A stretch of DNA of 64,000 bases, from assembly GCA_965219085.1 (NCBI GenBank), contig OZ244720.1, forward strand, positions 2,272,001 through 2,336,000. Reading direction: 5' to 3'. The first letter of the stretch is position 1. Each line of letters starts with the position of its first letter. Both the position numbers and the translations under genes were made by a program. Source of the DNA: Dehalococcoidia bacterium. Lineage in GTDB: Bacteria > Chloroflexota > Dehalococcoidia > UBA2979. This document shows, piece after piece, positions 1 to 64,000 of this stretch. The notes below the pieces were generated by a model. The model saw nothing but the letters and a program-made list of their open reading frames with translations. It ran no database searches and was not told where the DNA came from.

Positions 1-1302
1 GGCGCGGGCGGCGCGTACCCCCCGGGGAGGTGGCGGCCGCTGGCCGAGGTGGTCTCGGCCGCCCCGGGCACCCGCACCACGTACCTCGCGAGCGGGACGG
101 CGAACGTCGACGCGCCGCAGAACGTGTTCGTAGAGTCGTACGCCGGTGGCGGGGCGTACGACCGCGTGCACATCGGGGCGGGCGTGGGAGGCACCGCGTA
201 CCGGGACCAGCTGTGGCGGAACCCGAGGCCATTCGGTCACGAGTCGCCCCACGGGCTCGCGATCGCGTCCGGGCGCGGCGGCGCCTGGCTGGTCTCGCCC
301 AGCGCTGTGTGGCACGCGCCGTACCCGGAGCCCGCGGCCGACCTCGGCGCTGACGTGCTCGAGGCGACGCTCATCGAGGGGCTGCGCGGGGGACGGATGC
401 GCCTGGTGCTGCGCAACGACGACGGGCGGTACGGCCCGGATGCCGCACCGGTCGCCCTCGCGGCGGGTGGCGAACTGCGGCCGGGCCCCGGCTACCTCAC
501 GAGCGCGGGCGAGGAGTCCTCGGACGGGCGCGCGTTCTGGATCACCACCGTGCGGCGCCGCTACGAGCCCGGCGGCTCGACCGTCGAGATCGAGGCAGTC
601 GACGGCTGGGGGTTGCTCGACGCGTGGACCGCTCCGCGCCAGTTCGTGTGGGCGGCGGGCGAGGCGAGCGCGTCGAGGGTGCTCACGGGGGTCATGCAGC
701 ATGCAGGCGTACGGCTCGCAAGCGGCAGCTCGAGCGTCGAGTCCGCGACGTTGCGGCCGGCGTTCACGATGCGCGCAGGCGAGCGCGGCTCGACCGCGGT
801 CCGGCGGCTCCTCGCGATGCTGCCCGACGAGGTGATCATGCGTGACCACTGGGCGTTCCTGGCCGAACCAGCCGCGAACGACGCGCCCGTGGCCAGTTTT
901 GGAGACGACGACCCCCTCGTCCGCATCACCGTGGAGTCGGGCGCCCCTGCCACCGGATGGGCGCGCATCTTTGGCGCGGGCGTGCTGGCCGAGGCCGTCC
1001 ACGACGACGCGCTCGCCGAGGGTGGCGGCACGGCCATCGTCGTCGACGGGAACGTCGACGCGCAGGCGCGCGCCGACGCCCGCGCGGACGCAGTGCTGCG
1101 CCGTTCGCAGCTGGCTCTCGGGCGCGGGGAGGTGGTCGTGCGGCCGCACCCGGGCCTCGAGGTCGGCGACGTGGTCGCGATCGCCTCGAAGCGCGCGGGA
1201 CTCGTCGAGGCGCGGTTCCGCGCGTCCGGGCTGCACCTTCGCTACGTGCGCGGCGGCCGGCGCGCGGTCTACGAGCAGCGCATCGCGCTCAGCGACGTGT
1301 AG
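1..1302 (+). CDS. Hypothetical protein, phage tail/baseplate-hub-like (5' truncated by window edge)
   Basis: Frame is open from base 1. C-terminal pattern (..GEVVVRPHPGLEVGDVVAI..) recalls tail hub proteins; family assignment is inference. Confidence 0.45.
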   Translation, partial: GAGGAYPPGRWRPLAEVVSAAPGTRTTYLASGTANVDAPQNVFVESYAGGGAYDRVHIGAGVGGTAYRDQLWRNPRPFGHESPHGLAIASGRGGAWLVSPSAVWHAPYPEPAADLGADVLEATLIEGLRGGRMRLVLRNDDGRYGPDAAPVALAAGGELRPGPGYLTSAGEESSDGRAFWITTVRRRYEPGGSTVEIEAVDGWGLLDAWTAPRQFVWAAGEASASRVLTGVMQHAGVRLASGSSSVESATLRPAFTMRAGERGSTAVRRLLAMLPDEVIMRDHWAFLAEPAANDAPVASFGDDDPLVRITVESGAPATGWARIFGAGVLAEAVHDDALAEGGGTAIVVDGNVDAQARADARADAVLRRSQLALGRGEVVVRPHPGLEVGDVVAIASKRAGLVEARFRASGLHLRYVRGGRRAVYEQRIALSDV

Positions 1303-1311
1303 GAGGCCCCG

Positions 1312-1518
1312 ATGATCGAACGCGCCACCCTCGAAGCCTTCGACGCGGCGACGCACCTAGCGACCGTGCGGTTCGCCGGCTCACTCACCTCGGTGGTGCG
1401 CGGCGTCCCCGTCTCGCGCGCCATCCCGGCCGCCGAGCTGGTCACGGGCCGGCGGGTGGCGGTGGCCCTGTTCGACCCCGGCCACCCCCTCGATGCGATG
1501 GTCGTGGGGGTGCACTGA
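1312..1518 (+). CDS. Small OB-fold-like protein, possible baseplate spike N-terminal-like
   Basis: AGGAGG SD then ATG; 68 aa, beta-rich (ATLEAFDAATHLATVRF..GRRVAVALF..MVVGV); follows the hub-like gene. Confidence 0.45.
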   Translation: MIERATLEAFDAATHLATVRFAGSLTSVVRGVPVSRAIPAAELVTGRRVAVALFDPGHPLDAMVVGVH

Positions 1519-1527
1519 CCGACCTGG

Positions 1528-2604
1528 CTACGGCGCGGTGTCACCCTCAAACAGCGTGGGCTGCGCGCCATTCGACCCGGCCGAGGGCTCCTCGGCGGCG
1601 TGGTTGTAGGCCATACCGAGGTGGTCGTAGGCGAAGCGGGACGCCACGCGCCCGCGCGGGGTGCGCTGCAGGAAGCCGATCTTGAGCAGGTACGGCTCGT
1701 ACACGTCCATGATCGTGTCGGGCTCCTCGGACACCGCCGCGGCCAGCGTCTCGAGGCCGGCCGGCCCGCCCCCGAAGCGGTCCACGAGCACACGCAGCAA
1801 CTCGCGGTCCATCGCATCCAGCCCCAACTCGTCGATCTCCAACTGCGCCAGCGCCTCGTCGGCGACCGCGGCGGTGATGACGCCGTCCGCGCGCACCTCG
1901 GCGTAGTCACGCACGCGCCGCAGCAGGCGGTTGGCGACACGCGCAGTCCCGCGCGAGCGCCGCGCGATGCCCTCCACGCCGCCGTCGTCGATGGCGCAGC
2001 CGATCACGGCCGCCGAGCGCTCGACGATGCGCGCGAGCGCCTGCTCATCGTAGAAGTCGAGCCGCCACGTCGCGCCGAAGCGCTCGCGCAGGGGCTGGGA
2101 GACGAGGGCGTAGCGCGTCGTGGCGCCGATCAGCGTGAAGCGGTTGAGCTTGAGCCGCACATCGCGCGCCTTCGGCCCGGAGCCGAGGATGATGTCGAGC
2201 GCCCAGTCCTCCATCGCCGGGTACAGGATCTCCTCGACGGGCCGCGGGAGCCGATGCACCTCGTCGATGAACAGCACGTCGCCGGACTGCAGGCTCGTGA
2301 GCACCGCGGCGAGGTCGCCGGCGCGCTCGATGGCGGGGCCCGAGGTGACGCGGATCGAGACGCCCATCTCGGAGGCGATGATCATCGCGAGCGTCGTCTT
2401 GCCGAGGCCCGGCGGCCCGTGGATGAGGACGTGGTCGAGCGGCTCGCCACGCGCGAGCGCCGCCTCGATGCCGATCCGCAGCGACGCCTTGACGGTGTCC
2501 TGGCCGAAGTACTCGTCGAGCCGCCGTGGACGCAGCGAGGGTTCGACCGTCACGTCGCCCGGAGTTTGCGTTCGCGCCAGCGGACCGCGTTGCGTGTCGT
2601 TCAC
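1528..2604 (-). CDS. ruvB: Holliday junction branch migration helicase RuvB
   Basis: [53 protein letters not shown] start at 2604 chosen; 2622 is an alternative. Confidence 0.97.
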
Positions 2605-2697
2605 GCCTGTCCTCGATCGCACGGCTCTCTGCCGCGCTCCCCACCGAGGCGTCAGTATAGCGAACGTGCGTTCGTCGCGCGACCCGGGGGGATCAGG

Positions 2698-3252
2698 TCA
2701 GTCTTGCTGAGGATTGCTATGGACGCTCTCGAGGGTCGTCGTGGAGGGAAGGGACATCGTCTCGATGATCAGTTGGCAGATTCTTTGGCCTGGATACAAT
2801 CTCAGCGTGAATGGCCCGGCATTAGTGAGTTCGAGTTGCAGGCGCTCGTGGAACGTCGGATGCACAGTGGGAGCCGACTGATGGACGGAGAGGCCGAGCC
2901 GTGCTGGCGTACTCCGTCCCTCAACACGAGCAGCCAGGAAGTTCGGGAGGCCAATAGTTTCGCGTGTCCAAGCGAGCGCGAATTCGCCGGGCCGCAACGG
3001 AAAGGAGTCTCCCTCCTCGATCTCCGTGACCACACTGAAGTCTCGCAGGGCGTCCATCACGGCTCGCGAATCACGCGTGTCAATCGATGTCTCTGCTGCC
3101 TTCCCACCAGGGACGACCACCGTCTGGAAGTCGTTGGCAAGCGTCAGATCGATGGTCGAGGGCGATACAGCCTCAAGTGCGGGAACTGGGTCGATGATCA
3201 GACGCTCTGACCTGATCAGCGACCAAATCTCTTGATCGGACAGGATCGCCAT
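2698..3252 (-). CDS. dcd: dCTP deaminase (short, trimeric dUTPase-fold type)
   Basis: ILSDQEI, PSTIDLTL, VEGRSTPARLGLSVH, LELTNAG, GQRICQL; visibly lower GC than flanks. Confidence 0.85.
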   Translation of the reverse strand: MAILSDQEIWSLIRSERLIIDPVPALEAVSPSTIDLTLANDFQTVVVPGGKAAETSIDTRDSRAVMDALRDFSVVTEIEEGDSFPLRPGEFALAWTRETIGLPNFLAARVEGRSTPARLGLSVHQSAPTVHPTFHERLQLELTNAGPFTLRLYPGQRICQLIIETMSLPSTTTLESVHSNPQQD

Positions 3253-3253
3253 G

Positions 3254-3532
3254 CTAGGCCTGTATCAAGTCCTGGGAGACGAGCAGTCGCTCACCGGATG
3301 GGAAATCAACGAGCCAATTCGCATCATTGTCGTCCGCAGTGCCTACTTTCATTGCCCGTACAAGCTGTTCTGGTACTCGGAAGTGCCTGGAGGAAGCGAT
3401 AATGATCCGCGTCCCTTCCACTCCTCTGACGACGCAGGCGGCCTCACCTCCCGGCAAGCTGCTGGCTTCCTCACACCTTACCCACGTACGTTCCGGCCTT
3501 GGGAGGAATCGCGGAATCGTGATTTCTGGCAT
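3254..3532 (-). CDS. Hypothetical protein, upstream partner of dcd
   Basis: ORF ends 1 bp before the dcd start; GAGG SD before ATG 3532; lower GC. Confidence 0.5.
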   Translation of the reverse strand: MPEITIPRFLPRPERTWVRCEEASSLPGGEAACVVRGVEGTRIIIASSRHFRVPEQLVRAMKVGTADDNDANWLVDFPSGERLLVSQDLIQA

Positions 3533-3694
3533 TGCTACCTCGTCCCTCACTGCGGTGCGGTAAACATAGAGGTGTGGGCTAATGGCATCAACACAAAGCG
3601 ATCTAGCGATTCAGCATTTACTCCGATGCCCACTGGACGATGGTAGCATACATGTTCTGATACGCAGAAGCCCTCTCCCCCGGCCGCCGCGAGA

Positions 3695-4585
3695 ATGCAG
3701 CCAGCAAGAAGAATCGCGCCGCTACGGCCCGCAGGTCGCTATCCTCGGACGGTGGGAACCGAGCGCGACCAGGCGATGCTGACGGAGATGACCGCGGGGC
3801 TGCACACCTCGTTCGTGCCGGCCGTCGTGCGACAGCTCGGGGACATCGATGGCTTCCTGAGCGCCGTCTGGCCGCAGCTCGCGCCGTCCGTAGACACCGC
3901 TGGGTTCCTCGGGAGCGCCCTGTACATGGCCGATATGGCGCTCGACGCTGTCGAGGAGGTCTACGACGAGCCCACGCTGTCGCGGGAGTCGCTGCTGGCC
4001 GGTGCGCTGAGCGAGGCCGACCTCGATCAGGTCATCGCCGTGCTCGACGTGTTCCACTGGCTGCAGCCGCAACTGCTGCTCCTGCTCGCGGCGCTCGCCG
4101 AATCGCAGGACGCACCCTCCGTGGGCGGCGAGGGGCGGCCCGAGCCGCGCGAGCCGTCGGAGCGCGAGCAGGCACATGTCGACACGTGGGTGGAGCTGGC
4201 CTCGCCCGAGGTGGGGCCGCTGCCGGAGGTTGTGAAAGAACTCCAGCTCGATGCGCCGCCCGACCTCTACCGAGCCGCCGGCGTTTGGCCCGGATACCTC
4301 GAGGCTGTGTGGGACGAGTTGCAGCACCTGGTGGCGTACCCGCTGTTCCGGCGCCGCGGGCGCGCGCTGTACTTCTATGCACGCTCCTCGTCACGCTTCC
4401 TCGCAGTCCCGCTGCATGCGGACGACACGGCCCTGCGCGAGGCAGGCGTGCGTCCCTACGCCATCGCCGAGGCGCGCGACATCGTCGAGCGCGCGCTCCC
4501 GGCCGTCTCCACGATGATGATGCACTGCACCGCGATGCGCGTCGGTCTGGGCCTGCGCGAGCGCGAGGTCGTGCTCGACGCATGA
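3695..4585 (+). CDS. DehI-family (group I haloacid dehalogenase-like) protein
   Basis: Internal two-fold repeat with FLSAVWPQLAP and YRAAGVWPGYLEAVWDEL; VFHWLQPQLLLL. Confidence 0.6.
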   Translation: MQPARRIAPLRPAGRYPRTVGTERDQAMLTEMTAGLHTSFVPAVVRQLGDIDGFLSAVWPQLAPSVDTAGFLGSALYMADMALDAVEEVYDEPTLSRESLLAGALSEADLDQVIAVLDVFHWLQPQLLLLLAALAESQDAPSVGGEGRPEPREPSEREQAHVDTWVELASPEVGPLPEVVKELQLDAPPDLYRAAGVWPGYLEAVWDELQHLVAYPLFRRRGRALYFYARSSSRFLAVPLHADDTALREAGVRPYAIAEARDIVERALPAVSTMMMHCTAMRVGLGLREREVVLDA

Positions 4586-4603
4586 GACCCGGCAGGGCGC
4601 GCC

Positions 4604-5365
4604 ATGGCTGAGCGCATCGGCGACCTCACGAACGCGTGGTCGCCGGACGACCCGGACGTCCTCGATGCGCTGCGCGAGGCGACCATGGGGCAGCTGCGGC
4701 TGCTGTACGACTCCTCGAACTACGTGTTCCTCGCCGACCTCGAGCATCCCGAGCACGGCGCCGGGCTGGGCGTCTACAAACCGCAGCGCGGCGAGCAGCC
4801 GCTCTCGGACTTCACGTACGGCACGCTGCACCGCCGCGAGGTCGCCACGTACGAGCTGTCGCGCCTCCTCGGGTGGCCGATGGTGCCGCCGACCGTGGAG
4901 CGCGAGGGGCCCGAGGGGCTGGGCTCCATGCAGCTCTTCGTCGAGCACGACCCGGCCGAGCACTTCTTCGCGCTGCGCGACCGCGAGGACCTGCGGGAGC
5001 AGTTCATGCGGATGGCCGCGTTCGACCTCGTGGCCAACAACGCGGACCGCAAGGGCGGGCACATCCTCCTCGACGCCCGCGGCCGTGTGTGGGGCATCGA
5101 CCAGGCGCTGTGCTTCCATCACCACGAGAAGCTGCGCACGGTGATCTGGGACTTCGCCGGCGAGGAGCTCCCCCAGCGCTGGCACGCGGACCTGGAGCGC
5201 GCGCACGACGCGATGCGCGACCGGGACTCCTCGACGGAGCCGCTGCGGGCGTTCCTCACGGATGCCGAGACGGATGCGTTCGTCGAGCGTACCGCGCGTC
5301 TGTTGGCCTACCCGGTGTTGCCGGAGATGTACCCGTGGCGCTGCGTGCCCTGGCCGATGATCTAG
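4604..5365 (+). CDS. SCO1664-family PI3/4-kinase-like protein
   Basis: SNYVFL, YKPQRGEQPLSDF, REVATYELS, FDLVANNADRKGGH, KLRTVIWDFAGE, VPWP terminus. Confidence 0.85.
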   Translation: MAERIGDLTNAWSPDDPDVLDALREATMGQLRLLYDSSNYVFLADLEHPEHGAGLGVYKPQRGEQPLSDFTYGTLHRREVATYELSRLLGWPMVPPTVEREGPEGLGSMQLFVEHDPAEHFFALRDREDLREQFMRMAAFDLVANNADRKGGHILLDARGRVWGIDQALCFHHHEKLRTVIWDFAGEELPQRWHADLERAHDAMRDRDSSTEPLRAFLTDAETDAFVERTARLLAYPVLPEMYPWRCVPWPMI

Positions 5366-5413
5366 GCTGGCTCGCGCCGTCCAGTCACTCGAGCCGGATC
5401 CCGAGGCGGGGCG

Positions 5414-6660
<1,247 letters not shown>

Positions 6661-6661
<1 letters not shown>

Positions 6662-7530
6662 CAGGATGGTCCCGTGGTCAGACTCTGGAGGAACTCGCGG
6701 ATGTGCTGCCCGAGGGCGGCCGGTTGGTCAGATGGTACAGCGTGCCCGGCCTCCTCGATCAAGGAGACGCGGGAACCGGGGATGCGGCGGTGGAGGCGCT
6801 GGATCGCCTCGGGCGTGAGCATGTCGGTCTCCGCGCCGCGCACGATCATCACCGGGCACTGGATGCGCTCGACGCAGTCCCAGAGGTTCACCATGCGACG
6901 CTGGCCGGGGTCGGGCTCCGGCGGGCGCGCGGTGGCGTCGCGGAAGATCGGGTCGAAGTTCCACGCGAACGCGCCATCGTCGGTGGCGGCCACCGTGGCT
7001 CGCACGCGGCGGGCGAGTTGCTCCTCGGTCGCGTAGGGATAGAAGTTGGCGAAGATCTCGATCGCCTCGTCGTGGCTCGTGAACTCGTCGGCCGACGCGA
7101 AGAGCCGCCGCAGGTTCTCGATGCCCGTGCGCAGCACCTCCGGCGCCGCCTCGATGACGACGAGGGCGGTGACGATCTCGGGGTGCTCGGCGGCGAAGCA
7201 GAGCGCGTTCGCGCCCCCCATACCGTGGCCGATGAGCGTAACGGTGCGGAGCCCGAGGCTGTCCACGAACGCCTCGAGATCCTCGACCTGGCTGGTGCGG
7301 GAGTAGTTGTGGTCGCTGGCGCGCTGGCTGCCGCCGTGGCCGCGCTGGTCGAGCGCGATCACGCGGTACTCGCGCGCGAGTTCGGTGCCCGTCTCCTGCC
7401 AGATGCCGGAGGTCTCACCGTAGCCGTGGAGCAGGATCAGCGCGTGACGCGTACGCGATTCGCCCCACTCGTGGTACTGGAGGTTGAGGCCGTTGATCTC
7501 GACGGTCTGGGCCGTGTTGCGGTTGGCCAA
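6661..7530 (-). CDS. Alpha/beta-fold hydrolase
   Basis: LLHGYG, DQRGHGGS, IGHGMGG (nucleophile Ser replaced by Gly), EAGHAV; TGATG overlap with fabF. Confidence 0.85.
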
Positions 7531-7733
7531 GGCAAGCGCCTCTCGGGGTCAGCGTGAACGTGCTGCGGTGGGCCATCGTAGCATCGCGGTGCGCTGCGCG
7601 CTGCGACGATGAGCTGAACGGCGATGTCGCGCCGCCTGCCAAGTCGTGCTGTCCAGACGAGGTTGCCGGAGGGCGCGAGGAAGAGAATGGTCCTGACGCT
7701 ACAGCAGTGCTGGACGCTCAACGGGAGAAGTAC

Positions 7734-8228
7734 ATGAAGCGCCACGCGTGGCTCCTCGTGTCATGCACGCTCTCTCTAATGCTGATCCTCGCCGGCTGCT
7801 CTGGCGAGTCGTCAAAGTCGGAAGAAGAGGAGTACTGCGAGTCCCTCGGGACGGCCGGGAAGCACGAGTATGCGCTAAGGGGGCACTGCTTGAACGCCGC
7901 CGATGCCGAACAAGCGAGGATCGAGCGCGAGAATTGCCAACGCAACAGCGCCACGTGTCCCCCGACACCCCGTCCAACGGTGACGCCTGCCGCGTCTGAC
8001 GTTTTTCGCCTCTGGTACGCCGCAAATGGATACCCGGCTTCCGCGTTCGACAAGGCGCGAAGCATCGTCGACCAGGCTTGCCGGTCGCTCCGCGATGGTC
8101 TCTCGGGGGAGTCGGTGGTGATTGCGATCATGGCGGCAGCCGAGCCGAGCGAGACTGGTGACATCCTCTACATTGTCGGTGCCGGAGTACAGGCGCTCTG
8201 CCCGGATCAATCGCACAAGTTCCGGTGA
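7734..8228 (+). CDS. Putative lipoprotein with DUF732-like C-terminal domain
   Basis: Signal peptide with lipobox LAGC; C-terminal ACRSLRDG..IVGAGVQALCPD; lower GC. Confidence 0.6.
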   Translation: MKRHAWLLVSCTLSLMLILAGCSGESSKSEEEEYCESLGTAGKHEYALRGHCLNAADAEQARIERENCQRNSATCPPTPRPTVTPAASDVFRLWYAANGYPASAFDKARSIVDQACRSLRDGLSGESVVIAIMAAAEPSETGDILYIVGAGVQALCPDQSHKFR

Positions 8229-8440
8229 GACCCATGCTCACGATCGCCAGACGCAAGAGCGGAGCTTGGCGTCAGAGCGGCGCTACGCGCCCTGCCCAAC
8301 CCCATCTCGGTGACGGCCAACCTGCGACGCTGGCAAAATGACAGCCTGAGGATCGGACCCGGCCGCAGTTCCGCTCCATGGTCGGATCGTAGGCTCGGGC
8401 AACAGGCCGACCTCAAGTGAGGCCCGCTGGGTCGCCTCGG

Positions 8441-9385
8441 CTACAGCGAGACGGCGAGGGAGCTGGCGGGGGGCAGGCTGGCCGTGTCGCCGTCGTCGGT
8501 GAGCGGGAGCCAGTTGGTGCCGCGGTCGTGCGAGGCCCACAGCCGCGCACCGGCCAGCACGAACGTCGTGTCGAGGCTGCCCGCCATGCGCGTCACCACG
8601 GGCGCGGCCGGCCACTCATCCTCGTCGCCGACGATGATCCGCATCCACCGCATGCCGCCGTCGATCGACCGGAACAGCGCGCCCTGTCCCGAGCGGCGGC
8701 GCGCCGCGCTCATCACCAGCGTGTCCAACGTGTCGGGCAGCACGGACACGGTGCGCGCGATCGAGCGGTCGAGGCCCGTGAGCGACTGCAGCCACGTGTA
8801 GCCGCCGTCCTCGGAGCGGAAGAGTCCGCTGCTCGTCGTGGCGTAGACGCGGTCCTTGTGCTCGGGGTGCTCGTAGAGCCCGGTCACGGCGGGATCGATG
8901 CCCTCGGAGCGCGGCATCCAGCCGCGGCCCTCGTCCATCGAGAGCCACACCCCCGCGCCGCGCACACCGACGAGGATGCCGTCGGGCGGGAACGCGATCG
9001 CCGTCAGCGCCCACTCGGCGTTGCTGACCGTGACCGTGCTGCGCGTGCGCTGGTAGCGCACCACGCTTTCGAGCGTGACCGAAGGCTGCCACGTCGCTCC
9101 GCCGTCGGTCGAGCGCAGCAGCTTCGGGGGCGCGGCGCCGACGAGCAGGTCGCCGTCCGGCGTGATGCGCGCCGACCGCGCATCGCCCTCCCACACCTGC
9201 CGCCAGTCCGACGGCGGCCCGCCGTCGTGCAACCACACGCCGTGGCCGGGTGACGTGACGACGGCGACACCCTCGTGCGCGTCGACGCTCGCGATCGGCA
9301 GGTCGGGGATGAGGGGGCGCGGACGCTCGCCGGGGAAGAACCCGTAGAGCCCGCGTTCGGTGCCGATGAGGATCCCGAGGCTCAC
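8441..9385 (-). CDS. BNR/Asp-box repeat beta-propeller protein
   Basis: Repeated S-x-D-x-G-x-x-W motifs (STDGGATW, SEDGGYTW, SIDGGMRW, SHDRGTNW). Confidence 0.85.
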   Translation of the reverse strand: MSLGILIGTERGLYGFFPGERPRPLIPDLPIASVDAHEGVAVVTSPGHGVWLHDGGPPSDWRQVWEGDARSARITPDGDLLVGAAPPKLLRSTDGGATWQPSVTLESVVRYQRTRSTVTVSNAEWALTAIAFPPDGILVGVRGAGVWLSMDEGRGWMPRSEGIDPAVTGLYEHPEHKDRVYATTSSGLFRSEDGGYTWLQSLTGLDRSIARTVSVLPDTLDTLVMSAARRRSGQGALFRSIDGGMRWMRIIVGDEDEWPAAPVVTRMAGSLDTTFVLAGARLWASHDRGTNWLPLTDDGDTASLPPASSLAVSL

Positions 9386-9406
9386 GTTACGGCCGGCTGT
9401 CCGCGG

Positions 9407-10219
9407 TCAGGCCGGGCGGCGTGCGCGCACGGCGTCGACGAGCCGCGGCAGCAACTCCCCGGCCGGGCCGCGCAGGATCACGGTCGCGATGGCCGTGAGC
9501 GCGGTGGGGTCGGGGTCGATCTCGATGAGCGGCACGCCGCGGCGCACGGCGATCTGCGGGAACTCCGCCGCCGGGTACACCTGCGCGGTGGTGCCGATGA
9601 TCATGAACAGGTCGCACTGCAGCGACTCGAGCTGCGAGCGCTGGAGCGCGTACGGCGGGATCGGCTCGCCGAACATCACGCCGTCGCTCTTCACGACGCC
9701 GTTGCAATCTGGCTGGGAGCAGCGAGGCGGCAGGTTCTCGGGGTCGATGGTGACCTCGGCGGCTGGCCAGCGGGAGTGGCAGGCCATGCAGCGCATCCAG
9801 TTCGTGTTGCCGTGGATCTCGGTGAGCGACTCGGTGCCGCCCTGGCGGTGCAGGTCGTCGACGTTCTGCGTGATGACGTGCTGCACCACGCCGATGCGTT
9901 CCAGCTCTGCGAGCGCACGGTGCCCGTCGTTGGGCTGGGCGGCCTCGAGCTTCACGCGGAAGTCGTCCATGTCGGGATCGGGCTGGGCGTCCCGCGCGAT
10001 CTGCTCTTCCCACCAGCTGCGGGGGTCCTCCATGAACTTCTGGTAGCCGTCCATGGCGGGCTCGCCGAGCTTCGTCCACAGGCCGTCCGGCCCGCGGAAG
10101 GTGGGGATGCCGGACTCCTTGGAGATGCCGGCGCCGGTCAGCACGACGTTGTGCGTGGATCCCGCGAGCAGGTCCGCGGCGCGCTCAAGTTCGAGGTCGA
10201 GGTTCGCTGGATCGGCCAC
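9407..10219 (-). CDS. cobB: NAD-dependent protein deacylase (sirtuin)
   Basis: LTGAGISKESGIPTFRG, ITQNVDDLH, EIHG, Zn-binding Cys pairs, MFGE; start uncertain. Confidence 0.92.
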   Translation of the reverse strand: MADPANLDLELERAADLLAGSTHNVVLTGAGISKESGIPTFRGPDGLWTKLGEPAMDGYQKFMEDPRSWWEEQIARDAQPDPDMDDFRVKLEAAQPNDGHRALAELERIGVVQHVITQNVDDLHRQGGTESLTEIHGNTNWMRCMACHSRWPAAEVTIDPENLPPRCSQPDCNGVVKSDGVMFGEPIPPYALQRSQLESLQCDLFMIIGTTAQVYPAAEFPQIAVRRGVPLIEIDPDPTALTAIATVILRGPAGELLPRLVDAVRARRPA

Positions 10220-10358
10220 GGCCCGCCCCCCTGTTGGCTCGCCTGCATCGTAGTAGGCGTTGATCACACTCACAACGCCGGGGGCTCACAACATCGAGGG
10301 CTCGCTGCGCGGACGTGACCTATGCTGGATATGGCGCTCCCGCGATGAAGGAGAGGCG

Positions 10359-11672
10359 ATGCACCTGCGGACCATCCTGTTGGCGATCGGCCTTGTGGCC
10401 GCGGCGCTCCTCGTCGCTTGCAGCGGCGATGACGACGACGCCACCATGATGGAGGAGGACGCCCCGGCTACGGCCTCGCCGGCCGCCTCGCAGGCGGCGG
10501 CAACGGCGACCGCATCGCCGACCGCATCGCTGACGGCGGAGGCCAGCCCGGAGGCGACGCCGGCCGCGACCGCGACGCCCAACCCCTCGGCCGAGGCGGC
10601 GAAGGAGGCGCAGCGCGAGTTGATCGCGCGCCGGCTGCAGGAGGACTTCCCGCTCCTCGACACCACCAGGACGACGATCGACCTCGCGGACATCATCGGC
10701 CTGCTGCCACCCGACGCGATCCCCTCGATCGACGAGCCGAACTTCGACACCGTCGCGGCGGCCGGCGCGTGGCTGCAGGCGCAGGAGCCGGTGATCGCGT
10801 TCGAGCACAACGCCGACGCGCGCGCCTACCCGCTGCACATCCTGACGTGGCACGAGATCGTCAACGACGTCGTCGGCGGCGAGCCGGTGATCGTGACGTA
10901 CTGCCCGCTCTGCAACTCCGCGATCGTGTTCTCGCGCAGCGTGGACGGCGGGGTCCGCGAGTTCGGCACGTCCGGCAAGCTACGCCGCAGCGACTTGATC
11001 ATGTACGACCGCACCAACGAGTCGCTGTGGCAGCAGCTCACGGGCGAGGCCATCGTCGGCGTCGACGCCGGGACCGTGCTCGACTTCCTGCCGGCGCAGA
11101 TCGTGTCGTTCGAGGAGTTCGGCGCGGCCTACCCCGGCGGCATGGTGCTCAACCAGGAGACGGGCCACTTCCGCAACTACGGCCAGAACCCCTACGTCTA
11201 CTACGACACCGGCGACCGCTTCATCGTCGCCGTCCCGGAGTTCGACGATGCACGCCTCGACGCCAAGGAACGCGTGCTGACCGTCGAGGTCAACGGCGAG
11301 GCCGCCGCGTTCGCGTGGCGGGCGCTCAGCGAGCTCGTGGTCATCGAGGCGGCGATCGGCGGCGAGCCGGTCGTGGCGTTCTGGCAGCCGGGCGCGGTCT
11401 CCGCGCTCGACGACGCGTTCATCGTCGGCAGTCGCAACGTCGGCTCGGCCGGCGCGTTCGTGCCGGTGCTCGACGGCGAACGGCTGACGTTCGAGGAGCG
11501 CGACGGCGCCATCGTCGACGTCGGGACGGGCAGCACGTGGAACGTGCTCGGGCAGGCGGTCGAGGGGCCACTGGCCGGATCGCAGCTCGAGCCGGTGGTG
11601 TCGGGCAGCCACTTCTGGTTCGCATGGTCGGTCTTCAAGCCGGAAACGCGCGTGATCCTGACCAGCGGTTAA
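10359..11672 (+). CDS. DUF3179 domain lipoprotein
   Basis: Lipobox VAC; PPDAIPSID, WHEIVND, YCPLCNS, FGTSGKL, MYDRTNESLWQQ, FWFAW. Confidence 0.9.
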   Translation: MHLRTILLAIGLVAAALLVACSGDDDDATMMEEDAPATASPAASQAAATATASPTASLTAEASPEATPAATATPNPSAEAAKEAQRELIARRLQEDFPLLDTTRTTIDLADIIGLLPPDAIPSIDEPNFDTVAAAGAWLQAQEPVIAFEHNADARAYPLHILTWHEIVNDVVGGEPVIVTYCPLCNSAIVFSRSVDGGVREFGTSGKLRRSDLIMYDRTNESLWQQLTGEAIVGVDAGTVLDFLPAQIVSFEEFGAAYPGGMVLNQETGHFRNYGQNPYVYYDTGDRFIVAVPEFDDARLDAKERVLTVEVNGEAAAFAWRALSELVVIEAAIGGEPVVAFWQPGAVSALDDAFIVGSRNVGSAGAFVPVLDGERLTFEERDGAIVDVGTGSTWNVLGQAVEGPLAGSQLEPVVSGSHFWFAWSVFKPETRVILTSG

Positions 11673-11735
11673 CGCTTCGCTGACGCATGGCGAGCATCGA
11701 ACGATAATGATGGTAGTGGCGAAGGGGCACGAGGC

Positions 11736-12452
11736 ATGGAAGAGTCGCAGACGCGGAGGCTGATCCGCTACACCATCGTCGTGGCGATCGTCGTCGTGCT
11801 CGGCGCGCTCTACGTGCAGCGCGAGATCCTCACCGACGACGAGGTCATGGTTGCCGTTCCCCCTCCCGCCCCCACCCAGGCCGCCGACGCGACGGACGAC
11901 GGATCGACGGACGACGATGCGACCGGGGACGGCTCGACTGAGGACAGCGCACGCGGCTCGACGATGGTGGCCGTCGGACTGCTCGACGACCGCCCCGTCG
12001 AGCTGGACGAGTTGGCGCCGGACTTCCGCCTGACGGACCTCGACGGCAGGGTCGTGATGCTCTCCGACTTCCGCGGCAAGACCGTCGTGCTCAACTTCTG
12101 GGCGAGCTGGTGCCCGCCGTGCCGCGAGGAGATGCCGGAGTTCCAGGCGCTCTGGGACGAGCGCGGCGCCGAGGGCTCCGACGACCTCGTGGTGCTTGCC
12201 GTGAACTTCCTCCGCGACGACAGCGTGAGCGCGGCGACGAACTTCATTCAGGCCAACGACTTCACGTTCCCCGTCATCTTCGACACGACACGCGGCGAGG
12301 TCGCCCAGCGCTACGGCGTGCGAGGACTCCCCGCGACGTTCTTCATCGACCGCAACGGCATCGTGCGCACCACGGCACTCGGCCCGGTCTTCGGCAACCT
12401 GCTCGAGACGGGCATCGCGGACGCCGACACCGAGGGGGGCACGGTCCAGTGA
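11736..12452 (+). CDS. Membrane-anchored TlpA/ResA-family thiol-disulfide oxidoreductase
   Basis: N-terminal TM; [37 protein letters not shown]. Confidence 0.92.
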
Positions 12453-12964
12453 TCGGTCGTCCGGCGCGCCGGCTGGGCGCGTTCGCGGCCCTGCTCGCGC
12501 TTGGCGCACTCCTCGCCGTCGCGTGCGGTGACAGCGCATCGGACGGGCAGCTGGCGGAGCGCGCCGGCTCGACGTCCGGCTTCCCCACCGGCCCCGCGGT
12601 GACGGTGCCCGAGGGCTTCCAGGGGCCCGCCGAGGGCGTCGGGTCCACCGGCGCCTGGCTCCCGGACAACGAGCAGCCCACGCTCGTGTTCGTCGATGCG
12701 ATTTGGTGACCGTTCTGCGCTCCGGCGCGGTCCGTCGTGCACGGACTCCGCAATGAGTACCAGGACCGGGTGAACTTCGTCATCCTCGACTACGATGAGG
12801 GCGACGAGCGCTCGCTTGCCGAGCGTCTCGGCGCCGGCTCGCACCCGGCGTACGCGACGGTCACGCCCGGCGCCGGCGAGGTGGTGAGCAGCTTCTTCGG
12901 GCCGGCGCCCGAGGCTCAGTTGCGCGAGGTGCTCGATACACTCATCGCCGAGCACGGCGGATAG
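12449..12964 (+). CDS. Thioredoxin-fold lipoprotein, predicted selenoprotein (WUPFC, TGA 12707-12709)
   Basis: Lipobox VAC; reading through TGA joins two ORF-track pieces in frame: [38 protein letters not shown]; SECIS-like hairpin follows. Confidence 0.85.
12727..12751 (+). promoter_or_regulatory. Putative bacterial SECIS element
   Basis: Stem GTCCGT/ACGGAC, loop CGTGC starting 26 nt after the UGA; extendable by GCGG/CCGC. Confidence 0.7.
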
Positions 12965-12988
12965 CGTGACGGTGGCGACGGGGGTCGC

Positions 12989-14062
12989 ATGTTGAGCGTG
13001 TGGTCGAGGCGGATCCGGTCGTGGGGCGCGCTCGCCGCGCTCGGCCTCGCCGTGGCCGCGCTCGCCGCCTGCACGGGCGACGACGAGGAGCCGGCCGAGC
13101 CGCCGGCCGTCGCCACGCCTGTTGTGACGGCAACGCCCACGACCCCGCCCGCAGCCACACCGTCGCCCACGGCGACGCAGGCGCCTCGGACGACTGCTCC
13201 GGCGACCGCGACCGCGACGGCCACAGCGACGGCGACGGCTACTGAGACCGCGACGGCGACTGCGACAGCCACAGCGCCCAGCGCACCTCCGCCCACCGCG
13301 ACCGCGACTCCGGCCGCGAGGGCCGCCGCACAGCCCTCGCCGACCGCCACGGCCGCGCCGGCCGCGGCGGCGTCGACGGCAACCGCGACGCCCGAGGCGA
13401 CACCCCGACCGCAGCCAACGGCGACCGCCACCCCGGCTCCGACACCCACGCCGCGGCCCACGGCGACTCCACACCCGACAGCGACCGCGACACCGCGGCC
13501 CACAGCGACTCCACGCCCGACAGCGACCGCTGCGCCCACGCCGACCGCGACCTCGACGCCTGCACCTACGCCTCCGCCGACACCCGATCCCACGCCCGAG
13601 CCGACGCCTGACCCCACCCCGGAGCCGACTCCGCAGCCGACGCCTGAACCCACTCCAGAGCCAGAGCCCGAGTACGACTTCCCTACCGGCGAGGCCGTGC
13701 TCGTGGCGGACGACTACGAACCACCGAGCAACTCCCTCGGTTCGACGGGAGCGTGGTTGCCCGCCAACGGGAAGCCGACGTTCGTCGTCGTCGGAGCACA
13801 GTGGTGACCGCACTGCCGCCGTGCAAAGCCCGTCGTGAACGGGCTCCGACTAGAGTTCCAGGACCGGGTGAACTTCGTCATCCTCGATTTGGACCGCGGG
13901 GCCGACCGAAGGTTGGCGCGCACCCTCGGGCTGGCGGGTCACCCGAACTTCGGCACGCTCGCGCCCAACTCGAACGAGGTGGTGCAGGGGCTCTTCTCCG
14001 CACCGCGCAGCGGCGAGTTGCGCGCGATGATCGAGGCGCTCCTGGAGGAGCCCGGCGGGTAG
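12989..14062 (+). CDS. Thioredoxin-fold lipoprotein with long Thr/Pro/Ala linker, predicted selenoprotein (WUPHC, TGA 13805-13807)
   Basis: Lipobox LAAC; in-frame read-through [38 protein letters not shown]; paralog of 12449-12964. Confidence 0.85.
13827..13845 (+). promoter_or_regulatory. Putative bacterial SECIS element
   Basis: Stem AGCCCGT/ACGGGCT, loop CGTGA, same 26-nt offset from UGA as in the paralog. Confidence 0.7.
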
Positions 14063-14130
14063 CGCTCGCCACCCTCGCCACCGCGCGCTGCCGGAGGGCC
14101 GCCGACCTGGCGGAGTGCTAGCGTGACGCC

Positions 14131-15069
14131 GTGACTGCCTCGCTCGCACCGATACGCACACGCATGCAGGTACGCGAGTGGGTCGCGCTGCTCGTCGGCG
14201 TGTCGGCGGTGTCCTGGGCGGCGCCGCTCATCCGTCTCGCCGACGCGCCCGCGCTCACGGTCGCGGCCCTGCGCCTCACGTTCGCGGCGATCCCGCTGCT
14301 CGTGCTGGCGCTGCTGCTGCGGCGCGGCGAGTTGCGGACGCTGCGTCGAGGAGATCTGGCGCTGCTCGTGCTGGCGGGACTGTGCATCGGGGCGCACTTC
14401 GGCTTCTGGGTCGCGTCGGTGCAGGACACCTCGCTCGTGGCGAGCACGGCGATCGTCGCGACGCAGCCGCTCTTCGCCGGGGTCGGCGGCTGGCTGCTGC
14501 TCGGCGAGCGGCTCACGAGGTCGCTCATGCTGGGCATCGCGATCGCGGCGGCGGGCGCGCTGCTGCTGGCCGCCGAGGACCTGGGCGAGGCGACCTCGCT
14601 GCGCGGCGACTTCTTCGCACTCCTCGGAGCGGCGTTCGTCGCGGCCTACTTCCTCGCCGGGCGGCGGGCGCGGGCTGGACTCTCGAACGTGAGCTACGCG
14701 GCGATCGTGAACAGCGTCGGCGCCTGCGCGCTGCTGCTGACGCTGACGCTGAGTGGCGGCTCGCCGGTGGGGCACGAGGGCGACGCGTACGTGTTCATCG
14801 TGCTGCTGGCGCTCGTGCCGCAGCTGATCGGGCACGGCTCGCTGACGTGGGCGCTCGGGTCGCTGCCCGCCGTGGTGGTGACCGTGGCCGCGCTCGGCGA
14901 GCCCGTCGGGGCGGCCGCGATCGGCGCCACGCTGCTCGATGAGCCGCCTACACTCGTGGAACTGATCGGGGCAGCCGTGCTGCTCTGCGGCGTATATGTG
15001 GCGCTGCGTGGCGGGCCGGGCGTCGCGCTCGGCGCAGCGCCGCCACGTGGAAGCGAGGGGACGCAATGA
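14131..15069 (+). CDS. DMT/EamA family transporter
   Basis: About 10 hydrophobic segments; TQPLF..LLGERL, LGEPVGAA..LLDEPP. Confidence 0.88.
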   Translation: MTASLAPIRTRMQVREWVALLVGVSAVSWAAPLIRLADAPALTVAALRLTFAAIPLLVLALLLRRGELRTLRRGDLALLVLAGLCIGAHFGFWVASVQDTSLVASTAIVATQPLFAGVGGWLLLGERLTRSLMLGIAIAAAGALLLAAEDLGEATSLRGDFFALLGAAFVAAYFLAGRRARAGLSNVSYAAIVNSVGACALLLTLTLSGGSPVGHEGDAYVFIVLLALVPQLIGHGSLTWALGSLPAVVVTVAALGEPVGAAAIGATLLDEPPTLVELIGAAVLLCGVYVALRGGPGVALGAAPPRGSEGTQ

Positions 15070-16322
15070 CCGAGGACACGACGGGCCCGAACGCCGCGAA
15101 CGGCGGCCCGCTCGCGGGCGTGCGCGTGCTCGACCTCAGCTGGGTGCTCGCCGGGCCGTACTGCACGATGGTCCTCGCGGACCTCGGCGCCGACGTGGTG
15201 AAGTGCGAGCGCCCGCCATTCGGCGACGTCGCGCGCACCACGGGCCCGCTCGTCGACGGCGAGTCCGGCTACTTCTTCAGCATCAACCGCGGCAAGCGCA
15301 GCATCGCCATCGACCTCAAGCTCGAGGCCGGCCGCGACCTGTTCCTGCGGCTCGTGCCAGAGTTCGACGTGATCGTCGAGAACTTTCGCCCGGGCACCCT
15401 CGAACGGCTCGGGCTCGGCTACGAGCAGCTCGCCGAGGTGCACCCGAAGCTCGTCTACCTCGCCATCTCCGGTTACGGGCAGACTGGGCCGATGCGCGAC
15501 CGGCCGGCCCTCGACGTGGTCGTGCAGGGCGCGGGTGGCGTGATGTCGATCACCGGCGAGCCGGGCGGTCCGCCGATCCGGCCGGGGCTCTCGCTGGGCG
15601 ACATCGCCGGCGGGCTGTTCGGCGCGATCGGCGTGCTGTCCGCGCTGCGTGAGCGCGACCAGTCCGGCCTCGGCCAGTTCGTCGACGTCTCGATGCTCGA
15701 CTGCCAGCTCGCGGTCCTCGAGAACGCGTTCCTGCGCTACCACCTCACGGGTGAGACGCCGCAGCCGATGGGCACGAGGCACTCGTGGGCGGTGCCGTTC
15801 CAGGCGTTCCCGACGGCCGACGGGCATCTCGTGATCGCGCTCGCGTGGGGCGTCCCCAACCAGTGGGCATTGCTGTGCTCCGAGCTCGGCCTCGTCGAGC
15901 TCATCGACGACCCCCGGTTCGCCGCGAGCCACCAGCGCTCCGCCAACCACGCTGAGCTGGAACCGCTGCTCAACGAGGCGTTCCGCACGCGCACCACGGC
16001 GGACTGGCTGGAACGCCTCGAGCCCTACGGCATCCCGTGCGGGCCGGTGAACAACATCGCCGAGGCGGCCGCGCACCCGCAGGTGGCGGCGCGCGAGATG
16101 CTGGTGCCAGTCGAGCACCCGGAGCTCGGCACGCTGCCGCTGGTCAGCACGCCGGTGAAGCTCTCACGCACGCCGGGTGGCATCCGCGGGGCATCGCCGG
16201 ACATGGGTGAGCACTCGCGCGAAGTGCTCGCCGAGCGACTCGGGCTGGATGCCGGGGAGGTCGACGCACTGATCGCGGGGCAGATCGTGTGGGAGGAGCG
16301 CCCGCCGGTCGATCTGGGATGA
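15066..16322 (+). CDS. CaiB/BaiF family CoA-transferase
   Basis: PLAGVRVLDLSWVLAGPYCTMVLADLGADVVK, INRGKRSIAIDLK, ENFRPG. Confidence 0.93.
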   Translation: MTEDTTGPNAANGGPLAGVRVLDLSWVLAGPYCTMVLADLGADVVKCERPPFGDVARTTGPLVDGESGYFFSINRGKRSIAIDLKLEAGRDLFLRLVPEFDVIVENFRPGTLERLGLGYEQLAEVHPKLVYLAISGYGQTGPMRDRPALDVVVQGAGGVMSITGEPGGPPIRPGLSLGDIAGGLFGAIGVLSALRERDQSGLGQFVDVSMLDCQLAVLENAFLRYHLTGETPQPMGTRHSWAVPFQAFPTADGHLVIALAWGVPNQWALLCSELGLVELIDDPRFAASHQRSANHAELEPLLNEAFRTRTTADWLERLEPYGIPCGPVNNIAEAAAHPQVAAREMLVPVEHPELGTLPLVSTPVKLSRTPGGIRGASPDMGEHSREVLAERLGLDAGEVDALIAGQIVWEERPPVDLG

Positions 16323-16325
16323 CGA

Positions 16326-16344
16326 GCGGCCCCGTAGGGGCCGC
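16326..16344 (+). terminator. GC-rich hairpin after CoA-transferase
   Basis: GCGGCCCC-GTA-GGGGCCGC perfect 8-bp stem right after the stop; no U-tract. Confidence 0.45.
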
Positions 16345-16370
16345 GCCGATCCAAATCATGAGTAGGTAGC

Positions 16371-16406
16371 GCGTTCGGCGTGCGCATCGTTGACTATCAC
16401 GCGTAG
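16371..16406 (+). pseudogene. 3' remnant of HigB toxin
   Basis: Encodes AFGVRIVDYHA*, the typical HigB terminus (cf. VVDYHD at 57287 and 57977), directly before higA. Confidence 0.65.
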
Positions 16407-16417
16407 GAGCTATCGAC

Positions 16418-16705
16418 ATGTTGCCGGAGCAGCGGATCCCGACCCACCCTGGCGAGATTCTGGCGGAGGAGTTCCTGAAGCCGCTCGATCTCACGCAGGT
16501 CGCGCTTGCGCATCATATCAGCGTGCCGGTGCAGCGGGTGAACGAGATCGTGCGCGGGAAGCGCGGGATCACGGCGGAGACGGCCTGGCTCCTATCCGGC
16601 GCGTTTGGGACCACACCGGACTTCTGGATCAATCTCCAGACGAGCTACGACCTTGCCACGAAGCGGCCCGACCGGCAGGTGGAACGGCTGGGCGTGACCG
16701 GGTAA
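16418..16705 (+). CDS. higA: HigA family antitoxin (orphan)
   Basis: PTHPGEILAEEFLKPL, VNEIVRGKRGITAETA, FWINLQTSYDL. Confidence 0.92.
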   Translation: MLPEQRIPTHPGEILAEEFLKPLDLTQVALAHHISVPVQRVNEIVRGKRGITAETAWLLSGAFGTTPDFWINLQTSYDLATKRPDRQVERLGVTG

Positions 16706-16961
16706 CGCCACCGAGCTACATCTACCTGTACCTGCCCGATCAACCCCAACGCCTACGTCGGCCAGCCTCAGTGACACGAGGTTCTGACTTCGGACCCGCA
16801 GCACACCGACAATCCTGCTGACACTGATTGCCACGCTTTACACCACGCGCGCGAAGCGCCGACAATGTGCTCGCGCCTTGGGCTCTCATGTGCCGTGGGC
16901 TAAGATGGATCGTCGGAAGCTCCACGGGCCGGGGCGTGCCCAGTTCAGGAGGCAGATCGCG

Positions 16962-19900
16962 GTGAATGCCGCACACGCGCGCTCTGCGCAGCAATCAGTT
17001 CTGCACTCGCCGCATCCCCTACGCGGGGATGCCGCGCTGCACCTCCAACGCGGGGATGCCCCGAGGGGCGGGCTCTACAACCCCGCGCTCGAGCATGACG
17101 CCTGCGGCACCGGCTTCGTCGCCGAGGTGAGCGGCGAGCGCACGCGGCGCGTCGTCGAACTGGCCGTCGAGGCCGTCATCAACCTCACGCACCGCGGCGC
17201 CGTATCTGCCGACGCGGCCTCGGGCGACGGCGCCGGGGTCACGATCCAGGTCCCCTTCGAGCTGCTGCAGGACGACATCGCCGCCCTCGGCCACGAACTG
17301 ACCGACCGCGCCGACCTCGCCGTGGCCATGTGCTTCCTCCCGCAGGACGCGGACGCCCAGGCTACGGCGCGTGCCGCGCTCGAGGAGACCTCCACGAGCG
17401 TCGGCCTCGACGTAATCGGGTGGCGGCCCGTCCCGCACGACCCGTCGGTGCTCGGCGGACTCGCGCTCGCCTCGCTACCCGGCATCGAGCAGTTGCTGCT
17501 GCGTCGGCCGGAGGGGCTGGACGCCCGCGAGTTCGAGCGGCAGCTCTACCGCGCGCGCCGGCTCGCCGAGCGTGTCTACCGCGAGCAGGAGATCGACTGC
17601 TACGTCGTGTCGATGTCCTCGCAGACCGTTGTCTACAAGGGGCTGATGGTCGCGCCGCAGTTGCCGGCCTTCTACCCCGACCTCTCGGACGAGCGCACCG
17701 TCTCGTCCGTCGCGCTGTTCCACCAGCGCTTCGCCACCAACACACTGCCGAACTGGCCGCTCGCGCAGCCGTTCCGGTACGTCGCGCACAACGGCGAGAT
17801 CAACACGCTGCTCGGCAACCGCAACTGGATGACGGCGCGCGAGCCCGAGCTGACCTCGAACGTCTGGGGCGACGACATCGGCGAGTTGCTGCCGGTGATC
17901 CTGCCCATCGGATCCGACACTGCCTCGCTCGACGAGGCGCTCGAGTTGCTGACCGCCTCCGGCCGCGACCTGCTGCACGCGATGATGATGCTGATCCCGG
18001 AGGCGTGGGAGAACATGCCGCGGATGAACCCGGAGCTGAAGGCGTTCTACCAGTACCACGCCTGCCTGCAGGAGCCGTGGGACGGCCCCGCCGCCGTCGC
18101 CTTCACCGACGGCGAGATGGCCGCCGCGATCATGGACCGCAACGGCCTCCGCCCCGCTCGCTACCAGCGCACGCGTGACGGCCTGGTCGTGATGGGCTCC
18201 GAGGTCGGCCTCGTCGACCTGCCCTTCAGCGAGATCATCGAATCGGGGCGCATCGGCCCGGGCCAGATGATCGCGGTCGACACGAAGCGGCGGCGCTTCC
18301 TCCACAACGACGAGATCAAGCGCGAGATCGCCGGCAGGCACCCGTATCGCAGCTGGGTCGAGGAGCACCTCTACACCCTCGACCGCTACCTCGACACCGC
18401 CAACGGCCACCACCGCGAGCAGCCCGATGTCGAGCTCCGCACGCAGCAGGTGATGCACGGCTACACCCACGAGGAGATCGAGTACGTCATCAAGCCGATG
18501 GTGCGCGAAGGCAAGGAGCCGACCGGCTCCATGGGCGAGGACACGCCGCTCTCGACGCTCTTCGAGCCCAGCCGCCTGCTCTACACCTACTTCAAGCAGA
18601 AGTTCGCGCAGGTCACGAACCCCGCGATCGACTCGATCCGCGAGGAGATCGTGATGTCGCTCGACACGCTGCTCGGGCGGCGGCACTCGCTACTCGAGGC
18701 CGAACCCGAGGCTGCGCGCCTCGTGAACCTCAACAGCCCGCTGCTCGTCGACGAGGAGCTGGCGGCGCTGCGCAACGTGCCGATGAACGACTTCGCGCTG
18801 ACCACGCTGCACGCGCGCTTCGCGGTCTCGGGCGGTCCCGACGCGCTGCGCGCTTCGCTCGATGACCTGTGCGCCGACGCCGAACGCGCCGTCGAAGAGG
18901 GCAAGTCGGTGATCGTCATCAGCGACCGGCTGACGAGCGCGGAGTGGGCGCCGATCCCGATGCTGCTTGCGGTGTCGACCGTGCACCACCACCTGATCCG
19001 CTCGGGCCACCGCATGAAGGTGAGCCTGGTCGCCGAGTCAGGCGACGCCCGCGACGTGCATCACTTCGGCACGCTCATCAGCTTCGGCGCGAGCGCGGTG
19101 AACCCGTACCTCGCGTTCGATACGCTGCGCGACCTCTACCAGGAGGGCGAGTTCGGCGAAGTCGAACTCGACGAGGTGATGCGCAAGTACCACCAGGCAG
19201 TGGACGCGGGAATCCTCAAGGTGATGTCCAAGATGGGCATCTCCGCGGTCTCCTCGTACCACGGCGCGCAGATCTTCGAGGCGCTCGGCATCTCCGACGA
19301 GGTGATCGAGTTCTCGTTCCCCGGCACCACCTCGCGCATCGGCGGCGTCACCTACGACGACCTCGCGCGTGACGTGCTGGACCGCCACGCGCGCGCCTTC
19401 CCGGAGACGGCGATGCCGCACGGCGGCTGGTACAAATACCGCCGCGACGGCGACTACCACGCCTACGAGCCCAAGGTCTGGCGCGCGCTCCACAAGGCGG
19501 CGCAGGACGGCACATACGAGGACTACAAGGCCTACGCCGAGATCGTCGAGAACCGCCCGACGACCGCGCTGCGTGACCTCCTCGAGTTCCGCCCCGACCG
19601 CGAACCCATCGACATCTCACGCGTCGAGCCGGTCGAGAACATCACCCGCCGCTTCAACACCGGCGCGATGTCGCTGGGGGCGCTCAGCCGTGAGGCCCAC
19701 GAGGACATCGCCCGCGCGATGAACATCCTCGGCGGGCGCTCCAACACCGGCGAGGGCGGCGAGGACCCGCGGCGCTACAGCCCCGACGGCGACCTCCGTG
19801 ACGCGAACTCGAAGGTGAAGCAGGTGGCCTCGGGCCGCTTCGGTGTGACGCCGGCGTACCTCGCCGCCGCCGAGGAGCTCGAGATCAAGATCGCGCAGGG

Positions 19901-21557
19901 CTCGAAGCCCGGCGAAGGCGGGCAGCTGCCCGGCCACAAGGTCTCCGAGTACATCGGTGAGATGCGGCACGTCATGCCCGGCACGCCGCTGATCTCGCCG
20001 CCGCCACACCACGACATCTACTCGATCGAGGATCTCTCGCAGCTGATCTTCGACCTCAAGGCGGCGAACCCGCGCGCCCGCGTGTGCGTGAAGCTCGTCG
20101 CCGCCGAGGGCGTCGGCACGATCGCTGCCGGCGTGGCCAAGGGCTACGCCGACATCATCCAGATCAGCGGCCACGACGGCGGCACCGGCGCCTCGCCGTG
20201 GTCGTCCATCAAGTACGCCGGCGCGCCGTGGGAGCTCGGCCTGGCCGAGACCCAGCAGGTGCTCGTCATGAACAGCCTGCGCGGCCGCGTACGGCTGCGC
20301 GTCGACGGCGGCTTCCACACCGCGCGCGACGTGCTGGTCGCCGCGATGCTCGGGGCCGAGGAGTACGGCTTCGGCACCGCCGCGATGGTCGCGGTCGGGT
20401 GCAAGATGGCGCGCCAGTGCCACCTCAACACGTGCCCCGTCGGCGTCGCGACCCAGCGCGAAGACCTGCGCGCGAAGTACTTCGGCACCCCCGAGATGGT
20501 GATCCGGTACCTCACGCACCTCGCGCACCACGTGCGCGAGCTGCTCGCCGAACTCGGCTACGAGCGCGTCGAGGACCTCATCGGGCGCGCCGACCTGCTC
20601 GACCAGATCGAGCCGGTCAACGGCCACCGCGCCGCCGGCATCGACCTCGAAAAGGTGATCGCACCCGTCGACCGCGAGGGCGCCGAGCCGCACCGCAGGG
20701 TGCTGGATCGCAACGACCGCGGTGAAGCGCTGCTCGACGACCGCATCATCGCGGACGTGCGCACGGCCATCGAAGGCGGCGCCCCGTTGCAGCGCTCGTA
20801 CACGATCCGCAACACGGATCGGACCGTGGGTGCGCGGCTCTCCGGCGAGATTGCGCGTCGCTACGGCGACCGCGGCCTGCCGGACAGCTCCATCGACCTG
20901 TCGTTCCGGGGTTCGGCCGGGCAGTCGTTCGGTGCGTTCCTCACGTCGGGTGTGCGGTTGCACCTCGTCGGCGAGGCCAACGACTACGTCGCGAAGGGGA
21001 TGAGCGGCGGCGAGATCACGATCCGGCCGCCGCGCGATGCGGGGTTCCGCGGCAAGGATGCGGTGCTGGTCGGCAACACCGTCCTCTACGGCGCGACGGG
21101 CGGCCACCTCTTCGTGGCCGGCAGCGCCGGCGAACGCTTCGGGGTGCGGAACTCCGGCGCGCGGGCCGTTGTCGAGGGCGTGGGTGACCACGGCTGCGAA
21201 TACATGACGGACGGCGTGGTCGTGATTCTCGGACCCGCGGGCCGGAACTTCGGCGCGGGCATGTCGGACGGCGTTGCCTTCGTGCTGGACGAGGAAGGCG
21301 ACTTCCGCACGCGCGTGAACCAGGAGCTCGTCGGCCTCGAGCAGGTCACGACGCCCGACAGCATCGAGTTGCTCGAGGCGATGATCCGCCGTCACTACGA
21401 GCTGACGGATTCGCACCGCGCGAAGCGCGTCCTGGACGAATGGCGGCTCTCCCTGCCGAAGTTCTGGAAGGTCATGCCGAAGTTCGCGCTCACCGAGGAA
21501 GGCCCGATGACCGTCGTCCGGCGCCACCTCGAAGGCCTGCGCGCGACCAGCGTCTGA
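16962..21557 (+). CDS. gltB: Glutamate synthase large subunit
   Basis: EHDACGTGF, HQRFATNT, HNGEINT, EPWDGPA, IKIAQGSKPGEGGQLPGHKV, CHLNTCPVGVATQ; AGGAGG SD before GTG 16962. Confidence 0.97.
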   Translation: MNAAHARSAQQSVLHSPHPLRGDAALHLQRGDAPRGGLYNPALEHDACGTGFVAEVSGERTRRVVELAVEAVINLTHRGAVSADAASGDGAGVTIQVPFELLQDDIAALGHELTDRADLAVAMCFLPQDADAQATARAALEETSTSVGLDVIGWRPVPHDPSVLGGLALASLPGIEQLLLRRPEGLDAREFERQLYRARRLAERVYREQEIDCYVVSMSSQTVVYKGLMVAPQLPAFYPDLSDERTVSSVALFHQRFATNTLPNWPLAQPFRYVAHNGEINTLLGNRNWMTAREPELTSNVWGDDIGELLPVILPIGSDTASLDEALELLTASGRDLLHAMMMLIPEAWENMPRMNPELKAFYQYHACLQEPWDGPAAVAFTDGEMAAAIMDRNGLRPARYQRTRDGLVVMGSEVGLVDLPFSEIIESGRIGPGQMIAVDTKRRRFLHNDEIKREIAGRHPYRSWVEEHLYTLDRYLDTANGHHREQPDVELRTQQVMHGYTHEEIEYVIKPMVREGKEPTGSMGEDTPLSTLFEPSRLLYTYFKQKFAQVTNPAIDSIREEIVMSLDTLLGRRHSLLEAEPEAARLVNLNSPLLVDEELAALRNVPMNDFALTTLHARFAVSGGPDALRASLDDLCADAERAVEEGKSVIVISDRLTSAEWAPIPMLLAVSTVHHHLIRSGHRMKVSLVAESGDARDVHHFGTLISFGASAVNPYLAFDTLRDLYQEGEFGEVELDEVMRKYHQAVDAGILKVMSKMGISAVSSYHGAQIFEALGISDEVIEFSFPGTTSRIGGVTYDDLARDVLDRHARAFPETAMPHGGWYKYRRDGDYHAYEPKVWRALHKAAQDGTYEDYKAYAEIVENRPTTALRDLLEFRPDREPIDISRVEPVENITRRFNTGAMSLGALSREAHEDIARAMNILGGRSNTGEGGEDPRRYSPDGDLRDANSKVKQVASGRFGVTPAYLAAAEELEIKIAQGSKPGEGGQLPGHKVSEYIGEMRHVMPGTPLISPPPHHDIYSIEDLSQLIFDLKAANPRARVCVKLVAAEGVGTIAAGVAKGYADIIQISGHDGGTGASPWSSIKYAGAPWELGLAETQQVLVMNSLRGRVRLRVDGGFHTARDVLVAAMLGAEEYGFGTAAMVAVGCKMARQCHLNTCPVGVATQREDLRAKYFGTPEMVIRYLTHLAHHVRELLAELGYERVEDLIGRADLLDQIEPVNGHRAAGIDLEKVIAPVDREGAEPHRRVLDRNDRGEALLDDRIIADVRTAIEGGAPLQRSYTIRNTDRTVGARLSGEIARRYGDRGLPDSSIDLSFRGSAGQSFGAFLTSGVRLHLVGEANDYVAKGMSGGEITIRPPRDAGFRGKDAVLVGNTVLYGATGGHLFVAGSAGERFGVRNSGARAVVEGVGDHGCEYMTDGVVVILGPAGRNFGAGMSDGVAFVLDEEGDFRTRVNQELVGLEQVTTPDSIELLEAMIRRHYELTDSHRAKRVLDEWRLSLPKFWKVMPKFALTEEGPMTVVRRHLEGLRATSV

Positions 21558-21566
21558 ACCGGCTCT

Positions 21567-21675
21567 GTAGTCGCCAACCCGCAGCAGTCGCCAACCCGCA
21601 GCGGCCGCCAACCCACAGCAGCCGCCAACCCACAGCAGCCGCCAACCCACAGCAGCCGCCAACCCAGAGCAGCCG
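21567..21675. repeat. Intergenic 17-bp tandem repeat (GCAGCCGCCAACCCACA consensus, about 6.4 copies)
   Basis: Read directly; lies between the convergent stops of gltB and the ABC permease. Confidence 0.9.
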
Positions 21676-21696
21676 ACGGCGTGAACGCCTCGGCGG

Positions 21697-24600
21697 CTAC
21701 TCGTATCTGAGCGCCTCGGCGACCGCCACGCGCGAGGCGGCGCGGGCGGGGAGCAGCGTCATCAGCGCGCTCGCTCCGTAGGCGATGGCGAGGATCACGG
21801 CCAGCCGCACCCACGGCACCTGGAAGTCGATGTCGGTCCCGCCCGTGAACTCCGGGCTCGACAGCAGGTTGTACGAGACCGCCAGCCCGAGCACGACCCC
21901 GATCGCGACGCCCGCGATCGCGATGAACGACGACTCAAGGAAATAGGACACCGCCACGAGCCTGCGGCTGTAGCCGATGGCGCGCAGCATCCCGATCTGC
22001 TGCCGGCGCTCCACCACCGTGCGGAACGCGATCACGCCGAGCGCGGCGATGCCGACGATCAGCCCCAGCCCCATGAAGCCCTCGAACAGGTACTGGAACG
22101 AGCGCGACGTGCCCGCCTGGTCGTCGATCAGCTTGTCGATCGAGTTGGCCTGCACGCCGAGCTCCAGCAGCGTCGACTCGATGTCCCGTGCGGCCTCGAT
22201 CGCCGCCTCGTCCGAGGTGTCGGCGGTGACGACGTAGTACTGCTCGAAGTCCCCGCCCGCGAAGCCCTCATCGATGGTCGCGGCCTGCGTGAAGATGGCG
22301 AAGAAGGAGAGGATGACGGAGGTCGCCTGCGACTCAAGCACGCCGATGATCCTGATCTCCCTAGTGAGGCCGCTCGATGGGTCGCGGACGGTGAGCGGGA
22401 TCGGGTCCCACGGCTGATTCCGGAGGTCGCTGTCCGAGACGCCGAGGTAGAAGTTGCTCTGCTGTCCCGGGCCACCGCCGAAATCGTCCGCCGCCTGCAG
22501 GCGCGAGGCGTCGATGACGGCGACGGTGGGATCGGTACGGACCGCCTCCCAGACAGCCTCGTTGCTGTCGTAGCCGGCCGCGCGATGCTCGACGGGCAGG
22601 CGCTGGAGGTCGATGAACTCGTCGTCCGTGCCGGCGAGGTGGTAGGTCTCGTACGCGTCGTCGCCTGCGGGGTCATCGCTGCGGCGCACTTGCGGGAAGG
22701 CGGAGACGAGGCGCCCGACGCCCCCGATGGTGGAGTCGGGCGCGTATCCCGCGGAGCCGAGTGCGTCGCGCAGGTCGCCGATACGGTTGCTCGGGTTGAC
22801 GTCGACGGCGACGTCGAAGCCGGCGTTGGCGCTGTCGCTCAGGAACGCCTGCGTGAAGTTCGAGTTGAGCGTGGCCATCACCACGACGCTGAAGACGACC
22901 AGCCCGAACATCGCGAGGGTCATGCCGGTGCGGAACTTCGCGGCGACCGGGTAGGCGATGGCCGTCTTGATCGCGGGCGCGATCCCGCCGAGCAGCGTGC
23001 CAAGCCAGCGCACCGGGGCGAGCGCCAGTTCAGCGTTGAGGATGATGACCAGCACCGCCGCCGCCGTGACGGCGATGCCGGAGACGAAGAACATCTCGAT
23101 GTTGCCCTCGATGTCCCCCGGACGCGGCAGCCCGAGGATCCGCAGCACTCCGTCGACCGGGTCGAGGTCGCCGCCCACGACGCTATTGAGGTCGGTGAAG
23201 AGCGAGAACGGGAGCGGGAGGATCCAGTACCAGACCAGTCCGAGCCCGGCGGCCGTGAAGGCGAGGCGCTGGTTCAGCCCGAAGTAGACGGCGAGCATGG
23301 CGATGCCGAGGAGGGCGAGGTTGAAGCCGGACGTGTAGGAGAACGCCTGGCCCTGCAGCCCGCTCAGCGCGTCGAAGCCCCAGCCCGACAGCCAGACCAG
23401 CAGCGAGCCGAGGATGAGCATGATCACGGCCCAGCCGCCCGCGTTGCGGTGGCGGCCCGCCCACGCCCGCGAGAGCTGCAATAGCCATACGACGCCCGCA
23501 ACCACGTTGAAGACGACGAGCCAGAGTGCCCAGAGTAGCCAGTGGCGCCAGTTCCACTGATTGCGGAAGGCTCCTCGGCGGACGGTCCGCGCGCCGAAGA
23601 ACATCAGCGTGCTGACGGCCATCAGGGCTGCGCCGCCGAAGAGGCCGGACAGGATCGTCGGCAGGTCCCCGAACGCCGCACCAATCACGGCCGCGGTGAT
23701 GAACAGCGTCGCGAACCCGGCCACCGCCAGCGCGACGATCCAGCCGACCAGCCAGAGTGCGCCGACCGCGGACTTGAGCAGCGCGCCGATCGTTCGGTCC
23801 GCTCCCGCCAGCGCCTGCGGCTCGGGCAGGTCGCGGATGGCGCGCACGATGTTGAGGTTCGCGATGCGGAACGAGGCGAACGTGACGGTGGCGAAGGTGA
23901 GCACCACGCCCAGGCTGTAGGCGATGAGGAAGCCCTGCCAGTTGAAGTGGAAGGTGATCCCGAAGCCGAACGCCTCGCTGAAGATCCGGCCCAACACCAG
24001 CACGAGCACGAAGGCGACCCCGAGGCCGAGCAGCGCGCCCACCGCGGCCGAGCCGAGGTTGTACGCCATCCCCTCGGCGAGGAACGTCTCGGTGAGGTGC
24101 AGGCGCTGCATCCCGATCGCGCGCGCCATCCCCATCTCGGAGCGTCGCTCGGCCGCGAGCATCACGAAGATCATGAAGATCAGCAGCACACCCGACGCGA
24201 TCGCGAACAGCCCGAAGATCAGGAAGAACGTGACGAAGATCGAGCCGACCGTCTCGGCCAGCGCGACGCCCTGCTTCTTCGTGAAGAGCATCGTCGCCCG
24301 GCTCTCCGGGTGCTCCTCGATGAACGTATCGAGCCGTTCCTCGACGGTGTCGCTGAGGTCGAGTGTGTCTCGCACGCCGCCGGTGATGGACACGACGACC
24401 ACGGATAGCTTGCCGTCGAGTCCGGTCAGCTCGCGGGCGACATCGAGGCTCGTGACGAGCCCGCCTCCGCTGGCATTGGCCCCGGTGAGCGAGGTGTCCT
24501 GGACGATGTCGATGACCTCGAACGCGGTCGGCCGGCCGTCGTGGAAGATCTGCACGCTGTCCCCGGGCCGCACGTCCAGCTGGTCGGCGAGATCCTCGGA

Positions 24601-25167
24601 CACGTAGGCGCGCATGCCGCCGAGGGTAGAGCCGGGGATCAGCGCACCGTCGAGCGTCTTCAGGCCCTTGAACGCGTCGACGGTGGCGGGGTCGACGCCG
24701 ACGAAGCCCGCCGCGGCTTCCGCAAGCCGGCGCTCGGCATTGAGCGCGGGCAGCACCTCGACCAGCAGGCCGGAGACGCCGTCGATGTCGGGGTCGCCGG
24801 CGAACTCGTCCGCGAGCGCGCCGAGGAACACGTCGGTGAGGTAGCGGTCGTCGCGCTCGGCGGCGGCGGCGCCGTCGAATCCGATGAGGAAGTCGACTTC
24901 CTCGAAGCTGTCGTACACCTCGTTCGTGATCGAGTAGCCGACGGTGTCGCCGGTGGCGAAGGCGGCGCTGATGATCAGCGTGGAGAGCATCAGCCCGATC
25001 ACGATCAGCGAGGTCTGTGCCTTGCGCCGCCCGATGTTGCGCAGCCCCATGCGCACGAGCAGGGGCTGACGCCAGGCGATCACGCCGAGGACCCCGAAGA
25101 TCGCGCCGAGCGCGAGTAGCAGCGCGACCAGGATGCTCGTCAGCGGGATCCCGAAAAGGCTATCCAA
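21697..25167 (-). CDS. FtsX/MacB-like ABC transporter permease
   Basis: Two FtsX motifs (LAAERRSEMGMARAIG, VVERRQQIGMLRAIG); terminal PARAASRVAVAEALRYE. Confidence 0.9.
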   Translation of the reverse strand: MDSLFGIPLTSILVALLLALGAIFGVLGVIAWRQPLLVRMGLRNIGRRKAQTSLIVIGLMLSTLIISAAFATGDTVGYSITNEVYDSFEEVDFLIGFDGAAAAERDDRYLTDVFLGALADEFAGDPDIDGVSGLLVEVLPALNAERRLAEAAAGFVGVDPATVDAFKGLKTLDGALIPGSTLGGMRAYVSEDLADQLDVRPGDSVQIFHDGRPTAFEVIDIVQDTSLTGANASGGGLVTSLDVARELTGLDGKLSVVVVSITGGVRDTLDLSDTVEERLDTFIEEHPESRATMLFTKKQGVALAETVGSIFVTFFLIFGLFAIASGVLLIFMIFVMLAAERRSEMGMARAIGMQRLHLTETFLAEGMAYNLGSAAVGALLGLGVAFVLVLVLGRIFSEAFGFGITFHFNWQGFLIAYSLGVVLTFATVTFASFRIANLNIVRAIRDLPEPQALAGADRTIGALLKSAVGALWLVGWIVALAVAGFATLFITAAVIGAAFGDLPTILSGLFGGAALMAVSTLMFFGARTVRRGAFRNQWNWRHWLLWALWLVVFNVVAGVVWLLQLSRAWAGRHRNAGGWAVIMLILGSLLVWLSGWGFDALSGLQGQAFSYTSGFNLALLGIAMLAVYFGLNQRLAFTAAGLGLVWYWILPLPFSLFTDLNSVVGGDLDPVDGVLRILGLPRPGDIEGNIEMFFVSGIAVTAAAVLVIILNAELALAPVRWLGTLLGGIAPAIKTAIAYPVAAKFRTGMTLAMFGLVVFSVVVMATLNSNFTQAFLSDSANAGFDVAVDVNPSNRIGDLRDALGSAGYAPDSTIGGVGRLVSAFPQVRRSDDPAGDDAYETYHLAGTDDEFIDLQRLPVEHRAAGYDSNEAVWEAVRTDPTVAVIDASRLQAADDFGGGPGQQSNFYLGVSDSDLRNQPWDPIPLTVRDPSSGLTREIRIIGVLESQATSVILSFFAIFTQAATIDEGFAGGDFEQYYVVTADTSDEAAIEAARDIESTLLELGVQANSIDKLIDDQAGTSRSFQYLFEGFMGLGLIVGIAALGVIAFRTVVERRQQIGMLRAIGYSRRLVAVSYFLESSFIAIAGVAIGVVLGLAVSYNLLSSPEFTGGTDIDFQVPWVRLAVILAIAYGASALMTLLPARAASRVAVAEALRYE

Positions 25168-25855
25168 CGAGCTGCTCCTCGCGCTCGATCAGCCCGTCGC
25201 GCATATGCACGATGCGGTGGCAGCGGTCGGCGATCTCACGGCCGTGCGTGACGATCACGAAGGTCTGGTCCTGCTCGCGGTTGAGTCCGATGAGCAAGTC
25301 CATGATCTGCCCGGCGGTCACGGAGTCGAGGTCGCCCGTCGGCTCATCGGCCCAGACGATCGTGGGGTCGTTGACGAGTGCGCGCGCGATGGTCACGCGC
25401 TGGCGCTGGCCGCCGGAGAGCTGGCCGGGGCGGTGCTCCGCCCAGTCGGTGAGCCCCACGTGGTCGAGCTGACCGAGGGCCAGCCGCCGCGCCTCGGCGG
25501 GCGGGGTGCCGGAAACGAGCAGCGGCAACTCGACGTTCTCGACCGCGCTGAGCACGGGCAGCAGGTTGTAGAACTGGAAGATGAACCCCATCTGCTGTGC
25601 GCGGTACGAGGTCTTGGTGTTGTCGTCGAGGCTGCCAAGGTCGGTGCCCTCGATGGTGATGCTGCCCTCGGTGGGGTCGTCGAGGCCGGACGCGGTGTTG
25701 AGCAGGGTCGTCTTGCCACAGCCCGAGGGCCCCATGATGGCGACCATCTCGCCGCGTTCGACGGTGAGGTCGACGCCCCTGAGCGCCTGCACCTGCACCT
25801 CGCCGGTGTCGTAGGTCTTGACCAGACTGTTCAGTTCGATGATCGCTTCGGGCAT
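25160..25855 (-). CDS. ABC transporter ATP-binding protein (LolD/MacB-like)
   Basis: GPSGCGKTT, LSGGQRQRV, WADEPTGDLD. Confidence 0.93.
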   Translation of the reverse strand: MPEAIIELNSLVKTYDTGEVQVQALRGVDLTVERGEMVAIMGPSGCGKTTLLNTASGLDDPTEGSITIEGTDLGSLDDNTKTSYRAQQMGFIFQFYNLLPVLSAVENVELPLLVSGTPPAEARRLALGQLDHVGLTDWAEHRPGQLSGGQRQRVTIARALVNDPTIVWADEPTGDLDSVTAGQIMDLLIGLNREQDQTFVIVTHGREIADRCHRIVHMRDGLIEREEQLVG

Positions 25856-26038
25856 CGGCCCTCCGAGCGTCGCGTCACGGTGTCCGCGATCGATGCTCCG
25901 CGATAGCACCACAAGGGGCTACCGGGTGCGTGCCATCGGTGGGAGCGGGGCGCGCGTTTTCGGCGGCGCGGGTATCGTAGCATCGAGCCGCGTGTGCGGC
26001 GCGCGCGCCGCGCGCACGACGGCTCACCGGGGGGAACG

Positions 26039-26200
26039 ATGGCGTTCGGGGTCCTGCTCGTGATCGTCGGGGGGATATTCCTCGCCGAGTCGCTTGGGCT
26101 CACCGAGTTCGGCATCCTCGAGCTGTGGCCGCTGCTGCTGATCGGCGGCGGCTGCGTCATCCTCTACGAGCGCGTGCGCCGCGCCTATCGCCGCCGGTGA
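26039..26200 (+). CDS. Small LiaI/LiaF-like membrane protein
   Basis: FGVLLVIVGGIFL..LWPLLLIGGG pattern. Confidence 0.65.
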   Translation: MAFGVLLVIVGGIFLAESLGLTEFGILELWPLLLIGGGCVILYERVRRAYRRR

Positions 26201-26211
26201 GGTTCCCGGCG

Positions 26212-26778
26212 ATGACGAGCCGCGCCCGCGATGTCGTACCGCTCACGATCGGTCTCTACCTCATCGCGCTCGGCGCAGTCCTGCTGCTCGACAGCACGAA
26301 CGTGCACGCCATCGGCGTCGAGGGAGCGATCGGGAGCGCGTTCGGCCTTGGGTTCGTCGCGCTCGGCGTGCTCGCGTTCCTGGCGGCGTGGCGGGTGCGG
26401 CGCTTCTCACGGCGGATGCGCCGCGCCGTGGGGCACCTGCGCTCCGCCTCCGGCGGCTGGACGGTCGAGGACGACGCGGTCATCTCCACCGTCGTCGGCG
26501 ACATCTCGCTCGACCTGCGCGACGCGGACCTGCCCGAGGGCGAGACCGAGCTCGCGGTGCTGTGCTGGCTCGGCACCATCCAGGTGCGCGTCCCGCGCGC
26601 GTTCGGCGTCGACGTGACCGCGCAGGCCATTGTCGGCAGCGTCGACGTGCTCGGTGAGCGCGAGGAGGGCGTCGTACGCGACATCCATGTGCGCAGCGAG
26701 GGCTACGAGGGCCAGACGCGGCGCGTCCGGCTCCGCCTCTCGACCTTCGTCGGCGAGCTCATGGTGGTGCAGGTCTAG
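26212..26778 (+). CDS. LiaF-like cell-wall-stress protein
   Basis: Two TM segments then VGDISLDLRDADLPEGET..GTIQVRVP beta repeat. Confidence 0.75.
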   Translation: MTSRARDVVPLTIGLYLIALGAVLLLDSTNVHAIGVEGAIGSAFGLGFVALGVLAFLAAWRVRRFSRRMRRAVGHLRSASGGWTVEDDAVISTVVGDISLDLRDADLPEGETELAVLCWLGTIQVRVPRAFGVDVTAQAIVGSVDVLGEREEGVVRDIHVRSEGYEGQTRRVRLRLSTFVGELMVVQV

Positions 26779-27398
26779 CCCGACTCGACGCCCTCGCGAT
26801 GCGGGCAGCCGACGCAGTCGGGCAGGGCGGGCCGGTCTCCCTCGACACCCGCGACATCGCGCAGCAGCCGCCGCAGCGTCCACAGCGGCAACCCGATCAC
26901 CGCGCAGCGGCATCCCTCAACCGCGGCCGCCGGGGCGAGTTCCGTGTCCTGCACGGCGTAGCCTCCTGCCTTGTCGAACGGCTCGCCGCGCGCGATGTAG
27001 CGAGCGACCTCGACGTCGGCGTACTCGCGCATCGTGACCGCGGTCGTCACGGCCTCGGTCGCCTCGGCACCGCCGCCGATGACCGCGACGCCCGTCACGA
27101 CGTGGTGTGTGCGGCCGCGCAGCGCCTCCAGCATCGCCCGCGCCTCCGTGTCGTCGCGCGGCTTGCCGAGCTGGCGGCCGTCGAGGACCACGATCGTGTC
27201 CGCGCCGATCACGGTGTCGCCGGGCCGCGCGACGGCGATGGCGCGCGCCTTGCGCCGCGCAAGCGTGCAGGCCAGCCGCGCCGCGTCGTCGTCCTCGCCG
27301 GACTCGTCGACGCCGGCCGGGACCACCTCGAAGGTGACGCCGAGGGCGGGTAGCAACTCGCGGCGGCGCGGTGAGGCGGACGCGAGGACGATCGCCAC
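26775..27398 (-). CDS. maf: Maf family nucleoside triphosphate pyrophosphatase
   Basis: IVLASASPRRRELL, IGADTIV, LGKP, DKAGGYAVQ. Confidence 0.92.
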   Translation of the reverse strand: MAIVLASASPRRRELLPALGVTFEVVPAGVDESGEDDDAARLACTLARRKARAIAVARPGDTVIGADTIVVLDGRQLGKPRDDTEARAMLEALRGRTHHVVTGVAVIGGGAEATEAVTTAVTMREYADVEVARYIARGEPFDKAGGYAVQDTELAPAAAVEGCRCAVIGLPLWTLRRLLRDVAGVEGDRPALPDCVGCPHREGVESG

Positions 27399-27414
27399 GG
27401 CTGCCTGACCCCGG

Positions 27415-28713
27415 CTACTCGGTCCGGTCGAGCGTGGTGATGCACTCGATGTGCTGGGTGTGCGGGAACATGTCGATGGGCTGCACCTCGCCGATGGTGA
27501 AGCCGCCGTCGACGAAGCGGCGCAGGTCGCGGGCGAGCGTCGCCGGCTCGCACGAGACGTAGACCATGCGCCGCACGTCCGAGTCGATCACCGTCTCGAT
27601 GATTGACGCGTCGAGGCCGGCGCGCGGCGGGTCGACGACGACCACGTCGGGCTGTGGGTTGAGGAGCGGCAGCTGCTCCTCGACGGCGCCGGTGATGCGC
27701 CGCACGTTCGGGTAGGGCGCGAGGTTCACCGCGGCGTCGTCCCCGGCGGCGCTGGACGCCTCGATGGTGACGACATCCGGAACCACCTGCGCGAGCGCGA
27801 CGGCGAAGGTACCGACGCCGGAGTAGGCGTCGGCAACGAGCCGCGGCCCGACGGCGCGTGCGCGCGCGACGACCAGCTCGATCAGCCGCTCCGCCTGCCG
27901 CGAGTTGACCTGGAAGAACGCCGGCGAGGAGACCTGGTAGCGCGCGCCGCGCAGCAGCTCGTGGTATTGCTTTTGGCCGCTGCGCACGTTGCCGTGGCGG
28001 CCCGGCCGCCAGCGCAGCTTCGGCTGCACGAGCACTTCGCCGGTGTGCTCGCCCGCTCGGACCGTGAGCTGCTTCGTCTGCATCGTGCGGCCCTGCGCGT
28101 TGCGGAGGACGCGGTTGGCCTGGGGCAGCGCGATCTCGCAGTGGTCGACGCGCAGGAAGCGGTGCGTGCCGTGCTCCATGAAGCCGATGTCGCCGTCGCG
28201 GCGCACGGTGAAGCGCATGTGGTTGCGGTATGCCCACGGATCGGTCATGCCGATCATCTCGCGCAGCACGCCGTCGATCTCGGAGTCCTCGAAGCGCCCG
28301 ATGCGCCGCATCTGCTCGCGCACGACGCCCGCCTTCAGCCGTAGCTGCTCGCCGTAGGCGATGTGCTGCATCTGGCAGCCGCCGCAGCGCCCGTAGTACG
28401 CGCAGCGCGGCTCCACGCGCTCAGGCGACGCCTCCTGCACCATCACCGTGCGCGCCTCGATGTACGAGGACTCCTCGGAGGTGATCTCGGCGATCACGCG
28501 CTCGCCCGGGATGCCGAACTCGACGAAGGCGATGCGGCCGTCGGGCGCGCGGCCCATCGCGACGCCACCCGCCGCGAACCCGGTGAGCTCGAGCTCGACG
28601 GGCGTGCGGGGGCGGTCGACGAGGTGCCCGCGACGGCGCCGCCGCCGCTGCCGCTTGCGCGGCGGCCGCTCGGGTGCGACGTCCTCGATGTCGGGTCCCA
28701 TCTCCGGGGTCAT
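27415..28713 (-). CDS. TRAM-domain RNA (uracil-5)-methyltransferase, RlmD/TrmA family
   Basis: CAYYGRCGGCQMQH, AFFQVN, VVDPPRAG, YVSCEPATLARD, DMFPHTQHIE. Confidence 0.9.
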   Translation of the reverse strand: MTPEMGPDIEDVAPERPPRKRQRRRRRRGHLVDRPRTPVELELTGFAAGGVAMGRAPDGRIAFVEFGIPGERVIAEITSEESSYIEARTVMVQEASPERVEPRCAYYGRCGGCQMQHIAYGEQLRLKAGVVREQMRRIGRFEDSEIDGVLREMIGMTDPWAYRNHMRFTVRRDGDIGFMEHGTHRFLRVDHCEIALPQANRVLRNAQGRTMQTKQLTVRAGEHTGEVLVQPKLRWRPGRHGNVRSGQKQYHELLRGARYQVSSPAFFQVNSRQAERLIELVVARARAVGPRLVADAYSGVGTFAVALAQVVPDVVTIEASSAAGDDAAVNLAPYPNVRRITGAVEEQLPLLNPQPDVVVVDPPRAGLDASIIETVIDSDVRRMVYVSCEPATLARDLRRFVDGGFTIGEVQPIDMFPHTQHIECITTLDRTE

Positions 28714-28798
28714 ACGTCGATGGTACGGGCCGCCGCCGTGCGAGCGCGAGCGGCACTCGCGCACGATGGCGGGTAGCATCGGCGGCGAGGAGGCTGGC

Positions 28799-29932
28799 GT
28801 GGAGCCCACACCACTGCGCGACATCGTCCGCGAGGTTGTCTCGATCCCGACCGCGCCGTTCCTCGAGCGCGGCGTGCGCGAGTACATCCGCGCCTTCGCC
28901 GAGGCGCGCGGCCTGGCCCACGAGGAGGACGCGTTCGGCAACGCCTACGTGACCTACCGCCGCGGGCGGCGTCGGCGCCCACTCGTGCTCGGCGCGCACG
29001 TGGACCACCCCGCGCTCGTCGTGGCCGGCGTCGACGGCGACCACCTCGACCTCGAGTTCCGGGGCGGCATCGACGCCTCCTACGGCGATGGCGAGCCGCT
29101 CGTGCTCTACCGCGAGGGCGCGCACGAGCCTCACGCGCGGGCGGTCGTGACCTCGGTGCGCGCCGACGAGCGCGGCCGGCTCGCGGGAGCCGAGGCCACG
29201 GTCGACGGGGACGCGAGCGGCGTCGCCATCGAGGACCTCGCGCTGTGGGACGTGACGCCGTGCCGGTTCCGCGGCGAGATCGTGCATGCGCGCGCGTGCG
29301 ACGACCTCGCCGGGGCCGCCGCCGTCCTCGCCACGCTCGACCGCATCGCCGCGGAGCGGCCCAACGGGCACGTCGTGGGGCTGTTCACGCGCGCCGAGGA
29401 AGTGGGGCTGCTCGGCGCGTCGGTCGCCGCGCGCGAGCGGCTGCTGCCGGAAGACGCGCTCGTCGTGGCCGTCGAGACCTCCTCGATGGCCGCGGGGCGC
29501 GCCGAGCAGGGCGGCGGGCCGATCGTGCGCCTCGGCGACGCGATGCACGTCTTCTCACCACGCATGTCGCAGTGGATGACCGCGCTCGGCGGCGAGCTGC
29601 GCGCCGAGGACGAGACGTTCGCCTTCCAGCGCAAGCTCATGGACGGCGGCACGACCGAGGCGACCTCGTACGACCTGTACGGGTACGAGACCGGGGCCGC
29701 GTGCATCGCACTCGGCAACTACCACAACGCCGGGCCGCGCGGCCGGGTGCGCGCGGAGACGGTGCACCTCGGCGACCTCGAAGGCCTCGTGCGGCTGTTC
29801 GTGCGGATGCACGAGACGACGCTGCGCTACCAGCGCTACCTGCCTGCGCTGCTGCGGCGGTACGACGTGCTGGGGCGTGAGGCGCGCCGCCGGCTGCGCA
29901 CCAGCGCGGGCGGGCGGGGCAGGGGCCGCTAG
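28799..29932 (+). CDS. M28/M42-family metallopeptidase
   Basis: AHVDHP, ACDDLAG, RAEEVG, GGTTEA, NYHN metal-ligand motifs. Confidence 0.8.
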   Translation: MEPTPLRDIVREVVSIPTAPFLERGVREYIRAFAEARGLAHEEDAFGNAYVTYRRGRRRRPLVLGAHVDHPALVVAGVDGDHLDLEFRGGIDASYGDGEPLVLYREGAHEPHARAVVTSVRADERGRLAGAEATVDGDASGVAIEDLALWDVTPCRFRGEIVHARACDDLAGAAAVLATLDRIAAERPNGHVVGLFTRAEEVGLLGASVAARERLLPEDALVVAVETSSMAAGRAEQGGGPIVRLGDAMHVFSPRMSQWMTALGGELRAEDETFAFQRKLMDGGTTEATSYDLYGYETGAACIALGNYHNAGPRGRVRAETVHLGDLEGLVRLFVRMHETTLRYQRYLPALLRRYDVLGREARRRLRTSAGGRGRGR

Positions 29933-30510
29933 CGTTCGAGGTGCTTCCAGACCGCCTCTTCGGTCTCCGTGCCGACGTGGCCCTCGCGCATGAGCCGGAT
30001 CAGCAGGCGGCCGTCGTGGCCCTGGGCGCGGAGATGGTCCCCGATCGCCGTCGCGCGCTCGGGGTTGCCGAGCACCACGGCGAGCAGCAGTTCCCACTCG
30101 ACGGGCGTGGCGAGGACGATCGCGCCGTTCACGTCGACCTGCGCGCGCGCGTCCCACAGCGAGGGGATGTCGACCGGGCTGAGCGAGACGTAGGCGCCGT
30201 GGAACGTCGGGCTGCCGTGCACGAAGACCGGCACGCGGCTGCGCATGAACTGCAACCGCGCCGCCGCCACGTGGGCGCCGCGCTGCCAGGTCACGGGGAC
30301 GTCGAGCATGTCGGCGAGCTGGCGCAGGGCTGCGTCGGTCGTCGCGAACTCGAGGTTCGGGGCGGGCGTGTCGATGCCCTGCAACTGCAATGCCGAGGCG
30401 CCCACGAGCGCCCACGGCTGATCGCCCGCCGCCTCTTCGATGACGCGCACGAGCGGGCCGAGTACCGCGTCGGATTCGGCGTCGAGTCGAGTCGGTTCGA
30501 GGATCGTCAT
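29929..30510 (-). CDS. Hypothetical protein, nucleotidyltransferase-like fold
   Basis: WALVGASALQLQGI..NLEF resembles a degenerate NTase G-[GS]..DxD region. Confidence 0.5.
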   Translation of the reverse strand: MTILEPTRLDAESDAVLGPLVRVIEEAAGDQPWALVGASALQLQGIDTPAPNLEFATTDAALRQLADMLDVPVTWQRGAHVAAARLQFMRSRVPVFVHGSPTFHGAYVSLSPVDIPSLWDARAQVDVNGAIVLATPVEWELLLAVVLGNPERATAIGDHLRAQGHDGRLLIRLMREGHVGTETEEAVWKHLER

Positions 30511-30517
30511 GCGCCCA

Positions 30518-30722
30518 CGGCTCCTCGGCCTCCAGCGGGCGGTTGGCAGGAATCGTAACGCGTTGCCATGTAACGGTCTGCCGCCCGGTGGCGCCCCGGG
30601 CGGGGCCACAGGGCGAGGCCGCCGGGCGGCGGGTGATGTGCGCTCAAGCGTTTATTGGTTTCGGATGATGGCGGTGGGTGGATCCGGCGAGTGGGCGTAG
30701 GCTCACCAGACTCCGAGGGCCG
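30518..30722 (-). ncRNA. Probable 6S-like RNA
   Basis: 205-nt intergenic rod: ends pair (CGGC-CCTCGG with CCGAGG-A-GCCG), long GC-rich inner stem, A-rich central unpaired regions; strand not certain. Confidence 0.5.
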
Positions 30723-30757
30723 CTTGCGCCGTCGGACATACTGCGGGCGGGTGATGC

Positions 30758-31996
30758 ATGCAGGCGACATCGGATGTGGCTGCACAGCGCGAACCGACCA
30801 GCGACCCCGAAGGCGCCCGGGGCGCGGCGCAGCGCGCCGCCGGCGGGCGCGGCGTGCTCCCGGCACAGGCGCTGCGACGCGCCATCTCCGACGGCGTCAT
30901 CAAGGCTGCCCGCAAGATCGAGGACAGCCAGATCCAGCCGGCCAGCCTCGACTTGCGACTCGGCAGCAAGGCCTACCGACTCCGCAGCAGCTTCCTCCCC
31001 GGAGCGGCTCGCATCCGCGACCGGCTCAGCGATCTGCAGGTGGGGCCGGCGCTCGACCTCGACAACCCCGACGGCGCCGTGCTCAACCCGGGCCACCCGT
31101 ACCTCATCGAGCTCATGGAGCGCGTGCGGCTGCCCGAGGGCACGAGGGCGGTCGCCAATCCGCGCAGCTCAACGGGCCGCCTCGACATCTTCACGCGCGT
31201 GATCGCGGAGCGAGCCACGCAGTTCGATGCGATCGAGCCGGGCTACGAGGGCGCGCTGTGGCTGGAGATCTACTCGAACACCTTCACCATCGGCGTGCGG
31301 TCCGGACTCTCGCTCGCGCAGCTGCGGCTTTCGACCTCGGATGCGGCGCTGACGGCGGCGGAGATCGAGGGCCTCCACGCTACGCAAGGATTGGTGTTCG
31401 CGCCGGGCACGGAACCGCGGGAGCCGGTCGCGACGCCGGCGATCGGGAACCGCGGGCTGCTCATCAACGTCGGGCTCCCGAACGGCAACGAATACGTCGG
31501 GTGGCGCGCGAAGCACCACACACCCCTCCTCGACCTCTCCAAGACGGCGGCGTACGACGCACTCGACTTCTGGGAGCCGGTGCGCGCGGAGCGGGGCGGC
31601 CGGCTGGTGCTCAACCCGGACGCGTTCTACCTGCTGATCTCGAGGGAGTTCGTGCGCATCCCGCCGAACGTGGCGGCCGAAATGGTGGCGTACGACCCGA
31701 CGAACGGGGAGCTGCGCACGCACTACGCCGGTTTCTTCGACCCGGGCTTCGGCTACGGCGACCAGGTGTCCGGCACCCGCGCCGTCCTCGAGGTCCGCGC
31801 GCACGACGTGCCGTTCATGCTGGAGGACGGCCAGCCGATCGCGCGCCTCGCGTACGAGTACATGGCGGAACCCCCCGACCGCCTCTACGGCGACGCGGCG
31901 CTCACGTCGCACTTCCAGCGGCAGGCGATCAACCTCAGCCGCCAGTTCCGACCCGTCGAGAGCGCGATCACGTTCCAGTTCCTCGGTAGCGAGTAG
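30758..31996 (+). CDS. dcd: Long (two-domain) 2'-deoxycytidine 5'-triphosphate deaminase
   Basis: IQPASLDLRLG, ANPRSSTGRLDIFTRVI, ELRTHYAGFFDPGFG, AVLEVRAHDVPF. Confidence 0.88.
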   Translation: MQATSDVAAQREPTSDPEGARGAAQRAAGGRGVLPAQALRRAISDGVIKAARKIEDSQIQPASLDLRLGSKAYRLRSSFLPGAARIRDRLSDLQVGPALDLDNPDGAVLNPGHPYLIELMERVRLPEGTRAVANPRSSTGRLDIFTRVIAERATQFDAIEPGYEGALWLEIYSNTFTIGVRSGLSLAQLRLSTSDAALTAAEIEGLHATQGLVFAPGTEPREPVATPAIGNRGLLINVGLPNGNEYVGWRAKHHTPLLDLSKTAAYDALDFWEPVRAERGGRLVLNPDAFYLLISREFVRIPPNVAAEMVAYDPTNGELRTHYAGFFDPGFGYGDQVSGTRAVLEVRAHDVPFMLEDGQPIARLAYEYMAEPPDRLYGDAALTSHFQRQAINLSRQFRPVESAITFQFLGSE

Positions 31997-32092
31997 CCAA
32001 ATCGCCCGTCGAGCCGTCGCGCGCGTGGTGGAACGATTGGTGAGGTGGCTGCGTAGTATTGATTGACGCCTTCCGCGCGAAATGAGGCCCTC

Positions 32093-34597
32093 GTGAGCAC
32101 ATGGCGCATCGCTACCCTGACCCTGCTTGCCGCGATCATTGGCCTCGTCGCCGCCGCGATGCCGCCGACGGCCCAGGCACAGCGTCCGCCCATCGACCCG
32201 TGCACCGACTGCTGGTGGGTCGGGCCGGGCAACGCACGCCTCACCCACGCAGAGGCCGACGTGACCGTCGCCGACGGGCGCTACCGCACGCGCTGGACGC
32301 TCACCTTCGAGCACCCCGGCAGGGGCGGCCTCGCCGAGGGGCGCGTGATCGCCCCGCTGCCCCCGGACAGCGTCGTGACCGATCTCACGCTGGCCGGCGG
32401 CCCGCAGACCCTCGAGGGGCGGCTGCTCGGGGCGGGCGACGCCTCGCGCATCTACCAGGAGATCGTGAGCCGCCTCATCGACCCGGCGCTGCTGCGCTCG
32501 CTCGGCGATGACCTCTACGAGATCCGCGCCTTCCCCGTGCCGGCCGGCGAGACACGCCGGGTGCGCTACACCGTGACGACCCCCCTCGCGGCCGAGTCCA
32601 ACGAGGTGGTGGTCGAGGCGCCGTGGTCGCGGATGTCGCCGCGACCGGCCGCGGCCAGGATCACCGCGGCCATCGACGTGCCGTGGGAGGTGCGAACCGC
32701 GATCGCGCCGGGGCACGTGCCCACTATCGAGCGGAGCGGACCGGGCACGCTCGACGTGTCCTGGGAGTCGCCCGCCGACTGGACGGCGGCTCGCGACTTC
32801 CGCCTGCACCTCGCCGGCGGCGACGGCCTCGTTGCCGCACGCCTGCTCGCGCATAGGGAGGGCGATGAAGACGGCTACTTCGCGCTGCTACTCGCACCCT
32901 CGCTGGACACGGGCGACCGCGTCGCGCGCGACATCGTGATCGTGGTTGACCGCAGCGGCTCGATGTATGGCGAGAAGATCAAGCAGGCCCGCGCCGCGGC
33001 TGCCGCTATCCTCGACGACCTCGGGAGCGAGGATCGCTTCGGCATCGTCAGCTTCGCCGACAGCGCGACCTCCTTCGCCGACGCACTGCAGCCCGCGTCC
33101 GCGGCGACTGCAGGCAAGGCCTGGATCGAACGCATCGAGGACAGCGGGGGCACCAACATCGCCGCAGCGCTGACCGAGGCGATGGATCTGTTGGGGAGCG
33201 ACCGGCCCGCGACGGTGGTGTTCCTCACCGACGGCCTGCCCACGGTCGGCATCGGCGACACCGACGGCATCGTCGCTGTCGCCCAGTCGGCCGCGCCCGC
33301 GAACGTGCAGCTCTTCGCGTTCGGCGTGGGCTTCGACGTCGATGCGGTGCTGCTCGACGCGCTGACCTCGCGCTTCACCGGCTCCAGCCACTACGTTACG
33401 CCGGACGAGCGCATCGACACCGAGGTGGGCAAGCTCAGCGAGCGCATCTCGACCCCCGTACTGCTCTCCACCGCGATCACGTTCGAGCTGCCCGAGGGCG
33501 TCGAGGCGCCGACGGTGCGCGCGCTCGCGCCCGCCAGTCCCGGCGGCATCTTCGTCGGCGAGCAGGTGCTCATCGCGGGCCGCTACGAGGGCTCGGGCGA
33601 TGTCACCGCAGTGCTGACCGGGCAGAGCGCCGAGGGCAAGCAGCGCTTCGAGTACGAACTGGCGCTGCCGGAGACCTCGGACGACCCGGGTATCGCCTTG
33701 CTGTGGGCGCAGCGCCGCATCGCCGACCTGCTGCGCGAGCTACGCATCGAGGGTGCGCGCGAGGGCCTCATCGAGTCCATCGTCGGCATCGCCAACCAGT
33801 TCGGCATCGTCACGCCGTACACGTCCTACCTCGCCGAGGAGCCCGAAGCGGTCTTCGAGGCGGAGGATGCAATGGCCGCCATGGCCGACGGCATGGCGGA
33901 CGACGACTCGTTCGGCGAGGCGGCCGTGCGAACGTCGGAGAGCGTGTCGGAGCTTGCCGAGGGGCAGGTCGAGCACTCGACGCCGTCGGCCGCGCGCCTC
34001 GTCGGCACCCGCACCTACTACCTGATCGGCGACACGTGGACCGAGGAGGGCTTCGACCGCTCCGGTCCGGAGCCCGACGAGGTGACGCTCGACGCTGCGA
34101 AGCTCGCTGAGCTGCAGTCCGGCGACCCGCAGCTCGTGGCTGCCTCGGCGCTCGGCCCGCGCGTGATCACCCTCGGCGCGACCGGCTGGGCGCTGCTCGT
34201 CTGGCCGGAGCCAACCGTCGAGGACACGACCACCGATACGGGGACGCCGACCGCGACAGAGACGCCGACCGCGACGGAGACGCCGACCGCGACTGAGACG
34301 CCGACCGACACTGAGACGCCGACCGACACGGAGACGCTGACCGACACGGAGACGCCGACCGACACGGAGACGCCGACCGCGACGGAGACGCCGACCCCGG
34401 ACACCGACTACGTAGTGCAGTCGGGTGACACGCTGTGGCGGATCGCCGCGGACTGCTACGGCGAGGGACGGCGCTGGCCGGAGATCTGGGACGCCAACCG
34501 CGACCGAGTCATGGACGACGGCCGCACGTTCAGCAACGCGAATCTCATCCGCATCGGGTGGACGCTGACCATCCCCGGCGGGTGCGAGGGTGAGTAG
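32093..34597 (+). CDS. Secreted VIT-vWA protein with Thr/Pro/Glu repeat linker and C-terminal LysM
   Basis: Signal peptide; VIT (LIDPALL, RAFPVPAG); MIDAS DRSGSM..GGTNI..LTDG; LysM YVVQSGDTLWRIA..IRIGWTLTIP. Confidence 0.88.
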   Translation: MSTWRIATLTLLAAIIGLVAAAMPPTAQAQRPPIDPCTDCWWVGPGNARLTHAEADVTVADGRYRTRWTLTFEHPGRGGLAEGRVIAPLPPDSVVTDLTLAGGPQTLEGRLLGAGDASRIYQEIVSRLIDPALLRSLGDDLYEIRAFPVPAGETRRVRYTVTTPLAAESNEVVVEAPWSRMSPRPAAARITAAIDVPWEVRTAIAPGHVPTIERSGPGTLDVSWESPADWTAARDFRLHLAGGDGLVAARLLAHREGDEDGYFALLLAPSLDTGDRVARDIVIVVDRSGSMYGEKIKQARAAAAAILDDLGSEDRFGIVSFADSATSFADALQPASAATAGKAWIERIEDSGGTNIAAALTEAMDLLGSDRPATVVFLTDGLPTVGIGDTDGIVAVAQSAAPANVQLFAFGVGFDVDAVLLDALTSRFTGSSHYVTPDERIDTEVGKLSERISTPVLLSTAITFELPEGVEAPTVRALAPASPGGIFVGEQVLIAGRYEGSGDVTAVLTGQSAEGKQRFEYELALPETSDDPGIALLWAQRRIADLLRELRIEGAREGLIESIVGIANQFGIVTPYTSYLAEEPEAVFEAEDAMAAMADGMADDDSFGEAAVRTSESVSELAEGQVEHSTPSAARLVGTRTYYLIGDTWTEEGFDRSGPEPDEVTLDAAKLAELQSGDPQLVAASALGPRVITLGATGWALLVWPEPTVEDTTTDTGTPTATETPTATETPTATETPTDTETPTDTETLTDTETPTDTETPTATETPTPDTDYVVQSGDTLWRIAADCYGEGRRWPEIWDANRDRVMDDGRTFSNANLIRIGWTLTIPGGCEGE
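34244..34396 (+). repeat. Coding 18-bp tandem repeat (TPTATE/TPTDTE, about 8.5 copies)
   Basis: Read directly. Confidence 0.9.
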
Positions 34598-34658
34598 GCC
34601 GGGCGCGTCGGTTGCCGACGGGGGTACGCACATGTGAGGATTCGAGGCGAGGACGCCG

Positions 34659-35327
34659 ATGCCGAAGCAGGTCACCAACGTCGCCGCCGACGACGCGCTC
34701 ACGACGATCTACCGGATCTCGCACGACGAGCAGGAAGAGGTCATCGCCGCGCGCGTCGCGGAGCGGCTCGGCATCAAGCCGGCCTCGGTGGCCGGCATGC
34801 TCACGCGGCTCCGCCGCGACCGCCTCGTCAACATCGATGGCCGCAAGCGCATCTCGCTCAGCAAGGCAGGATTCGAGCGCGCCGAGCACATGGTCCGCAG
34901 GCACCGCCTGGCCGAGTGCCTGCTCGTCGAGACGCTGGGCCTGGAGTGGTGGCGCGCCTACGAAGAGGCGCACCTCATGGAGCACGCCATCTCCGACGTG
35001 ACCGAGCCGCTGATCGTCGAGCGCCTCGGCGAGCCGACGGTGTCGCCGTTCGGCTACCCGATCCCCGGCACCGATCACCAACACCCGCTGTCCGGGCGGC
35101 GTCTCTCCTCCATCGAGGCCGGCGCGCGCGCCACCATCGAGCGGGTATACGAGGAGGAAGAGGAGCTGCTCCGCTTCTTCCACGAGGAGGGCATTCGGCC
35201 CAACGTCGAGTTCACCGTGCAGGATGTCGCCCCGTACCGCGGCACCGTCACCATCGCCCTCGACGGCCGCGAACTGGTGCTCGGCCTTGAGGCCGCGCAC
35301 CGCATCTGGGTGTGGGACGAGGACTGA
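34659..35327 (+). CDS. DtxR/MntR family metal-dependent regulator with FeoA domain
   Basis: VAERLGIKPASVAGML, RRHRLAECLL, EEAHLMEHAIS, SPFGYPIP. Confidence 0.92.
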   Translation: MPKQVTNVAADDALTTIYRISHDEQEEVIAARVAERLGIKPASVAGMLTRLRRDRLVNIDGRKRISLSKAGFERAEHMVRRHRLAECLLVETLGLEWWRAYEEAHLMEHAISDVTEPLIVERLGEPTVSPFGYPIPGTDHQHPLSGRRLSSIEAGARATIERVYEEEEELLRFFHEEGIRPNVEFTVQDVAPYRGTVTIALDGRELVLGLEAAHRIWVWDED

Positions 35328-35369
35328 ACCACCTTTCGGGTAACATAGTTGTGCCAGTAAGGTAGTCGT

Positions 35370-35585
35370 ATGAGCAGCGCGACGAGGATCATCAACGCGG
35401 TGCGTGGCTTGCGCGACGAAGCCGGCTTCGAGCCTGAGGAAGCCGACGCCATCGGCGTCGCCGCTGCTGAGGTAGCAGAGGCTGCGGCGGATCGGATGCT
35501 GATTCGGCTCGGTGCGTGGGTCCTCGGCGTAGTGGGCGTTGCCACTGCGATCATCATCGCGGTGATCCGGTTGAGCTTTTCCTAG
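35370..35585 (+). CDS. Small protein with C-terminal TM helix (DUF1640/CCDC90-like)
   Basis: LRDEAGFEPEEADAI then hydrophobic tail; family is inference. Confidence 0.55.
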   Translation: MSSATRIINAVRGLRDEAGFEPEEADAIGVAAAEVAEAAADRMLIRLGAWVLGVVGVATAIIIAVIRLSFS

Positions 35586-35613
35586 CCCCGACTCCGGTGA
35601 CGAATCCCGGTCG

Positions 35614-35657
35614 GCGCTATGCGCCGCGCATGACCTGCGCCGCCTCCACCATGTGCT
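35614..35657 (-). repeat. Displaced copy of metE 3' end
   Basis: 43/44 identical to 35861-35904; the mismatch is synonymous (GTC/GTG). Confidence 0.95.
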
Positions 35658-35659
35658 AC

Positions 35660-35818
35660 ATCGGCCTCGCGACAGTCGAGGCGGCGGAGGCAGCAGCGGA
35701 TCGCATCGCAGATCGGCTGCTGATCTGGCTCGGTGCGTGGACGCTGGGGGTCGTGCTGGGCGTCGTCAGCATTGCCACCGCGATCATCACCGCGGTGATC
35801 CGATTGAGCCTGTCCTAA
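35660..35818 (+). pseudogene. 5'-truncated paralog of 35370-35585
   Basis: AADRIADRLLIWLGAW..ATAIITAVIRLSLS versus AADRMLIRLGAW..ATAIIIAVIRLSFS. Confidence 0.7.
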
Positions 35819-35863
35819 CGCCCCTACTGCCTCGATCCCCGGCGCCGTACTCGCGCTGGTGCG

Positions 35864-38164
35864 CTATGCGCCGCGCATCACCTGCGCCGCCTCCACCATG
35901 TGCTCCAGCGCCGGCACCGTCTCCTCGTAGCGACGCGTCTTGAGGCCGCAGTCCGGGTTCACCCACAGCAGCCCGGGATCGAGCACCGACGCCGCCTCCT
36001 CGAGGCGGCCGACCATCTCGGCCGCCGACGGTACGCGCGGTGAGTGGATGTCGTACACGCCGAGCCCGAGGTCCTTGTCGTAGCCGCGGTCGCGGAAGCC
36101 GTCGAGGCTCTCCGCGTCGGAGCGCGCGTTGAACAGCAGCATCACGTCGGCCTCCATCTCGGAGACCGCGTCCAGCACATCGCCGAGGTGCACGTAGCAC
36201 ATGTGCGACTGGATCTGCGTGTCGTCGCGCACCCCCGCCGTCGCCAGGCGGAAGCACGGCACGGCCCAGCCGAGGTACGCCGGCCAGTCCGCGCGTCGCA
36301 GCGGCACGCCCTCGCGCAGCGCAGGCTCGTCGACCTGGATCACGCGGATGCCGGCTGCCTCGAGGTCCACGACCTCGTCGCGGATCGCGAGGGCGATCTG
36401 GCGGCACGTCTCCGCGCGGGGCTGGTCGTCGCGCACGAACGACCAGTTGAGGATCGTCACCGGCCCGGTGAGCATGCCCTTCACGGGGCGGTCGGTCAGC
36501 GACTGCGCGTACGTCGCCCAGCGCACCGTCATCGGGCCCGGGCGCGCCACGTCGCCGTACACGATCGGCGGCTTCACGTTGCGCGACCCGTACGACTGCA
36601 CCCACCCGAAGCGCGTGAACGCGAAACCGTCGAGTTGCTCGCCGAAGTACTCGACCATGTCGTTGCGCTCCGACTCGCCGTGCACGAGCACGTCGAGGCC
36701 GATGCGCTCCTGGAGCCGGATCACCTGCTCGATCTCGGCCTCGAGGAAGCCCTCGTACTCCTCGGCGGTGATGCGGCCGTTGGCGAAGCGGCGGCGCTCG
36801 CGCCGGATCTCCGGCGTCTGCGGGAACGAGCCGATCGTGGTGGTCGGGAACGGCGGCAGGCCGAGGCGCATGCGCTGCGCAGCACGGCGCTCCTCGACGC
36901 CCCCGTCGCGGTCGTAGTCGTCCGACGTGGTCGATGCGACCCGCTCGCGCACGGCGGGGTTGTGCGTCCGAGGCGAGTTGCGGCGCGACTCGAGCGCCGA
37001 GCGGTTCGCGGCGAGCTCATCGGGTGCGGCGTTCGGGTCGACGAGCGCGCGGCCGAGGACGGCGACCTCCTCGATCTTCTGGTTCGCGAACGCGAGCCAC
37101 GAGCGCAGCTCGGGGTCGAGGTCGGTTTCGAGGCCGAGCTCGATCGGCACGTGCAGCAGCGAGCACGACGCGCCGACGATGACGCGGTCCTCGCCGACGG
37201 CCGCGCCGATGTCGCGCAGCGTCGCGAGCGAGGCGTCGAGGTCGTTGGCCCAGACGTTGCGGCCATCGACGACGCCTGCGACGACGTGCTTGCCGCCCGG
37301 CAGGCCGTGGCGCTGCAGCAGCCCGAGGTTGCGCCGCCCGCGCACGAGGTCGAGGCCGATCGCCGCCACGGGCAGCTCGGTGAGCGTGCGGTACGCCTCG
37401 TCGACATTGCCGAAGTAGGTCTGCACCAGCAGCTTCGTCGAGCCGGCCGCCGTGGCCAGGCGCTCGTAGGCGCGGGTGAGCGCGGCCAGCTCCTCGGGTG
37501 TGCGGTCCTGCACGAGCACCGGCTCGTCGAGCTGCACCCACTGCGCGCCCGCCTCGTGCAGCAGCGCGAGCACCTCGGCGTAGACATCGAGCAGGCCCGG
37601 CAGCAGCGAGAGCAGGTCGAACCCGTCGTCGTGGTTGCCGTCGGCGTCGAAGCCGCGCGCGAGCAGCAGGAACGACACCGGCCCGAGCAGCACGGGCATC
37701 GTCTCGATGCCCGCCGCGCGCGCCTCGAGGTACTCGTCGAGCGGCTTGCGGTTGGCCAGCCGGAAGCGCGTGGCTGGCGACAGCTCGGGCACGAGGTAGT
37801 GGTAGTTGGTGTCGAACCACTTCACCATCTCGAGCGCGGTCACGTCGATGCCAGCGTCCTGCGCGCCGCGCGCCATGGCGAAGTAGGTGTCGAGGCCCCC
37901 GTCGCCGCCGTTGCGGTAGCGCGGCGGCGCCGCGTCGACCATCGCGATCGTGTCGAGCACGTGGTCGTAGTACGAGAAGGCGTTCGAGGGGATGAGGTCG
38001 ATCCCCGCGTCGCGCATGCGCGTCCACGCCTCCAGGCGCAGCGAGCGAGCGGTCGCCTCAAGGTCCTCGCGGCCCACTTCCCCGTCCCAGTAACCCTCGA
38101 CGGCGCGCTTGAGCTCGCGCCGCGCGCCGATGCGCGGATAGCCGGAGAGGGCGGACAGGGCCAT
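35864..38164 (-). CDS. metE: Cobalamin-independent methionine synthase
   Basis: GYPRIGARRELK, KWFDTNYHY, PTTTIGSFPQT, WVQSYGSR, WVNPDCGLKTR. Confidence 0.97.
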   Translation of the reverse strand: MALSALSGYPRIGARRELKRAVEGYWDGEVGREDLEATARSLRLEAWTRMRDAGIDLIPSNAFSYYDHVLDTIAMVDAAPPRYRNGGDGGLDTYFAMARGAQDAGIDVTALEMVKWFDTNYHYLVPELSPATRFRLANRKPLDEYLEARAAGIETMPVLLGPVSFLLLARGFDADGNHDDGFDLLSLLPGLLDVYAEVLALLHEAGAQWVQLDEPVLVQDRTPEELAALTRAYERLATAAGSTKLLVQTYFGNVDEAYRTLTELPVAAIGLDLVRGRRNLGLLQRHGLPGGKHVVAGVVDGRNVWANDLDASLATLRDIGAAVGEDRVIVGASCSLLHVPIELGLETDLDPELRSWLAFANQKIEEVAVLGRALVDPNAAPDELAANRSALESRRNSPRTHNPAVRERVASTTSDDYDRDGGVEERRAAQRMRLGLPPFPTTTIGSFPQTPEIRRERRRFANGRITAEEYEGFLEAEIEQVIRLQERIGLDVLVHGESERNDMVEYFGEQLDGFAFTRFGWVQSYGSRNVKPPIVYGDVARPGPMTVRWATYAQSLTDRPVKGMLTGPVTILNWSFVRDDQPRAETCRQIALAIRDEVVDLEAAGIRVIQVDEPALREGVPLRRADWPAYLGWAVPCFRLATAGVRDDTQIQSHMCYVHLGDVLDAVSEMEADVMLLFNARSDAESLDGFRDRGYDKDLGLGVYDIHSPRVPSAAEMVGRLEEAASVLDPGLLWVNPDCGLKTRRYEETVPALEHMVEAAQVMRGA

Positions 38165-38302
38165 GGGAGGGCTCCTCGGGGCGTGGGGATTCGGGGCTCG
38201 CCGGGTGGGTACGACGATCGTAGCGCGGGCGGTCGTGGCGGGCTACGCGGAAGCGCGCCGCATTGCGAGGCACTCACGCGTTGTGGTGTCTATAATGGCG
38301 TC

Positions 38303-38545
38303 ATGCCGGGAACGCCGCTCCCGCAGCTACGTGCACGAGCCGGGAGCCTGACGGCACGCGACCTCGTGCGCGAGTTGCGGGCGCGAGGATGGGTCGAAAT
38401 GGAGCGGAGGCGCGGCAAGGGCAGCCACCGAGTGTTCCGGAAGCCAGGCAGGCGCCGGGTTGTGGTTCCCCGAAGGCCCGCGCGAGGGACGGTGTTCGGC
38501 ATCCTCGGGAGCATCGAGGCGGATGAGGAGGCGGATCATGACTGA
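38303..38545 (+). CDS. hicA: HicA family toxin
   Basis: LRARGW..RGKGSHRVFRKPG..VVVP; TATAAT at 38291-38296; overlaps hicB start. Confidence 0.8.
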   Translation: MPGTPLPQLRARAGSLTARDLVRELRARGWVEMERRRGKGSHRVFRKPGRRRVVVPRRPARGTVFGILGSIEADEEADHD

Positions 38546-39005
38546 AGAGGCGACGATCGAAGCGGGGGTACGGGCAGCGGTCGCTGCTCCGTACACGCGG
38601 CTCTTCACGCGCGAGGAAGACGGCAGGTACTCGACGAGCGTCCTTGAGCTGCCGGGCTGCTTCTCGTCCGGGGACACGCCCGAAGACGCGATGGAGATGC
38701 TGGACGAGGCGATCGAGTTGTGGGTCGAGGCGGAACTCGAAGATGGCCACGACATCCCGCCGCCGTCGCGGGCGGTAGAGTACTCGGGCCGCCTCACACT
38801 GCGCCTGCTCCCCTCGATCCACGAGCGGGCGGCGCTCCTCGCGCAACACGAGCGCGTGAGCCTCAACCGCTACCTCGCCAACGCGATCAGCTACTACGTC
38901 GGGCTTGGCAGCCCGCAGGCTACGCCCGCGACCGCCGCGAGCGGGCAGCCCGCGCTGATGGTGCGGGAGGAGCCAGGGAGGTGGGGTGTTACGAACGAGG
39001 GGTAG
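38538..39005 (+). CDS. hicB: HicB family antitoxin
   Basis: LELPGCFSSGDTPEDA..AIELW; YSGRLTLRL..IHERA..VSLNRY. Confidence 0.88.
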   Translation: MTEEATIEAGVRAAVAAPYTRLFTREEDGRYSTSVLELPGCFSSGDTPEDAMEMLDEAIELWVEAELEDGHDIPPPSRAVEYSGRLTLRLLPSIHERAALLAQHERVSLNRYLANAISYYVGLGSPQATPATAASGQPALMVREEPGRWGVTNEG

Positions 39006-39032
39006 CAGGCTCGTCGAGCCGTGCTTCTCTTG

Positions 39033-39860
39033 TCAGGCACACTCGGCGATGAGGTATAGCATGCCTGCGGCGGCGCTGTGGATCGCGAATTTCGCAATCG
39101 ACTCCGAGCCCGAAGCCGCACCATGCGCCGCGCCTTCCGAGCCCCCACGGAGGTGATAGAGCTTCTTGAGTGCCTCCACCACGTTCGGGTCAAGGTCATG
39201 CTTGGTGCGCAGTGTGTCGAGGGCGTGATCGAGTAGGATCTTCGAGTCGTTCAGGAGCTCTCGGCAGACTTCCTCGACGGCGCTCGCCGCAGCGTGAACG
39301 GCCTCCGGATAATCCGCTCCTCTCGCCGACGTAGACTTGGTCAGCGCGGAAACGAACTTCTCTTCAGCGTCGGCGAAGCGAGGATCACGAAGAAGCGCGT
39401 CGCGCGCCTCGTCGACGGCTTGGTTCTCGATATCTGTGCCCGCCTCAACAATGTCGTCGCCAGCGAACCGATAGGCGAAGCGTGACAATGTGAACGCTTC
39501 GTCACACCCGACCTTGAGGATGATGTACCCCACAGGCCACTGCGCGTTGGCAGCCTTGACGAGCAACTCCACGATCTCGAGGAACTCGCCGACGCTGTGT
39601 TGGCTGGTGAGCAGCCTTTGAATCAGATTTCGCCGGTTACTCCAGCTTGCATCCAAGAGTGACGGGTCGAGCGCTAGGGAGCCCCACACCACACGAAAGA
39701 AGTTCTGCGAATGAGAGCCATCGACTTCCCACATCTCGTGGATCACCGCCGCTAGTTGGTTCGCTAGCCCTGCGGGGATGGAATCACGGATGAGGCCAGC
39801 TTCTCCTCTTGCGAGGCGCGCCGACCTGCGCTCGATGAACGTTGTTCCTCCCGGGGTCAT
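39033..39860 (-). CDS. AbiJ-like putative abortive-infection/defence protein
   Basis: Lower GC; ..FAYRF..; YPEAVHAAASAVEEV; LKKLYHLRG..AAHG (HEPN-like R..H). Family is inference. Confidence 0.5.
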   Translation of the reverse strand: MTPGGTTFIERRSARLARGEAGLIRDSIPAGLANQLAAVIHEMWEVDGSHSQNFFRVVWGSLALDPSLLDASWSNRRNLIQRLLTSQHSVGEFLEIVELLVKAANAQWPVGYIILKVGCDEAFTLSRFAYRFAGDDIVEAGTDIENQAVDEARDALLRDPRFADAEEKFVSALTKSTSARGADYPEAVHAAASAVEEVCRELLNDSKILLDHALDTLRTKHDLDPNVVEALKKLYHLRGGSEGAAHGAASGSESIAKFAIHSAAAGMLYLIAECA

Positions 39861-39926
39861 GTCAGCTCCAGCCTGACCACCGTTGTCGGGGGATCGTCGC
39901 CAGGCCCAACTCGGCTGCCGCCAAAG

Positions 39927-43787
<3,861 letters not shown>

Positions 43788-43982
43788 GGGAGCCCCCGGA
43801 TACGGCGGGGGTCAGACGGATCGCAATGCGTGCCCGGCCCCCGGCGGCGAAGTCACTGCGAGAACTGATGAGGCGCGTATGCGCGCGAACCCGCAGGGGA
43901 GCAAACGTTACCGAGATCGACTATCAGTTGTCAACGTGAGGAGACGCCTTAGCAATAAGGATAACGCGTCGGCCGAGGGGGC

Positions 43983-44042
43983 CTACCCGCTCCCCACGAT
44001 CGCCTCGAGGTCATCCGGCTGCTTCGGGATCGCGCCCGACAG
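43983..44042 (-). repeat. Displaced copy of pepP 3' end
   Basis: 51/60 identical to 44732-44791; LSGAIPKQPDDLEAIVGSG* versus LSGAIPKAPEDLEAIVGSG*. Confidence 0.95.
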
Positions 44043-44047
44043 CCGGC

Positions 44048-44419
44048 TCAGCGGATCTGCCGCACCCGGCCCGCCGACCCCCATGCCGTGTCCGCCGTCA
44101 GCACATCGGCGTCGAGGCGCTCGCCGAGAGCCATGCAGAGACGGTCCGCCAGCGACAGGTTCTCGCCGCGTCGCCAGCGGCGCGCGGCCCACTCGGCGTC
44201 CGCTTCCAGTACCGGCTCGACGCGGACCCCGTAGCCCGCCAGCAGCGCCCCGCGGGCCATAGGCCAGTCCCGGCCCGCTGCCAGCACCCACTGCGCTACC
44301 TCGGACCAGTTCGCGGCGCCGCACCTGGCGTCGCTGGCGAGCGCCGACTCGACCACGTCGGCGCCTTCCTCGCCATGCACGAAGGCGAGCACCGCCGACG
44401 CGTCAAGCACGACCGTCAC
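44048..44419 (-). CDS. vapC: VapC/PIN-domain toxin
   Basis: VVLDASAVLA, NWSEV, LSLADRLC, LTADTAW. Confidence 0.9.
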   Translation of the reverse strand: MTVVLDASAVLAFVHGEEGADVVESALASDARCGAANWSEVAQWVLAAGRDWPMARGALLAGYGVRVEPVLEADAEWAARRWRRGENLSLADRLCMALGERLDADVLTADTAWGSAGRVRQIR

Positions 44420-44661
44420 CCGGCGTCCTCGAGCTCAGCAGCGCGCCGCCGCTCCGCGAGCAGCTCGCCCACGAGGTCGAGACCGGCGAGGTCGGCGCGG
44501 ACGCGGTCGAGTAGCTGCTCGCGCGTCAGCAGGAGCAGACCGTCCGGCGTCTCGAGCAGCATGAGTTGCGTGCCCTCAACCAGCCCTCTGCGCGCGCGGA
44601 CCTCGGCGGGCACGACGACCCTGCCCCGGTCTCCCACAACGACGCTATACGTCCCATCCAT
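44416..44661 (-). CDS. AbrB/MazE-type antitoxin
   Basis: VGDRGRVVVPAEVRARRGL; GTGA overlap with vapC. Confidence 0.88.
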   Translation of the reverse strand: MDGTYSVVVGDRGRVVVPAEVRARRGLVEGTQLMLLETPDGLLLLTREQLLDRVRADLAGLDLVGELLAERRRAAELEDAG

Positions 44662-44731
44662 GGTGCGAGCGTACCACATCGTGATCGTTGGTGGGATCCG
44701 GGACGTGGTGGTGCGCAGGGCAGTCCGATGA

Positions 44732-46054
44732 CTACCCGCTCCCGACGATCGCTTCGAGGTCTTCCGGGGCCTTCGGAATCGCACCGGACAGCACGCGGTA
44801 GCCGTCGCGCGTGACCAGCACGTCGTCCTCGATGCGCACGCCGATGCCGCGCAGCCGCCGAGGCACGCCACGGATGCCGGGCGCGAAGTAGAGGCCCGGT
44901 TCCACCGTCAGCACCATGCCCGGCCGCAGCTCGACCGACTCCTCGCCCTCGCGGTAGCGGCCGACGTCGTGCACGTCCATGCCGAGCCAGTGCGAGGTGC
45001 CGTGCATGAAGAACGGCCCGAACGCGCGCTGCTCGATGAGCCCCGCGATGTCGCCGGACAGCACGCCGAGGTCGACGAGGCCCTCGGTGAGTACCTCGGC
45101 GGCCTTGTTATGCACGTCGTGGAAGCGCACGCCTGGCTTGATGAGCGCGGTCGCCTGCTCCTGTGCCTCCAGCACCAGTTCGTACACGTCGCGGGCGGCG
45201 GCGCGGAAGCGGCCGTCGACGGGGTAGGTGCGCGTAACGTCGGCGCCGTAGAAGTCGACCTCGGCGCCGGTGTCGACGAGCAGCAGCTCGTTGCGCGCCA
45301 TCTCGGCGCGGTTGGCGGTGTAGTGCAGCGTGCAGGCGTTCGCGCCGGCCGCGACGATCGAGGGGAAGCCGTCGCGCGGCGAGCCGAGCCGGCGGTACTC
45401 GGCCTCGAGGATCGCTTGCACCTCGTACTCATGCATGCCGGGCCGCGTCGCGCGCATCGCGGCCTCGATGCCGGCGCCGGTGATGTCGATCGCGCGCTGC
45501 AGGGCGGCGATCTCATCGCGCGACTTGATGACGCGCTGCGCCGCCACGAGCGGCGCGGGATCCATGATCGCCTCGATCGGGCGTGCGCCGCCCTGCGCGG
45601 CGGCGCGGCGCTGCGCCACGATCCGCGAGCACAGCCGCTCGACGCGCTCGTCGCTGCCGAGCGAGTAGTAGACGGTCCCCGCGCCCGCGAGCAGCTGCGG
45701 CAGCCGCCGTTCGAGCTCCTCGATCGGGTAGGCGGCGTCCGCGCCGAGCTCCTCGACGGCGCCGTCGACGCCGAGGCGGGCGCCCACCCAGACGGCCATC
45801 GCCGGGTCGTAGGGGCGCACGAAGAGCACGAACGGCTCGTCGTGGCCGGGCCTGAGCACGGCGACCGCGTCGGGCTCGTCGAAGCCGGTGAGGTAGTAGA
45901 ACGTCGAGGGCTGTCTGAACGGGTGCTCGACATCGCCGTTGCGCAGCGCGTCGTGCCCGGCCGCGAAGATCGCGGCGCTGCCCGGGCGGAGGCGTCGCAC
46001 CAGCCGCGACCGGCGTCGCGCGAAGGTCTCGGAGGGGAAGGCGTCGGAGGTCAT
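44732..46054 (-). CDS. pepP: Xaa-Pro aminopeptidase P
   Basis: FRQPSTFYYLTGF, YGADVTRTYP, HGTSHWLGMDVHD, TVEPGLY, GVRIEDD. Confidence 0.95.
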   Translation of the reverse strand: MTSDAFPSETFARRRSRLVRRLRPGSAAIFAAGHDALRNGDVEHPFRQPSTFYYLTGFDEPDAVAVLRPGHDEPFVLFVRPYDPAMAVWVGARLGVDGAVEELGADAAYPIEELERRLPQLLAGAGTVYYSLGSDERVERLCSRIVAQRRAAAQGGARPIEAIMDPAPLVAAQRVIKSRDEIAALQRAIDITGAGIEAAMRATRPGMHEYEVQAILEAEYRRLGSPRDGFPSIVAAGANACTLHYTANRAEMARNELLLVDTGAEVDFYGADVTRTYPVDGRFRAAARDVYELVLEAQEQATALIKPGVRFHDVHNKAAEVLTEGLVDLGVLSGDIAGLIEQRAFGPFFMHGTSHWLGMDVHDVGRYREGEESVELRPGMVLTVEPGLYFAPGIRGVPRRLRGIGVRIEDDVLVTRDGYRVLSGAIPKAPEDLEAIVGSG

Positions 46055-47418
46055 CGCTCGCTGAGGCGCCCGCTGGCGGCGTACAGCATGACGAGGCCGA
46101 TGACGCCCGCCAGGACGGAGGCCACGAAGATCCCGACCTTTGCCTGTGTCAGCAGCAGCTCCGCCTCGAACGACAGCTCGGTCACGAACAGCGCCACGGT
46201 GAAGCCAATGCCGGCGATGAGGCCGACGGCGAACACGCCGAGCCAGGTCACGCCGGCGGGCAACTCGGCGCCGAGGCGCACCGCGATCCACGTCGCGAGC
46301 GTCACGCCGATCGGCTTCCCGACCAGCAGGCCGAGGCCGACCCCGAGCGCCAGCGAGGACGACGCTGCCTCCTCGAGCGCGCCGCCGCGCAGGTCAACGC
46401 CCGCGTTGGTGAAGGCGAAGAGCGGCACCACGAGGAACGCGGACCACGGCAGCAGGCGGTGCTCGATGCGGTCGAGGGGGGAGATCGCCCGCTCGCTGAG
46501 GTCGGTGAGCGTCAGCAACGCGCCCACCCGGTCCTGGCGTCTGCGCTCCTCGTCCTCCTCGCGTTCGGTGTCGCGGATGCGCCGCACCAGCGCCTCGATG
46601 AGGTCGGGCAGGGCGGCGCTGCGATACCACGGCTGCAGCGGCGTCATGATGCCGAGTGCGACGCCGAGGATCGTCGGATGGATGCCCGAATCGTGTGTCG
46701 TGATCCAGGCGAAGAGGCCGACCACGACATACAGCGGCAACAGCGTGATGCCGTTGACGTTCATCAGGAACATGAGCGCGAGCAGCCCGACCGTGAGCCC
46801 CAGCGCCGTGAGGTCGATGGTCTCCGTGTAGAAGACGGCGATCACGGCGATCGCCCCGATGTCGTCGACGATCGCGAGCGCGAGCAGCAGCACCTTGAGG
46901 CCCGCGGGCACCCTCGAGCCGACGATGGTGATGACGCCGACGGCGATGGCGATGTCGGTGGCCATCGGGATGGCCCAGCCGTCACGGGCGATGGGGTCCT
47001 GGACGATGGCGAAGAAGATGATGACCGGGACGACCATTCCGCCGGCCGCCGCCGCGATCGGCGCCCACACCTTGCGCCCGCCCGCCAACTCCCCGGCGAC
47101 GACCTCGCGCTTGATCTCGAGGCCGACGACGAAGAAGAAGATCACCATCAGGCCGTCGTTGACCCAGTGCTTCAGCCCGGTGTCGAGGTGGAAGAAGCCG
47201 AGGTCAATGGCGATGTGGTAGTCGATGAAGTCGCCGTAGAGGTCTGACAGCGGCGTGTTCGCCGCGATCATCGCGAAGATCACGGCGATGACGATGGCGA
47301 TGCCGCTGCTCGCCTCGGTCTGACCGAACTCCTGGAACGGTCGCACCAGCCGGTGGATACGCTCGCGACGCGCGGCGCGGGCGGCGTTCAGCATCGTTTC
47401 GTCGATCGGTGTGGTCAT
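46051..47418 (-). CDS. nhaA: Na+/H+ antiporter NhaA
   Basis: WVNDGLM, GLEIKRE, WAIPMATDIA, LAIVDDIGA, GKPIG, AGIGFT. Confidence 0.95.
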   Translation of the reverse strand: MTTPIDETMLNAARAARRERIHRLVRPFQEFGQTEASSGIAIVIAVIFAMIAANTPLSDLYGDFIDYHIAIDLGFFHLDTGLKHWVNDGLMVIFFFVVGLEIKREVVAGELAGGRKVWAPIAAAAGGMVVPVIIFFAIVQDPIARDGWAIPMATDIAIAVGVITIVGSRVPAGLKVLLLALAIVDDIGAIAVIAVFYTETIDLTALGLTVGLLALMFLMNVNGITLLPLYVVVGLFAWITTHDSGIHPTILGVALGIMTPLQPWYRSAALPDLIEALVRRIRDTEREEDEERRRQDRVGALLTLTDLSERAISPLDRIEHRLLPWSAFLVVPLFAFTNAGVDLRGGALEEAASSSLALGVGLGLLVGKPIGVTLATWIAVRLGAELPAGVTWLGVFAVGLIAGIGFTVALFVTELSFEAELLLTQAKVGIFVASVLAGVIGLVMLYAASGRLSER

Positions 47419-47496
47419 GGCGCCCGCCTCACGCCGGTGGGACCGGCCGCGCGGGCGTGCTCGCCACCGCGGGGCCGACGGTCGAGGCGCGCAATG

Positions 47497-47709
47497 CTAG
47501 CCGCGCGGTGCGCCCGGCAGGCGGTAGACCCGCTTGCTGCCGTCGCTCCCGACGATGACGCGGCCCTCGCGCTTCAGCACGCGCAGCGCCGAGGCGAGGT
47601 GCGCGCCGCTCAGGTCCGGGATCTGCTTGGCGAGCTGCGGCTTGGTCTTCTGCTCGCCGTCAGCCAGCGCCTCCATGATCTGCTCCTGGAGCTCCGCGAC
47701 GACCGCCAT
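47497..47709 (-). CDS. Small winged-helix protein
   Basis: LQEQIMEAL..LAKQI..LASALRVLKREGRV..VYRL. Confidence 0.6.
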   Translation of the reverse strand: MAVVAELQEQIMEALADGEQKTKPQLAKQIPDLSGAHLASALRVLKREGRVIVGSDGSKRVYRLPGAPRG

Positions 47710-47814
47710 GCCATGTCTCCCGTGTACGCCGTGCTTGTTTCGCGGCTCACAGTCTGCCGGAGCCGCGCCGGGCGATCCACTGCCTCAGCGCCACCCCGCG
47801 GCTCTCGTGCAGCG

Positions 47815-47889
47815 TGGTGCCCCCGGGAGGATTCGAACCTCCGCACAGGGATTAGGAATCCCTTGCTCTATCCCCTGAGCTACGGGGGC
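47815..47889 (-). tRNA. tRNA-Arg(CCT)
   Basis: GCCCCCG acceptor, anticodon arm AGGGA-TTCCTAA-TCCCT, TTCGAAT, CCA, A20. Confidence 0.95.
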
Positions 47890-47971
47890 GCGGTGCGCTG
47901 CGATCGACTCACGGCGGACGTGGCGGCCTCGAGCGGGTGGCCGGCACGCCCGTCTGCAGGGCAACCGGGGT

Positions 47972-48370
47972 TCAGCCCGTCGCGCTGCCGCTCTCGGCCT
48001 GCGACACCGGGACGAAGCGCATCGACAGCGAGTTGACGCAGTGGCGCGTGTTCTTCGCCGTGAGCCGCTCGCCCATGAAGACGTGGCCGAGGTGGCCGCC
48101 GCAGCTCACGCACTCGATCTCGATGCGGGAGCCGTCCGGGTCGGGCAGCTGCCGCACGGCGCCGGGCACCTCGTCGTCGAAGGCGGGCCAGCCACAGTGC
48201 GCGTTGAACTTGTCCTCGGAGCGGTAGAGCGCGGCGTTGCAGCGGCGACAGATGTACGTGCCGGACTCGTAGAAGTCGTCGTACTCCCCGCTGAAGGGCG
48301 GCTCCGTGCCCTTGCTCTCGATGACGTATCGCTCCATCGGGTTGAGCTCGTTGTGCTTCGTCGTCGTCAT
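47972..48370 (-). CDS. msrB: Methionine-R-sulfoxide reductase
   Basis: KGTEPPF, CRRC, CGWPAF, CGGHLGHVF, RHCVNS. Confidence 0.95.
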   Translation of the reverse strand: MTTTKHNELNPMERYVIESKGTEPPFSGEYDDFYESGTYICRRCNAALYRSEDKFNAHCGWPAFDDEVPGAVRQLPDPDGSRIEIECVSCGGHLGHVFMGERLTAKNTRHCVNSLSMRFVPVSQAESGSATG

Positions 48371-48457
48371 GCCCTCGGTCCCTCCATGGATCTCTGGATC
48401 CAGTGTACGGCTGCGCGGTCTCCGCGGCGCACATCGAGGACTCCTGCGGGCCGATCG

Positions 48458-49651
48458 TCAGCGCGGCTGCAGCTCGATGCCGCCGGGCGAGTCGGGGTCG
48501 ACGACGAGCGCGGCGTCGCCGCGCAGCCAGCTCACGATCGCGTGGCCGACGAGGTCGCCGCGCCAGCCGCTCAGCAGCGGCAGGTCGGGCGGCGCGTCGC
48601 GGTCGCCCTCGAGCCACCAGCGCACGACCGCCTCGATGTCGCTGCGCGGCCCGACGAAGCGCGGCGCGACGTTCGCGGAGAGCGCGCGCGCCCGCACGAG
48701 CCCGTGGAGGGCCGCCGCCCAGACCTCGCCCTGGGGCGGCAGCGGCTTGCGCGCCTGGTCACGCTCCGGCGGGTCGTCGCGGCCATCGCGGATGGCGCGG
48801 ATCAGCGCGGCGCCGTGGCGGCGCACCAGCCCCGCTTCGACACCGCGCACCGAGCGCAGGCCATCCTCGGAGCCGGGCGCGGCGCGCGCCAGTTCGATCA
48901 GCGAGCGGTCGTTGAGCACGCGCGAGGGCGGCCGGTTGGCGCGCAGCGCCTCGCGCTCACGCCAGGCGGCGAGTTGCCGCAGGGCGCCGAGGGGTCGCGA
49001 GCGCAGCCCGGACCAGCCCTTGACGCGCCGGTACGCCTCCTCGGGCGGTGGCCGGTTCCATGCCGTCTCGGCGAGGCGGTCGCACTCCTCGAACACCGGC
49101 TGCAGCCGGCCGTCGGCGGTGAGCGCGGCGCGCTGCCGCTCCCAGATCGTGCCGAGGTAGCGCACGTCGTCGAGCGCGTATGTAAGCTGCTCGTCGGTGA
49201 GCGGGCGCCGCAGCCATTCGGTGTACTGCGAGCCCTTCTCGAGGTGCACGCCGATGGTGCTCTCGACGAGCGGCGCGTACCCGATCTGGTCGCCGTAGCC
49301 GAGGAACGCCGCGGCGATCTGCGTGTCGCGGAGGCTGCGCGCACGCACCGAGAAGCGGTGCGCGAGGATCGCGAGGTCGCCCTGCGCCGCGTGCGTGACC
49401 GTCTCGATCTCTTCGACGCCCACGAGCGTGAGCACGGGCGAGGGGTCGACCGCGAGCGGGTCGATGGCCGCGACCTCGAGGGCGTCGGTCCCGCCGCCGC
49501 CGTCCCACCCGACCTGCACAAGGCCGAGTTCCGGCACGTAGCGGTTCTCCGGCACGAATTCGAGGTCGAGCGTGAAGGCGCCGGCGGCGCGGATCGCCTC
49601 GGCGACCGCGGCGACGCCGTCCTCGGTGGTGACGAGCGCGCCGTCAGGCAG
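48458..49651 (-). CDS. rnd: Ribonuclease D with HRDC domain (start uncertain, CTG proposed)
   Basis: LDLEF..LGLVQ, HAAQGDL, DTQIAA, WLRRPLTDEQLTYALDDV, AWREREA..PPSRV. Confidence 0.9.
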   Translation of the reverse strand: MPDGALVTTEDGVAAVAEAIRAAGAFTLDLEFVPENRYVPELGLVQVGWDGGGGTDALEVAAIDPLAVDPSPVLTLVGVEEIETVTHAAQGDLAILAHRFSVRARSLRDTQIAAAFLGYGDQIGYAPLVESTIGVHLEKGSQYTEWLRRPLTDEQLTYALDDVRYLGTIWERQRAALTADGRLQPVFEECDRLAETAWNRPPPEEAYRRVKGWSGLRSRPLGALRQLAAWREREALRANRPPSRVLNDRSLIELARAAPGSEDGLRSVRGVEAGLVRRHGAALIRAIRDGRDDPPERDQARKPLPPQGEVWAAALHGLVRARALSANVAPRFVGPRSDIEAVVRWWLEGDRDAPPDLPLLSGWRGDLVGHAIVSWLRGDAALVVDPDSPGGIELQPR

Positions 49652-49674
49652 GCCGGATGCGTGTGTGGAGTGGG

Positions 49675-49750
49675 TGGTGGAGGCGAGGGGACTCGAACCC
49701 CTGACCTCGGCATTGCGAACGCCGCGCTCTCCCAACTGAGCTACGCCCCC
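49675..49750 (-). tRNA. tRNA-Ala(CGC)
   Basis: Cloverleaf with G3:U70, loop TTCGCAA, CCA. Confidence 0.96.
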
Positions 49751-49897
49751 ACGACCAGCAGTACGCCGAGACGCCCAGGTGGCGTCGCGGTGTACGCCAA
49801 TCGAGTATGGAACGCGCGACCCGGAGCGGCAACGCGGCGGGCTCGAACGCGGCGCGCCTTCGGGCGTACGCTGGGTAGTGCAGCCGAGAGCCTGAGC

Positions 49898-50164
49898 ATG
49901 GTTACCGTCAATGTCCGCGACGCCAGCACTCACCTGTCACACGTGATCGCGCGAGCCGAAGCGGGCGAAGAGATCGTCATTACCCGCAATGGCGCCCCGG
50001 TCGTGCGCCTGACACCCGTTTCGCCGCGCGGACAGCGCGGACCCCGCGAGCCAGGTTCGTGGAAGGGCCGCATCTTCATCGATGACAGCTTCTTCGACCC
50101 GTTGCCGGACGAGGAGCTGGCGGCGTGGGACGGGCGTGCCGCAGGTGACGCACCGTCGCGCTGA
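49898..50164 (+). CDS. Phd/YefM-family antitoxin (orphan)
   Basis: VNVRDASTHLSHVIARAEAGEEIVITRNGAPVVRL..FFDPLPDEELAAW; no intact toxin follows. Confidence 0.88.
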   Translation: MVTVNVRDASTHLSHVIARAEAGEEIVITRNGAPVVRLTPVSPRGQRGPREPGSWKGRIFIDDSFFDPLPDEELAAWDGRAAGDAPSR

Positions 50165-50198
50165 CGAACTGCGCTTGCTCGCGGCCGCGAGCCCCGGC

Positions 50199-50816
50199 TC
50201 ACTCCTCCGAGTCGCCGTCGAGGAGCCCCGGCAGCAGTTCCACCACCATGCGCCCGCCCTCGGGATCGACCTCGACGACCACGTCGGCGATCGCGGGCAG
50301 CAGCAGGTCGCGCTCGCCGCGTCGGCGCACGATGTAGACGTCGTTCGCGCCGGTGCGCAGCACCTCCGCGAGCGCGCCGATGCGGTCCCCGCCGGTGTTC
50401 ACCACTTCGAGGCCGATGAGGTCGTGGACGTAGAACTCGCCCTCGGCGAGCTTGGGGAGCTCCGCTTCCTCGATCTCGATCAGCGTGCCCCGTAGCGCAT
50501 TGGCGGCGTGCGGATCCTCGTACCCCTCGAACATGACGCACGGGTAGCCCTTCGGGTAGCGGACATCGAGGACCGTGCGCGGCTCACCGCGGACCAGCAG
50601 GATCGCGCCCGGCTGGATGCGAGTGGGGTTCTGGGTGAGTGGTGTGACCTTGACGTGGCCGCGCAGGCCCCACGGCGAGTTGATGAGGCCGACGGCGACG
50701 CGGCCATGCCGCGGGGCGCGCTCCAGCGGGACGCGCCGCCGGGGAGGCGTGCGCGTGCGAGGTTTTGGCGGGCGCGCCGGCCTGGCGCGTCTGCGGCGGG
50801 CTGCCTGCCCGGCCAT
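50199..50816 (-). CDS. rimM: 16S rRNA processing protein RimM
   Basis: VGLINSPWGLRGHVKV, EFYVHDLIGL, TGANDVY; start may be further downstream. Confidence 0.92.
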   Translation of the reverse strand: MAGQAARRRRARPARPPKPRTRTPPRRRVPLERAPRHGRVAVGLINSPWGLRGHVKVTPLTQNPTRIQPGAILLVRGEPRTVLDVRYPKGYPCVMFEGYEDPHAANALRGTLIEIEEAELPKLAEGEFYVHDLIGLEVVNTGGDRIGALAEVLRTGANDVYIVRRRGERDLLLPAIADVVVEVDPEGGRMVVELLPGLLDGDSEE

Positions 50817-50822
50817 GGCGGG

Positions 50823-51050
50823 CTACTCGATGTTGAGGGAGGCGCGCACGCCCGCGCGGGTGCTGGCGACGTAGAGCAGCGAGCGCATGGCGTTGGCGAC
50901 GCGCCCGTCGCGGCCGATGATGCGGCCCTTGTCGTCGTCGGCGCACTGCACGTGGATCACGATGTGATCGCCGCGGTCCTCCTCCTCGACGACGACTTCC
51001 TCGGGCTGCGAGGCGATCGCGCGCACGAGGTACTCGATCAGTGAGACCAC
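50823..51050 (-). CDS. khpA: KH-domain RNA-binding protein
   Basis: DKGRIIGRDGRVANAMR; lies between rpsP and rimM. Confidence 0.9.
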   Translation of the reverse strand: MVSLIEYLVRAIASQPEEVVVEEEDRGDHIVIHVQCADDDKGRIIGRDGRVANAMRSLLYVASTRAGVRASLNIE

Positions 51051-51053
51051 GGG

Positions 51054-51371
51054 TTAGTCCTCGCTCTCGGCGGCCGCGGCCGCCTCGCGCTCGGCGCGGC
51101 TGGGGTGCGTGAAGCGTTGCACCGGGGGTTCCTCGATCAGCCCCTGCTTGTGCAGCAGCCGATGGACCGTCTCGCTGGGCTTCGCGCCCTGCTCGAGCCA
51201 GTGGCGGACGCGCTCTTCCTTGAGCACGAGCTCCTTCTCGGCCGAGCGCGGGTTGTAGTGCCCGATGATCTCGACGAAGTCGCCGTCGCGCGGAGCGCGC
51301 TGGTCGGCGACGACGACGCGGTAGTAGGGGGCCTTCGATCGGCCGGTGCGGCGAAGCCGGATGCGGAGCAC
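51054..51371 (-). CDS. rpsP: 30S ribosomal protein S16
   Basis: LRIRLRRTG, YYRVVVADQRAPRDG, GHYNP, GAKPSETV. Confidence 0.97.
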   Translation of the reverse strand: MLRIRLRRTGRSKAPYYRVVVADQRAPRDGDFVEIIGHYNPRSAEKELVLKEERVRHWLEQGAKPSETVHRLLHKQGLIEEPPVQRFTHPSRAEREAAAAAESED

Positions 51372-51508
51372 GGAACCTCCAGGTGACGCTCGGCTGACGG
51401 CCCGCCGGGCGGGCAGGACGCCTGCGACAGGCTACCGCGCGCGCCTGCTAACGTCAGCAACGACGCCGCGCGACACTCGGGCGGGCGCGCGTCCCGTGGT
51501 CGGCGGCG

Positions 51509-54500
51509 TCAGAAGCGGAGCGCGGCCTGCCGCGCCGCTCCCGGCGGCTGACGCTCGTCGTCAGACGGGCTGGGCAGTTCGTCGGCGGTGAAGAGCGCCG
51601 AGCCGCAGACTTCGTCGAGCAGCACCGCGCCCCCGGCTGGAGCCGCACCGTCTCCTCCAACACCCAGAGCAGTTCGAGCAGTTCGCCGGCGAACTCCCAG
51701 CGATCAGGGCGGATCTCGTCAAGGTCCGAAGACTTCCGGCCCGAGCGATCGCGCTTGCGCCGGTCCAGCCACGACTTGACGACGTGCAGACCGGAGACGG
51801 AGTAGTCATAGACCTCCGGGCTGACGGGCGCGAACTCGCCGTCGCCGACGCGCAGCACGCGCTCGGCCTCGTCGTAGGAGTGGCCCTCCGGCAGCGGCGT
51901 CGGAGGCACCTCCTTCGTGTTGCGGGCCTCGCCGTGCGGGACGCCCGGCGGGCGACCGGGGCCGATGAAGCGCTCGCCGTAGGTGTGGAGGTGCAACAAG
52001 CGCTCGCCGAGGTCGGCGACGCGCGCGAACAGCGCGCCGTCCTTTGTGATCGGAAGCCGCGGCGGCGGCTGCTCCAGCTCGTCCCAGAAGCGCTCGACAT
52101 ACGAGGGTTGGGCGAGGATGCCGTAGGCGTATACGAACAGGCGCTCCGCCGTGGGGGGCCGCCCGTGCGCCTCGCCGATGCGCTCAAGGAGGCTCCCGGT
52201 GACGTTGGGCTCTGTCGCGTCCGCGTCGCGGTACAGGGGAATGACGTCCTTCGCTCCGCGGCCGCAAAAGTGGTCGAGGTCCGGGATGGCAGCCGATGCG
52301 GTCGCCGCCGGACCTGTGCCGAGGACTTTGGTCAGTAAGCTAGTGACATAAACCTGTCGTTCGCTATGGGCGCGATGCAAGGCTGGGCGACAGAAGTCGC
52401 CCAGCCTTGCATCGCGCAAGATGTGCTGACGGTCCAAGGACCTGTAGGCGTACGGTGCTAGACCGGGCGGCGGTGAATCGCGACGAAGTGACGCGATGGA
52501 CGGTTCAGTACGGTCGCCCACGAGTGGTGGGTACTCGCGGCGAATCGTACGGTCCCGTGTCTCGCGGAATAGATCCGCTCGCCCATCCGTGGAGTGTTCG
52601 AGCAGTGCCCGCCACCGGTCTGTAAGCGCCTGTGGCGTCTCGGCTATCGGCCACGTTCGTTTGAACTGCATGCCCGAGTGCTGCCACGGGAAGACATCGA
52701 TGATCGCGGGCCAGTCGAAGTAGCCGCCGGGTTCGGCTGGCATGAACGGCGCATCCCACCCTTCCGCGCAGTCGCGCCAGTCGAGGTCGTCGAGCGATTC
52801 GGCGGCGTCGAGCGCGCCGAGCTTCTGCTGCTCGCTGCCGGTGAGCCGCACCCTGTGGATCTTCGCGGGCTCTGCAGGTTCGGGCTTGCCGTTGCGGACG
52901 CCGATGGCGATGGCGACGGGCGTTCGGATGGCGAAGACGTTCTCCGTCTTGCGCGCCCCGAGGCTGTCGCCCTCGAGATCGATGATCCACAACTCGTCGA
53001 ATACCTCGCGCATCTTACGGCGCATCCCGGCGAAGGCCGGGCCGCGCAGGTACGACGAGGCAGTGATGAACGTGACGATACCGGCGTCGTTCGTCGAATC
53101 GAGCACCTTCCAGAGCGCCCAGCGCCAGAAGTAGACGTAGTCGTTGTAGAGGTTCTTGAGGTGGACGCCGCCGCCAGCCTCGCGCACGGGGGCCAGGAAG
53201 TCCTCAAGCAGTGGGTCGGCGTCCTCGTCCTCGTCGCCGTAGCGTACCCATCCGCCTTTGCGGCGATCGGGGTCATCGTCCGGGCCGCGCTGCTCGCGGT
53301 CATACGGCGGATTGCCGAGGCAGACGAAGATGCGTGTCTCCCGCTTCACATCCCTCGCACGCTCGCGCTCGTCAGTGAGGGCCTTGTAGAGCACGCCTTC
53401 CGCCAGCCGCGACTGGACGTTCGGGGACTCCAGTGTGTCGGCGAGGTAGACGAGCGGGTTACGGTCGGTCACGCCCAGTTCGCGCAGCCGCTGGGTGAGG
53501 CGCAACTGTGCGACCGCGTAGGGCCCGACGAGGATCTCGAAGGCGTGCAGCCGCCCCGCCAGGTCGCGCAGCCGCCCCGGCACGCCGCCCTCGCCAAGCC
53601 GGTCGCGCGCCGCCTCCGCCGCGCGCTGGAGCACCGCGAGGGGGTACGTGCCCGTGCCGCAGGCCGGGTCGAGCACCTCGACGCCGTCGTCGGCGAACCC
53701 CATCGGCTTGTTGAAGCGGGTGCGCAGCAGCTCCTCCGCGAAGCGCACCTGCGCGCGCACGACCTCGACGGGCGTGAAGTAAACTCCTCGGTTCTTGCGC
53801 AGCTCCGCGTCGTACGCGCCAAGAAAGTGTTCGTAGAAATACAACCACGGGTCGCGGTCGATCTCCTCCGAGGGGTTGAATGCGCCTTGCCATCCGCGCC
53901 CGGCGAGCAAGGCGCGGGCCTCGACGACGCCGACGGCCCGCTCCAGCAGGTCGATCGGCATCGACAGCTCTTCGCGGGCCTCGCGGTTCTCCAGCAGGTC
54001 CAGGGCGGTCGCCAGCAGGTCGTGCTGCCGCTCCCGTAGCCGGTCCGAGGCGAGCGCCTGGCGGAGGTTCTCCGCGCCCTCGAAGCGCGCCAGCAGCAGC
54101 GCGTACGTCACCGTCTGAGCATAGGCGTCCGCGAATTGTGCCGCGTTCGCGTCCGCGAAGAGCACGCCGCGCCACTCGCCGGCGATCTGGCTGACCGCGC
54201 TGCCCTCGCGGTCGAGCGCCTCGTGCACCTCGTCGCGGAGCAGGCGGGCGAGCGGGGCGAGGAACTCGGCGAGCCCGCGCGCCGTTCGTGGCGTAATCGG
54301 CTCGTGCATCAGGAAGTCGCGCAGCAACCGTTCGAGCTTCGTCAGCGCCGCCGCGTTGAGGCCCATCGCGCCCTCAGCGCTCACGTCGTCGGCGATGCGC
54401 ACACGCTCGCCGACGGGCTCGCCGCTGCGGAACAGGCTCCACTCGGAGCCGTCGGTGTAGATCAGGTTGGGCAGCGCCTGGAATCGCACCCACTGCCGGT

Positions 54501-54801
54501 GATCGCGTCCGCGCAAGCGCTCCGGCCTCGCGCCGCGTCCCGGCGGCTTGAGTTCGACGTGGCCGCAAAGCAGGCCGTCGGCGGTGACGCCGAGGTCGGG
54601 CCGCCCGATGTGGCCCTCGGCGCGAGCCTCCGTGCGCGAGGCGACCTCGATGGCCCACGCGTCGCCGCAAGCGCGCAGTAACTCGCCGACGGGCGCCTTG
54701 AGCTGGTCCTCGGGTTGCGCCGTGACGGGCAGCGCGAAGTTCGCCGCTACGGCTGCAGCGAAGTCCCGGACGGCGTCCTCGAACGGCTGGCCGACTGTCA
54801 T
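51509..54801 (-). CDS. Fused restriction-modification enzyme (PD-(D/E)XK nuclease, N6-adenine MTase, type ISP-like specificity domain); apparent 1-nt frameshift near 3' end
   Basis: RPD..VELK; GVYFTP, LDPACGTGT, GNPPY; YAYRSLDR, SWLDRR. Natural-looking tail LLDEV..LFTADELP..ERQPP..LRF* lies in another frame after the C5 run at 51630-51634. Confidence 0.85.
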
Positions 54802-54877
54802 GCGGGCAGTCTAGCGCGGCGGCTGGCCGCTTGACGCTCCGGCCGCCGCGCGTTGGCGAACCCGCCCGAGGCGCGGT

Positions 54878-56212
54878 CTACAGCCCGAGCAGCTTGCCGA
54901 GGCCTCCGGGCCCCTTGCCGCTGGTCATGACCTGCATCAGTTTCTTCGCCTCGCGGTACTGGTTCAAGAGACGGTTCACGTCGGCCGGCTGCATCCCGCA
55001 TCCAGCGGCGATGCGACGACGCCTCGATCCGTCGATGATCTCCGGCCGCCGGCGCTCCGAGGGGGTCATCGAGAGGATGATCGCCTCGCTGCGCTTCCAG
55101 AACCGTTCGTCGATGTCGGGGATCTGCATCTGCTGCTTCATCTGCCCCGCGCCCGGCAGCATGTCGAGCAGGCCCGAGAGCGGGCCCATCTGCTGCACCT
55201 GCTGCATCTGCTGCAGGAAGTCCTCGAGGTCGAACTCGCCGCGCTGCATGCGCCGCGCGACATCGCGGGCCTCGGTCTCCCCGATCGTCTCCTTCGCCTT
55301 CTCGACCAGCGACACCACGTCGCCCATGCCGAGGATGCGCGAGGCGAAGCGGTCCGGGTGGAACACCTCGAGCGCCTCGAGGCGCTCGCCGGTGGTGATG
55401 AACTTGATGGGCAGCCCGGTCACCTCGCGCACCGACAGCACGGCGCCGCCGCGCGTGTCGGAGTCGACCTTGGTGACGACGATGCCCGTGCCCTCGACGG
55501 CGTCGTCGAAGTCGCGGGCGAGGGTGACGGCCTCCTGGCCGGTCATCGCGTCGACGACGATCAGCACCTCGGTCGGGTCGATCTCGTCGGCCAGCGCGGC
55601 CAGTTCGTCGGCGAAGTCATCGTCGAGGGCGACCGCGCCACGGGTGTCGATGACCATCGCGGTCGCGCCGCTGCGCCGCGCCTCGGCCAGCGCGCGTTTG
55701 GCGATCACCGGCGCGGGCGCCTCGGTCTCCTCGGTGTAGACGGGCACGCCGATCTGCTCGCCGAGCACGCGCAGCTGCTCGGAGGCGGCCGCTCGCTGGA
55801 AGTCGGTCGCGACGAGGAGCGGGCGCAGGCCGTCCTGCTGCAGGTGCAGCGCGAGGCGCCCGGCAAGTGTCGTCTTGCCCGAGCCCTGCACGCCGCACAC
55901 GAGGATCTTCGTCGGCCCCTTCTCGGCGCGCAGCATCGGCTCCTCGTTGCCGCCGAGGATCTCGACCAGCTGGTCGTGGACGATGCCGATGACCTGCTGC
56001 CCGGGCGTGATCGATTGCAGCACCTCGGCGCCGTTCGCCCGCTCGCGCACGCGCGCGATGAAGTCGCGCACGACGCGGAAGTTGACGTCGGCCTCCAGCA
56101 GCGCGACGCGCACCTCGCGCATCGCGGTGTCGAGGTCGGCCTCGGTAATGCGACCGCCGCGGCCGAGGCGGGCGAAGGTGGACTGGAGTCGTTCGCTGAG
56201 GGTTTCGAGCAT
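54878..56212 (-). CDS. ffh: Signal recognition particle protein
   Basis: ALLEADVN, GVQGSGKTT, DAMTGQEA, RILGMGD, SMTPSER..SRRRRIAAG. Confidence 0.96.
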   Translation of the reverse strand: MLETLSERLQSTFARLGRGGRITEADLDTAMREVRVALLEADVNFRVVRDFIARVRERANGAEVLQSITPGQQVIGIVHDQLVEILGGNEEPMLRAEKGPTKILVCGVQGSGKTTLAGRLALHLQQDGLRPLLVATDFQRAAASEQLRVLGEQIGVPVYTEETEAPAPVIAKRALAEARRSGATAMVIDTRGAVALDDDFADELAALADEIDPTEVLIVVDAMTGQEAVTLARDFDDAVEGTGIVVTKVDSDTRGGAVLSVREVTGLPIKFITTGERLEALEVFHPDRFASRILGMGDVVSLVEKAKETIGETEARDVARRMQRGEFDLEDFLQQMQQVQQMGPLSGLLDMLPGAGQMKQQMQIPDIDERFWKRSEAIILSMTPSERRRPEIIDGSRRRRIAAGCGMQPADVNRLLNQYREAKKLMQVMTSGKGPGGLGKLLGL

Positions 56213-56337
56213 CGTGGGGGAGTGTAGCAGCGCGAGCGATCCTCGAGCCCCGCAGGCGGCTGCAGTGCGTTGGCGAGGAGTGGGCGAGCGGCGCGCGTTG
56301 CTAGCGCTGCCGGGGCGGTATAACGTTTGTTGCTGCC

Positions 56338-56784
56338 ATGCTGCGTGCTGCGAACCTCTGGATCTGCTGCCTGCTCGGGGCGCTCGTGGTCGCGGCGTGC
56401 GGCGGGGGCCTCAGCGTGTTCTCGATGGAGGTTGGGGACTGCTTCGACGATCCGTCCGCCCAGTCCACCGAGTTGTCGGAGGTCGACGAAGTCCCGTGCT
56501 CGGAGAGCCACGACAACGAGGTCTACGCGATCGCCGACCACCCCGCGGGAGATGACGCGGCGTTTCCCGGCGAGGACGCGCTGGATTTCTACGGCTGGGG
56601 CTACTGTCTCAGCGAGTTCGAGAGCTACGTCGGAATCGCCTACGAGGACTCTCGCCTGGACTTGAGCTACATCTTCCCGCTGCGAGACGGATGGGAACGC
56701 GACGGCGATCGCGAGTTCGTCTGCTTCCTCTACGACCTGAACCTCGAGAAATTGTCCGGGTCGATGCAGGGGAGCGGCGAGTAA
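56338..56784 (+). CDS. Septum-formation-family lipoprotein
   Basis: Lipobox VAAC; EVGDCF, VPCSESHDNEV, FESYVG, W..GDREFVC. Confidence 0.75.
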   Translation: MLRAANLWICCLLGALVVAACGGGLSVFSMEVGDCFDDPSAQSTELSEVDEVPCSESHDNEVYAIADHPAGDDAAFPGEDALDFYGWGYCLSEFESYVGIAYEDSRLDLSYIFPLRDGWERDGDREFVCFLYDLNLEKLSGSMQGSGE

Positions 56785-56855
56785 CCCCCACGCTCCGGGT
56801 CCTGGCGCATTGCCCCAGCCCCACCCCGCTGTGCCACCCGCGCATCCAGAACCCG

Positions 56856-56945
56856 GCGAGGCAGTCCAAGTCGCGAAGCTGCCTCTCCGCGGAGGGTCTA
56901 AGCTAGCGCCCGCTCCCACCGCAGTGCCCGCGTATGCGCCGCGGC
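56856..56945. repeat. higA 3' remnant followed by degenerate gap-tail-like segment
   Basis: ARQSKSRSCLSAEGLS* versus higA end LAQQRSRSRPDASGLS*; GGGTCTAAGCTAGC..GCTCCCACC shared with 57582-57609. Confidence 0.7.
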
Positions 56946-56991
56946 CCGCTTGGCCGACCATCGTGCCGCGCGTGGGACAGGTGCGTCGCTG

Positions 56992-57287
56992 GTGGATGTC
57001 GAGTTCCGCACGCGCCGACTTGAGCGCTGCTTCGAGCACCTCAACCTCGCCATACGGGAGTGGGGCCCGGAGGTAGGCCCGCGCTACGTCGAGCGCGTCA
57101 GGGCACTGTATCGGGCGCGCGGCTTCGAGTTCCTGTACGGATTCAGAGTGCTCGGGCTCCATCCCTCAGGGGCGATCGACGCGGTCAGTACGCGCTGCGA
57201 CTGACTGGCCGGGTGCGGCTGATCATCGAACGGGGAGACGACCCTGATACTGTGATCGTCGTCGAGGTGGTGGACTATCATGACTAG
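56992..57287 (+). pseudogene. higB: HigB/RelE toxin, frameshifted
   Basis: VDVEFRTRRLERC..LHP, then LRGDRRGQYALRLTGRVRLI..VVDYHD in another frame; one base missing at CCC 57163-57165. Confidence 0.8.
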
Positions 57288-57594
57288 CGTGACAAGCACA
57301 GCACGGCGCCTGGTCGTCTCGGATGCCGTGATCCACCCCGGCGAGCTCCTCGCCGAGGAGCTTGAGGTACGCGGCATGACTCAGCGCGAGCTCGCGCTCG
57401 CGATGGGGCGGCCGCCGCAGCTCATCAGCGAGATCGTCCGTGGCCGTAGGGGTATCTCGGCGGAGACGGCGCTCCAGCTCGAGGCCACGCTCGGCACTGC
57501 GGCTCACATCTGGGTCGGGCTCGACGCCGACTACCGCCTCGCCCTCGCGCAGCAGCGGTCACGTAGCCGCCCCGACGCGTCGGGTCTAAGCTAG
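57280..57594 (+). CDS. higA: HigA antitoxin
   Basis: IHPGELLAEELEVRGMTQRELA..ISEIVRGRRGISAETA. Confidence 0.9.
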   Translation: MTSVTSTARRLVVSDAVIHPGELLAEELEVRGMTQRELALAMGRPPQLISEIVRGRRGISAETALQLEATLGTAAHIWVGLDADYRLALAQQRSRSRPDASGLS

Positions 57595-57598
57595 CTCT

Positions 57599-57637
57599 CC
57601 GCTCCCACCTCAGCCTGCACAGATCCGCGAGTCGGCG
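57599..57637 (-). repeat. Degenerate copy of gap 3' end
   Basis: 29/39 ungapped match to 58307-58345; RRLADLCRLRWER versus CRLADVCALMAER. Confidence 0.6.
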
Positions 57638-57679
57638 CCCGGCTGACTGCAGCGGCTTGTGCGCGAGGGGTGTGCGCCG

Positions 57680-57977
57680 GTGGAGGTACGGTTCCGCACG
57701 CGAACGCCTCGAGCGGTGTGCCGGACACGTGGGAGCGGCGGTGCGCGCATGGGGCCCCGAGGTTGGTCCGCGCTACATCGAGCGGGTCCAGCTCCTCCAG
57801 GAGGTTCCGTCTGTGGAGACACTGTTCCGTTTCCGCGCGGTGGGCTTCCACCCCCTCCGTGCCGACCGTCGAGGACAGTTCGCTCTCCGGCTCACCGGTC
57901 GGATGCGGCTGATCATCGAGCGTGGGCCGGACGACCGCTCGCTGACGGTGGTCGAGGTGGTTGACTATCATGACTAG
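57680..57977 (+). pseudogene. higB: HigB/RelE toxin, apparent +1 frameshift near 5' end
   Basis: VEVRFRT in one frame, ERLERC..VVDYHD in another; extra base near 57701. Confidence 0.7.
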
Positions 57978-58248
57978 CGTGACTCAGACAAAGATCGTTC
58001 CCGACATCGCGATCCCGCCAGGCGAACTCCTCGCCGAGGAGCTTGAGGCGCGCGGCATGACGCAGCGCGACCTCGCAACGCTCATGGGGCGCCCACCGAA
58101 GGTGATTAGCGAGATCGTCCGGGGCCGGAAGGCGATTACGCCGCGCACGGCCATCCAGATCGAGGAAGCTCTCGGTACACCCGCGAGCGTATGGGTCGGC
58201 CTTGAGGCGCAGTACCGCCTCGTGCTCGCCCGCCAAGAAGTCGCGTAG
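57970..58248 (+). CDS. higA: HigA antitoxin
   Basis: IPPGELLAEELEARGMTQRDLA..ISEIVRGRKAIT. Confidence 0.9.
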   Translation: MTSVTQTKIVPDIAIPPGELLAEELEARGMTQRDLATLMGRPPKVISEIVRGRKAITPRTAIQIEEALGTPASVWVGLEAQYRLVLARQEVA

Positions 58249-58294
58249 CGACCCTCGACGCCAACTCGGGCAGGTCGAGGGCTGCGCAAGGGGG

Positions 58295-59314
58295 CTACTC
58301 CAGCCCACGCTCCGCCATCAGCGCGCACACATCCGCCAGCCGGCACGCGTAGCCGTACTCGTTGTCGTACCACGCCATCGTCTTCACCATCCGGCCGCCG
58401 TCGACGACCATCGTCGCCGGCAGGTCGAAGATCGAGGAGCCGGGGTGGCTCTTGAAGTCCGTCGACACCAGTTCCTCGCGCTCCACGTAGAGCACGCCCT
58501 CCATGGGGCCTGACGCCGCCGACTGGAAGGCCTCGTTGATCTCGCCCACCGAGGCGCGCTGCGCCAGGTCCGTCGCGAGGTCGACGACCGAGACGGTCGG
58601 CGTCGGCACGCGGTAGGCGAGGCCCGTCAGCTTGCCCTCGAGCTCCGGCATGATCTTTGACACCGCGCTCGCCGCGCCCGTCGAGGTCGGGATGATGTTG
58701 AGCCCGGCGGCGCGCGCGCGCCGCAAGTCCTTGTGCTTCGAGTCCATCAGGTTCTGGTCGCGCGTGTAGGAGTGGATCGTGGTCATCAGCCCGCGCTCCA
58801 CGCCGAAGGCGTCGTGCAGCACCTTCACGACGGGCACGACGCAGTTCGTCGTGCACGAGCCGGCGCTGATCACGTGGTGGCTGGCGGGGTCGTACTCGTC
58901 GTGGTTGACGCCGTAGATGACCATCCAGTCCTCGCCGCGGCCGGGGGCCGAGATGAGCACCTTCTTCACGCCGTCGCGGAGGTGCAGCGCCGCGCTGTCG
59001 CGGTCGCGGAACGCCCCGCTCGACTCGACGACCACGTCGACGCCGGCGGACGCCCAGTCGATGGTGGCGGGGTCGGAGCCCTCGAAGACGCGCACCTCGT
59101 GGCCGTCGATCGAGAAGCAGCCGTCGCCGTCGACGACCTCGGCGGGGAAGCGGCCGTAGTCGGAGTCATAACGCAGCAGGTGGGTGTGCATGTCGACGGG
59201 CGAGCGCCCGTTGATCGCGACGATCTCGAAGTCCTCGCGGTTGCGTTCCCACCAGGCGCGCAGGAACTGGCGCCCGGTGCGGCCGAAGCCGTTGATCCCC
59301 ACCCGCATGGCCAT
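58295..59314 (-). CDS. gap: Type I glyceraldehyde-3-phosphate dehydrogenase
   Basis: VGINGFGR, SAGSCTTNC, IIPTSTGAA, RVPTPTVS, WYDNEYGY. Confidence 0.96.
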   Translation of the reverse strand: MAMRVGINGFGRTGRQFLRAWWERNREDFEIVAINGRSPVDMHTHLLRYDSDYGRFPAEVVDGDGCFSIDGHEVRVFEGSDPATIDWASAGVDVVVESSGAFRDRDSAALHLRDGVKKVLISAPGRGEDWMVIYGVNHDEYDPASHHVISAGSCTTNCVVPVVKVLHDAFGVERGLMTTIHSYTRDQNLMDSKHKDLRRARAAGLNIIPTSTGAASAVSKIMPELEGKLTGLAYRVPTPTVSVVDLATDLAQRASVGEINEAFQSAASGPMEGVLYVEREELVSTDFKSHPGSSIFDLPATMVVDGGRMVKTMAWYDNEYGYACRLADVCALMAERGLE

Positions 59315-59403
59315 GGCGTCGACATCCTCTCGGTCCGGGGAGGCTGTGATCTGATTCTACCGCGCCAAGGCCTCTCGGCGATGGCGTATCAACGCCCGAT
59401 CGC

Positions 59404-60300
59404 CTACAGGAGCACGCGTTTCGTCGCGTCGCCCGGGCGGCGGCGGAAGTCCGTGAGCAGGTGTCGGCGCCGCCCCGACTCGTCGATGTGCTCCTCGAGC
59501 CGGCAGCGCTGGCCCTCGAGCAGGTGGACGTCGACCTCCCGCACGTGCGCGACGACCTCGTCGCGCAGCTCGCGCGAGGCCGGGAAGTGCCCGGCGGCGT
59601 GCATGGCGATGTGCAGCTGGCGCGTCCCGATGCGCAGCAGCCAGCCGAGCAGCAGCTCGGCCCAGCCGAGGTGGAACGCCTCGTCGCCGAAGATCAGCGG
59701 GTAGCGACGCTCGGACGCCTCGTTCGCCGTAAAGAGCGCCGTCGGCCCGAAGTTGGGGCGGCCGAGGTCGCTGGCGGCGCGGTAGATGGCGCGCAGGTGC
59801 TCGTCGCCGGCGATGGCCTCGCCGCCGAAGTAGTGCCCGAGCCCCACGTCCTCGGCGCGCGCCTGCTCGTGGCGGGCGTAGGCCTGGTGCGCCCACTCCA
59901 GGAACGACTCGATCTCCCCGGGCAGGGCGGACTGCGCGGCGACGTGCTCGATCGCCTGGCGGACGAGCGGGACGGCGCTCTGGTATGCGCCGCGCCGCAC
60001 CAGCGACGCGGCGTCCGAGGTGCATAGGAACGCCCGGCTCCACAGCGAGGCGAGCGCGGCCATCGTCATCGTGCGCGCGCTGGGCGTGTAGCCGCTGGCG
60101 GCGAAGCGCGCCTGCACGTCGAGGCCCGCTTCGAGCAGGCGCAGGTCGTCGCCGAGCACGAAGCCGGTCTGCCGCCACGCGTCCTCGGCGGCGTCGGAGA
60201 GCGCATCGGGCTTGCCGGGCAGCGTCCACGAGTCGGGGACGCGCATGCCGGAGACGCGCTGCGGAGCGCCGAGGGGCGAGAGGTCGCCGTTGAAGGTCAT
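59404..60300 (-). CDS. Hypothetical protein
   Basis: Long ORF with host-like codon usage; ATG 60300 follows GAGG. Confidence 0.7.
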   Translation of the reverse strand: MTFNGDLSPLGAPQRVSGMRVPDSWTLPGKPDALSDAAEDAWRQTGFVLGDDLRLLEAGLDVQARFAASGYTPSARTMTMAALASLWSRAFLCTSDAASLVRRGAYQSAVPLVRQAIEHVAAQSALPGEIESFLEWAHQAYARHEQARAEDVGLGHYFGGEAIAGDEHLRAIYRAASDLGRPNFGPTALFTANEASERRYPLIFGDEAFHLGWAELLLGWLLRIGTRQLHIAMHAAGHFPASRELRDEVVAHVREVDVHLLEGQRCRLEEHIDESGRRRHLLTDFRRRPGDATKRVLL

Positions 60301-60327
60301 GCCCTCATTCTGGCCGATCGGACAGCT

Positions 60328-60376
60328 GCGGGGCAGGTTCTCGGTGTGCGTGCATGGTGGGTCCGAGGTGTACTCG
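60328..60376 (-). repeat. Displaced copy of the helicase 3' coding end
   Basis: 45/49 identical to 62701-62749; all four differences synonymous (EYTSDPPCTHTENLPR). Confidence 0.95.
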
Positions 60377-60474
60377 CTGATGGCGCAGGCGCCCCCGCCC
60401 ATGCCATGATGTCCTGCGGACGGAGAGCCAGCAGCGAGTGTCGAGTGAACGTCATGGCGCTGCCAAGAGCTATC

Positions 60475-60550
60475 TGGTGCCGGGGGCCGGGCTTGAACCG
60501 GCGACGCGCGGTTTTCAAGACCGCCGCTCTACCCACTGAGCTACCCCGGC
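60475..60550 (-). tRNA. Atypical tRNA: UGA (Ser) anticodon on a class I body
   Basis: GCCGGGG TA GCTC AGTGGGTA GAGC G GCGGT CTTGAAA ACCGC GCGTC GCCGG TTCAAGC CCGGC CCCCGGC A CCA; all stems Watson-Crick; 5-nt variable loop; A73. Confidence 0.9.
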
Positions 60551-60560
60551 TTCGGTAGGC

Positions 60561-60604
60561 GGTGCGAGGCGGGCTCCTCTTTACACGGCGAGCCCGCCTC
60601 CACC
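60561..60604. other. Strong hairpin between hypothetical gene and atypical tRNA
   Basis: GAGGCGGGCTC/GAGCCCGCCTC perfect 11-bp stem, extendable by GGTG/CACC. Confidence 0.6.
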
Positions 60605-60611
60605 GAATCCG

Positions 60612-61058
60612 CTAGAATGGTAGGTCGTCCACCTCCGGCTTCTTAAATTGGTACAGCGCTGGCTCTTCCTCACCGACACGCTCGATGCTGGCATGGCCTT
60701 GGAGCACCGCGTTGAGCGTCCGCAGCGGCACATTCAGGTGGGCGTCCCGCAGCGTGGTCGCGATTGTGGCGCGTGTGAGTGGCTTTCCAGCTTCGAGGAG
60801 GACTTCCACGATTGCCTTGGCGGGATCCGCTCGTACGAACCGGAATTCGCCGGTGGCGCCGGTCCCGGGTGGCCACCCTGCGATGCGGTGCGGTCCGCCC
60901 CCGAGTCGCTCCCACGCAGCGTCTCTGAGGGCTGCGTACTTGATGGCGGCCACATTGAAATTGATCCGGGCCTGACTCAACTGCGTATTCGCGTCAGCCA
61001 ATTGTTCTTCGGCGTCTGCGATGGATCGGAGAATTGCATCTGTGTAGTCGTCGTTCAC
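60612..61058 (-). CDS. Hypothetical protein (coiled coil plus possible winged helix; ends DDLPF)
   Basis: GAGGTG SD before GTG 61058; lower GC; AIVEVLLEAGKPLTRATIA. Confidence 0.6.
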   Translation of the reverse strand: MNDDYTDAILRSIADAEEQLADANTQLSQARINFNVAAIKYAALRDAAWERLGGGPHRIAGWPPGTGATGEFRFVRADPAKAIVEVLLEAGKPLTRATIATTLRDAHLNVPLRTLNAVLQGHASIERVGEEEPALYQFKKPEVDDLPF

Positions 61059-61288
61059 TCGTATACACCTCTCTGAGAGATCGAGTATATGACGGATGTC
61101 AACCACCGATCTATCTAATATCGCTAGTGGGTTACGAATGATGGAACAGAGTGCTCTTGTGCTGCGCGTACGTCCCCACAGAAGCCGCGCGCCATGTGGG
61201 GCACTGCTGGTAGATCCTGTCCCTCCGGTGCCCCAGTGCATCGGGCCGTGGGAGCGAGCGGTCTAGCCCCGAACGGGGCTGAACTCAG

Positions 61289-62652
61289 GGTCACGTCCCT
61301 GCAAGTGGTGTAACAGTGCACCATCCTGATCATTTGCTAGCTGGCGGTCTGCAGTAGCACCTCCTCGCCTGAGGCGACCTCGGCCACGGCCGCCGGCAGC
61401 GGCTGCAGCATCGTCATGTAGCGCCGCCCCTCCGCCCACTCGTCGTGCTGCTCGGCGAGCACGGCGCCGACCAGCCGCACGACGGCGGCACGGTTGGGGA
61501 AGATGCCGACCACGTTGGTGCGCCGCCGGATCTCCTTGTTGAGGCGTTCCAGCGGGTTGTTCGACCAGACCTGCCGCCAGTGGACCGGGAAGGCCGTAAA
61601 CGCCAGGATCTCCGGCCCGGCGTCGGCGAGCAGCGCCGCGGCCTCGGGGAAGCGCTCGGCGAGCTGCTCCACCACGCGGGCGTGTTGGGCCTGCACCTCG
61701 GCCGCCGAGGACTGCTCGTAGATCGTCCGCACCGTCGTCGCCACCAGCTTCTCGGCGCTCTTCGGCACCCGGGTCAGCAGGTTGCGCATGAAGTGCGTGC
61801 GGCAGCGCTGCCAGGAGGCGCCGGCGAAGACCGTCGCGATCGCCTCCCTGAGGCCCTGGTGCGCGTCCGAGGTGACGAGCTCGACGCCGGACAGGCCGCG
61901 CGCCACGAGCCCGCGCAGGAAGCTCAGCCAGAACGCCCCGTCCTCGGAGGTGCCGACGTCGATGCCCAGCAGCTCGCGCTTGCCGGAGGCGTTGACGGCG
62001 GTGGCGACGACCACGGCCACCTGCACGACGCGGCCCTCCTCGCGCACGAGCTGGGTGAGCGCGTCGAGCCAGAGGTAGCGGTAGGGGCCCGAGTCGAGGG
62101 GCCGCTCGAGGAAGCTCGAGACGACCTCGTCGAGTTCAGCGCAGATGCGCGAGACCTGGCTCTTGGAGATGCCGTCGCAGCCGAGCGAGCGCACGAGGTC
62201 GTCGACGCGACGGGTCGAGACGCCCTCGACGTAGGCCTGCGTGACCACGGAGACCAGGGCGCGCTCCGAGCGCCGCCGCGGCTCGAGCAGCGAGGGGAAG
62301 TAGCTGCCCTCGCGCAGCTTCGGGATGCCCAGTTCGATCGTGCCCACACGCGTGTCCCAGCGCCGCGGCCGGTAGCCGTTGCGCCGGGTCAGGCGCGTCT
62401 CGCTGCGCTCGCCGTGGGCGGCGCCGATCTGCTCGGAGACCTCGGCGTCCATCACCGCCTGGGCGAGCACCGCGACCGCCTCGCGCAGAAAGTCGAGGTC
62501 CGCTCCGTCCGCCTGCTTGCGCAGCAGTTCCAACAAGTCCACGCTCTCCTTGACCACAGTCGTCCTCCTCCACGTGACTCTTCTTCTTGTGAAGGATGGC
62601 GCTGTGGTCTCCTACGTCTACCTCCTGTGACACCACTTCCTGGGACGCTACT
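61289..62652 (-). mobile_element. IS256-family insertion sequence
   Basis: 25-bp imperfect terminal IRs (GGTCACGTCCCTGCAAGTGGTGTAA / AGTAGCGTCCCAGGAAGTGGTGTCA); 8-bp direct repeat GAACTCAG at 61281-61288 and 62653-62660. Confidence 0.93.
61337..62557 (-). CDS. IS256-family transposase
   Basis: RNGYRPR, IPKLREGSYFP, GVSTRRV, YLWLDA, TSDAHQGL, WQRCRTHF, NPLERLNKEIRRRT. Confidence 0.96.
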   Translation of the reverse strand: MVKESVDLLELLRKQADGADLDFLREAVAVLAQAVMDAEVSEQIGAAHGERSETRLTRRNGYRPRRWDTRVGTIELGIPKLREGSYFPSLLEPRRRSERALVSVVTQAYVEGVSTRRVDDLVRSLGCDGISKSQVSRICAELDEVVSSFLERPLDSGPYRYLWLDALTQLVREEGRVVQVAVVVATAVNASGKRELLGIDVGTSEDGAFWLSFLRGLVARGLSGVELVTSDAHQGLREAIATVFAGASWQRCRTHFMRNLLTRVPKSAEKLVATTVRTIYEQSSAAEVQAQHARVVEQLAERFPEAAALLADAGPEILAFTAFPVHWRQVWSNNPLERLNKEIRRRTNVVGIFPNRAAVVRLVGAVLAEQHDEWAEGRRYMTMLQPLPAAVAEVASGEEVLLQTAS

Positions 62653-62676
62653 GAACTCAGTGCGTGGGCGGCTGCT

Positions 62677-64000
62677 TCACGCTCTGACGTACGCCGATCG
62701 GCGCGGCAGGTTCTCGGTGTGCGTGCACGGCGGATCCGAGGTGTACTCGGTGCACCCAAGGAACTGGCCGTAGCGCCCGTACCGCGTGACCAGCACGCCG
62801 ACGCCGCACGTCCGGCACACCGTCGGCGGGCGGGCGCACGAGGCGTTGGTGCACCTCGCGCGGCCGTCGGCGGGGATGGCGTAGCCGGCGTTGCAGTTGG
62901 CGCACCTCGGGGCGAGGTGCCTGCACATCGGGTGGTTCGAGCAGCGCAGGTTCCTGCCGCTCTGCGAGGCGACCAACTTGCCGCCGAGACACCGAGGGCA
63001 CTCGGGCGCGTCGTCTCCGGGGAGCTCGCCGAGCTGGCGCAGATCGGCGCCGTCGCGCCGTAGCTCGGTGACGAACGCCGACGGAAGCTGCGGGTCGGTG
63101 ACGAGGTAGGCGCCGCGCCGCGCGCGCGTCATCGCGACGTAGAACAGGCGGCGCTCCTCGGCGTGCGGGAACCCCGTCGCCGCGCCCGAGGGGAGCACGA
63201 GGTCCAGCAGCGGGTCGTCCTCGACCTGTGACGGGAAGCCGCGACGCTCGTTCTTGAGGTCGAGCACCACGGCGTAGTCGGCCTCGCGGCCCTTCGCGCG
63301 GTGCACGGTGCTGAACTCGACGCGGAGAGGCGCGACGCCCGCCGGGGGGCGCGCGCTGTTCCGGTAGCGGCCGAGGACGAGCACGGAGGGCGAGTCGTGG
63401 CGGTCGGCCGCGGCGCGCTCCTTGATGTCCTGCAGCGCGCGCCAGAGGCCGCGGCCGGGATCGCCGTCGGCGACGATGGTGACACCGTCGTCGCGGTTCT
63501 CGCGAGCCGACCGCAGCGGGCGCTGCGTCTGCGCGGGGTTGCGCTGCACGAAGGCCGTCGAGGGCCGGAGGATGCCGTCGGCGAAGCGGAAGGTCTGGCT
63601 GAGCGTGCGCTGCCGCACGTGGCCGAGGTAGTCGCCGCAGTTGCGCACCAGCCCCACGTCGCTCCCGGCGAAGCGGTAGATCGACTGCCAGTCGTCGCCG
63701 ACGAGGAAGTACGCGGTGTCCGGCCCCTTCAGCGCTTCGATCAGTCGCATCCGTCCCGCGGAGATGTCCTGGAACTCGTCGACGAGGATGTGGCGGTACG
63801 ACGCCCGCCACGCACCCTCGCGTATGAGCGCGGCGGCGCGGTTGATGAGGTCGTGGAAGTCGACCGCGTTCTCCTCGGCGAGCATCGCCTCGTAGCGCTC
63901 GCGCACCTGCTCGAAGACGGCGAGGAAGCTCTCGCTGCGCCGCCGGTCCGAGGAGGCGCGGGCGCGCTCGCGCAACTCGGCGGGCGAGGCGCCGCTGGTC
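62677..64000 (-). CDS. UvrD-like (helicase IV-type) DNA helicase with C-terminal Zn-finger repeats (5' truncated)
   Basis: ILVDEFQDIS, VGDDWQSIYRFAGS, STVHRAKGREAD, EERRLFYVAMTRA, several CxxC; frame open to the window edge. Confidence 0.9.
   Translation of the reverse strand, partial: TSGASPAELRERARASSDRRRSESFLAVFEQVRERYEAMLAEENAVDFHDLINRAAALIREGAWRASYRHILVDEFQDISAGRMRLIEALKGPDTAYFLVGDDWQSIYRFAGSDVGLVRNCGDYLGHVRQRTLSQTFRFADGILRPSTAFVQRNPAQTQRPLRSARENRDDGVTIVADGDPGRGLWRALQDIKERAAADRHDSPSVLVLGRYRNSARPPAGVAPLRVEFSTVHRAKGREADYAVVLDLKNERRGFPSQVEDDPLLDLVLPSGAATGFPHAEERRLFYVAMTRARRGAYLVTDPQLPSAFVTELRRDGADLRQLGELPGDDAPECPRCLGGKLVASQSGRNLRCSNHPMCRHLAPRCANCNAGYAIPADGRARCTNASCARPPTVCRTCGVGVLVTRYGRYGQFLGCTEYTSDPPCTHTENLPRRSAYVRA

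Follow-up and report, generated by a model that had tools for sequence, protein, structure and literature searches.

The window analysed here, a stretch of 64,000 nucleotides, contains four genes (metE, pepP, gap and a helicase gene; Table 1) beside which the original prediction had placed a second copy of the gene tail, with accessory cargo bracketed between the copies. This description fits pepP and the helicase, but it does not fit metE, which is a tandem duplication, and it fits gap poorly, where two degenerate relics were found. The host is a sponge symbiont with a genome of 3.3 Mb.

Table 1. Features at the four loci (positions are those of the window).
Feature	Position	Strand	Basis
metE-side tandem duplication, unit A 35457-35663, unit B 35675-35910	35457..35910	.	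self-BLAST
pepP-tail relic (encodes ...KQPDDLEAIVGSG*)	43983..44043	-	self-BLAST
pepP cargo gene 2, PIN-domain (VapC-type) toxin	44048..44419	-	Pfam PIN, E 2.5e-10
pepP cargo gene 1, MazE/AbrB-type antitoxin	44416..44679	-	Pfam MazE_antitoxin
pepP-like Xaa-Pro aminopeptidase (target gene)	44732..46054	-	ORF; name from original prediction and translation
gap-tail degenerate relic B	56885..56955 (about)	-	alignment scores 20 and 31
gap cassette 1, small ORF and HTH_3 gene	56950..57594	+	Pfam HTH_3, E 8e-9
gap-tail degenerate relic A	57582..57641	-	local alignment score 24
gap cassette 2, small ORF 57729-57977 and HTH_3 gene 57979-58248	57657..58248	+	Pfam HTH_3, E 1.8e-11
gap (glyceraldehyde-3-phosphate dehydrogenase-like) gene	58295..59314	-	ORF; name from original prediction and translation
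Gene directly after helicase in empty-site relative G014	59404..60300	-	G014 comparison
Helicase-end repeat, downstream (relic) copy	60328..60379	-	self-BLAST
Helicase cargo tRNA gene, 76 nt, anticodon UGA	60475..60550	-	ARAGORN; Rfam tRNA 69.2 bits
Helicase cargo ORF, no recognised family	60612..61241	-	ORF
IS256-family insertion sequence in helicase cargo	61287..62654	-	transposase 61337-62557, Pfam Transposase_mut E 4e-132
Helicase-end repeat, upstream copy, inside UvrD-like helicase gene	62701..62752	-	self-BLAST

At pepP, the final 61 nt of the gene (44732-44792, minus strand) are the functional copy of the tail, and the relic matches them with 85.2% identity over 61 nt (E 9e-13, self-BLAST of window positions 33000-64000). 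The repeat ends exactly at the pepP stop codon, and a third copy is absent from the whole 3.3-Mb genome. The cargo between the two copies consists of an antitoxin gene (Pfam MazE_antitoxin, E 1.6e-5, 25.2 bits with a cut-off of 24.7) and a PIN-domain gene that overlap by 4 nt, and by this criterion it is a putative type II toxin-antitoxin module. Only 4 nt separate the stop codon of vapC from the relic, which is followed by native spacer and then by a ribonucleotide reductase gene.

Orthologues of pepP were found in 23 relatives (DNA identity 74-90%). Functional tails of relatives are 88-95% identical to the relic and 80-84% identical to the functional copy. In G014 and G007 the site is empty, with the repeated stretch present as a single copy. 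MazE/AbrB homologues are located behind pepP in G008, G016 and G018, and species with homologous cargo carry a decayed tail remnant of about 27 nt and no intact second copy. In a survey of 36 species-representative relatives for abrB, vapC and second tail copies, neither a vapC gene behind pepP nor the tail variant that pepP has in this genome occurred in any of the 36, and no donor with matching alleles was present among them. In another species three restriction-modification-like ORFs occupy the pepP site; judged by their translations none is an integrase, and there is no repeat. No integrase was seen at the pepP site of G009, or in the 36 relatives in the survey for abrB, vapC and second tail copies.

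The helicase gene, whose product contains the Pfam domains UvrD-helicase, UvrD_C and Zn_ribbon_Top1, has its stop codon at 62677 and extends past the window end. Its repeat (52 nt, 90.4% identity, E 3e-13, same self-BLAST) is likewise without a third copy in the whole 3.3-Mb genome, and lies at -75 to -24 relative to the stop codon. The repeated stretch is not the true C-terminus that it had been taken for. The insertion sequence in the cargo has at least nine other copies in the genome (84-100% identity); the cargo ORF has no Pfam match and only a sub-threshold NCBIfam match. The cargo tRNA lacks a long variable arm, and a canonical 90-nt tRNA-Ser(UGA) is present elsewhere in the genome. The relic is now located immediately 5´ of the start codon of the next gene, to which neither Pfam nor NCBIfam assigned a family. 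At the empty site of G014 there is one copy of the stretch, and the ATG of this next gene overlaps with the stop codon of the helicase gene. Compared with G014, both helicase copies have derived states in common; contrary to the original prediction, the sequence that was duplicated therefore looks native and not allelic.

The metE side is a separate and ordinary case. Here, two head-to-tail units of about 230 bp (73.7% identity over 236 nt, E 2e-34) each contain the 3´ part of a convergent small ORF on the plus strand, a spacer and the final 47 nt of metE on the minus strand (functional tail 35864-35910, relic about 35617-35663). Since the units are only 12 nt apart, foreign cargo is absent, and metE has to be struck from the list of cargo-bearing cassettes. 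The same layout is found in three relatives (G014, G007 and G003).

The gap case is weak. BLAST detected no second copy of the gap tail (58295-58354); a local alignment gave a score of 24 with relic A, whereas 20 controls from mid-gene positions scored no higher than 17 and 100 codon shuffles no higher than 19. One frame of relic A reads ...RRLADLCRLRWER... and the gap tail reads ...CRLADVCALMAER.... The two cassettes are a tandem pair (56870-57578 versus 57558-58261, 68.9% over 724 nt, self-BLAST), each with its own degenerate relic behind it, and relic B resembles relic A more closely than it does the functional tail. In this cargo, originally named HigBA, HTH_3 is present in both cassettes; the small upstream ORFs match no HigB/RelE family, nor any other Pfam or NCBIfam family even at E values up to 5.

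Genome-wide, 44 unique short direct-repeat pairs were identified, and in 15 of these the upstream copy ends between -3 and +12 nt from a co-oriented stop codon, with gene ends taken from a crude purpose-made ORF caller. The expectation is 0.6 (2000 random relocations, mean 0.62, maximum 5), so that the enrichment of gene-end duplications asked for by the original prediction was found. About 19 loci carry small cargo between repeats of 30-125 nt. In all 16 cases in which the repeat reaches the stop codon or runs beyond it, the overhang is less than 0.3 of the repeat length (KS versus uniform, p 9e-9). At pepP and several other loci the repeats halt 0-6 nt after the stop codon although 100-250 nt of native spacer remain; at the helicase and at genome position 2158469 they end 17-33 nt before it. 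Mirror cases exist at gene starts, where several repeats begin at the start codon or within 3 nt of it. At the left edge the copies are identical over 2-36 nt and no common motif was seen.

Empty sites were found at the Fic, DUF3800, secreted-protein and Gp49 loci as well as at pepP and the helicase, and they correspond exactly to one repeat copy. Together with the enrichment, they support the original claim of a recurrent, integrase-free process that adds small segments at gene ends. There is a very slim chance that no common process exists and that ordinary events with no connection to one another produced the four loci in the window, their layouts being similar by coincidence or ascertainment. 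The plain tandem duplication at metE, the tandem pair at gap and the IS256 copy in the helicase cargo would fit this explanation, but it leaves unexplained why 15 repeats end at stop codons when no relocation gave more than 5, why cargo type and lower GC are consistent between loci, and why the empty sites fit exactly one repeat copy.

The cargo segments are 0.4-2.4 kb in size (19 segments) and look foreign, with a mean GC of 0.660 compared to 0.697 in random windows (p 1.4e-4). Many of the cassettes are of toxin-antitoxin or defence type; the families represented are PIN, Phd, MazE, Gp49, HTH_3, GNAT, NYN, Fic, DUF3800 and AAA_16. Two loci carry an IS: the helicase cargo, and the locus at genome position 6986, where a cargo ORF reads from its translation as a putative transposase. 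None of the 19 segments contains a recombinase gene, as originally stated for the cargo in the window, and by coordinates none lies within three larger tail-repeat pairs with copies 15-21 kb apart. The only tyrosine recombinases of the genome are XerD (337 bits) and a XerC-like gene (275 bits); eight serine recombinases are all located away from the cargo loci. A DNA transposon with target-site duplication was rejected as a candidate, since terminal inverted repeats or shared cargo ends were not detected (end-to-end scores at most 11, null maximum 11.5).

Integron cassettes are small, mostly promoter-poor units with toxin-antitoxin, acetyltransferase or unknown genes, which are added singly and push older ones outward. 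The cargo described here resembles them in these respects, but the sites are scattered along the chromosome, there are no attC-like shared structures, and an integron integrase is missing (TIGR02249 scores of 103-105 bits, far below the cut-off of 265); integron cassettes were therefore rejected. It is conceivable that a trans-acting machinery recognises gene boundaries, in the manner of integron-like cassette capture without a recombinase gene and scattered over the chromosome, given that cargo lies 0-6 nt behind stop codons, that the 30-125 nt before it are duplicated at about 19 unrelated genes, and that mirror cases exist at start codons; the placement would then not be a by-product of homology. 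We consider this a slim chance; if true, a boundary-recognising capture system would be at work in a symbiont with almost no classical integrases.

The order gene end, cargo, second gene-end copy is also the attL/attR anatomy of elements that integrate into gene 3´ ends. The loci could thus be decayed or trans-mobilised site-specific integrative elements that brought a replacement tail and later lost their integrase, similar to CIMEs, which are defined in the part of the literature considered here as having lost the integration genes and kept attL and attR (PMC5704250). A repeat that ends at the stop codon would fit a carried replacement tail. This origin is improbable, however, in view of the missing recombinase in the cargo and in the 15-21 kb pairs, the purely Xer-type tyrosine recombinases, the mirror cases at gene starts, the cargo-bearing relatives without an intact second att-like copy, and the pepP site with restriction-modification-like ORFs but neither integrase nor repeat. 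As far as the available text of Guedon et al. 2017 (PMC5704250) describes 3´-end integrative elements and CIMEs, they share with the present loci the regenerated gene end and the possibility of tandem accretion; they differ in that here an integrase is missing from the cargo, from the genome apart from the Xer-type enzymes, and from the corresponding sites of those relatives that were examined, and in that the targets are many and different, some lie at gene starts and the cargo is very small.

The genome is probably a metagenome-derived single contig, and copies that are 85-90% identical might stem from different strains, which would allow the repeats to be artefacts of strain-chimeric joins. 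Contigs from other runs argue against this. A contig of run X10 spans 43603-44843 without a difference, one of run X1, from another study, spans 43603-44088 with 2 differences, and one of run X14 spans 44047-44612 in the pepP cargo. The junction between relic and vapC is bridged by contigs of X10 and X11 (0 differences) and X1 (2 differences), so that pepP junctions or cargo are covered by runs of three studies; the gap-side cassettes are bridged in X10 and X11, and the metE layout is present in relatives. For pepP and gap an assembly artefact, which the original prediction had named as a possible refutation, is close to refuted, and for the repeats as a whole it is hardly credible. X10 and X11 may represent the source sample. 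Of the 15 contig joints listed, none was an excision joint.

At four of the seven loci examined in relatives (pepP, DUF3800, the secreted-protein gene and PIN-Phd) a donor-like layout was found, with homologous cargo adjoining the same gene in other congeneric species and no intact second tail copy; at the latter three loci no second tail copy at all was detected in the cargo-bearing species. Yet other species have an empty site at these loci. Vertical inheritance with gene conversion between repeats could mimic donor-like layouts.

Because the repeats halt at the end of the coding sequence and, at four of seven loci, other species have the cargo without an intact second copy, we favour homology-anchored additive integration for most gene-end structures, with confidence a little short of even; the mechanism is unproven. 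The original prediction had suggested homology-anchored circle integration or illegitimate recombination, and the boundary positions and donor-like layouts fit this proposal. A DNA piece from a related genome, in which an accessory cassette already adjoins a conserved gene, would enter the cell, carrying the last 30-125 nt of this gene together with the cassette, or at gene starts the first part of the gene instead. Host recombination with the recipient's gene end might then proceed by a single crossover of the circularised fragment, or alternatively by one homologous end and one illegitimate join. The product would have the order gene, intact tail, cassette, second tail copy and original downstream DNA, and the repeat would end at the stop codon because the homology between donor and recipient ends there. 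The upstream copy would remain in use and the downstream copy would decay; later, recombination between the repeats could remove the cassette precisely or multiply it, the latter as seen behind gap. Clustering of repeat ends at stop codons, and the start of some at start codons, is what homology anchoring predicts, and suggests that host-gene ends may act as docking sequence for cassette addition. Against it stand the failure to find a donor, the derived states common to both helicase copies, and the repeats at the helicase and at genome position 2158469 that end short of the stop codon. Homologues of the NYN and Gp49 cargo are found at other loci in relatives and two related RHH-PIN cassettes at separate gene ends, showing that another route to new sites exists.

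Insertion with long target duplication, reportedly described by Nobusato and colleagues in 2000, is a different and rather unlikely explanation. Non-homologous insertion at staggered breaks 30-125 nt apart would duplicate recipient sequence by fill-in, an insertion would survive selection only if the genes on either side stayed intact, and decay of the downstream copy would follow. Native-looking helicase copies are as expected from such a process, as are the copy-to-copy identities, which are continuous from 100% down to 75%, and the derived sites, of which 19 are in the relic and 9 in the functional copy. The two related RHH-PIN cassettes, each flanked by a local repeat of its own, also fit. 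Long target duplication does not explain why the repeats stop 0-6 nt past the stop codon with so much spacer left, nor why the same cargo adjoins the same gene elsewhere without an intact repeat, nor why, of the two copies at pepP, the functional one has diverged further.

The differences between the copies are distributed 32/22/62 over codon positions 1/2/3 in 20 pairs. The share at position 3 (62 of 116) lies between two rough expectations, about 70-80% for allelic copies and about 44% for duplication plus decay. A bias towards synonymous changes had been claimed for pepP, metE and the helicase; it was confirmed for pepP (6 synonymous, 3 non-synonymous) and the helicase (4 and 1), and is wrong for metE, where one change is synonymous and the other two are L>M and E>stop. 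That both copies were once under protein-level selection is only partly true, as 53 of the 116 differences are non-synonymous and there are downstream copies with frameshifts or without their stop codon. Several differences between copies are alleles also present in relatives, and the relic is usually nearer to the relatives' tails. Within loci, relic-derived sites lie to the left of functional-copy-derived sites in 21 pairs versus 5 in the reverse order, which is not significant (Mann-Whitney p 0.085, with non-independent sites); poor alignment near the left edge of the repeats may also have skewed this mosaic count.

As a descriptive class, the phenomenon has been published before, for restriction-modification genes (PMC2853133). 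In the portions of their paper used here, Furuta, Abe & Kobayashi (2010) describe restriction-modification inserts with direct repeats of more than 30 bp and an empty site in a related genome; these repeats frequently include the start or the stop of a gene and can amplify the cassette, and the authors suggest double-strand breakage as mechanism (PMC2853133). Compared with this account, the repeats found here are long enough (61 nt at pepP, 52 nt at the helicase, 39-125 nt at about 17 others), empty sites exist for pepP (G014, G007), the helicase (G014) and other loci, and the inserts are below 20 kb and free of other mobile elements save for the two IS-bearing loci. R and M genes do not occur together in the cargo, a feature that defines the published search and not the mechanism. 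Small inserts without mobility genes, repeats of more than 30 bp and single-copy empty sites are thus common to both. Unlike in the published cases, as far as that text goes, the cargo consists of toxin-antitoxin, GNAT, NYN, Fic, DUF3800 and other genes, about 19 loci are found in one genome, and the repeats end almost exactly at the boundary of the coding sequence, with copies that differ by 0-25%.

For T6SS effector-immunity arrays and Rhs tips, an identical topology has been attributed, as a proposal, to homology-facilitated illegitimate recombination (Kirchberger et al. 2017, PMC5361080, as excerpted), a process for which an E. coli conjugation study is also cited (PMC3240628). There, too, a stretch of a resident gene anchors the incoming DNA and the old downstream part is moved outward without a recombinase. 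In the T6SS and Rhs cases covered by these excerpts, incoming DNA is anchored on the conserved body of a polymorphic toxin locus, and what is displaced is an immunity gene or a tip that still functions. Here, unrelated housekeeping genes provide the anchors with their last 30-125 nt, and only a relic without use is displaced.

Direct repeats in this genome, a single contig of 3.31 Mb with 69.8% G+C, end at stop codons far more often than random placement yields. The window corresponds to bases 2272001-2336000 of the contig. ORFs were taken from a simple codon-usage caller made for this analysis (2902 ORFs, 84.5% of the genome), which gives exact stop codon positions for a given ORF and approximate start codons. 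From a whole-genome self-BLAST of this one genome, we selected direct repeats that were 30-140 nt long, at least 80% identical and 250-6000 nt apart, provided that the pair did not lie within one ORF and had no further copies; 44 pairs were left. The upstream copy ended at -3 to +12 nt from a co-oriented stop codon in 15 of them, whereas 2000 random relocations averaged 0.62 and never gave more than 5, an enrichment that the original prediction had proposed to look for. Looser limits gave 21 cases, two of which were set aside (one repeat-protein family and one possible paralogue), and the repeat ends then lie -33, -24, -1, 0, 0, 0, 1, 1, 1, 2, 4, 5, 5, 6, 6, 11, 11, 22 and 74 nt from the stop codon. 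Where the repeat extends to the stop codon (16 of the cases listed), the overhang is always less than 0.3 of the repeat length (KS vs uniform, p 9e-9), and the native spacer past the relic, the second and decaying copy beyond the cargo, is often 100-250 nt long. Gene starts show the mirror image in about 12 more pairs: in three or four, the repeat begins at the start codon or at most 3 nt away, and in the rest it takes in 27-92 nt of sequence upstream. Five tail pairs ending at stop codons lie 8-200 kb apart, with no recombinase inside by coordinates, and the three at 15-21 kb may represent larger islands of this type.

Coordinates of the repeats, cargo genes and neighbouring features (window positions unless marked genome)
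Feature	Position	Strand	Remarks
pepP tail, last 61 nt including TAG	44732-44792		recurs with 85% identity
Second pepP-tail copy	43983-44043
Helicase repeat	62701-62752		recurs with 90% identity
Second helicase copy	60328-60379
Cargo tRNA gene, helicase locus	60475-60550	-	76 nt, anticodon UGA, encoded CCA end, long serine-tRNA variable arm missing
Canonical tRNA-Ser(UGA)	genome 2161132-2161221		90 nt
IS256-family element	61287-62654		at least 9 further genome copies, 84-100% identity
metE-side units	35457-35663 and 35675-35910		each with the 3' part of a small convergent ORF
Degenerate gap-tail copy	57582-57641
Second, weaker gap relic	near 56885-56955
Mirror examples	genome 1760783/1761918, 1097563/1102697, 3082362/3083147, 2547772/2548526		relic of first 60-125 nt, cargo, functional gene start
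Long-range tail pairs	genome 3207634/3222410, 3251542/3269120, 506552/527462		47-59 nt, 81-85% identity, 15-21 kb apart, end at stop codons
RHH-PIN cassettes	genome 2158469-2159377 and 2199484-2199976		second without most of the PIN gene
Ribonucleotide reductase gene	39927-43787	-
Three tandem 27-nt units in reductase gene	42708-42788		in frame, DAGIPRGST x3
Fourth copy of the 27-nt unit	43467-43493		700 nt away
ARAGORN 'tRNA-???'	43217-43313
ORF with 18-nt tandem repeat	32063-34597	+	repeat at 34192-34425
1115-aa ORF with palindrome	51454-54801		palindrome at 52370-52417

The downstream copies carry frameshifts and have lost stop codons. Differences between the copies of 20 pairs fall on codon positions 1, 2 and 3 in 32, 22 and 62 cases, respectively (63 synonymous, 53 non-synonymous and 7 gap columns). 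The cargo families recognised by Pfam are PIN with Phd, PIN alone, Gp49 with an HTH gene, GNAT, NYN, Fic, DUF3800 and an AAA_16 ATPase, and in the window PIN with MazE as well as HTH_3 genes. Cargo has a mean G+C of 0.660 vs 0.697 in random windows (p 1.4e-4), 17 of the 21 cargos being below the genome mean. The genome encodes two full tyrosine recombinases (one is XerD above the curated cut-off, the other has XerC as its best match, below the cut-off), a further fragment of 19.8 bits and eight large serine recombinases. By coordinates, none of them lies within any cargo segment, which bears out the earlier description of the cargo as integrase-free. Classical integrative elements would fit the anatomy of these loci; however, any integrase is absent, the targets are too many, some cases are mirrored at start codons, and relatives hold the cargo without an intact second copy.

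Several further candidates were rejected. In 19 cargos, there are no terminal inverted repeats or common left or right ends of a transposon, with one exception, two related RHH-PIN cassettes (70-80% identical) located behind two different genes with a local repeat of their own each; the loss of most of the PIN gene from the second suggests that cassettes decay in place. Targeting of hairpins or terminators found no support in folding energies, with a mean of -15.3 for the 45 nt after the relic vs -14.6 after 600 other stop codons (Mann-Whitney p 0.40). The idea of a functional overlap, in which the repeat covers the ribosome-binding site of the next gene, fits one locus with a 2-nt spacer; spacers are otherwise -13 to 252 nt long.

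At pepP, self-BLAST showed that the end of the gene is repeated; by Pfam, the copies enclose nothing but genes for a MazE/AbrB-type antitoxin and a PIN toxin. Packing is tight, with 52 nt between the pepP stop codon and the start of the first cargo gene and 4 nt between the stop codon of the PIN gene and the second tail copy. The stretch is present in public sequencing runs, mostly labelled as sponge metagenomes. Contigs from runs X10 and X11, either of which may be the source sample, span 43603-44843 and 43603-44770, respectively, with zero differences, and also bridge the cassettes behind gap; a contig of run X1, from a different study, covers 43603-44088 with the relic-to-toxin junction, and one of run X14 covers the pepP cargo. 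Strain-chimeric joins, considered in the original prediction, are thus not the source of the repeats. Chance and assembly error are excluded; the gene-end repeat pattern is real, recurrent and statistically strong. A 749-nt skip at pepP was seen at none of the 15 contig joints listed, which, being contigs and not reads, are uninformative on excision.

The relatives G014 and G007 have an empty pepP site, in which the gene is followed by native spacer and then by the ribonucleotide reductase gene; what they lack corresponds to the cargo and a single copy of the repeat. In G008, G016 and G018, pepP is followed by an antitoxin homologue (72-74% identical), with no toxin gene and only a decayed relic of about 27 nt, and G003 has a relic of about 30 nt and no cargo. 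At the pepP-to-reductase site of G009 (L013, G009:C1:292800-297200), three ORFs are present with no repeat and no integrase; judged by their translations, they resemble genes for a restriction enzyme, a Vsr-like endonuclease and a cytosine-5 DNA methyltransferase and would make up a putative restriction-modification module. Neither the vapC gene behind pepP nor a second pepP-tail copy was found in any of the 36 relatives examined. In this genome, the relic has the KQPDD variant usual in relatives, whose tails it matches at 88-95% identity. The functional tail (KAPED) reaches only 80-84%, although identity is about 90% in the gene body just upstream.

The neighbouring reductase gene contains a palindrome-containing 27-nt unit in three tandem copies, with a fourth copy further on. 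Its 15-nt core occurs 66 times genome-wide, 32 times within called ORFs, and is often arrayed in tandem at intervals of 25-30 nt. A tRNA call by ARAGORN in the same gene has no Rfam support.

The helicase repeat, also found by self-BLAST, encloses 2.3 kb with an IS256 copy, an ORF of no recognised family and a tRNA gene. An anticodon UGA would read the serine codon UCA, and a canonical tRNA-Ser(UGA) is encoded elsewhere in the genome. Many copies of the IS256-family element are present in relatives too (G013, G014 and G009). In G014 the locus is undisturbed: the protein ends ...ENLPRRSDRMRA*, and the next gene's ATG overlaps the helicase stop codon. In this genome, the insertion point is about 17 nt upstream of the G014-type stop codon; the helicase gained a new end of five residues, and the relic retains the native start region of the next gene. 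Compared with G014, the two copies have derived states in common, which makes the duplicated sequence look native. This case fits a non-homologous insertion with a long staggered target duplication, a class known from the Kobayashi group's work on restriction-modification genes (PMC2853133). Such insertions would also fit the continuum of identities, but they leave unaccounted for that the repeats stop at CDS ends despite available spacer and that the same cargo is found beside the same gene elsewhere.

Repeats had been predicted at four loci of the window, and self-comparison of 33000-64000 recovered three of them by BLAST, at pepP, the helicase and metE; for the gap tail no copy was found in this way. 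The last 47 nt of metE do recur, inside two adjacent units of 207-236 nt that are 74% identical. This is a tandem duplication without foreign cargo and not a cargo-bracketed case; the relic has an in-frame stop codon, and the layout is common to G014, G007 and G003. Local alignment revealed a degenerate copy of the gap tail (score 24 vs at most 19 in controls) and a second, weaker relic. Behind gap there are two 69%-identical cassettes, each with a small ORF and an HTH_3 gene and each followed by one relic, and the two relics are closer to each other than either is to the gap gene. The simplest reading of these sequences would be that a single insertion took place and that the unit of cassette plus relic was then amplified in tandem. 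The small ORFs match no family in Pfam or NCBIfam searches, and their naming as HigB in a HigBA pair found no confirmation there. Two of the four loci are mis-described in the original prediction.

Relatives also carry cargo at other sites. The Fic site is empty, with a single 81-nt tail, in at least five relatives, the DUF3800 site in G016, G007 and G018, and the secreted-protein site in G007 and G008. A DUF3800 homologue is located beside the same gene in G012, G017, G013 and G011 with one tail copy detected each. The secreted-protein cargo has a homologue at the same site in G018 and G016, and the PIN-Phd cargo in G016, G014, G005 and partly G007, both with the second tail copy absent; for PIN-Phd, the sequence directly after the stop codon is homologous to that of this genome. 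Homologues of the NYN and Gp49 cargo are located at other loci, and no repeats were found around the NYN-gene homologues at four loci. Since the same cargo lies beside the same gene at four of the seven loci, a donor-like layout exists in the genus for these four; the second tail copy is not detectable at three of them, and at pepP a short remnant alone is left. These layouts could alternatively stem from vertical inheritance combined with gene conversion between the repeats. When the differences at seven loci were polarised with relatives, the functional copy had 9 derived sites and the relic 19. In 21 site pairs vs 5, the relic's derived site is to the left of that of the functional copy (mean positions 0.34 and 0.59); the pooled test for an allele mosaic is not significant (p 0.085, sites not independent), and the pattern is suggestive only.

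The reading that we prefer, integration anchored on a conserved gene end, is a tentative one, which on these sequences we consider plausible and just short of probable. The incoming DNA would derive from a relative with the cassette already beside that gene, and homology between donor and recipient would end at the stop codon (or begin at the start codon), which would set the limits of the repeat. A single crossover of a circularised fragment would then generate the observed order and repeat limits; alternatively, one homologous and one illegitimate join would give the same result. Anchored integration would explain both why repeats stop at CDS ends and why the same cargo is found beside the same gene. 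Against it, the KAPED tail variant of pepP has no donor among the 36 relatives, and this reading does not account for the first arrival of cassettes beside a gene. The same principle has been invoked for T6SS effector-immunity arrays and Rhs tips (PMC5361080). The loci are best filed as a variant of recombinase-free insertion classes already known. For toxin-antitoxin cassettes with such repeats, listings and the starts of abstracts contained no published report; PMC2654758, in the part consulted, mentions Nobusato 2000 by citation only.

If gene ends serve as docking sites for addition driven by host recombination, cassettes could spread between related genomes in a simple and general way. 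The entry of small toxin-antitoxin and defence cassettes into chromosomes without a mobility gene is poorly understood, and many hot spots of gene flux have no mobile element inside. Anchored integration would explain why cassettes hug gene boundaries and would account for relic gene tails, which might otherwise be taken for att sites or pseudogenes. It would be recognisable by repeats that stop at CDS ends and by allele mosaics, for which any genome collection can be screened, and may provide a mechanism for the long-standing class of insertions with long target duplication.

Elsewhere in the window, an 18-nt tandem repeat encodes TPT(A/D)TE units in an ORF whose product is large and secreted-looking, with a C-terminal end that appears LysM-like. 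A near-perfect palindrome of 48 nt (91.7% self-complementary) lies inside an ORF of 1115 aa.

What the first reader, a model, noticed from the sequence alone, without database searches (positions are those of the whole stretch)
60475..60550. Non-canonical tRNA: serine anticodon UGA on a Thr/Phe-like class I body
Seen: a perfect 76-nt cloverleaf with CCA, loop CU-UGA-AA, 5-nt variable loop, A73, G1-C72 and C2-G71. Known: bacterial tRNA-Ser has a long variable arm (the main SerRS determinant) and G73; G1-C72/C2-G71/G35 are Thr determinants, and the loop is one base from tRNA-Thr(UGU); naturally mistranslating tRNAs exist (Streptomyces tRNA-ProA). Inference: it may insert a non-Ser residue at UCN codons, or act uncharged or as an anticodon-nuclease decoy. 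Intact stems argue against decay, and it lies in accessory cargo.
Basis: partly seen in the sequence, partly recalled or inferred. Interest (0 to 1): 0.8.

Follow-up and report, generated by a model that had tools for sequence, protein, structure and literature searches.

The report
Phe-type tRNA carrying a serine anticodon
An intact extra tRNA gene, brought in on a small mobile DNA insert, has the body of a phenylalanine tRNA but the anticodon of a serine tRNA, so it might occasionally put the wrong amino acid into proteins, although nothing yet shows that it is used.

Summary
Window 60475-60550 (- strand) is a 76-nt class I tRNA with encoded CCA, anticodon UGA, A73, G1-C72 and C2-G71 (ARAGORN; Rfam RF00005 69.2 bits). 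It is an extra gene: the genome also has canonical Ser(UGA), Phe(GAA) and Thr(UGU) tRNAs.

The body is Phe-type, not Thr-type. With the loop masked, its nine best matches are one twin and eight tRNA-Phe(GAA).

It lies in a 2.37-kb insert that a same-genus genome lacks. The insert has 52-nt direct repeats and also holds an ORFan and a later IS256-family element.

A scan of one genome for each of 185,579 species gave 20 class I UGA hits. Only one is an intact close relative: 86% identical, in a Chloroflexi MAG, and also an extra gene. The two share G26, U34, G35 and A39 against 10 of 10 Phe tRNAs.

I found no dedicated synthetase, and PheRS keeps its anticodon-binding domain. UCA codons are not depleted and align with Ser, never Phe.

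Best reading: an anticodon-shifted tRNA-Phe paralogue that is poorly charged, giving at most weak Ser-to-Phe misreading. Expression and charging are untested.

The parts
60475..60550 (-). 76-nt class I tRNA gene with a Phe-type body, anticodon UGA, A73 and encoded CCA
   Evidence: ARAGORN; Rfam 69.2 bits; arm-by-arm parse; nearest neighbours; alignment
60515..60517 (-). Anticodon UGA (+ strand tca), positions 34-36 of the tRNA
   Evidence: unchanged in contigs of runs X1 and X2
60566..60600 (-). Very stable hairpin (11-bp G+C stem) between the ORFan stop and the tRNA 5' end. It has no U tract. It may be a terminator or a processing element.
   Evidence: fold of 60551-60615: -38.7 kcal/mol, z -5.4, 0 of 200 shuffles as good; the terminator consensus scan found none
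60612..61058 (-). 148-aa ORFan (P0002) upstream of the tRNA on the same strand: a long N-terminal helix plus a short helical C-terminal part, with no known family
   Evidence: no Pfam or meaningful NCBIfam hit; only 2 homologues among 5.8 billion proteins, at 72% and 48%; low-confidence model, pLDDT 62
60328..60379 (.). Left copy of the 52-nt direct repeat that flanks the insert
   Evidence: the repeat finder D1, 90% identity; alignment with the empty site of G014
62701..62752 (.). Right copy of the 52-nt direct repeat, lying in the 3' end of the UvrD/helicase IV-like gene
   Evidence: helicase assignment
60380..61288 (-). Main part of the older ~0.95-kb cassette (tRNA plus ORFan), 62.6% G+C against 69.8% for the genome. 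The remaining 40 bp are at 62661-62700.
   Evidence: absent from G014; G+C; single copy in the genome
61289..62651 (-). IS256-family insertion sequence (transposase at 61337-62557) that landed inside the cassette, with imperfect inverted repeats
   Evidence: Pfam Transposase_mut 4.4e-132; inverted repeats; ends match six other copies in the genome; boundaries read
61280..61288 (.). 9-bp target-site duplication TGAACTCAG of the IS (second copy at 62652-62660)
   Evidence: read directly

Best explanation
This is a genuine, structurally intact tRNA gene that arrived by horizontal transfer on a cassette of about 0.95 kb. It is an anticodon-shifted paralogue of tRNA-Phe. Acceptor stem, D arm, variable loop and T arm are of the Phe type, while the anticodon arm (U31-A39, loop CUUGAAA) is built like that of a UNN/UCN reader.

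Shown: its structure, its Phe-type body, its supernumerary status, the insert that carries it, and one twin in another genome.

Inferred: if transcribed, it would be matured like any tRNA. SerRS should not charge it, because it has no long variable arm, has A73, and has C2-G71. The single housekeeping PheRS, which has an anticodon-binding domain, should charge it only poorly, because G34 and A35 are lost. A36, A73 and U20 are kept.

Whatever fraction is charged would carry Phe to UCA, and by wobble to other UCN serine codons. That gives low-level Ser-to-Phe misreading. It would be buffered by the canonical tRNA-Ser(UGA, CGA, GGA) and by the rarity of UCA, about 2.4 per 1000 codons.
For: A real tRNA. 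On an alignment with 10 Phe tRNAs and the twin, 251 of 252 stem cells pair.

Phe-type body:
- Among 40 relatives, the six best non-self BLAST hits are all Phe(GAA), at 84-78%.
- With the loop masked, the ranking is the twin at 84.3%, eight Phe at 84.1-76.8%, then Thr(cgt) at 75.4%.
- The acceptor stem plus A73 is identical to G028 tRNA-Phe.

Extra gene: canonical Ser(tga), Phe(gaa) and Thr(tgt) are all present.

Acquired: G014 has the empty site. G000 has a 2.37-kb insert with 52-nt repeats and lower G+C.

Not a private accident: the G041 copy is 86% identical, intact, carries CCA and is also an extra gene. It shares G26, U34, G35 and A39 with the orphan against 10 of 10 Phe tRNAs.

Identity rules, from passages and section 33 of PMC9976931:
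- Phe identity is G34, A35, A36 and A73, plus U20 and U59 in E. coli.
- Ser identity rests on the long variable arm and G73.
- C2-G71 is listed as an antideterminant against SerRS.

Synthetases: one PheS, a PheT with the FDX-ACB domain, and single ThrRS, SerRS, ProRS, HisRS and GlyRS.

Recalled, not seen: the E. coli amber suppressor tRNA-Phe(CUA) of Normanly et al. 1986 inserts Phe in vivo although G34 and A35 are changed. I saw only the citation; the paper is not held.
Against: - No expression or charging data exist. No RNA run was listed and the consensus scan found no promoter.
- Two of the three anticodon determinants for PheRS are gone, including G34, which the review calls the strongest determinant in T. 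thermophilus. Charging may therefore be nil.
- UCA is not depleted compared with a relative that lacks the tRNA: 2.43 against 2.05 per 1000 codons.
- G000 UCA codons align with Ser in 89 of 109 cases and with Phe in 0 of 109. The genome shows no trace of pressure from misreading.
- Only one intact close relative turned up in the scan of one genome for each of 185,579 species, and none in the metagenome scan. That is weak support for a selected function.
- The twin's 31:39 position is a C.A mismatch.
Confidence: 0.45

Rival explanations
1. Inert passenger. The tRNA gene hitch-hiked on the cassette, is not aminoacylated (or not expressed) in this host, has no function, and is intact only because it arrived recently.
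For: - Extreme rarity: only one intact close relative among the 20 hits of the species-genome scan.
- The strongest Phe determinants are lost.
- No genomic adaptation.
- No promoter match.
- An IS has already hit the cassette.
Against: - All 21 stem pairs are Watson-Crick and CCA is kept.
- The twin, at 86% identity, keeps the same 7-nt loop and shows double-sided stem changes at 5:68 and 28:42 relative to the orphan.
- The neighbouring ORFan is intact and conserved in length with its two homologues.
Confidence: 0.3
2. A non-translational role: an uncharged regulatory tRNA, a decoy for an anticodon nuclease, or a docking site for integrases in a variable hot spot.
For: - Both copies lie in accessory, defence-flavoured surroundings: a Type ISP restriction enzyme and a helicase here, and a QueC-like/DpnII-MboI nuclease fusion in G041.
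- The site is a hot spot. G018 and G008 carry a different ~480-bp insert there.
- A precedent exists for an island-flanking pseudo-tRNA with a regulatory effect outside translation: B. cereus tRNA-Other (PMC3399842; only the abstract in the search listing was seen).
Against: - No nuclease or partner gene is shared between the two loci.
- The only T-box-like RNA in the genome has a UGG specifier and scores below threshold.
- The direct repeats of the insert do not include the tRNA, so it is not the attachment site of this insert.
Confidence: 0.12
3. One reading: a Thr-like tRNA charged by ThrRS, or by another synthetase, which inserts Thr or another residue at UCN codons.
For: G1-C72, C2-G71 and G35 fit the acceptor and anticodon elements given for Thr identity (passages of PMC9976931; the specific pairs are partly recalled). 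The anticodon is one base from UGU.
Against: - U36 is missing.
- The three Thr tRNAs of this genome and the three of G041 have U73.
- Body similarity to Thr is lower than to eight Phe tRNAs.
- G1-C72 and C2-G71 are equally features of this clade's tRNA-Phe.
Confidence: 0.05
4. A dedicated mistranslation system of the tRNA-ProX/ProRSx type: a hybrid tRNA charged efficiently by its own synthetase.
For: Hybrid identity, mobile context, and a second copy in another genome.
Against: - No second PheS and no second class IIa synthetase core: 5 PF00587 hits, namely ThrRS, SerRS, ProRS, HisRS and GlyRS.
- The second FDX-ACB match is a pheT 3' fragment with an in-frame stop.
- The adjacent gene is a 148-aa ORFan that does not resemble a synthetase, and it is absent next to the G041 copy.
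Confidence: 0.03
5. An artefact, or a private mutation in the genome's only Phe or Thr(UGU) gene.
For: None found.
Against: Canonical Phe(gaa), Thr(tgt) and Ser(tga) genes exist elsewhere in the genome. Contigs of two runs reproduce the locus without a difference. A homologue carries the same loop.
Confidence: 0.01

Closest known systems
tRNA-ProX (ProA/ProN/ProT) of Streptomyces and Kitasatospora, the natural bacterial mistranslating tRNAs (review PMC11415595, sections 17-18 read)
   Same: A bacterial class I tRNA whose body belongs to one amino acid and whose anticodon belongs to another. It is a supernumerary gene beside a full canonical set.
   Different: tRNA-ProX forms a family in many Actinomycetes and works with a dedicated ProRSx, and mistranslation has been shown experimentally. 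Here only two intact copies are known, no dedicated synthetase was found, and nothing is shown about charging. The combination is also different: a Phe body with a Ser anticodon.
Alloacceptor anticodon shifts, also called tRNA remolding (abstracts of PMC3923123 and PMC4783518 in the search listing)
   Same: [quoted passage not shown] Its origin is explained by anticodon substitutions in a duplicate.
   Different: Functional shifts happen between families whose synthetases read the anticodon. A shift into Ser cannot create a SerRS substrate in bacteria, because Ser identity lies in the long variable arm. Here the result is a mismatch rather than a clean change of identity, and the gene is mobile.
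allo-tRNAs and other hybrid tRNAs found in metagenomes (Mukai et al. 2017, PMC5389517; abstract and two passages seen)
   Same: Rare, non-canonical tRNAs with mismatched identities, found by large sequence scans.
   Different: allo-tRNAs have 8/4 or 9/3 acceptor/T-stem geometry. As I recall, not from a call, they have Ser-type identity with non-Ser anticodons. This tRNA has the normal 7/5 geometry and the opposite arrangement: a non-Ser body with a Ser anticodon.
B. cereus tRNA-Other, an island-flanking pseudo-tRNA (PMC3399842, abstract in the listing)
   Same: A tRNA-like gene associated with accessory DNA that may act outside translation.
   Different: tRNA-Other is described as a predicted pseudo-tRNA. 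The present gene is a perfect cloverleaf with CCA and a decoding-competent loop.
tRNA gene fragments and hybrids at prophage or island junctions (PMC9897764, abstract in the listing)
   Same: Most other class I 'Ser(UGA)' hits of my scans look like this, with defective acceptor stems and no CCA. One example is the Pseudomonas group at a prophage end.
   Different: The window's tRNA is full-length with 7 of 7 acceptor pairs. It lies 95 bp inside the insert, not at its junction.

Membership tests
tRNA (Rfam RF00005) | Cloverleaf that scores above the family's gathering threshold | tested here: met
   69.2 bits against 29, model positions 1-71 of 71; ARAGORN
Bacterial tRNA-Ser | Long variable arm (class II), the main SerRS determinant | tested here: not met
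   The variable loop is 5 nt, GCGUC. The four canonical Ser tRNAs of the genome are 86-91 nt. Rule from PMC9976931.
Bacterial tRNA-Ser | Discriminator G73 and G2-C71 | tested here: not met
   It has A73 and C2-G71. C2-G71 is listed as an antideterminant against SerRS (Table 3 passage).
Bacterial tRNA-Ser | A serine anticodon | tested here: met
   UGA at positions 34-36
tRNA-Phe | Anticodon G34 A35 A36 | tested here: not met
   It has U34 G35 A36, so 1 of 3 is kept
tRNA-Phe | Discriminator A73 and U20 | tested here: met
   A73 is present. The D loop AGUGGGUA gives U20.
tRNA-Phe | Body outside the anticodon loop closest to tRNA-Phe of related genomes | tested here: met
   Eight of the nine best loop-masked matches are Phe(GAA). 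The six best non-self BLAST hits in 40 relatives are all Phe.
tRNA-Phe | Aminoacylation by PheRS | not testable with these tools
   Needs an in vitro or in vivo charging assay
tRNA-Thr | Anticodon G35 U36 | tested here: not met
   G35 is present but position 36 is A
tRNA-Thr | Body and discriminator like the clade's Thr tRNAs | tested here: not met
   Thr tRNAs of G000 and G041 have U73. The best Thr match is 75.4%, below eight Phe tRNAs.
tRNA-ProX-type deliberate mistranslation system | A dedicated synthetase paralogue encoded with the tRNA | tested here: not met
   One PheS. The 5 class IIa cores are the 5 housekeeping enzymes. The neighbouring gene is an ORFan.
tRNA-ProX-type deliberate mistranslation system | A conserved family across many genomes | tested here: not met
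   Only one intact close relative among the 20 hits of the scan of one genome for each of 185,579 species. None among the 8 metagenome hits or the 11 viral hits.
allo-tRNA | 8/4 or 9/3 acceptor/T-stem geometry | tested here: not met
   Standard 7-bp acceptor stem and 5-bp T stem
tRNA fragment or att-junction hybrid | Truncated or mismatched acceptor stem at an element boundary | tested here: not met
   7 of 7 acceptor pairs and CCA. The insert's repeats lie 95 bp away and do not overlap the tRNA.

The most novel reading that the evidence does not exclude
The window's tRNA and its twin in G041 are members of a small mobile family of Phe-bodied tRNAs that evolved to read serine UCN codons. The family would be kept by selection, as suggested by the shared changes at 26, 31, 34, 35 and 39 and by intact stems at 86% identity. 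The housekeeping PheRS would charge them with Phe well enough to cause regulated, cassette-borne Ser-to-Phe mistranslation. That would be a second natural type of deliberately mistranslating bacterial tRNA, one that needs no dedicated synthetase.
Probability: 0.15. Interest if true: 0.75.

Novelty: new member of a known kind. Interest (0 to 1): 0.42.

Why it matters
Natural tRNAs whose anticodon contradicts their body are the raw material of codon reassignment and of programmed mistranslation. Very few bacterial cases have been worked out: tRNA-ProX and the Sec/Cys hybrids, according to the review read.

If this tRNA is charged with Phe and used, it would show that a mobile cassette can make a rare serine codon ambiguous in a high-G+C genome without any dedicated enzyme. 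It would also be a simple system for studying how far PheRS depends on the anticodon.

If it is inert, it is a clean example of an intact-looking tRNA that annotation pipelines will label tRNA-Ser although it cannot be one.

Tried and rejected
- Promoter and terminator consensus scan of 60300-61350: 0 sites of either kind. This is uninformative for an organism whose promoter type is unknown.
- No RNA holder was listed by the look-up of sequencing runs, so expression could not be examined. Runs X5 and X6 (other studies) hold only short low-depth pieces of the cassette that do not cover the tRNA.
- The MFE fold does not give the cloverleaf, for either this tRNA or its twin. That is common for G+C-rich tRNAs. 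The cloverleaf lies 1.2 kcal/mol above the MFE.
- Cassette against plasmids and phages: only generic tRNA similarity, for example phage tRNA-Trp at 82.6% over 69 nt. Nothing matched the ORFan or the flanks.
- ORFan: no relative in viral contigs. The model has pLDDT 62 and pTM 0.32, too poor for a fold search, so none was run.
- No shared genes between the two tRNA loci.
- T-box idea: the one T-box-like RNA scores 39.9 bits (threshold 93) and has a UGG specifier. Rejected.
- Second FDX-ACB domain: a pheT 3' fragment with an in-frame TAG, not a second enzyme.
- The Pseudomonas-prophage tRNA-like group shares a 49-nt core at 92% identity. It has G.A at 2:71, no CCA, and lies at a prophage end after the lysis genes. 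I treated it as a different thing. A phage search with it found nothing.
- Literature searches returned no paper that describes a Phe-bodied tRNA with a Ser anticodon. This holds only for the library searched. Supplementary tables, for example of tRNAscan-SE 2.0 or Mukai 2017, could list such genes and were not available.
- Normanly 1986 could not be read. What I say about it is recalled.
- tRNAscan-SE isotype models are not available here. I used nearest-neighbour comparison instead.

Full report
**1. The observation.** ARAGORN finds a 76-nt tRNA at window 60475-60550 on the - strand with anticodon tga. Rfam's tRNA model aligns it over all 71 positions at 69.2 bits, E 5e-13, the best of three tRNAs in the window.

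The arm-by-arm parse gives these parts:
- acceptor GCCGGGG/CCCCGGC
- D stem GCUC/GAGC with loop AGUGGGUA
- G26
- anticodon stem GCGGU/ACCGC with loop CUUGAAA
- variable loop GCGUC
- T stem GCCGG/CCGGC with loop UUCAAGC
- A73 and encoded CCA

All 21 stem pairs are Watson-Crick. The anticodon occupies + strand 60515-60517. Contigs of two runs from one study cover 60200-61316 without a single difference. They may be the samples the genome was assembled from, so this confirms the assembly rather than adding independent support.

**2. It is an extra gene.** The genome is one contig of 3.31 Mb with 69.8% G+C. It encodes canonical class II Ser tRNAs (cga, gga, gct, and tga of 90 nt), Thr (cgt, tgt, ggt, all with U73), Phe(gaa) with A73, and tRNA-Sec.

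**3. What body it has.**
- A BLAST search of the 76 nt against 40 relatives found no copy. The six best non-self hits are tRNA-Phe(GAA) of other families of the same class, at 84-78% identity. In the 18 same-genus genomes the best hit is an elongator tRNA-Met at 79% or 75%.
- With the 7-nt loop masked, I ranked it against all tRNAs of G000, all 48 of G041 and eight relatives' Phe tRNAs. The order is its G041 twin (84.3%), eight Phe tRNAs (84.1-76.8%), then Thr(cgt) at 75.4%.
- The acceptor stem plus discriminator is identical to G028 tRNA-Phe.
- Against 10 of 10 Phe tRNAs it differs at five positions: 26 (G for A), 31 (U for A), 34 (U for G), 35 (G for A) and 39 (A for U). The 31:39 pair is thus flipped from A-U to U-A, not broken.
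- The resulting arm, GCGGU-CUUGAAA-ACCGC, has the same stem as this genome's tRNA-Trp and tRNA-Tyr. It matches its tRNA-Ser(UGA) arm at 15 of 17 positions (read). So it looks like a competent reader of U-starting codons.
- On the 12-sequence alignment the cloverleaf holds in 251 of 252 stem cells, with nine pairs showing double-sided changes.

**4. Where it sits.** The gene next to GAPDH (window about 59357-60323) is conserved in 18 of 18 same-genus and 5 of 6 other same-family genomes. The similarity stops near 60380. In same-genus G014 this gene abuts the 3' end of a UvrD/helicase IV-like gene directly.

G000 instead has 2.37 kb between two 52-nt direct repeats, 60328-60379 and 62701-62752, which are 90% identical. 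On the - strand the insert reads as follows:
- 40 bp
- an IS256-family element at 61289-62651, with a Mutator-type transposase, a 9-bp target duplication TGAACTCAG, and ends matching six other copies in the genome
- a 148-aa ORFan
- a very stable hairpin (z -5.4)
- the tRNA
- 95 bp

The IS therefore landed in an older cassette of about 0.95 kb. The cassette has 62.6% G+C and is single-copy in the genome.

The ORFan has no family and only two homologues among 5.8 billion proteins. G018 and G008 carry a different insert of about 480 bp at the same site, so the site is a hot spot.

**5. How common is this.** I scanned for a class I pattern: D stem GCUC/GAGC, six bases, the loop start YUUGAA, and the spacing to GUUC of the T arm.
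- It gave 20 hits in one genome for each of 185,579 species, and 11 hits in 2.9 million viral contigs.
- A narrower pattern gave 8 hits in 241 million metagenome records.
- Of the 20 genome hits, 5 have a fully paired acceptor stem, and ARAGORN of those Ser(tga): L041, L043 and L053.
- Most of the rest have mismatched acceptor stems and no CCA. They sit in tRNA arrays or at element ends.
- Only L053 (G041, titled a Chloroflexi MAG) is a close relative. It is 85.7% identical over the full length and has acceptor GCCGAGG/CCUCGGC, A73, CCA, the same loop, G26 and A39. Its 31:39 position is a C.A mismatch.
- G041 also has canonical Ser(tga), Phe(gaa) and Thr(tgt).
- Its copy lies beside a lower-G+C stretch with a QueC-like/DpnII-MboI nuclease fusion. 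It shares no gene with the window's cassette.
- The metagenome scan returned no further close relative.

**6. Who could charge it.** The identity rules below come from the review PMC9976931 (passages and section 33).
- Ser identity rests on the long variable arm and G73, and C2-G71 is listed as an antideterminant against SerRS. This tRNA fails all three.
- Phe identity is G34, A35, A36 and A73, plus U20 and U59 in E. coli. G34 is called the strongest determinant in T. thermophilus and is read by the B8 domain. This tRNA keeps A36, A73 and U20 and loses G34 and A35.
- Thr identity uses acceptor pairs and the anticodon. G35 fits and U36 does not, and the clade's Thr tRNAs have U73.
- The genome has one PheS, a PheT with the FDX-ACB (B8) domain, and single ThrRS, SerRS, ProRS, HisRS and GlyRS.
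- A second FDX-ACB match is a pheT 3' fragment with an in-frame stop.

So there is no dedicated enzyme. PheRS is the only synthetase with several determinants left. From memory, the E. coli amber suppressor tRNA-Phe(CUA) inserts Phe in vivo. I saw only the citation, and the paper is not held.

**7. Does the genome feel it.** UCA makes up 2.43 per 1000 codons in G000 and 2.05 in a 400-kb sample of G014, which lacks the tRNA. In 142 orthologue pairs, G000 UCA codons align with Ser in 89 of 109 cases and with Phe in 0 of 109. The reverse control gives Ser in 78 of 92. UCA is therefore ordinary serine, and there is no avoidance. That fits recent arrival, weak activity or no activity.

**8. Verdict.**
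- The feature is real and the description accurate.
- The body is Phe-type.
- The gene was acquired on a small cassette.
- It has one twin elsewhere, with shared derived changes at positions that matter for Phe identity.
- Its function is not shown.

I rate 'anticodon-shifted tRNA-Phe paralogue, poorly charged, at most weak Ser-to-Phe misreading' at 0.45. The inert passenger gets 0.30, a non-translational role 0.12, and the remaining readings together less than 0.1. No paper found by my searches describes this combination. The closest worked-out cases are tRNA-ProX and anticodon shifts. Unlike tRNA-ProX, this tRNA has no dedicated synthetase, no family breadth and no experiments behind it.

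Noticed in passing
window 43217-43313 (+): ARAGORN reports a 97-nt 'tRNA-???' with a 4-base anticodon (gtgg). Rfam finds no tRNA there, and the site lies inside a 1286-aa open frame (39927-43787, - strand). It is probably a false positive.
   Followed up: partly
window 51454-54801 (-): A 1115-aa Type ISP restriction-modification enzyme (Type_ISP_C 1.5e-68 plus a weak N6_Mtase match), about 6 kb from the tRNA. tRNA-Arg(cct) at 47815-47889 and tRNA-Ala(cgc) at 49675-49750 lie just beyond it, so this may be a larger accessory region.
   Followed up: no
G000:C1:964130-964196 (-), outside the window: A degenerate tRNA-like sequence, 76% identical to the orphan over 65 nt, preceded by a partial tandem repeat of its D-arm region. 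ARAGORN did not call it.
   Followed up: partly
G000:C1:25392-25667 (-), locus L118 1501-1776: A second copy of the PheT C-terminal anticodon-binding (FDX-ACB) region, about 3 kb from the real pheT. It has an in-frame TAG and is fused behind an unrelated repeat protein. This looks like a duplicated gene end left by an insertion into the 3' end of pheT, the same style as the 52-nt repeat at the helicase gene.
   Followed up: partly
L025 about 1017-1500 (G018) and L024 about 1009-1515 (G008): At the same site between the helicase and the conserved gene, two same-genus genomes carry a different small insert. It encodes a helical protein of about 130 aa that is 67-71% identical in DNA to G000:C1:1103258-1103603. 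The site is a hot spot for small cassettes.
   Followed up: partly
L027, L028, L030, L032, L034, L035, L037 (viral contigs); L042 (Pseudomonas cedrina); L046 (Xenophilus): A conserved tRNA-like element with the core G26-GCGG-Y-CUUGAAA-U-CCGC-GCGUC. It has G.A at 2:71, no CCA, and a constant 3' tail. In L030 it lies at a prophage end just after the lysis genes. The 5' acceptor half co-varies with positions 66-68.
   Followed up: partly
L041 5418-6656 (Beggiatoa MAG) and L063 480-5533 (metagenome): tRNA arrays with unusual members. L041 has three class I 'Ser(tga)' tRNAs in a row. L063 has 19 tRNAs in which Ser(tga) and two Leu tRNAs are only 71-75 nt, that is, without long variable arms.
   Followed up: no
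L043 6307-6381 (-) (Dehalococcoidia MAG): Another intact class I tRNA with anticodon UGA, a fully paired acceptor stem, G73 and encoded CCA, with an A.C mismatch at 31:39. Its body is not Phe-like. This is a second, different isotype/anticodon conflict.
   Followed up: no
G000:C1:2078786-2078966 (+), locus L140 1501-1681: A T-box-like leader below the Rfam threshold (39.9 bits against 93), with an apparent UGG (Trp) specifier.
   Followed up: partly
L117 3167-4327 (-) (G041): A 386-aa protein that combines a QueC-like segment with a DpnII/MboI-type restriction endonuclease domain. It lies in a lower-G+C stretch next to the twin tRNA and is a possible defence gene.
   Followed up: no
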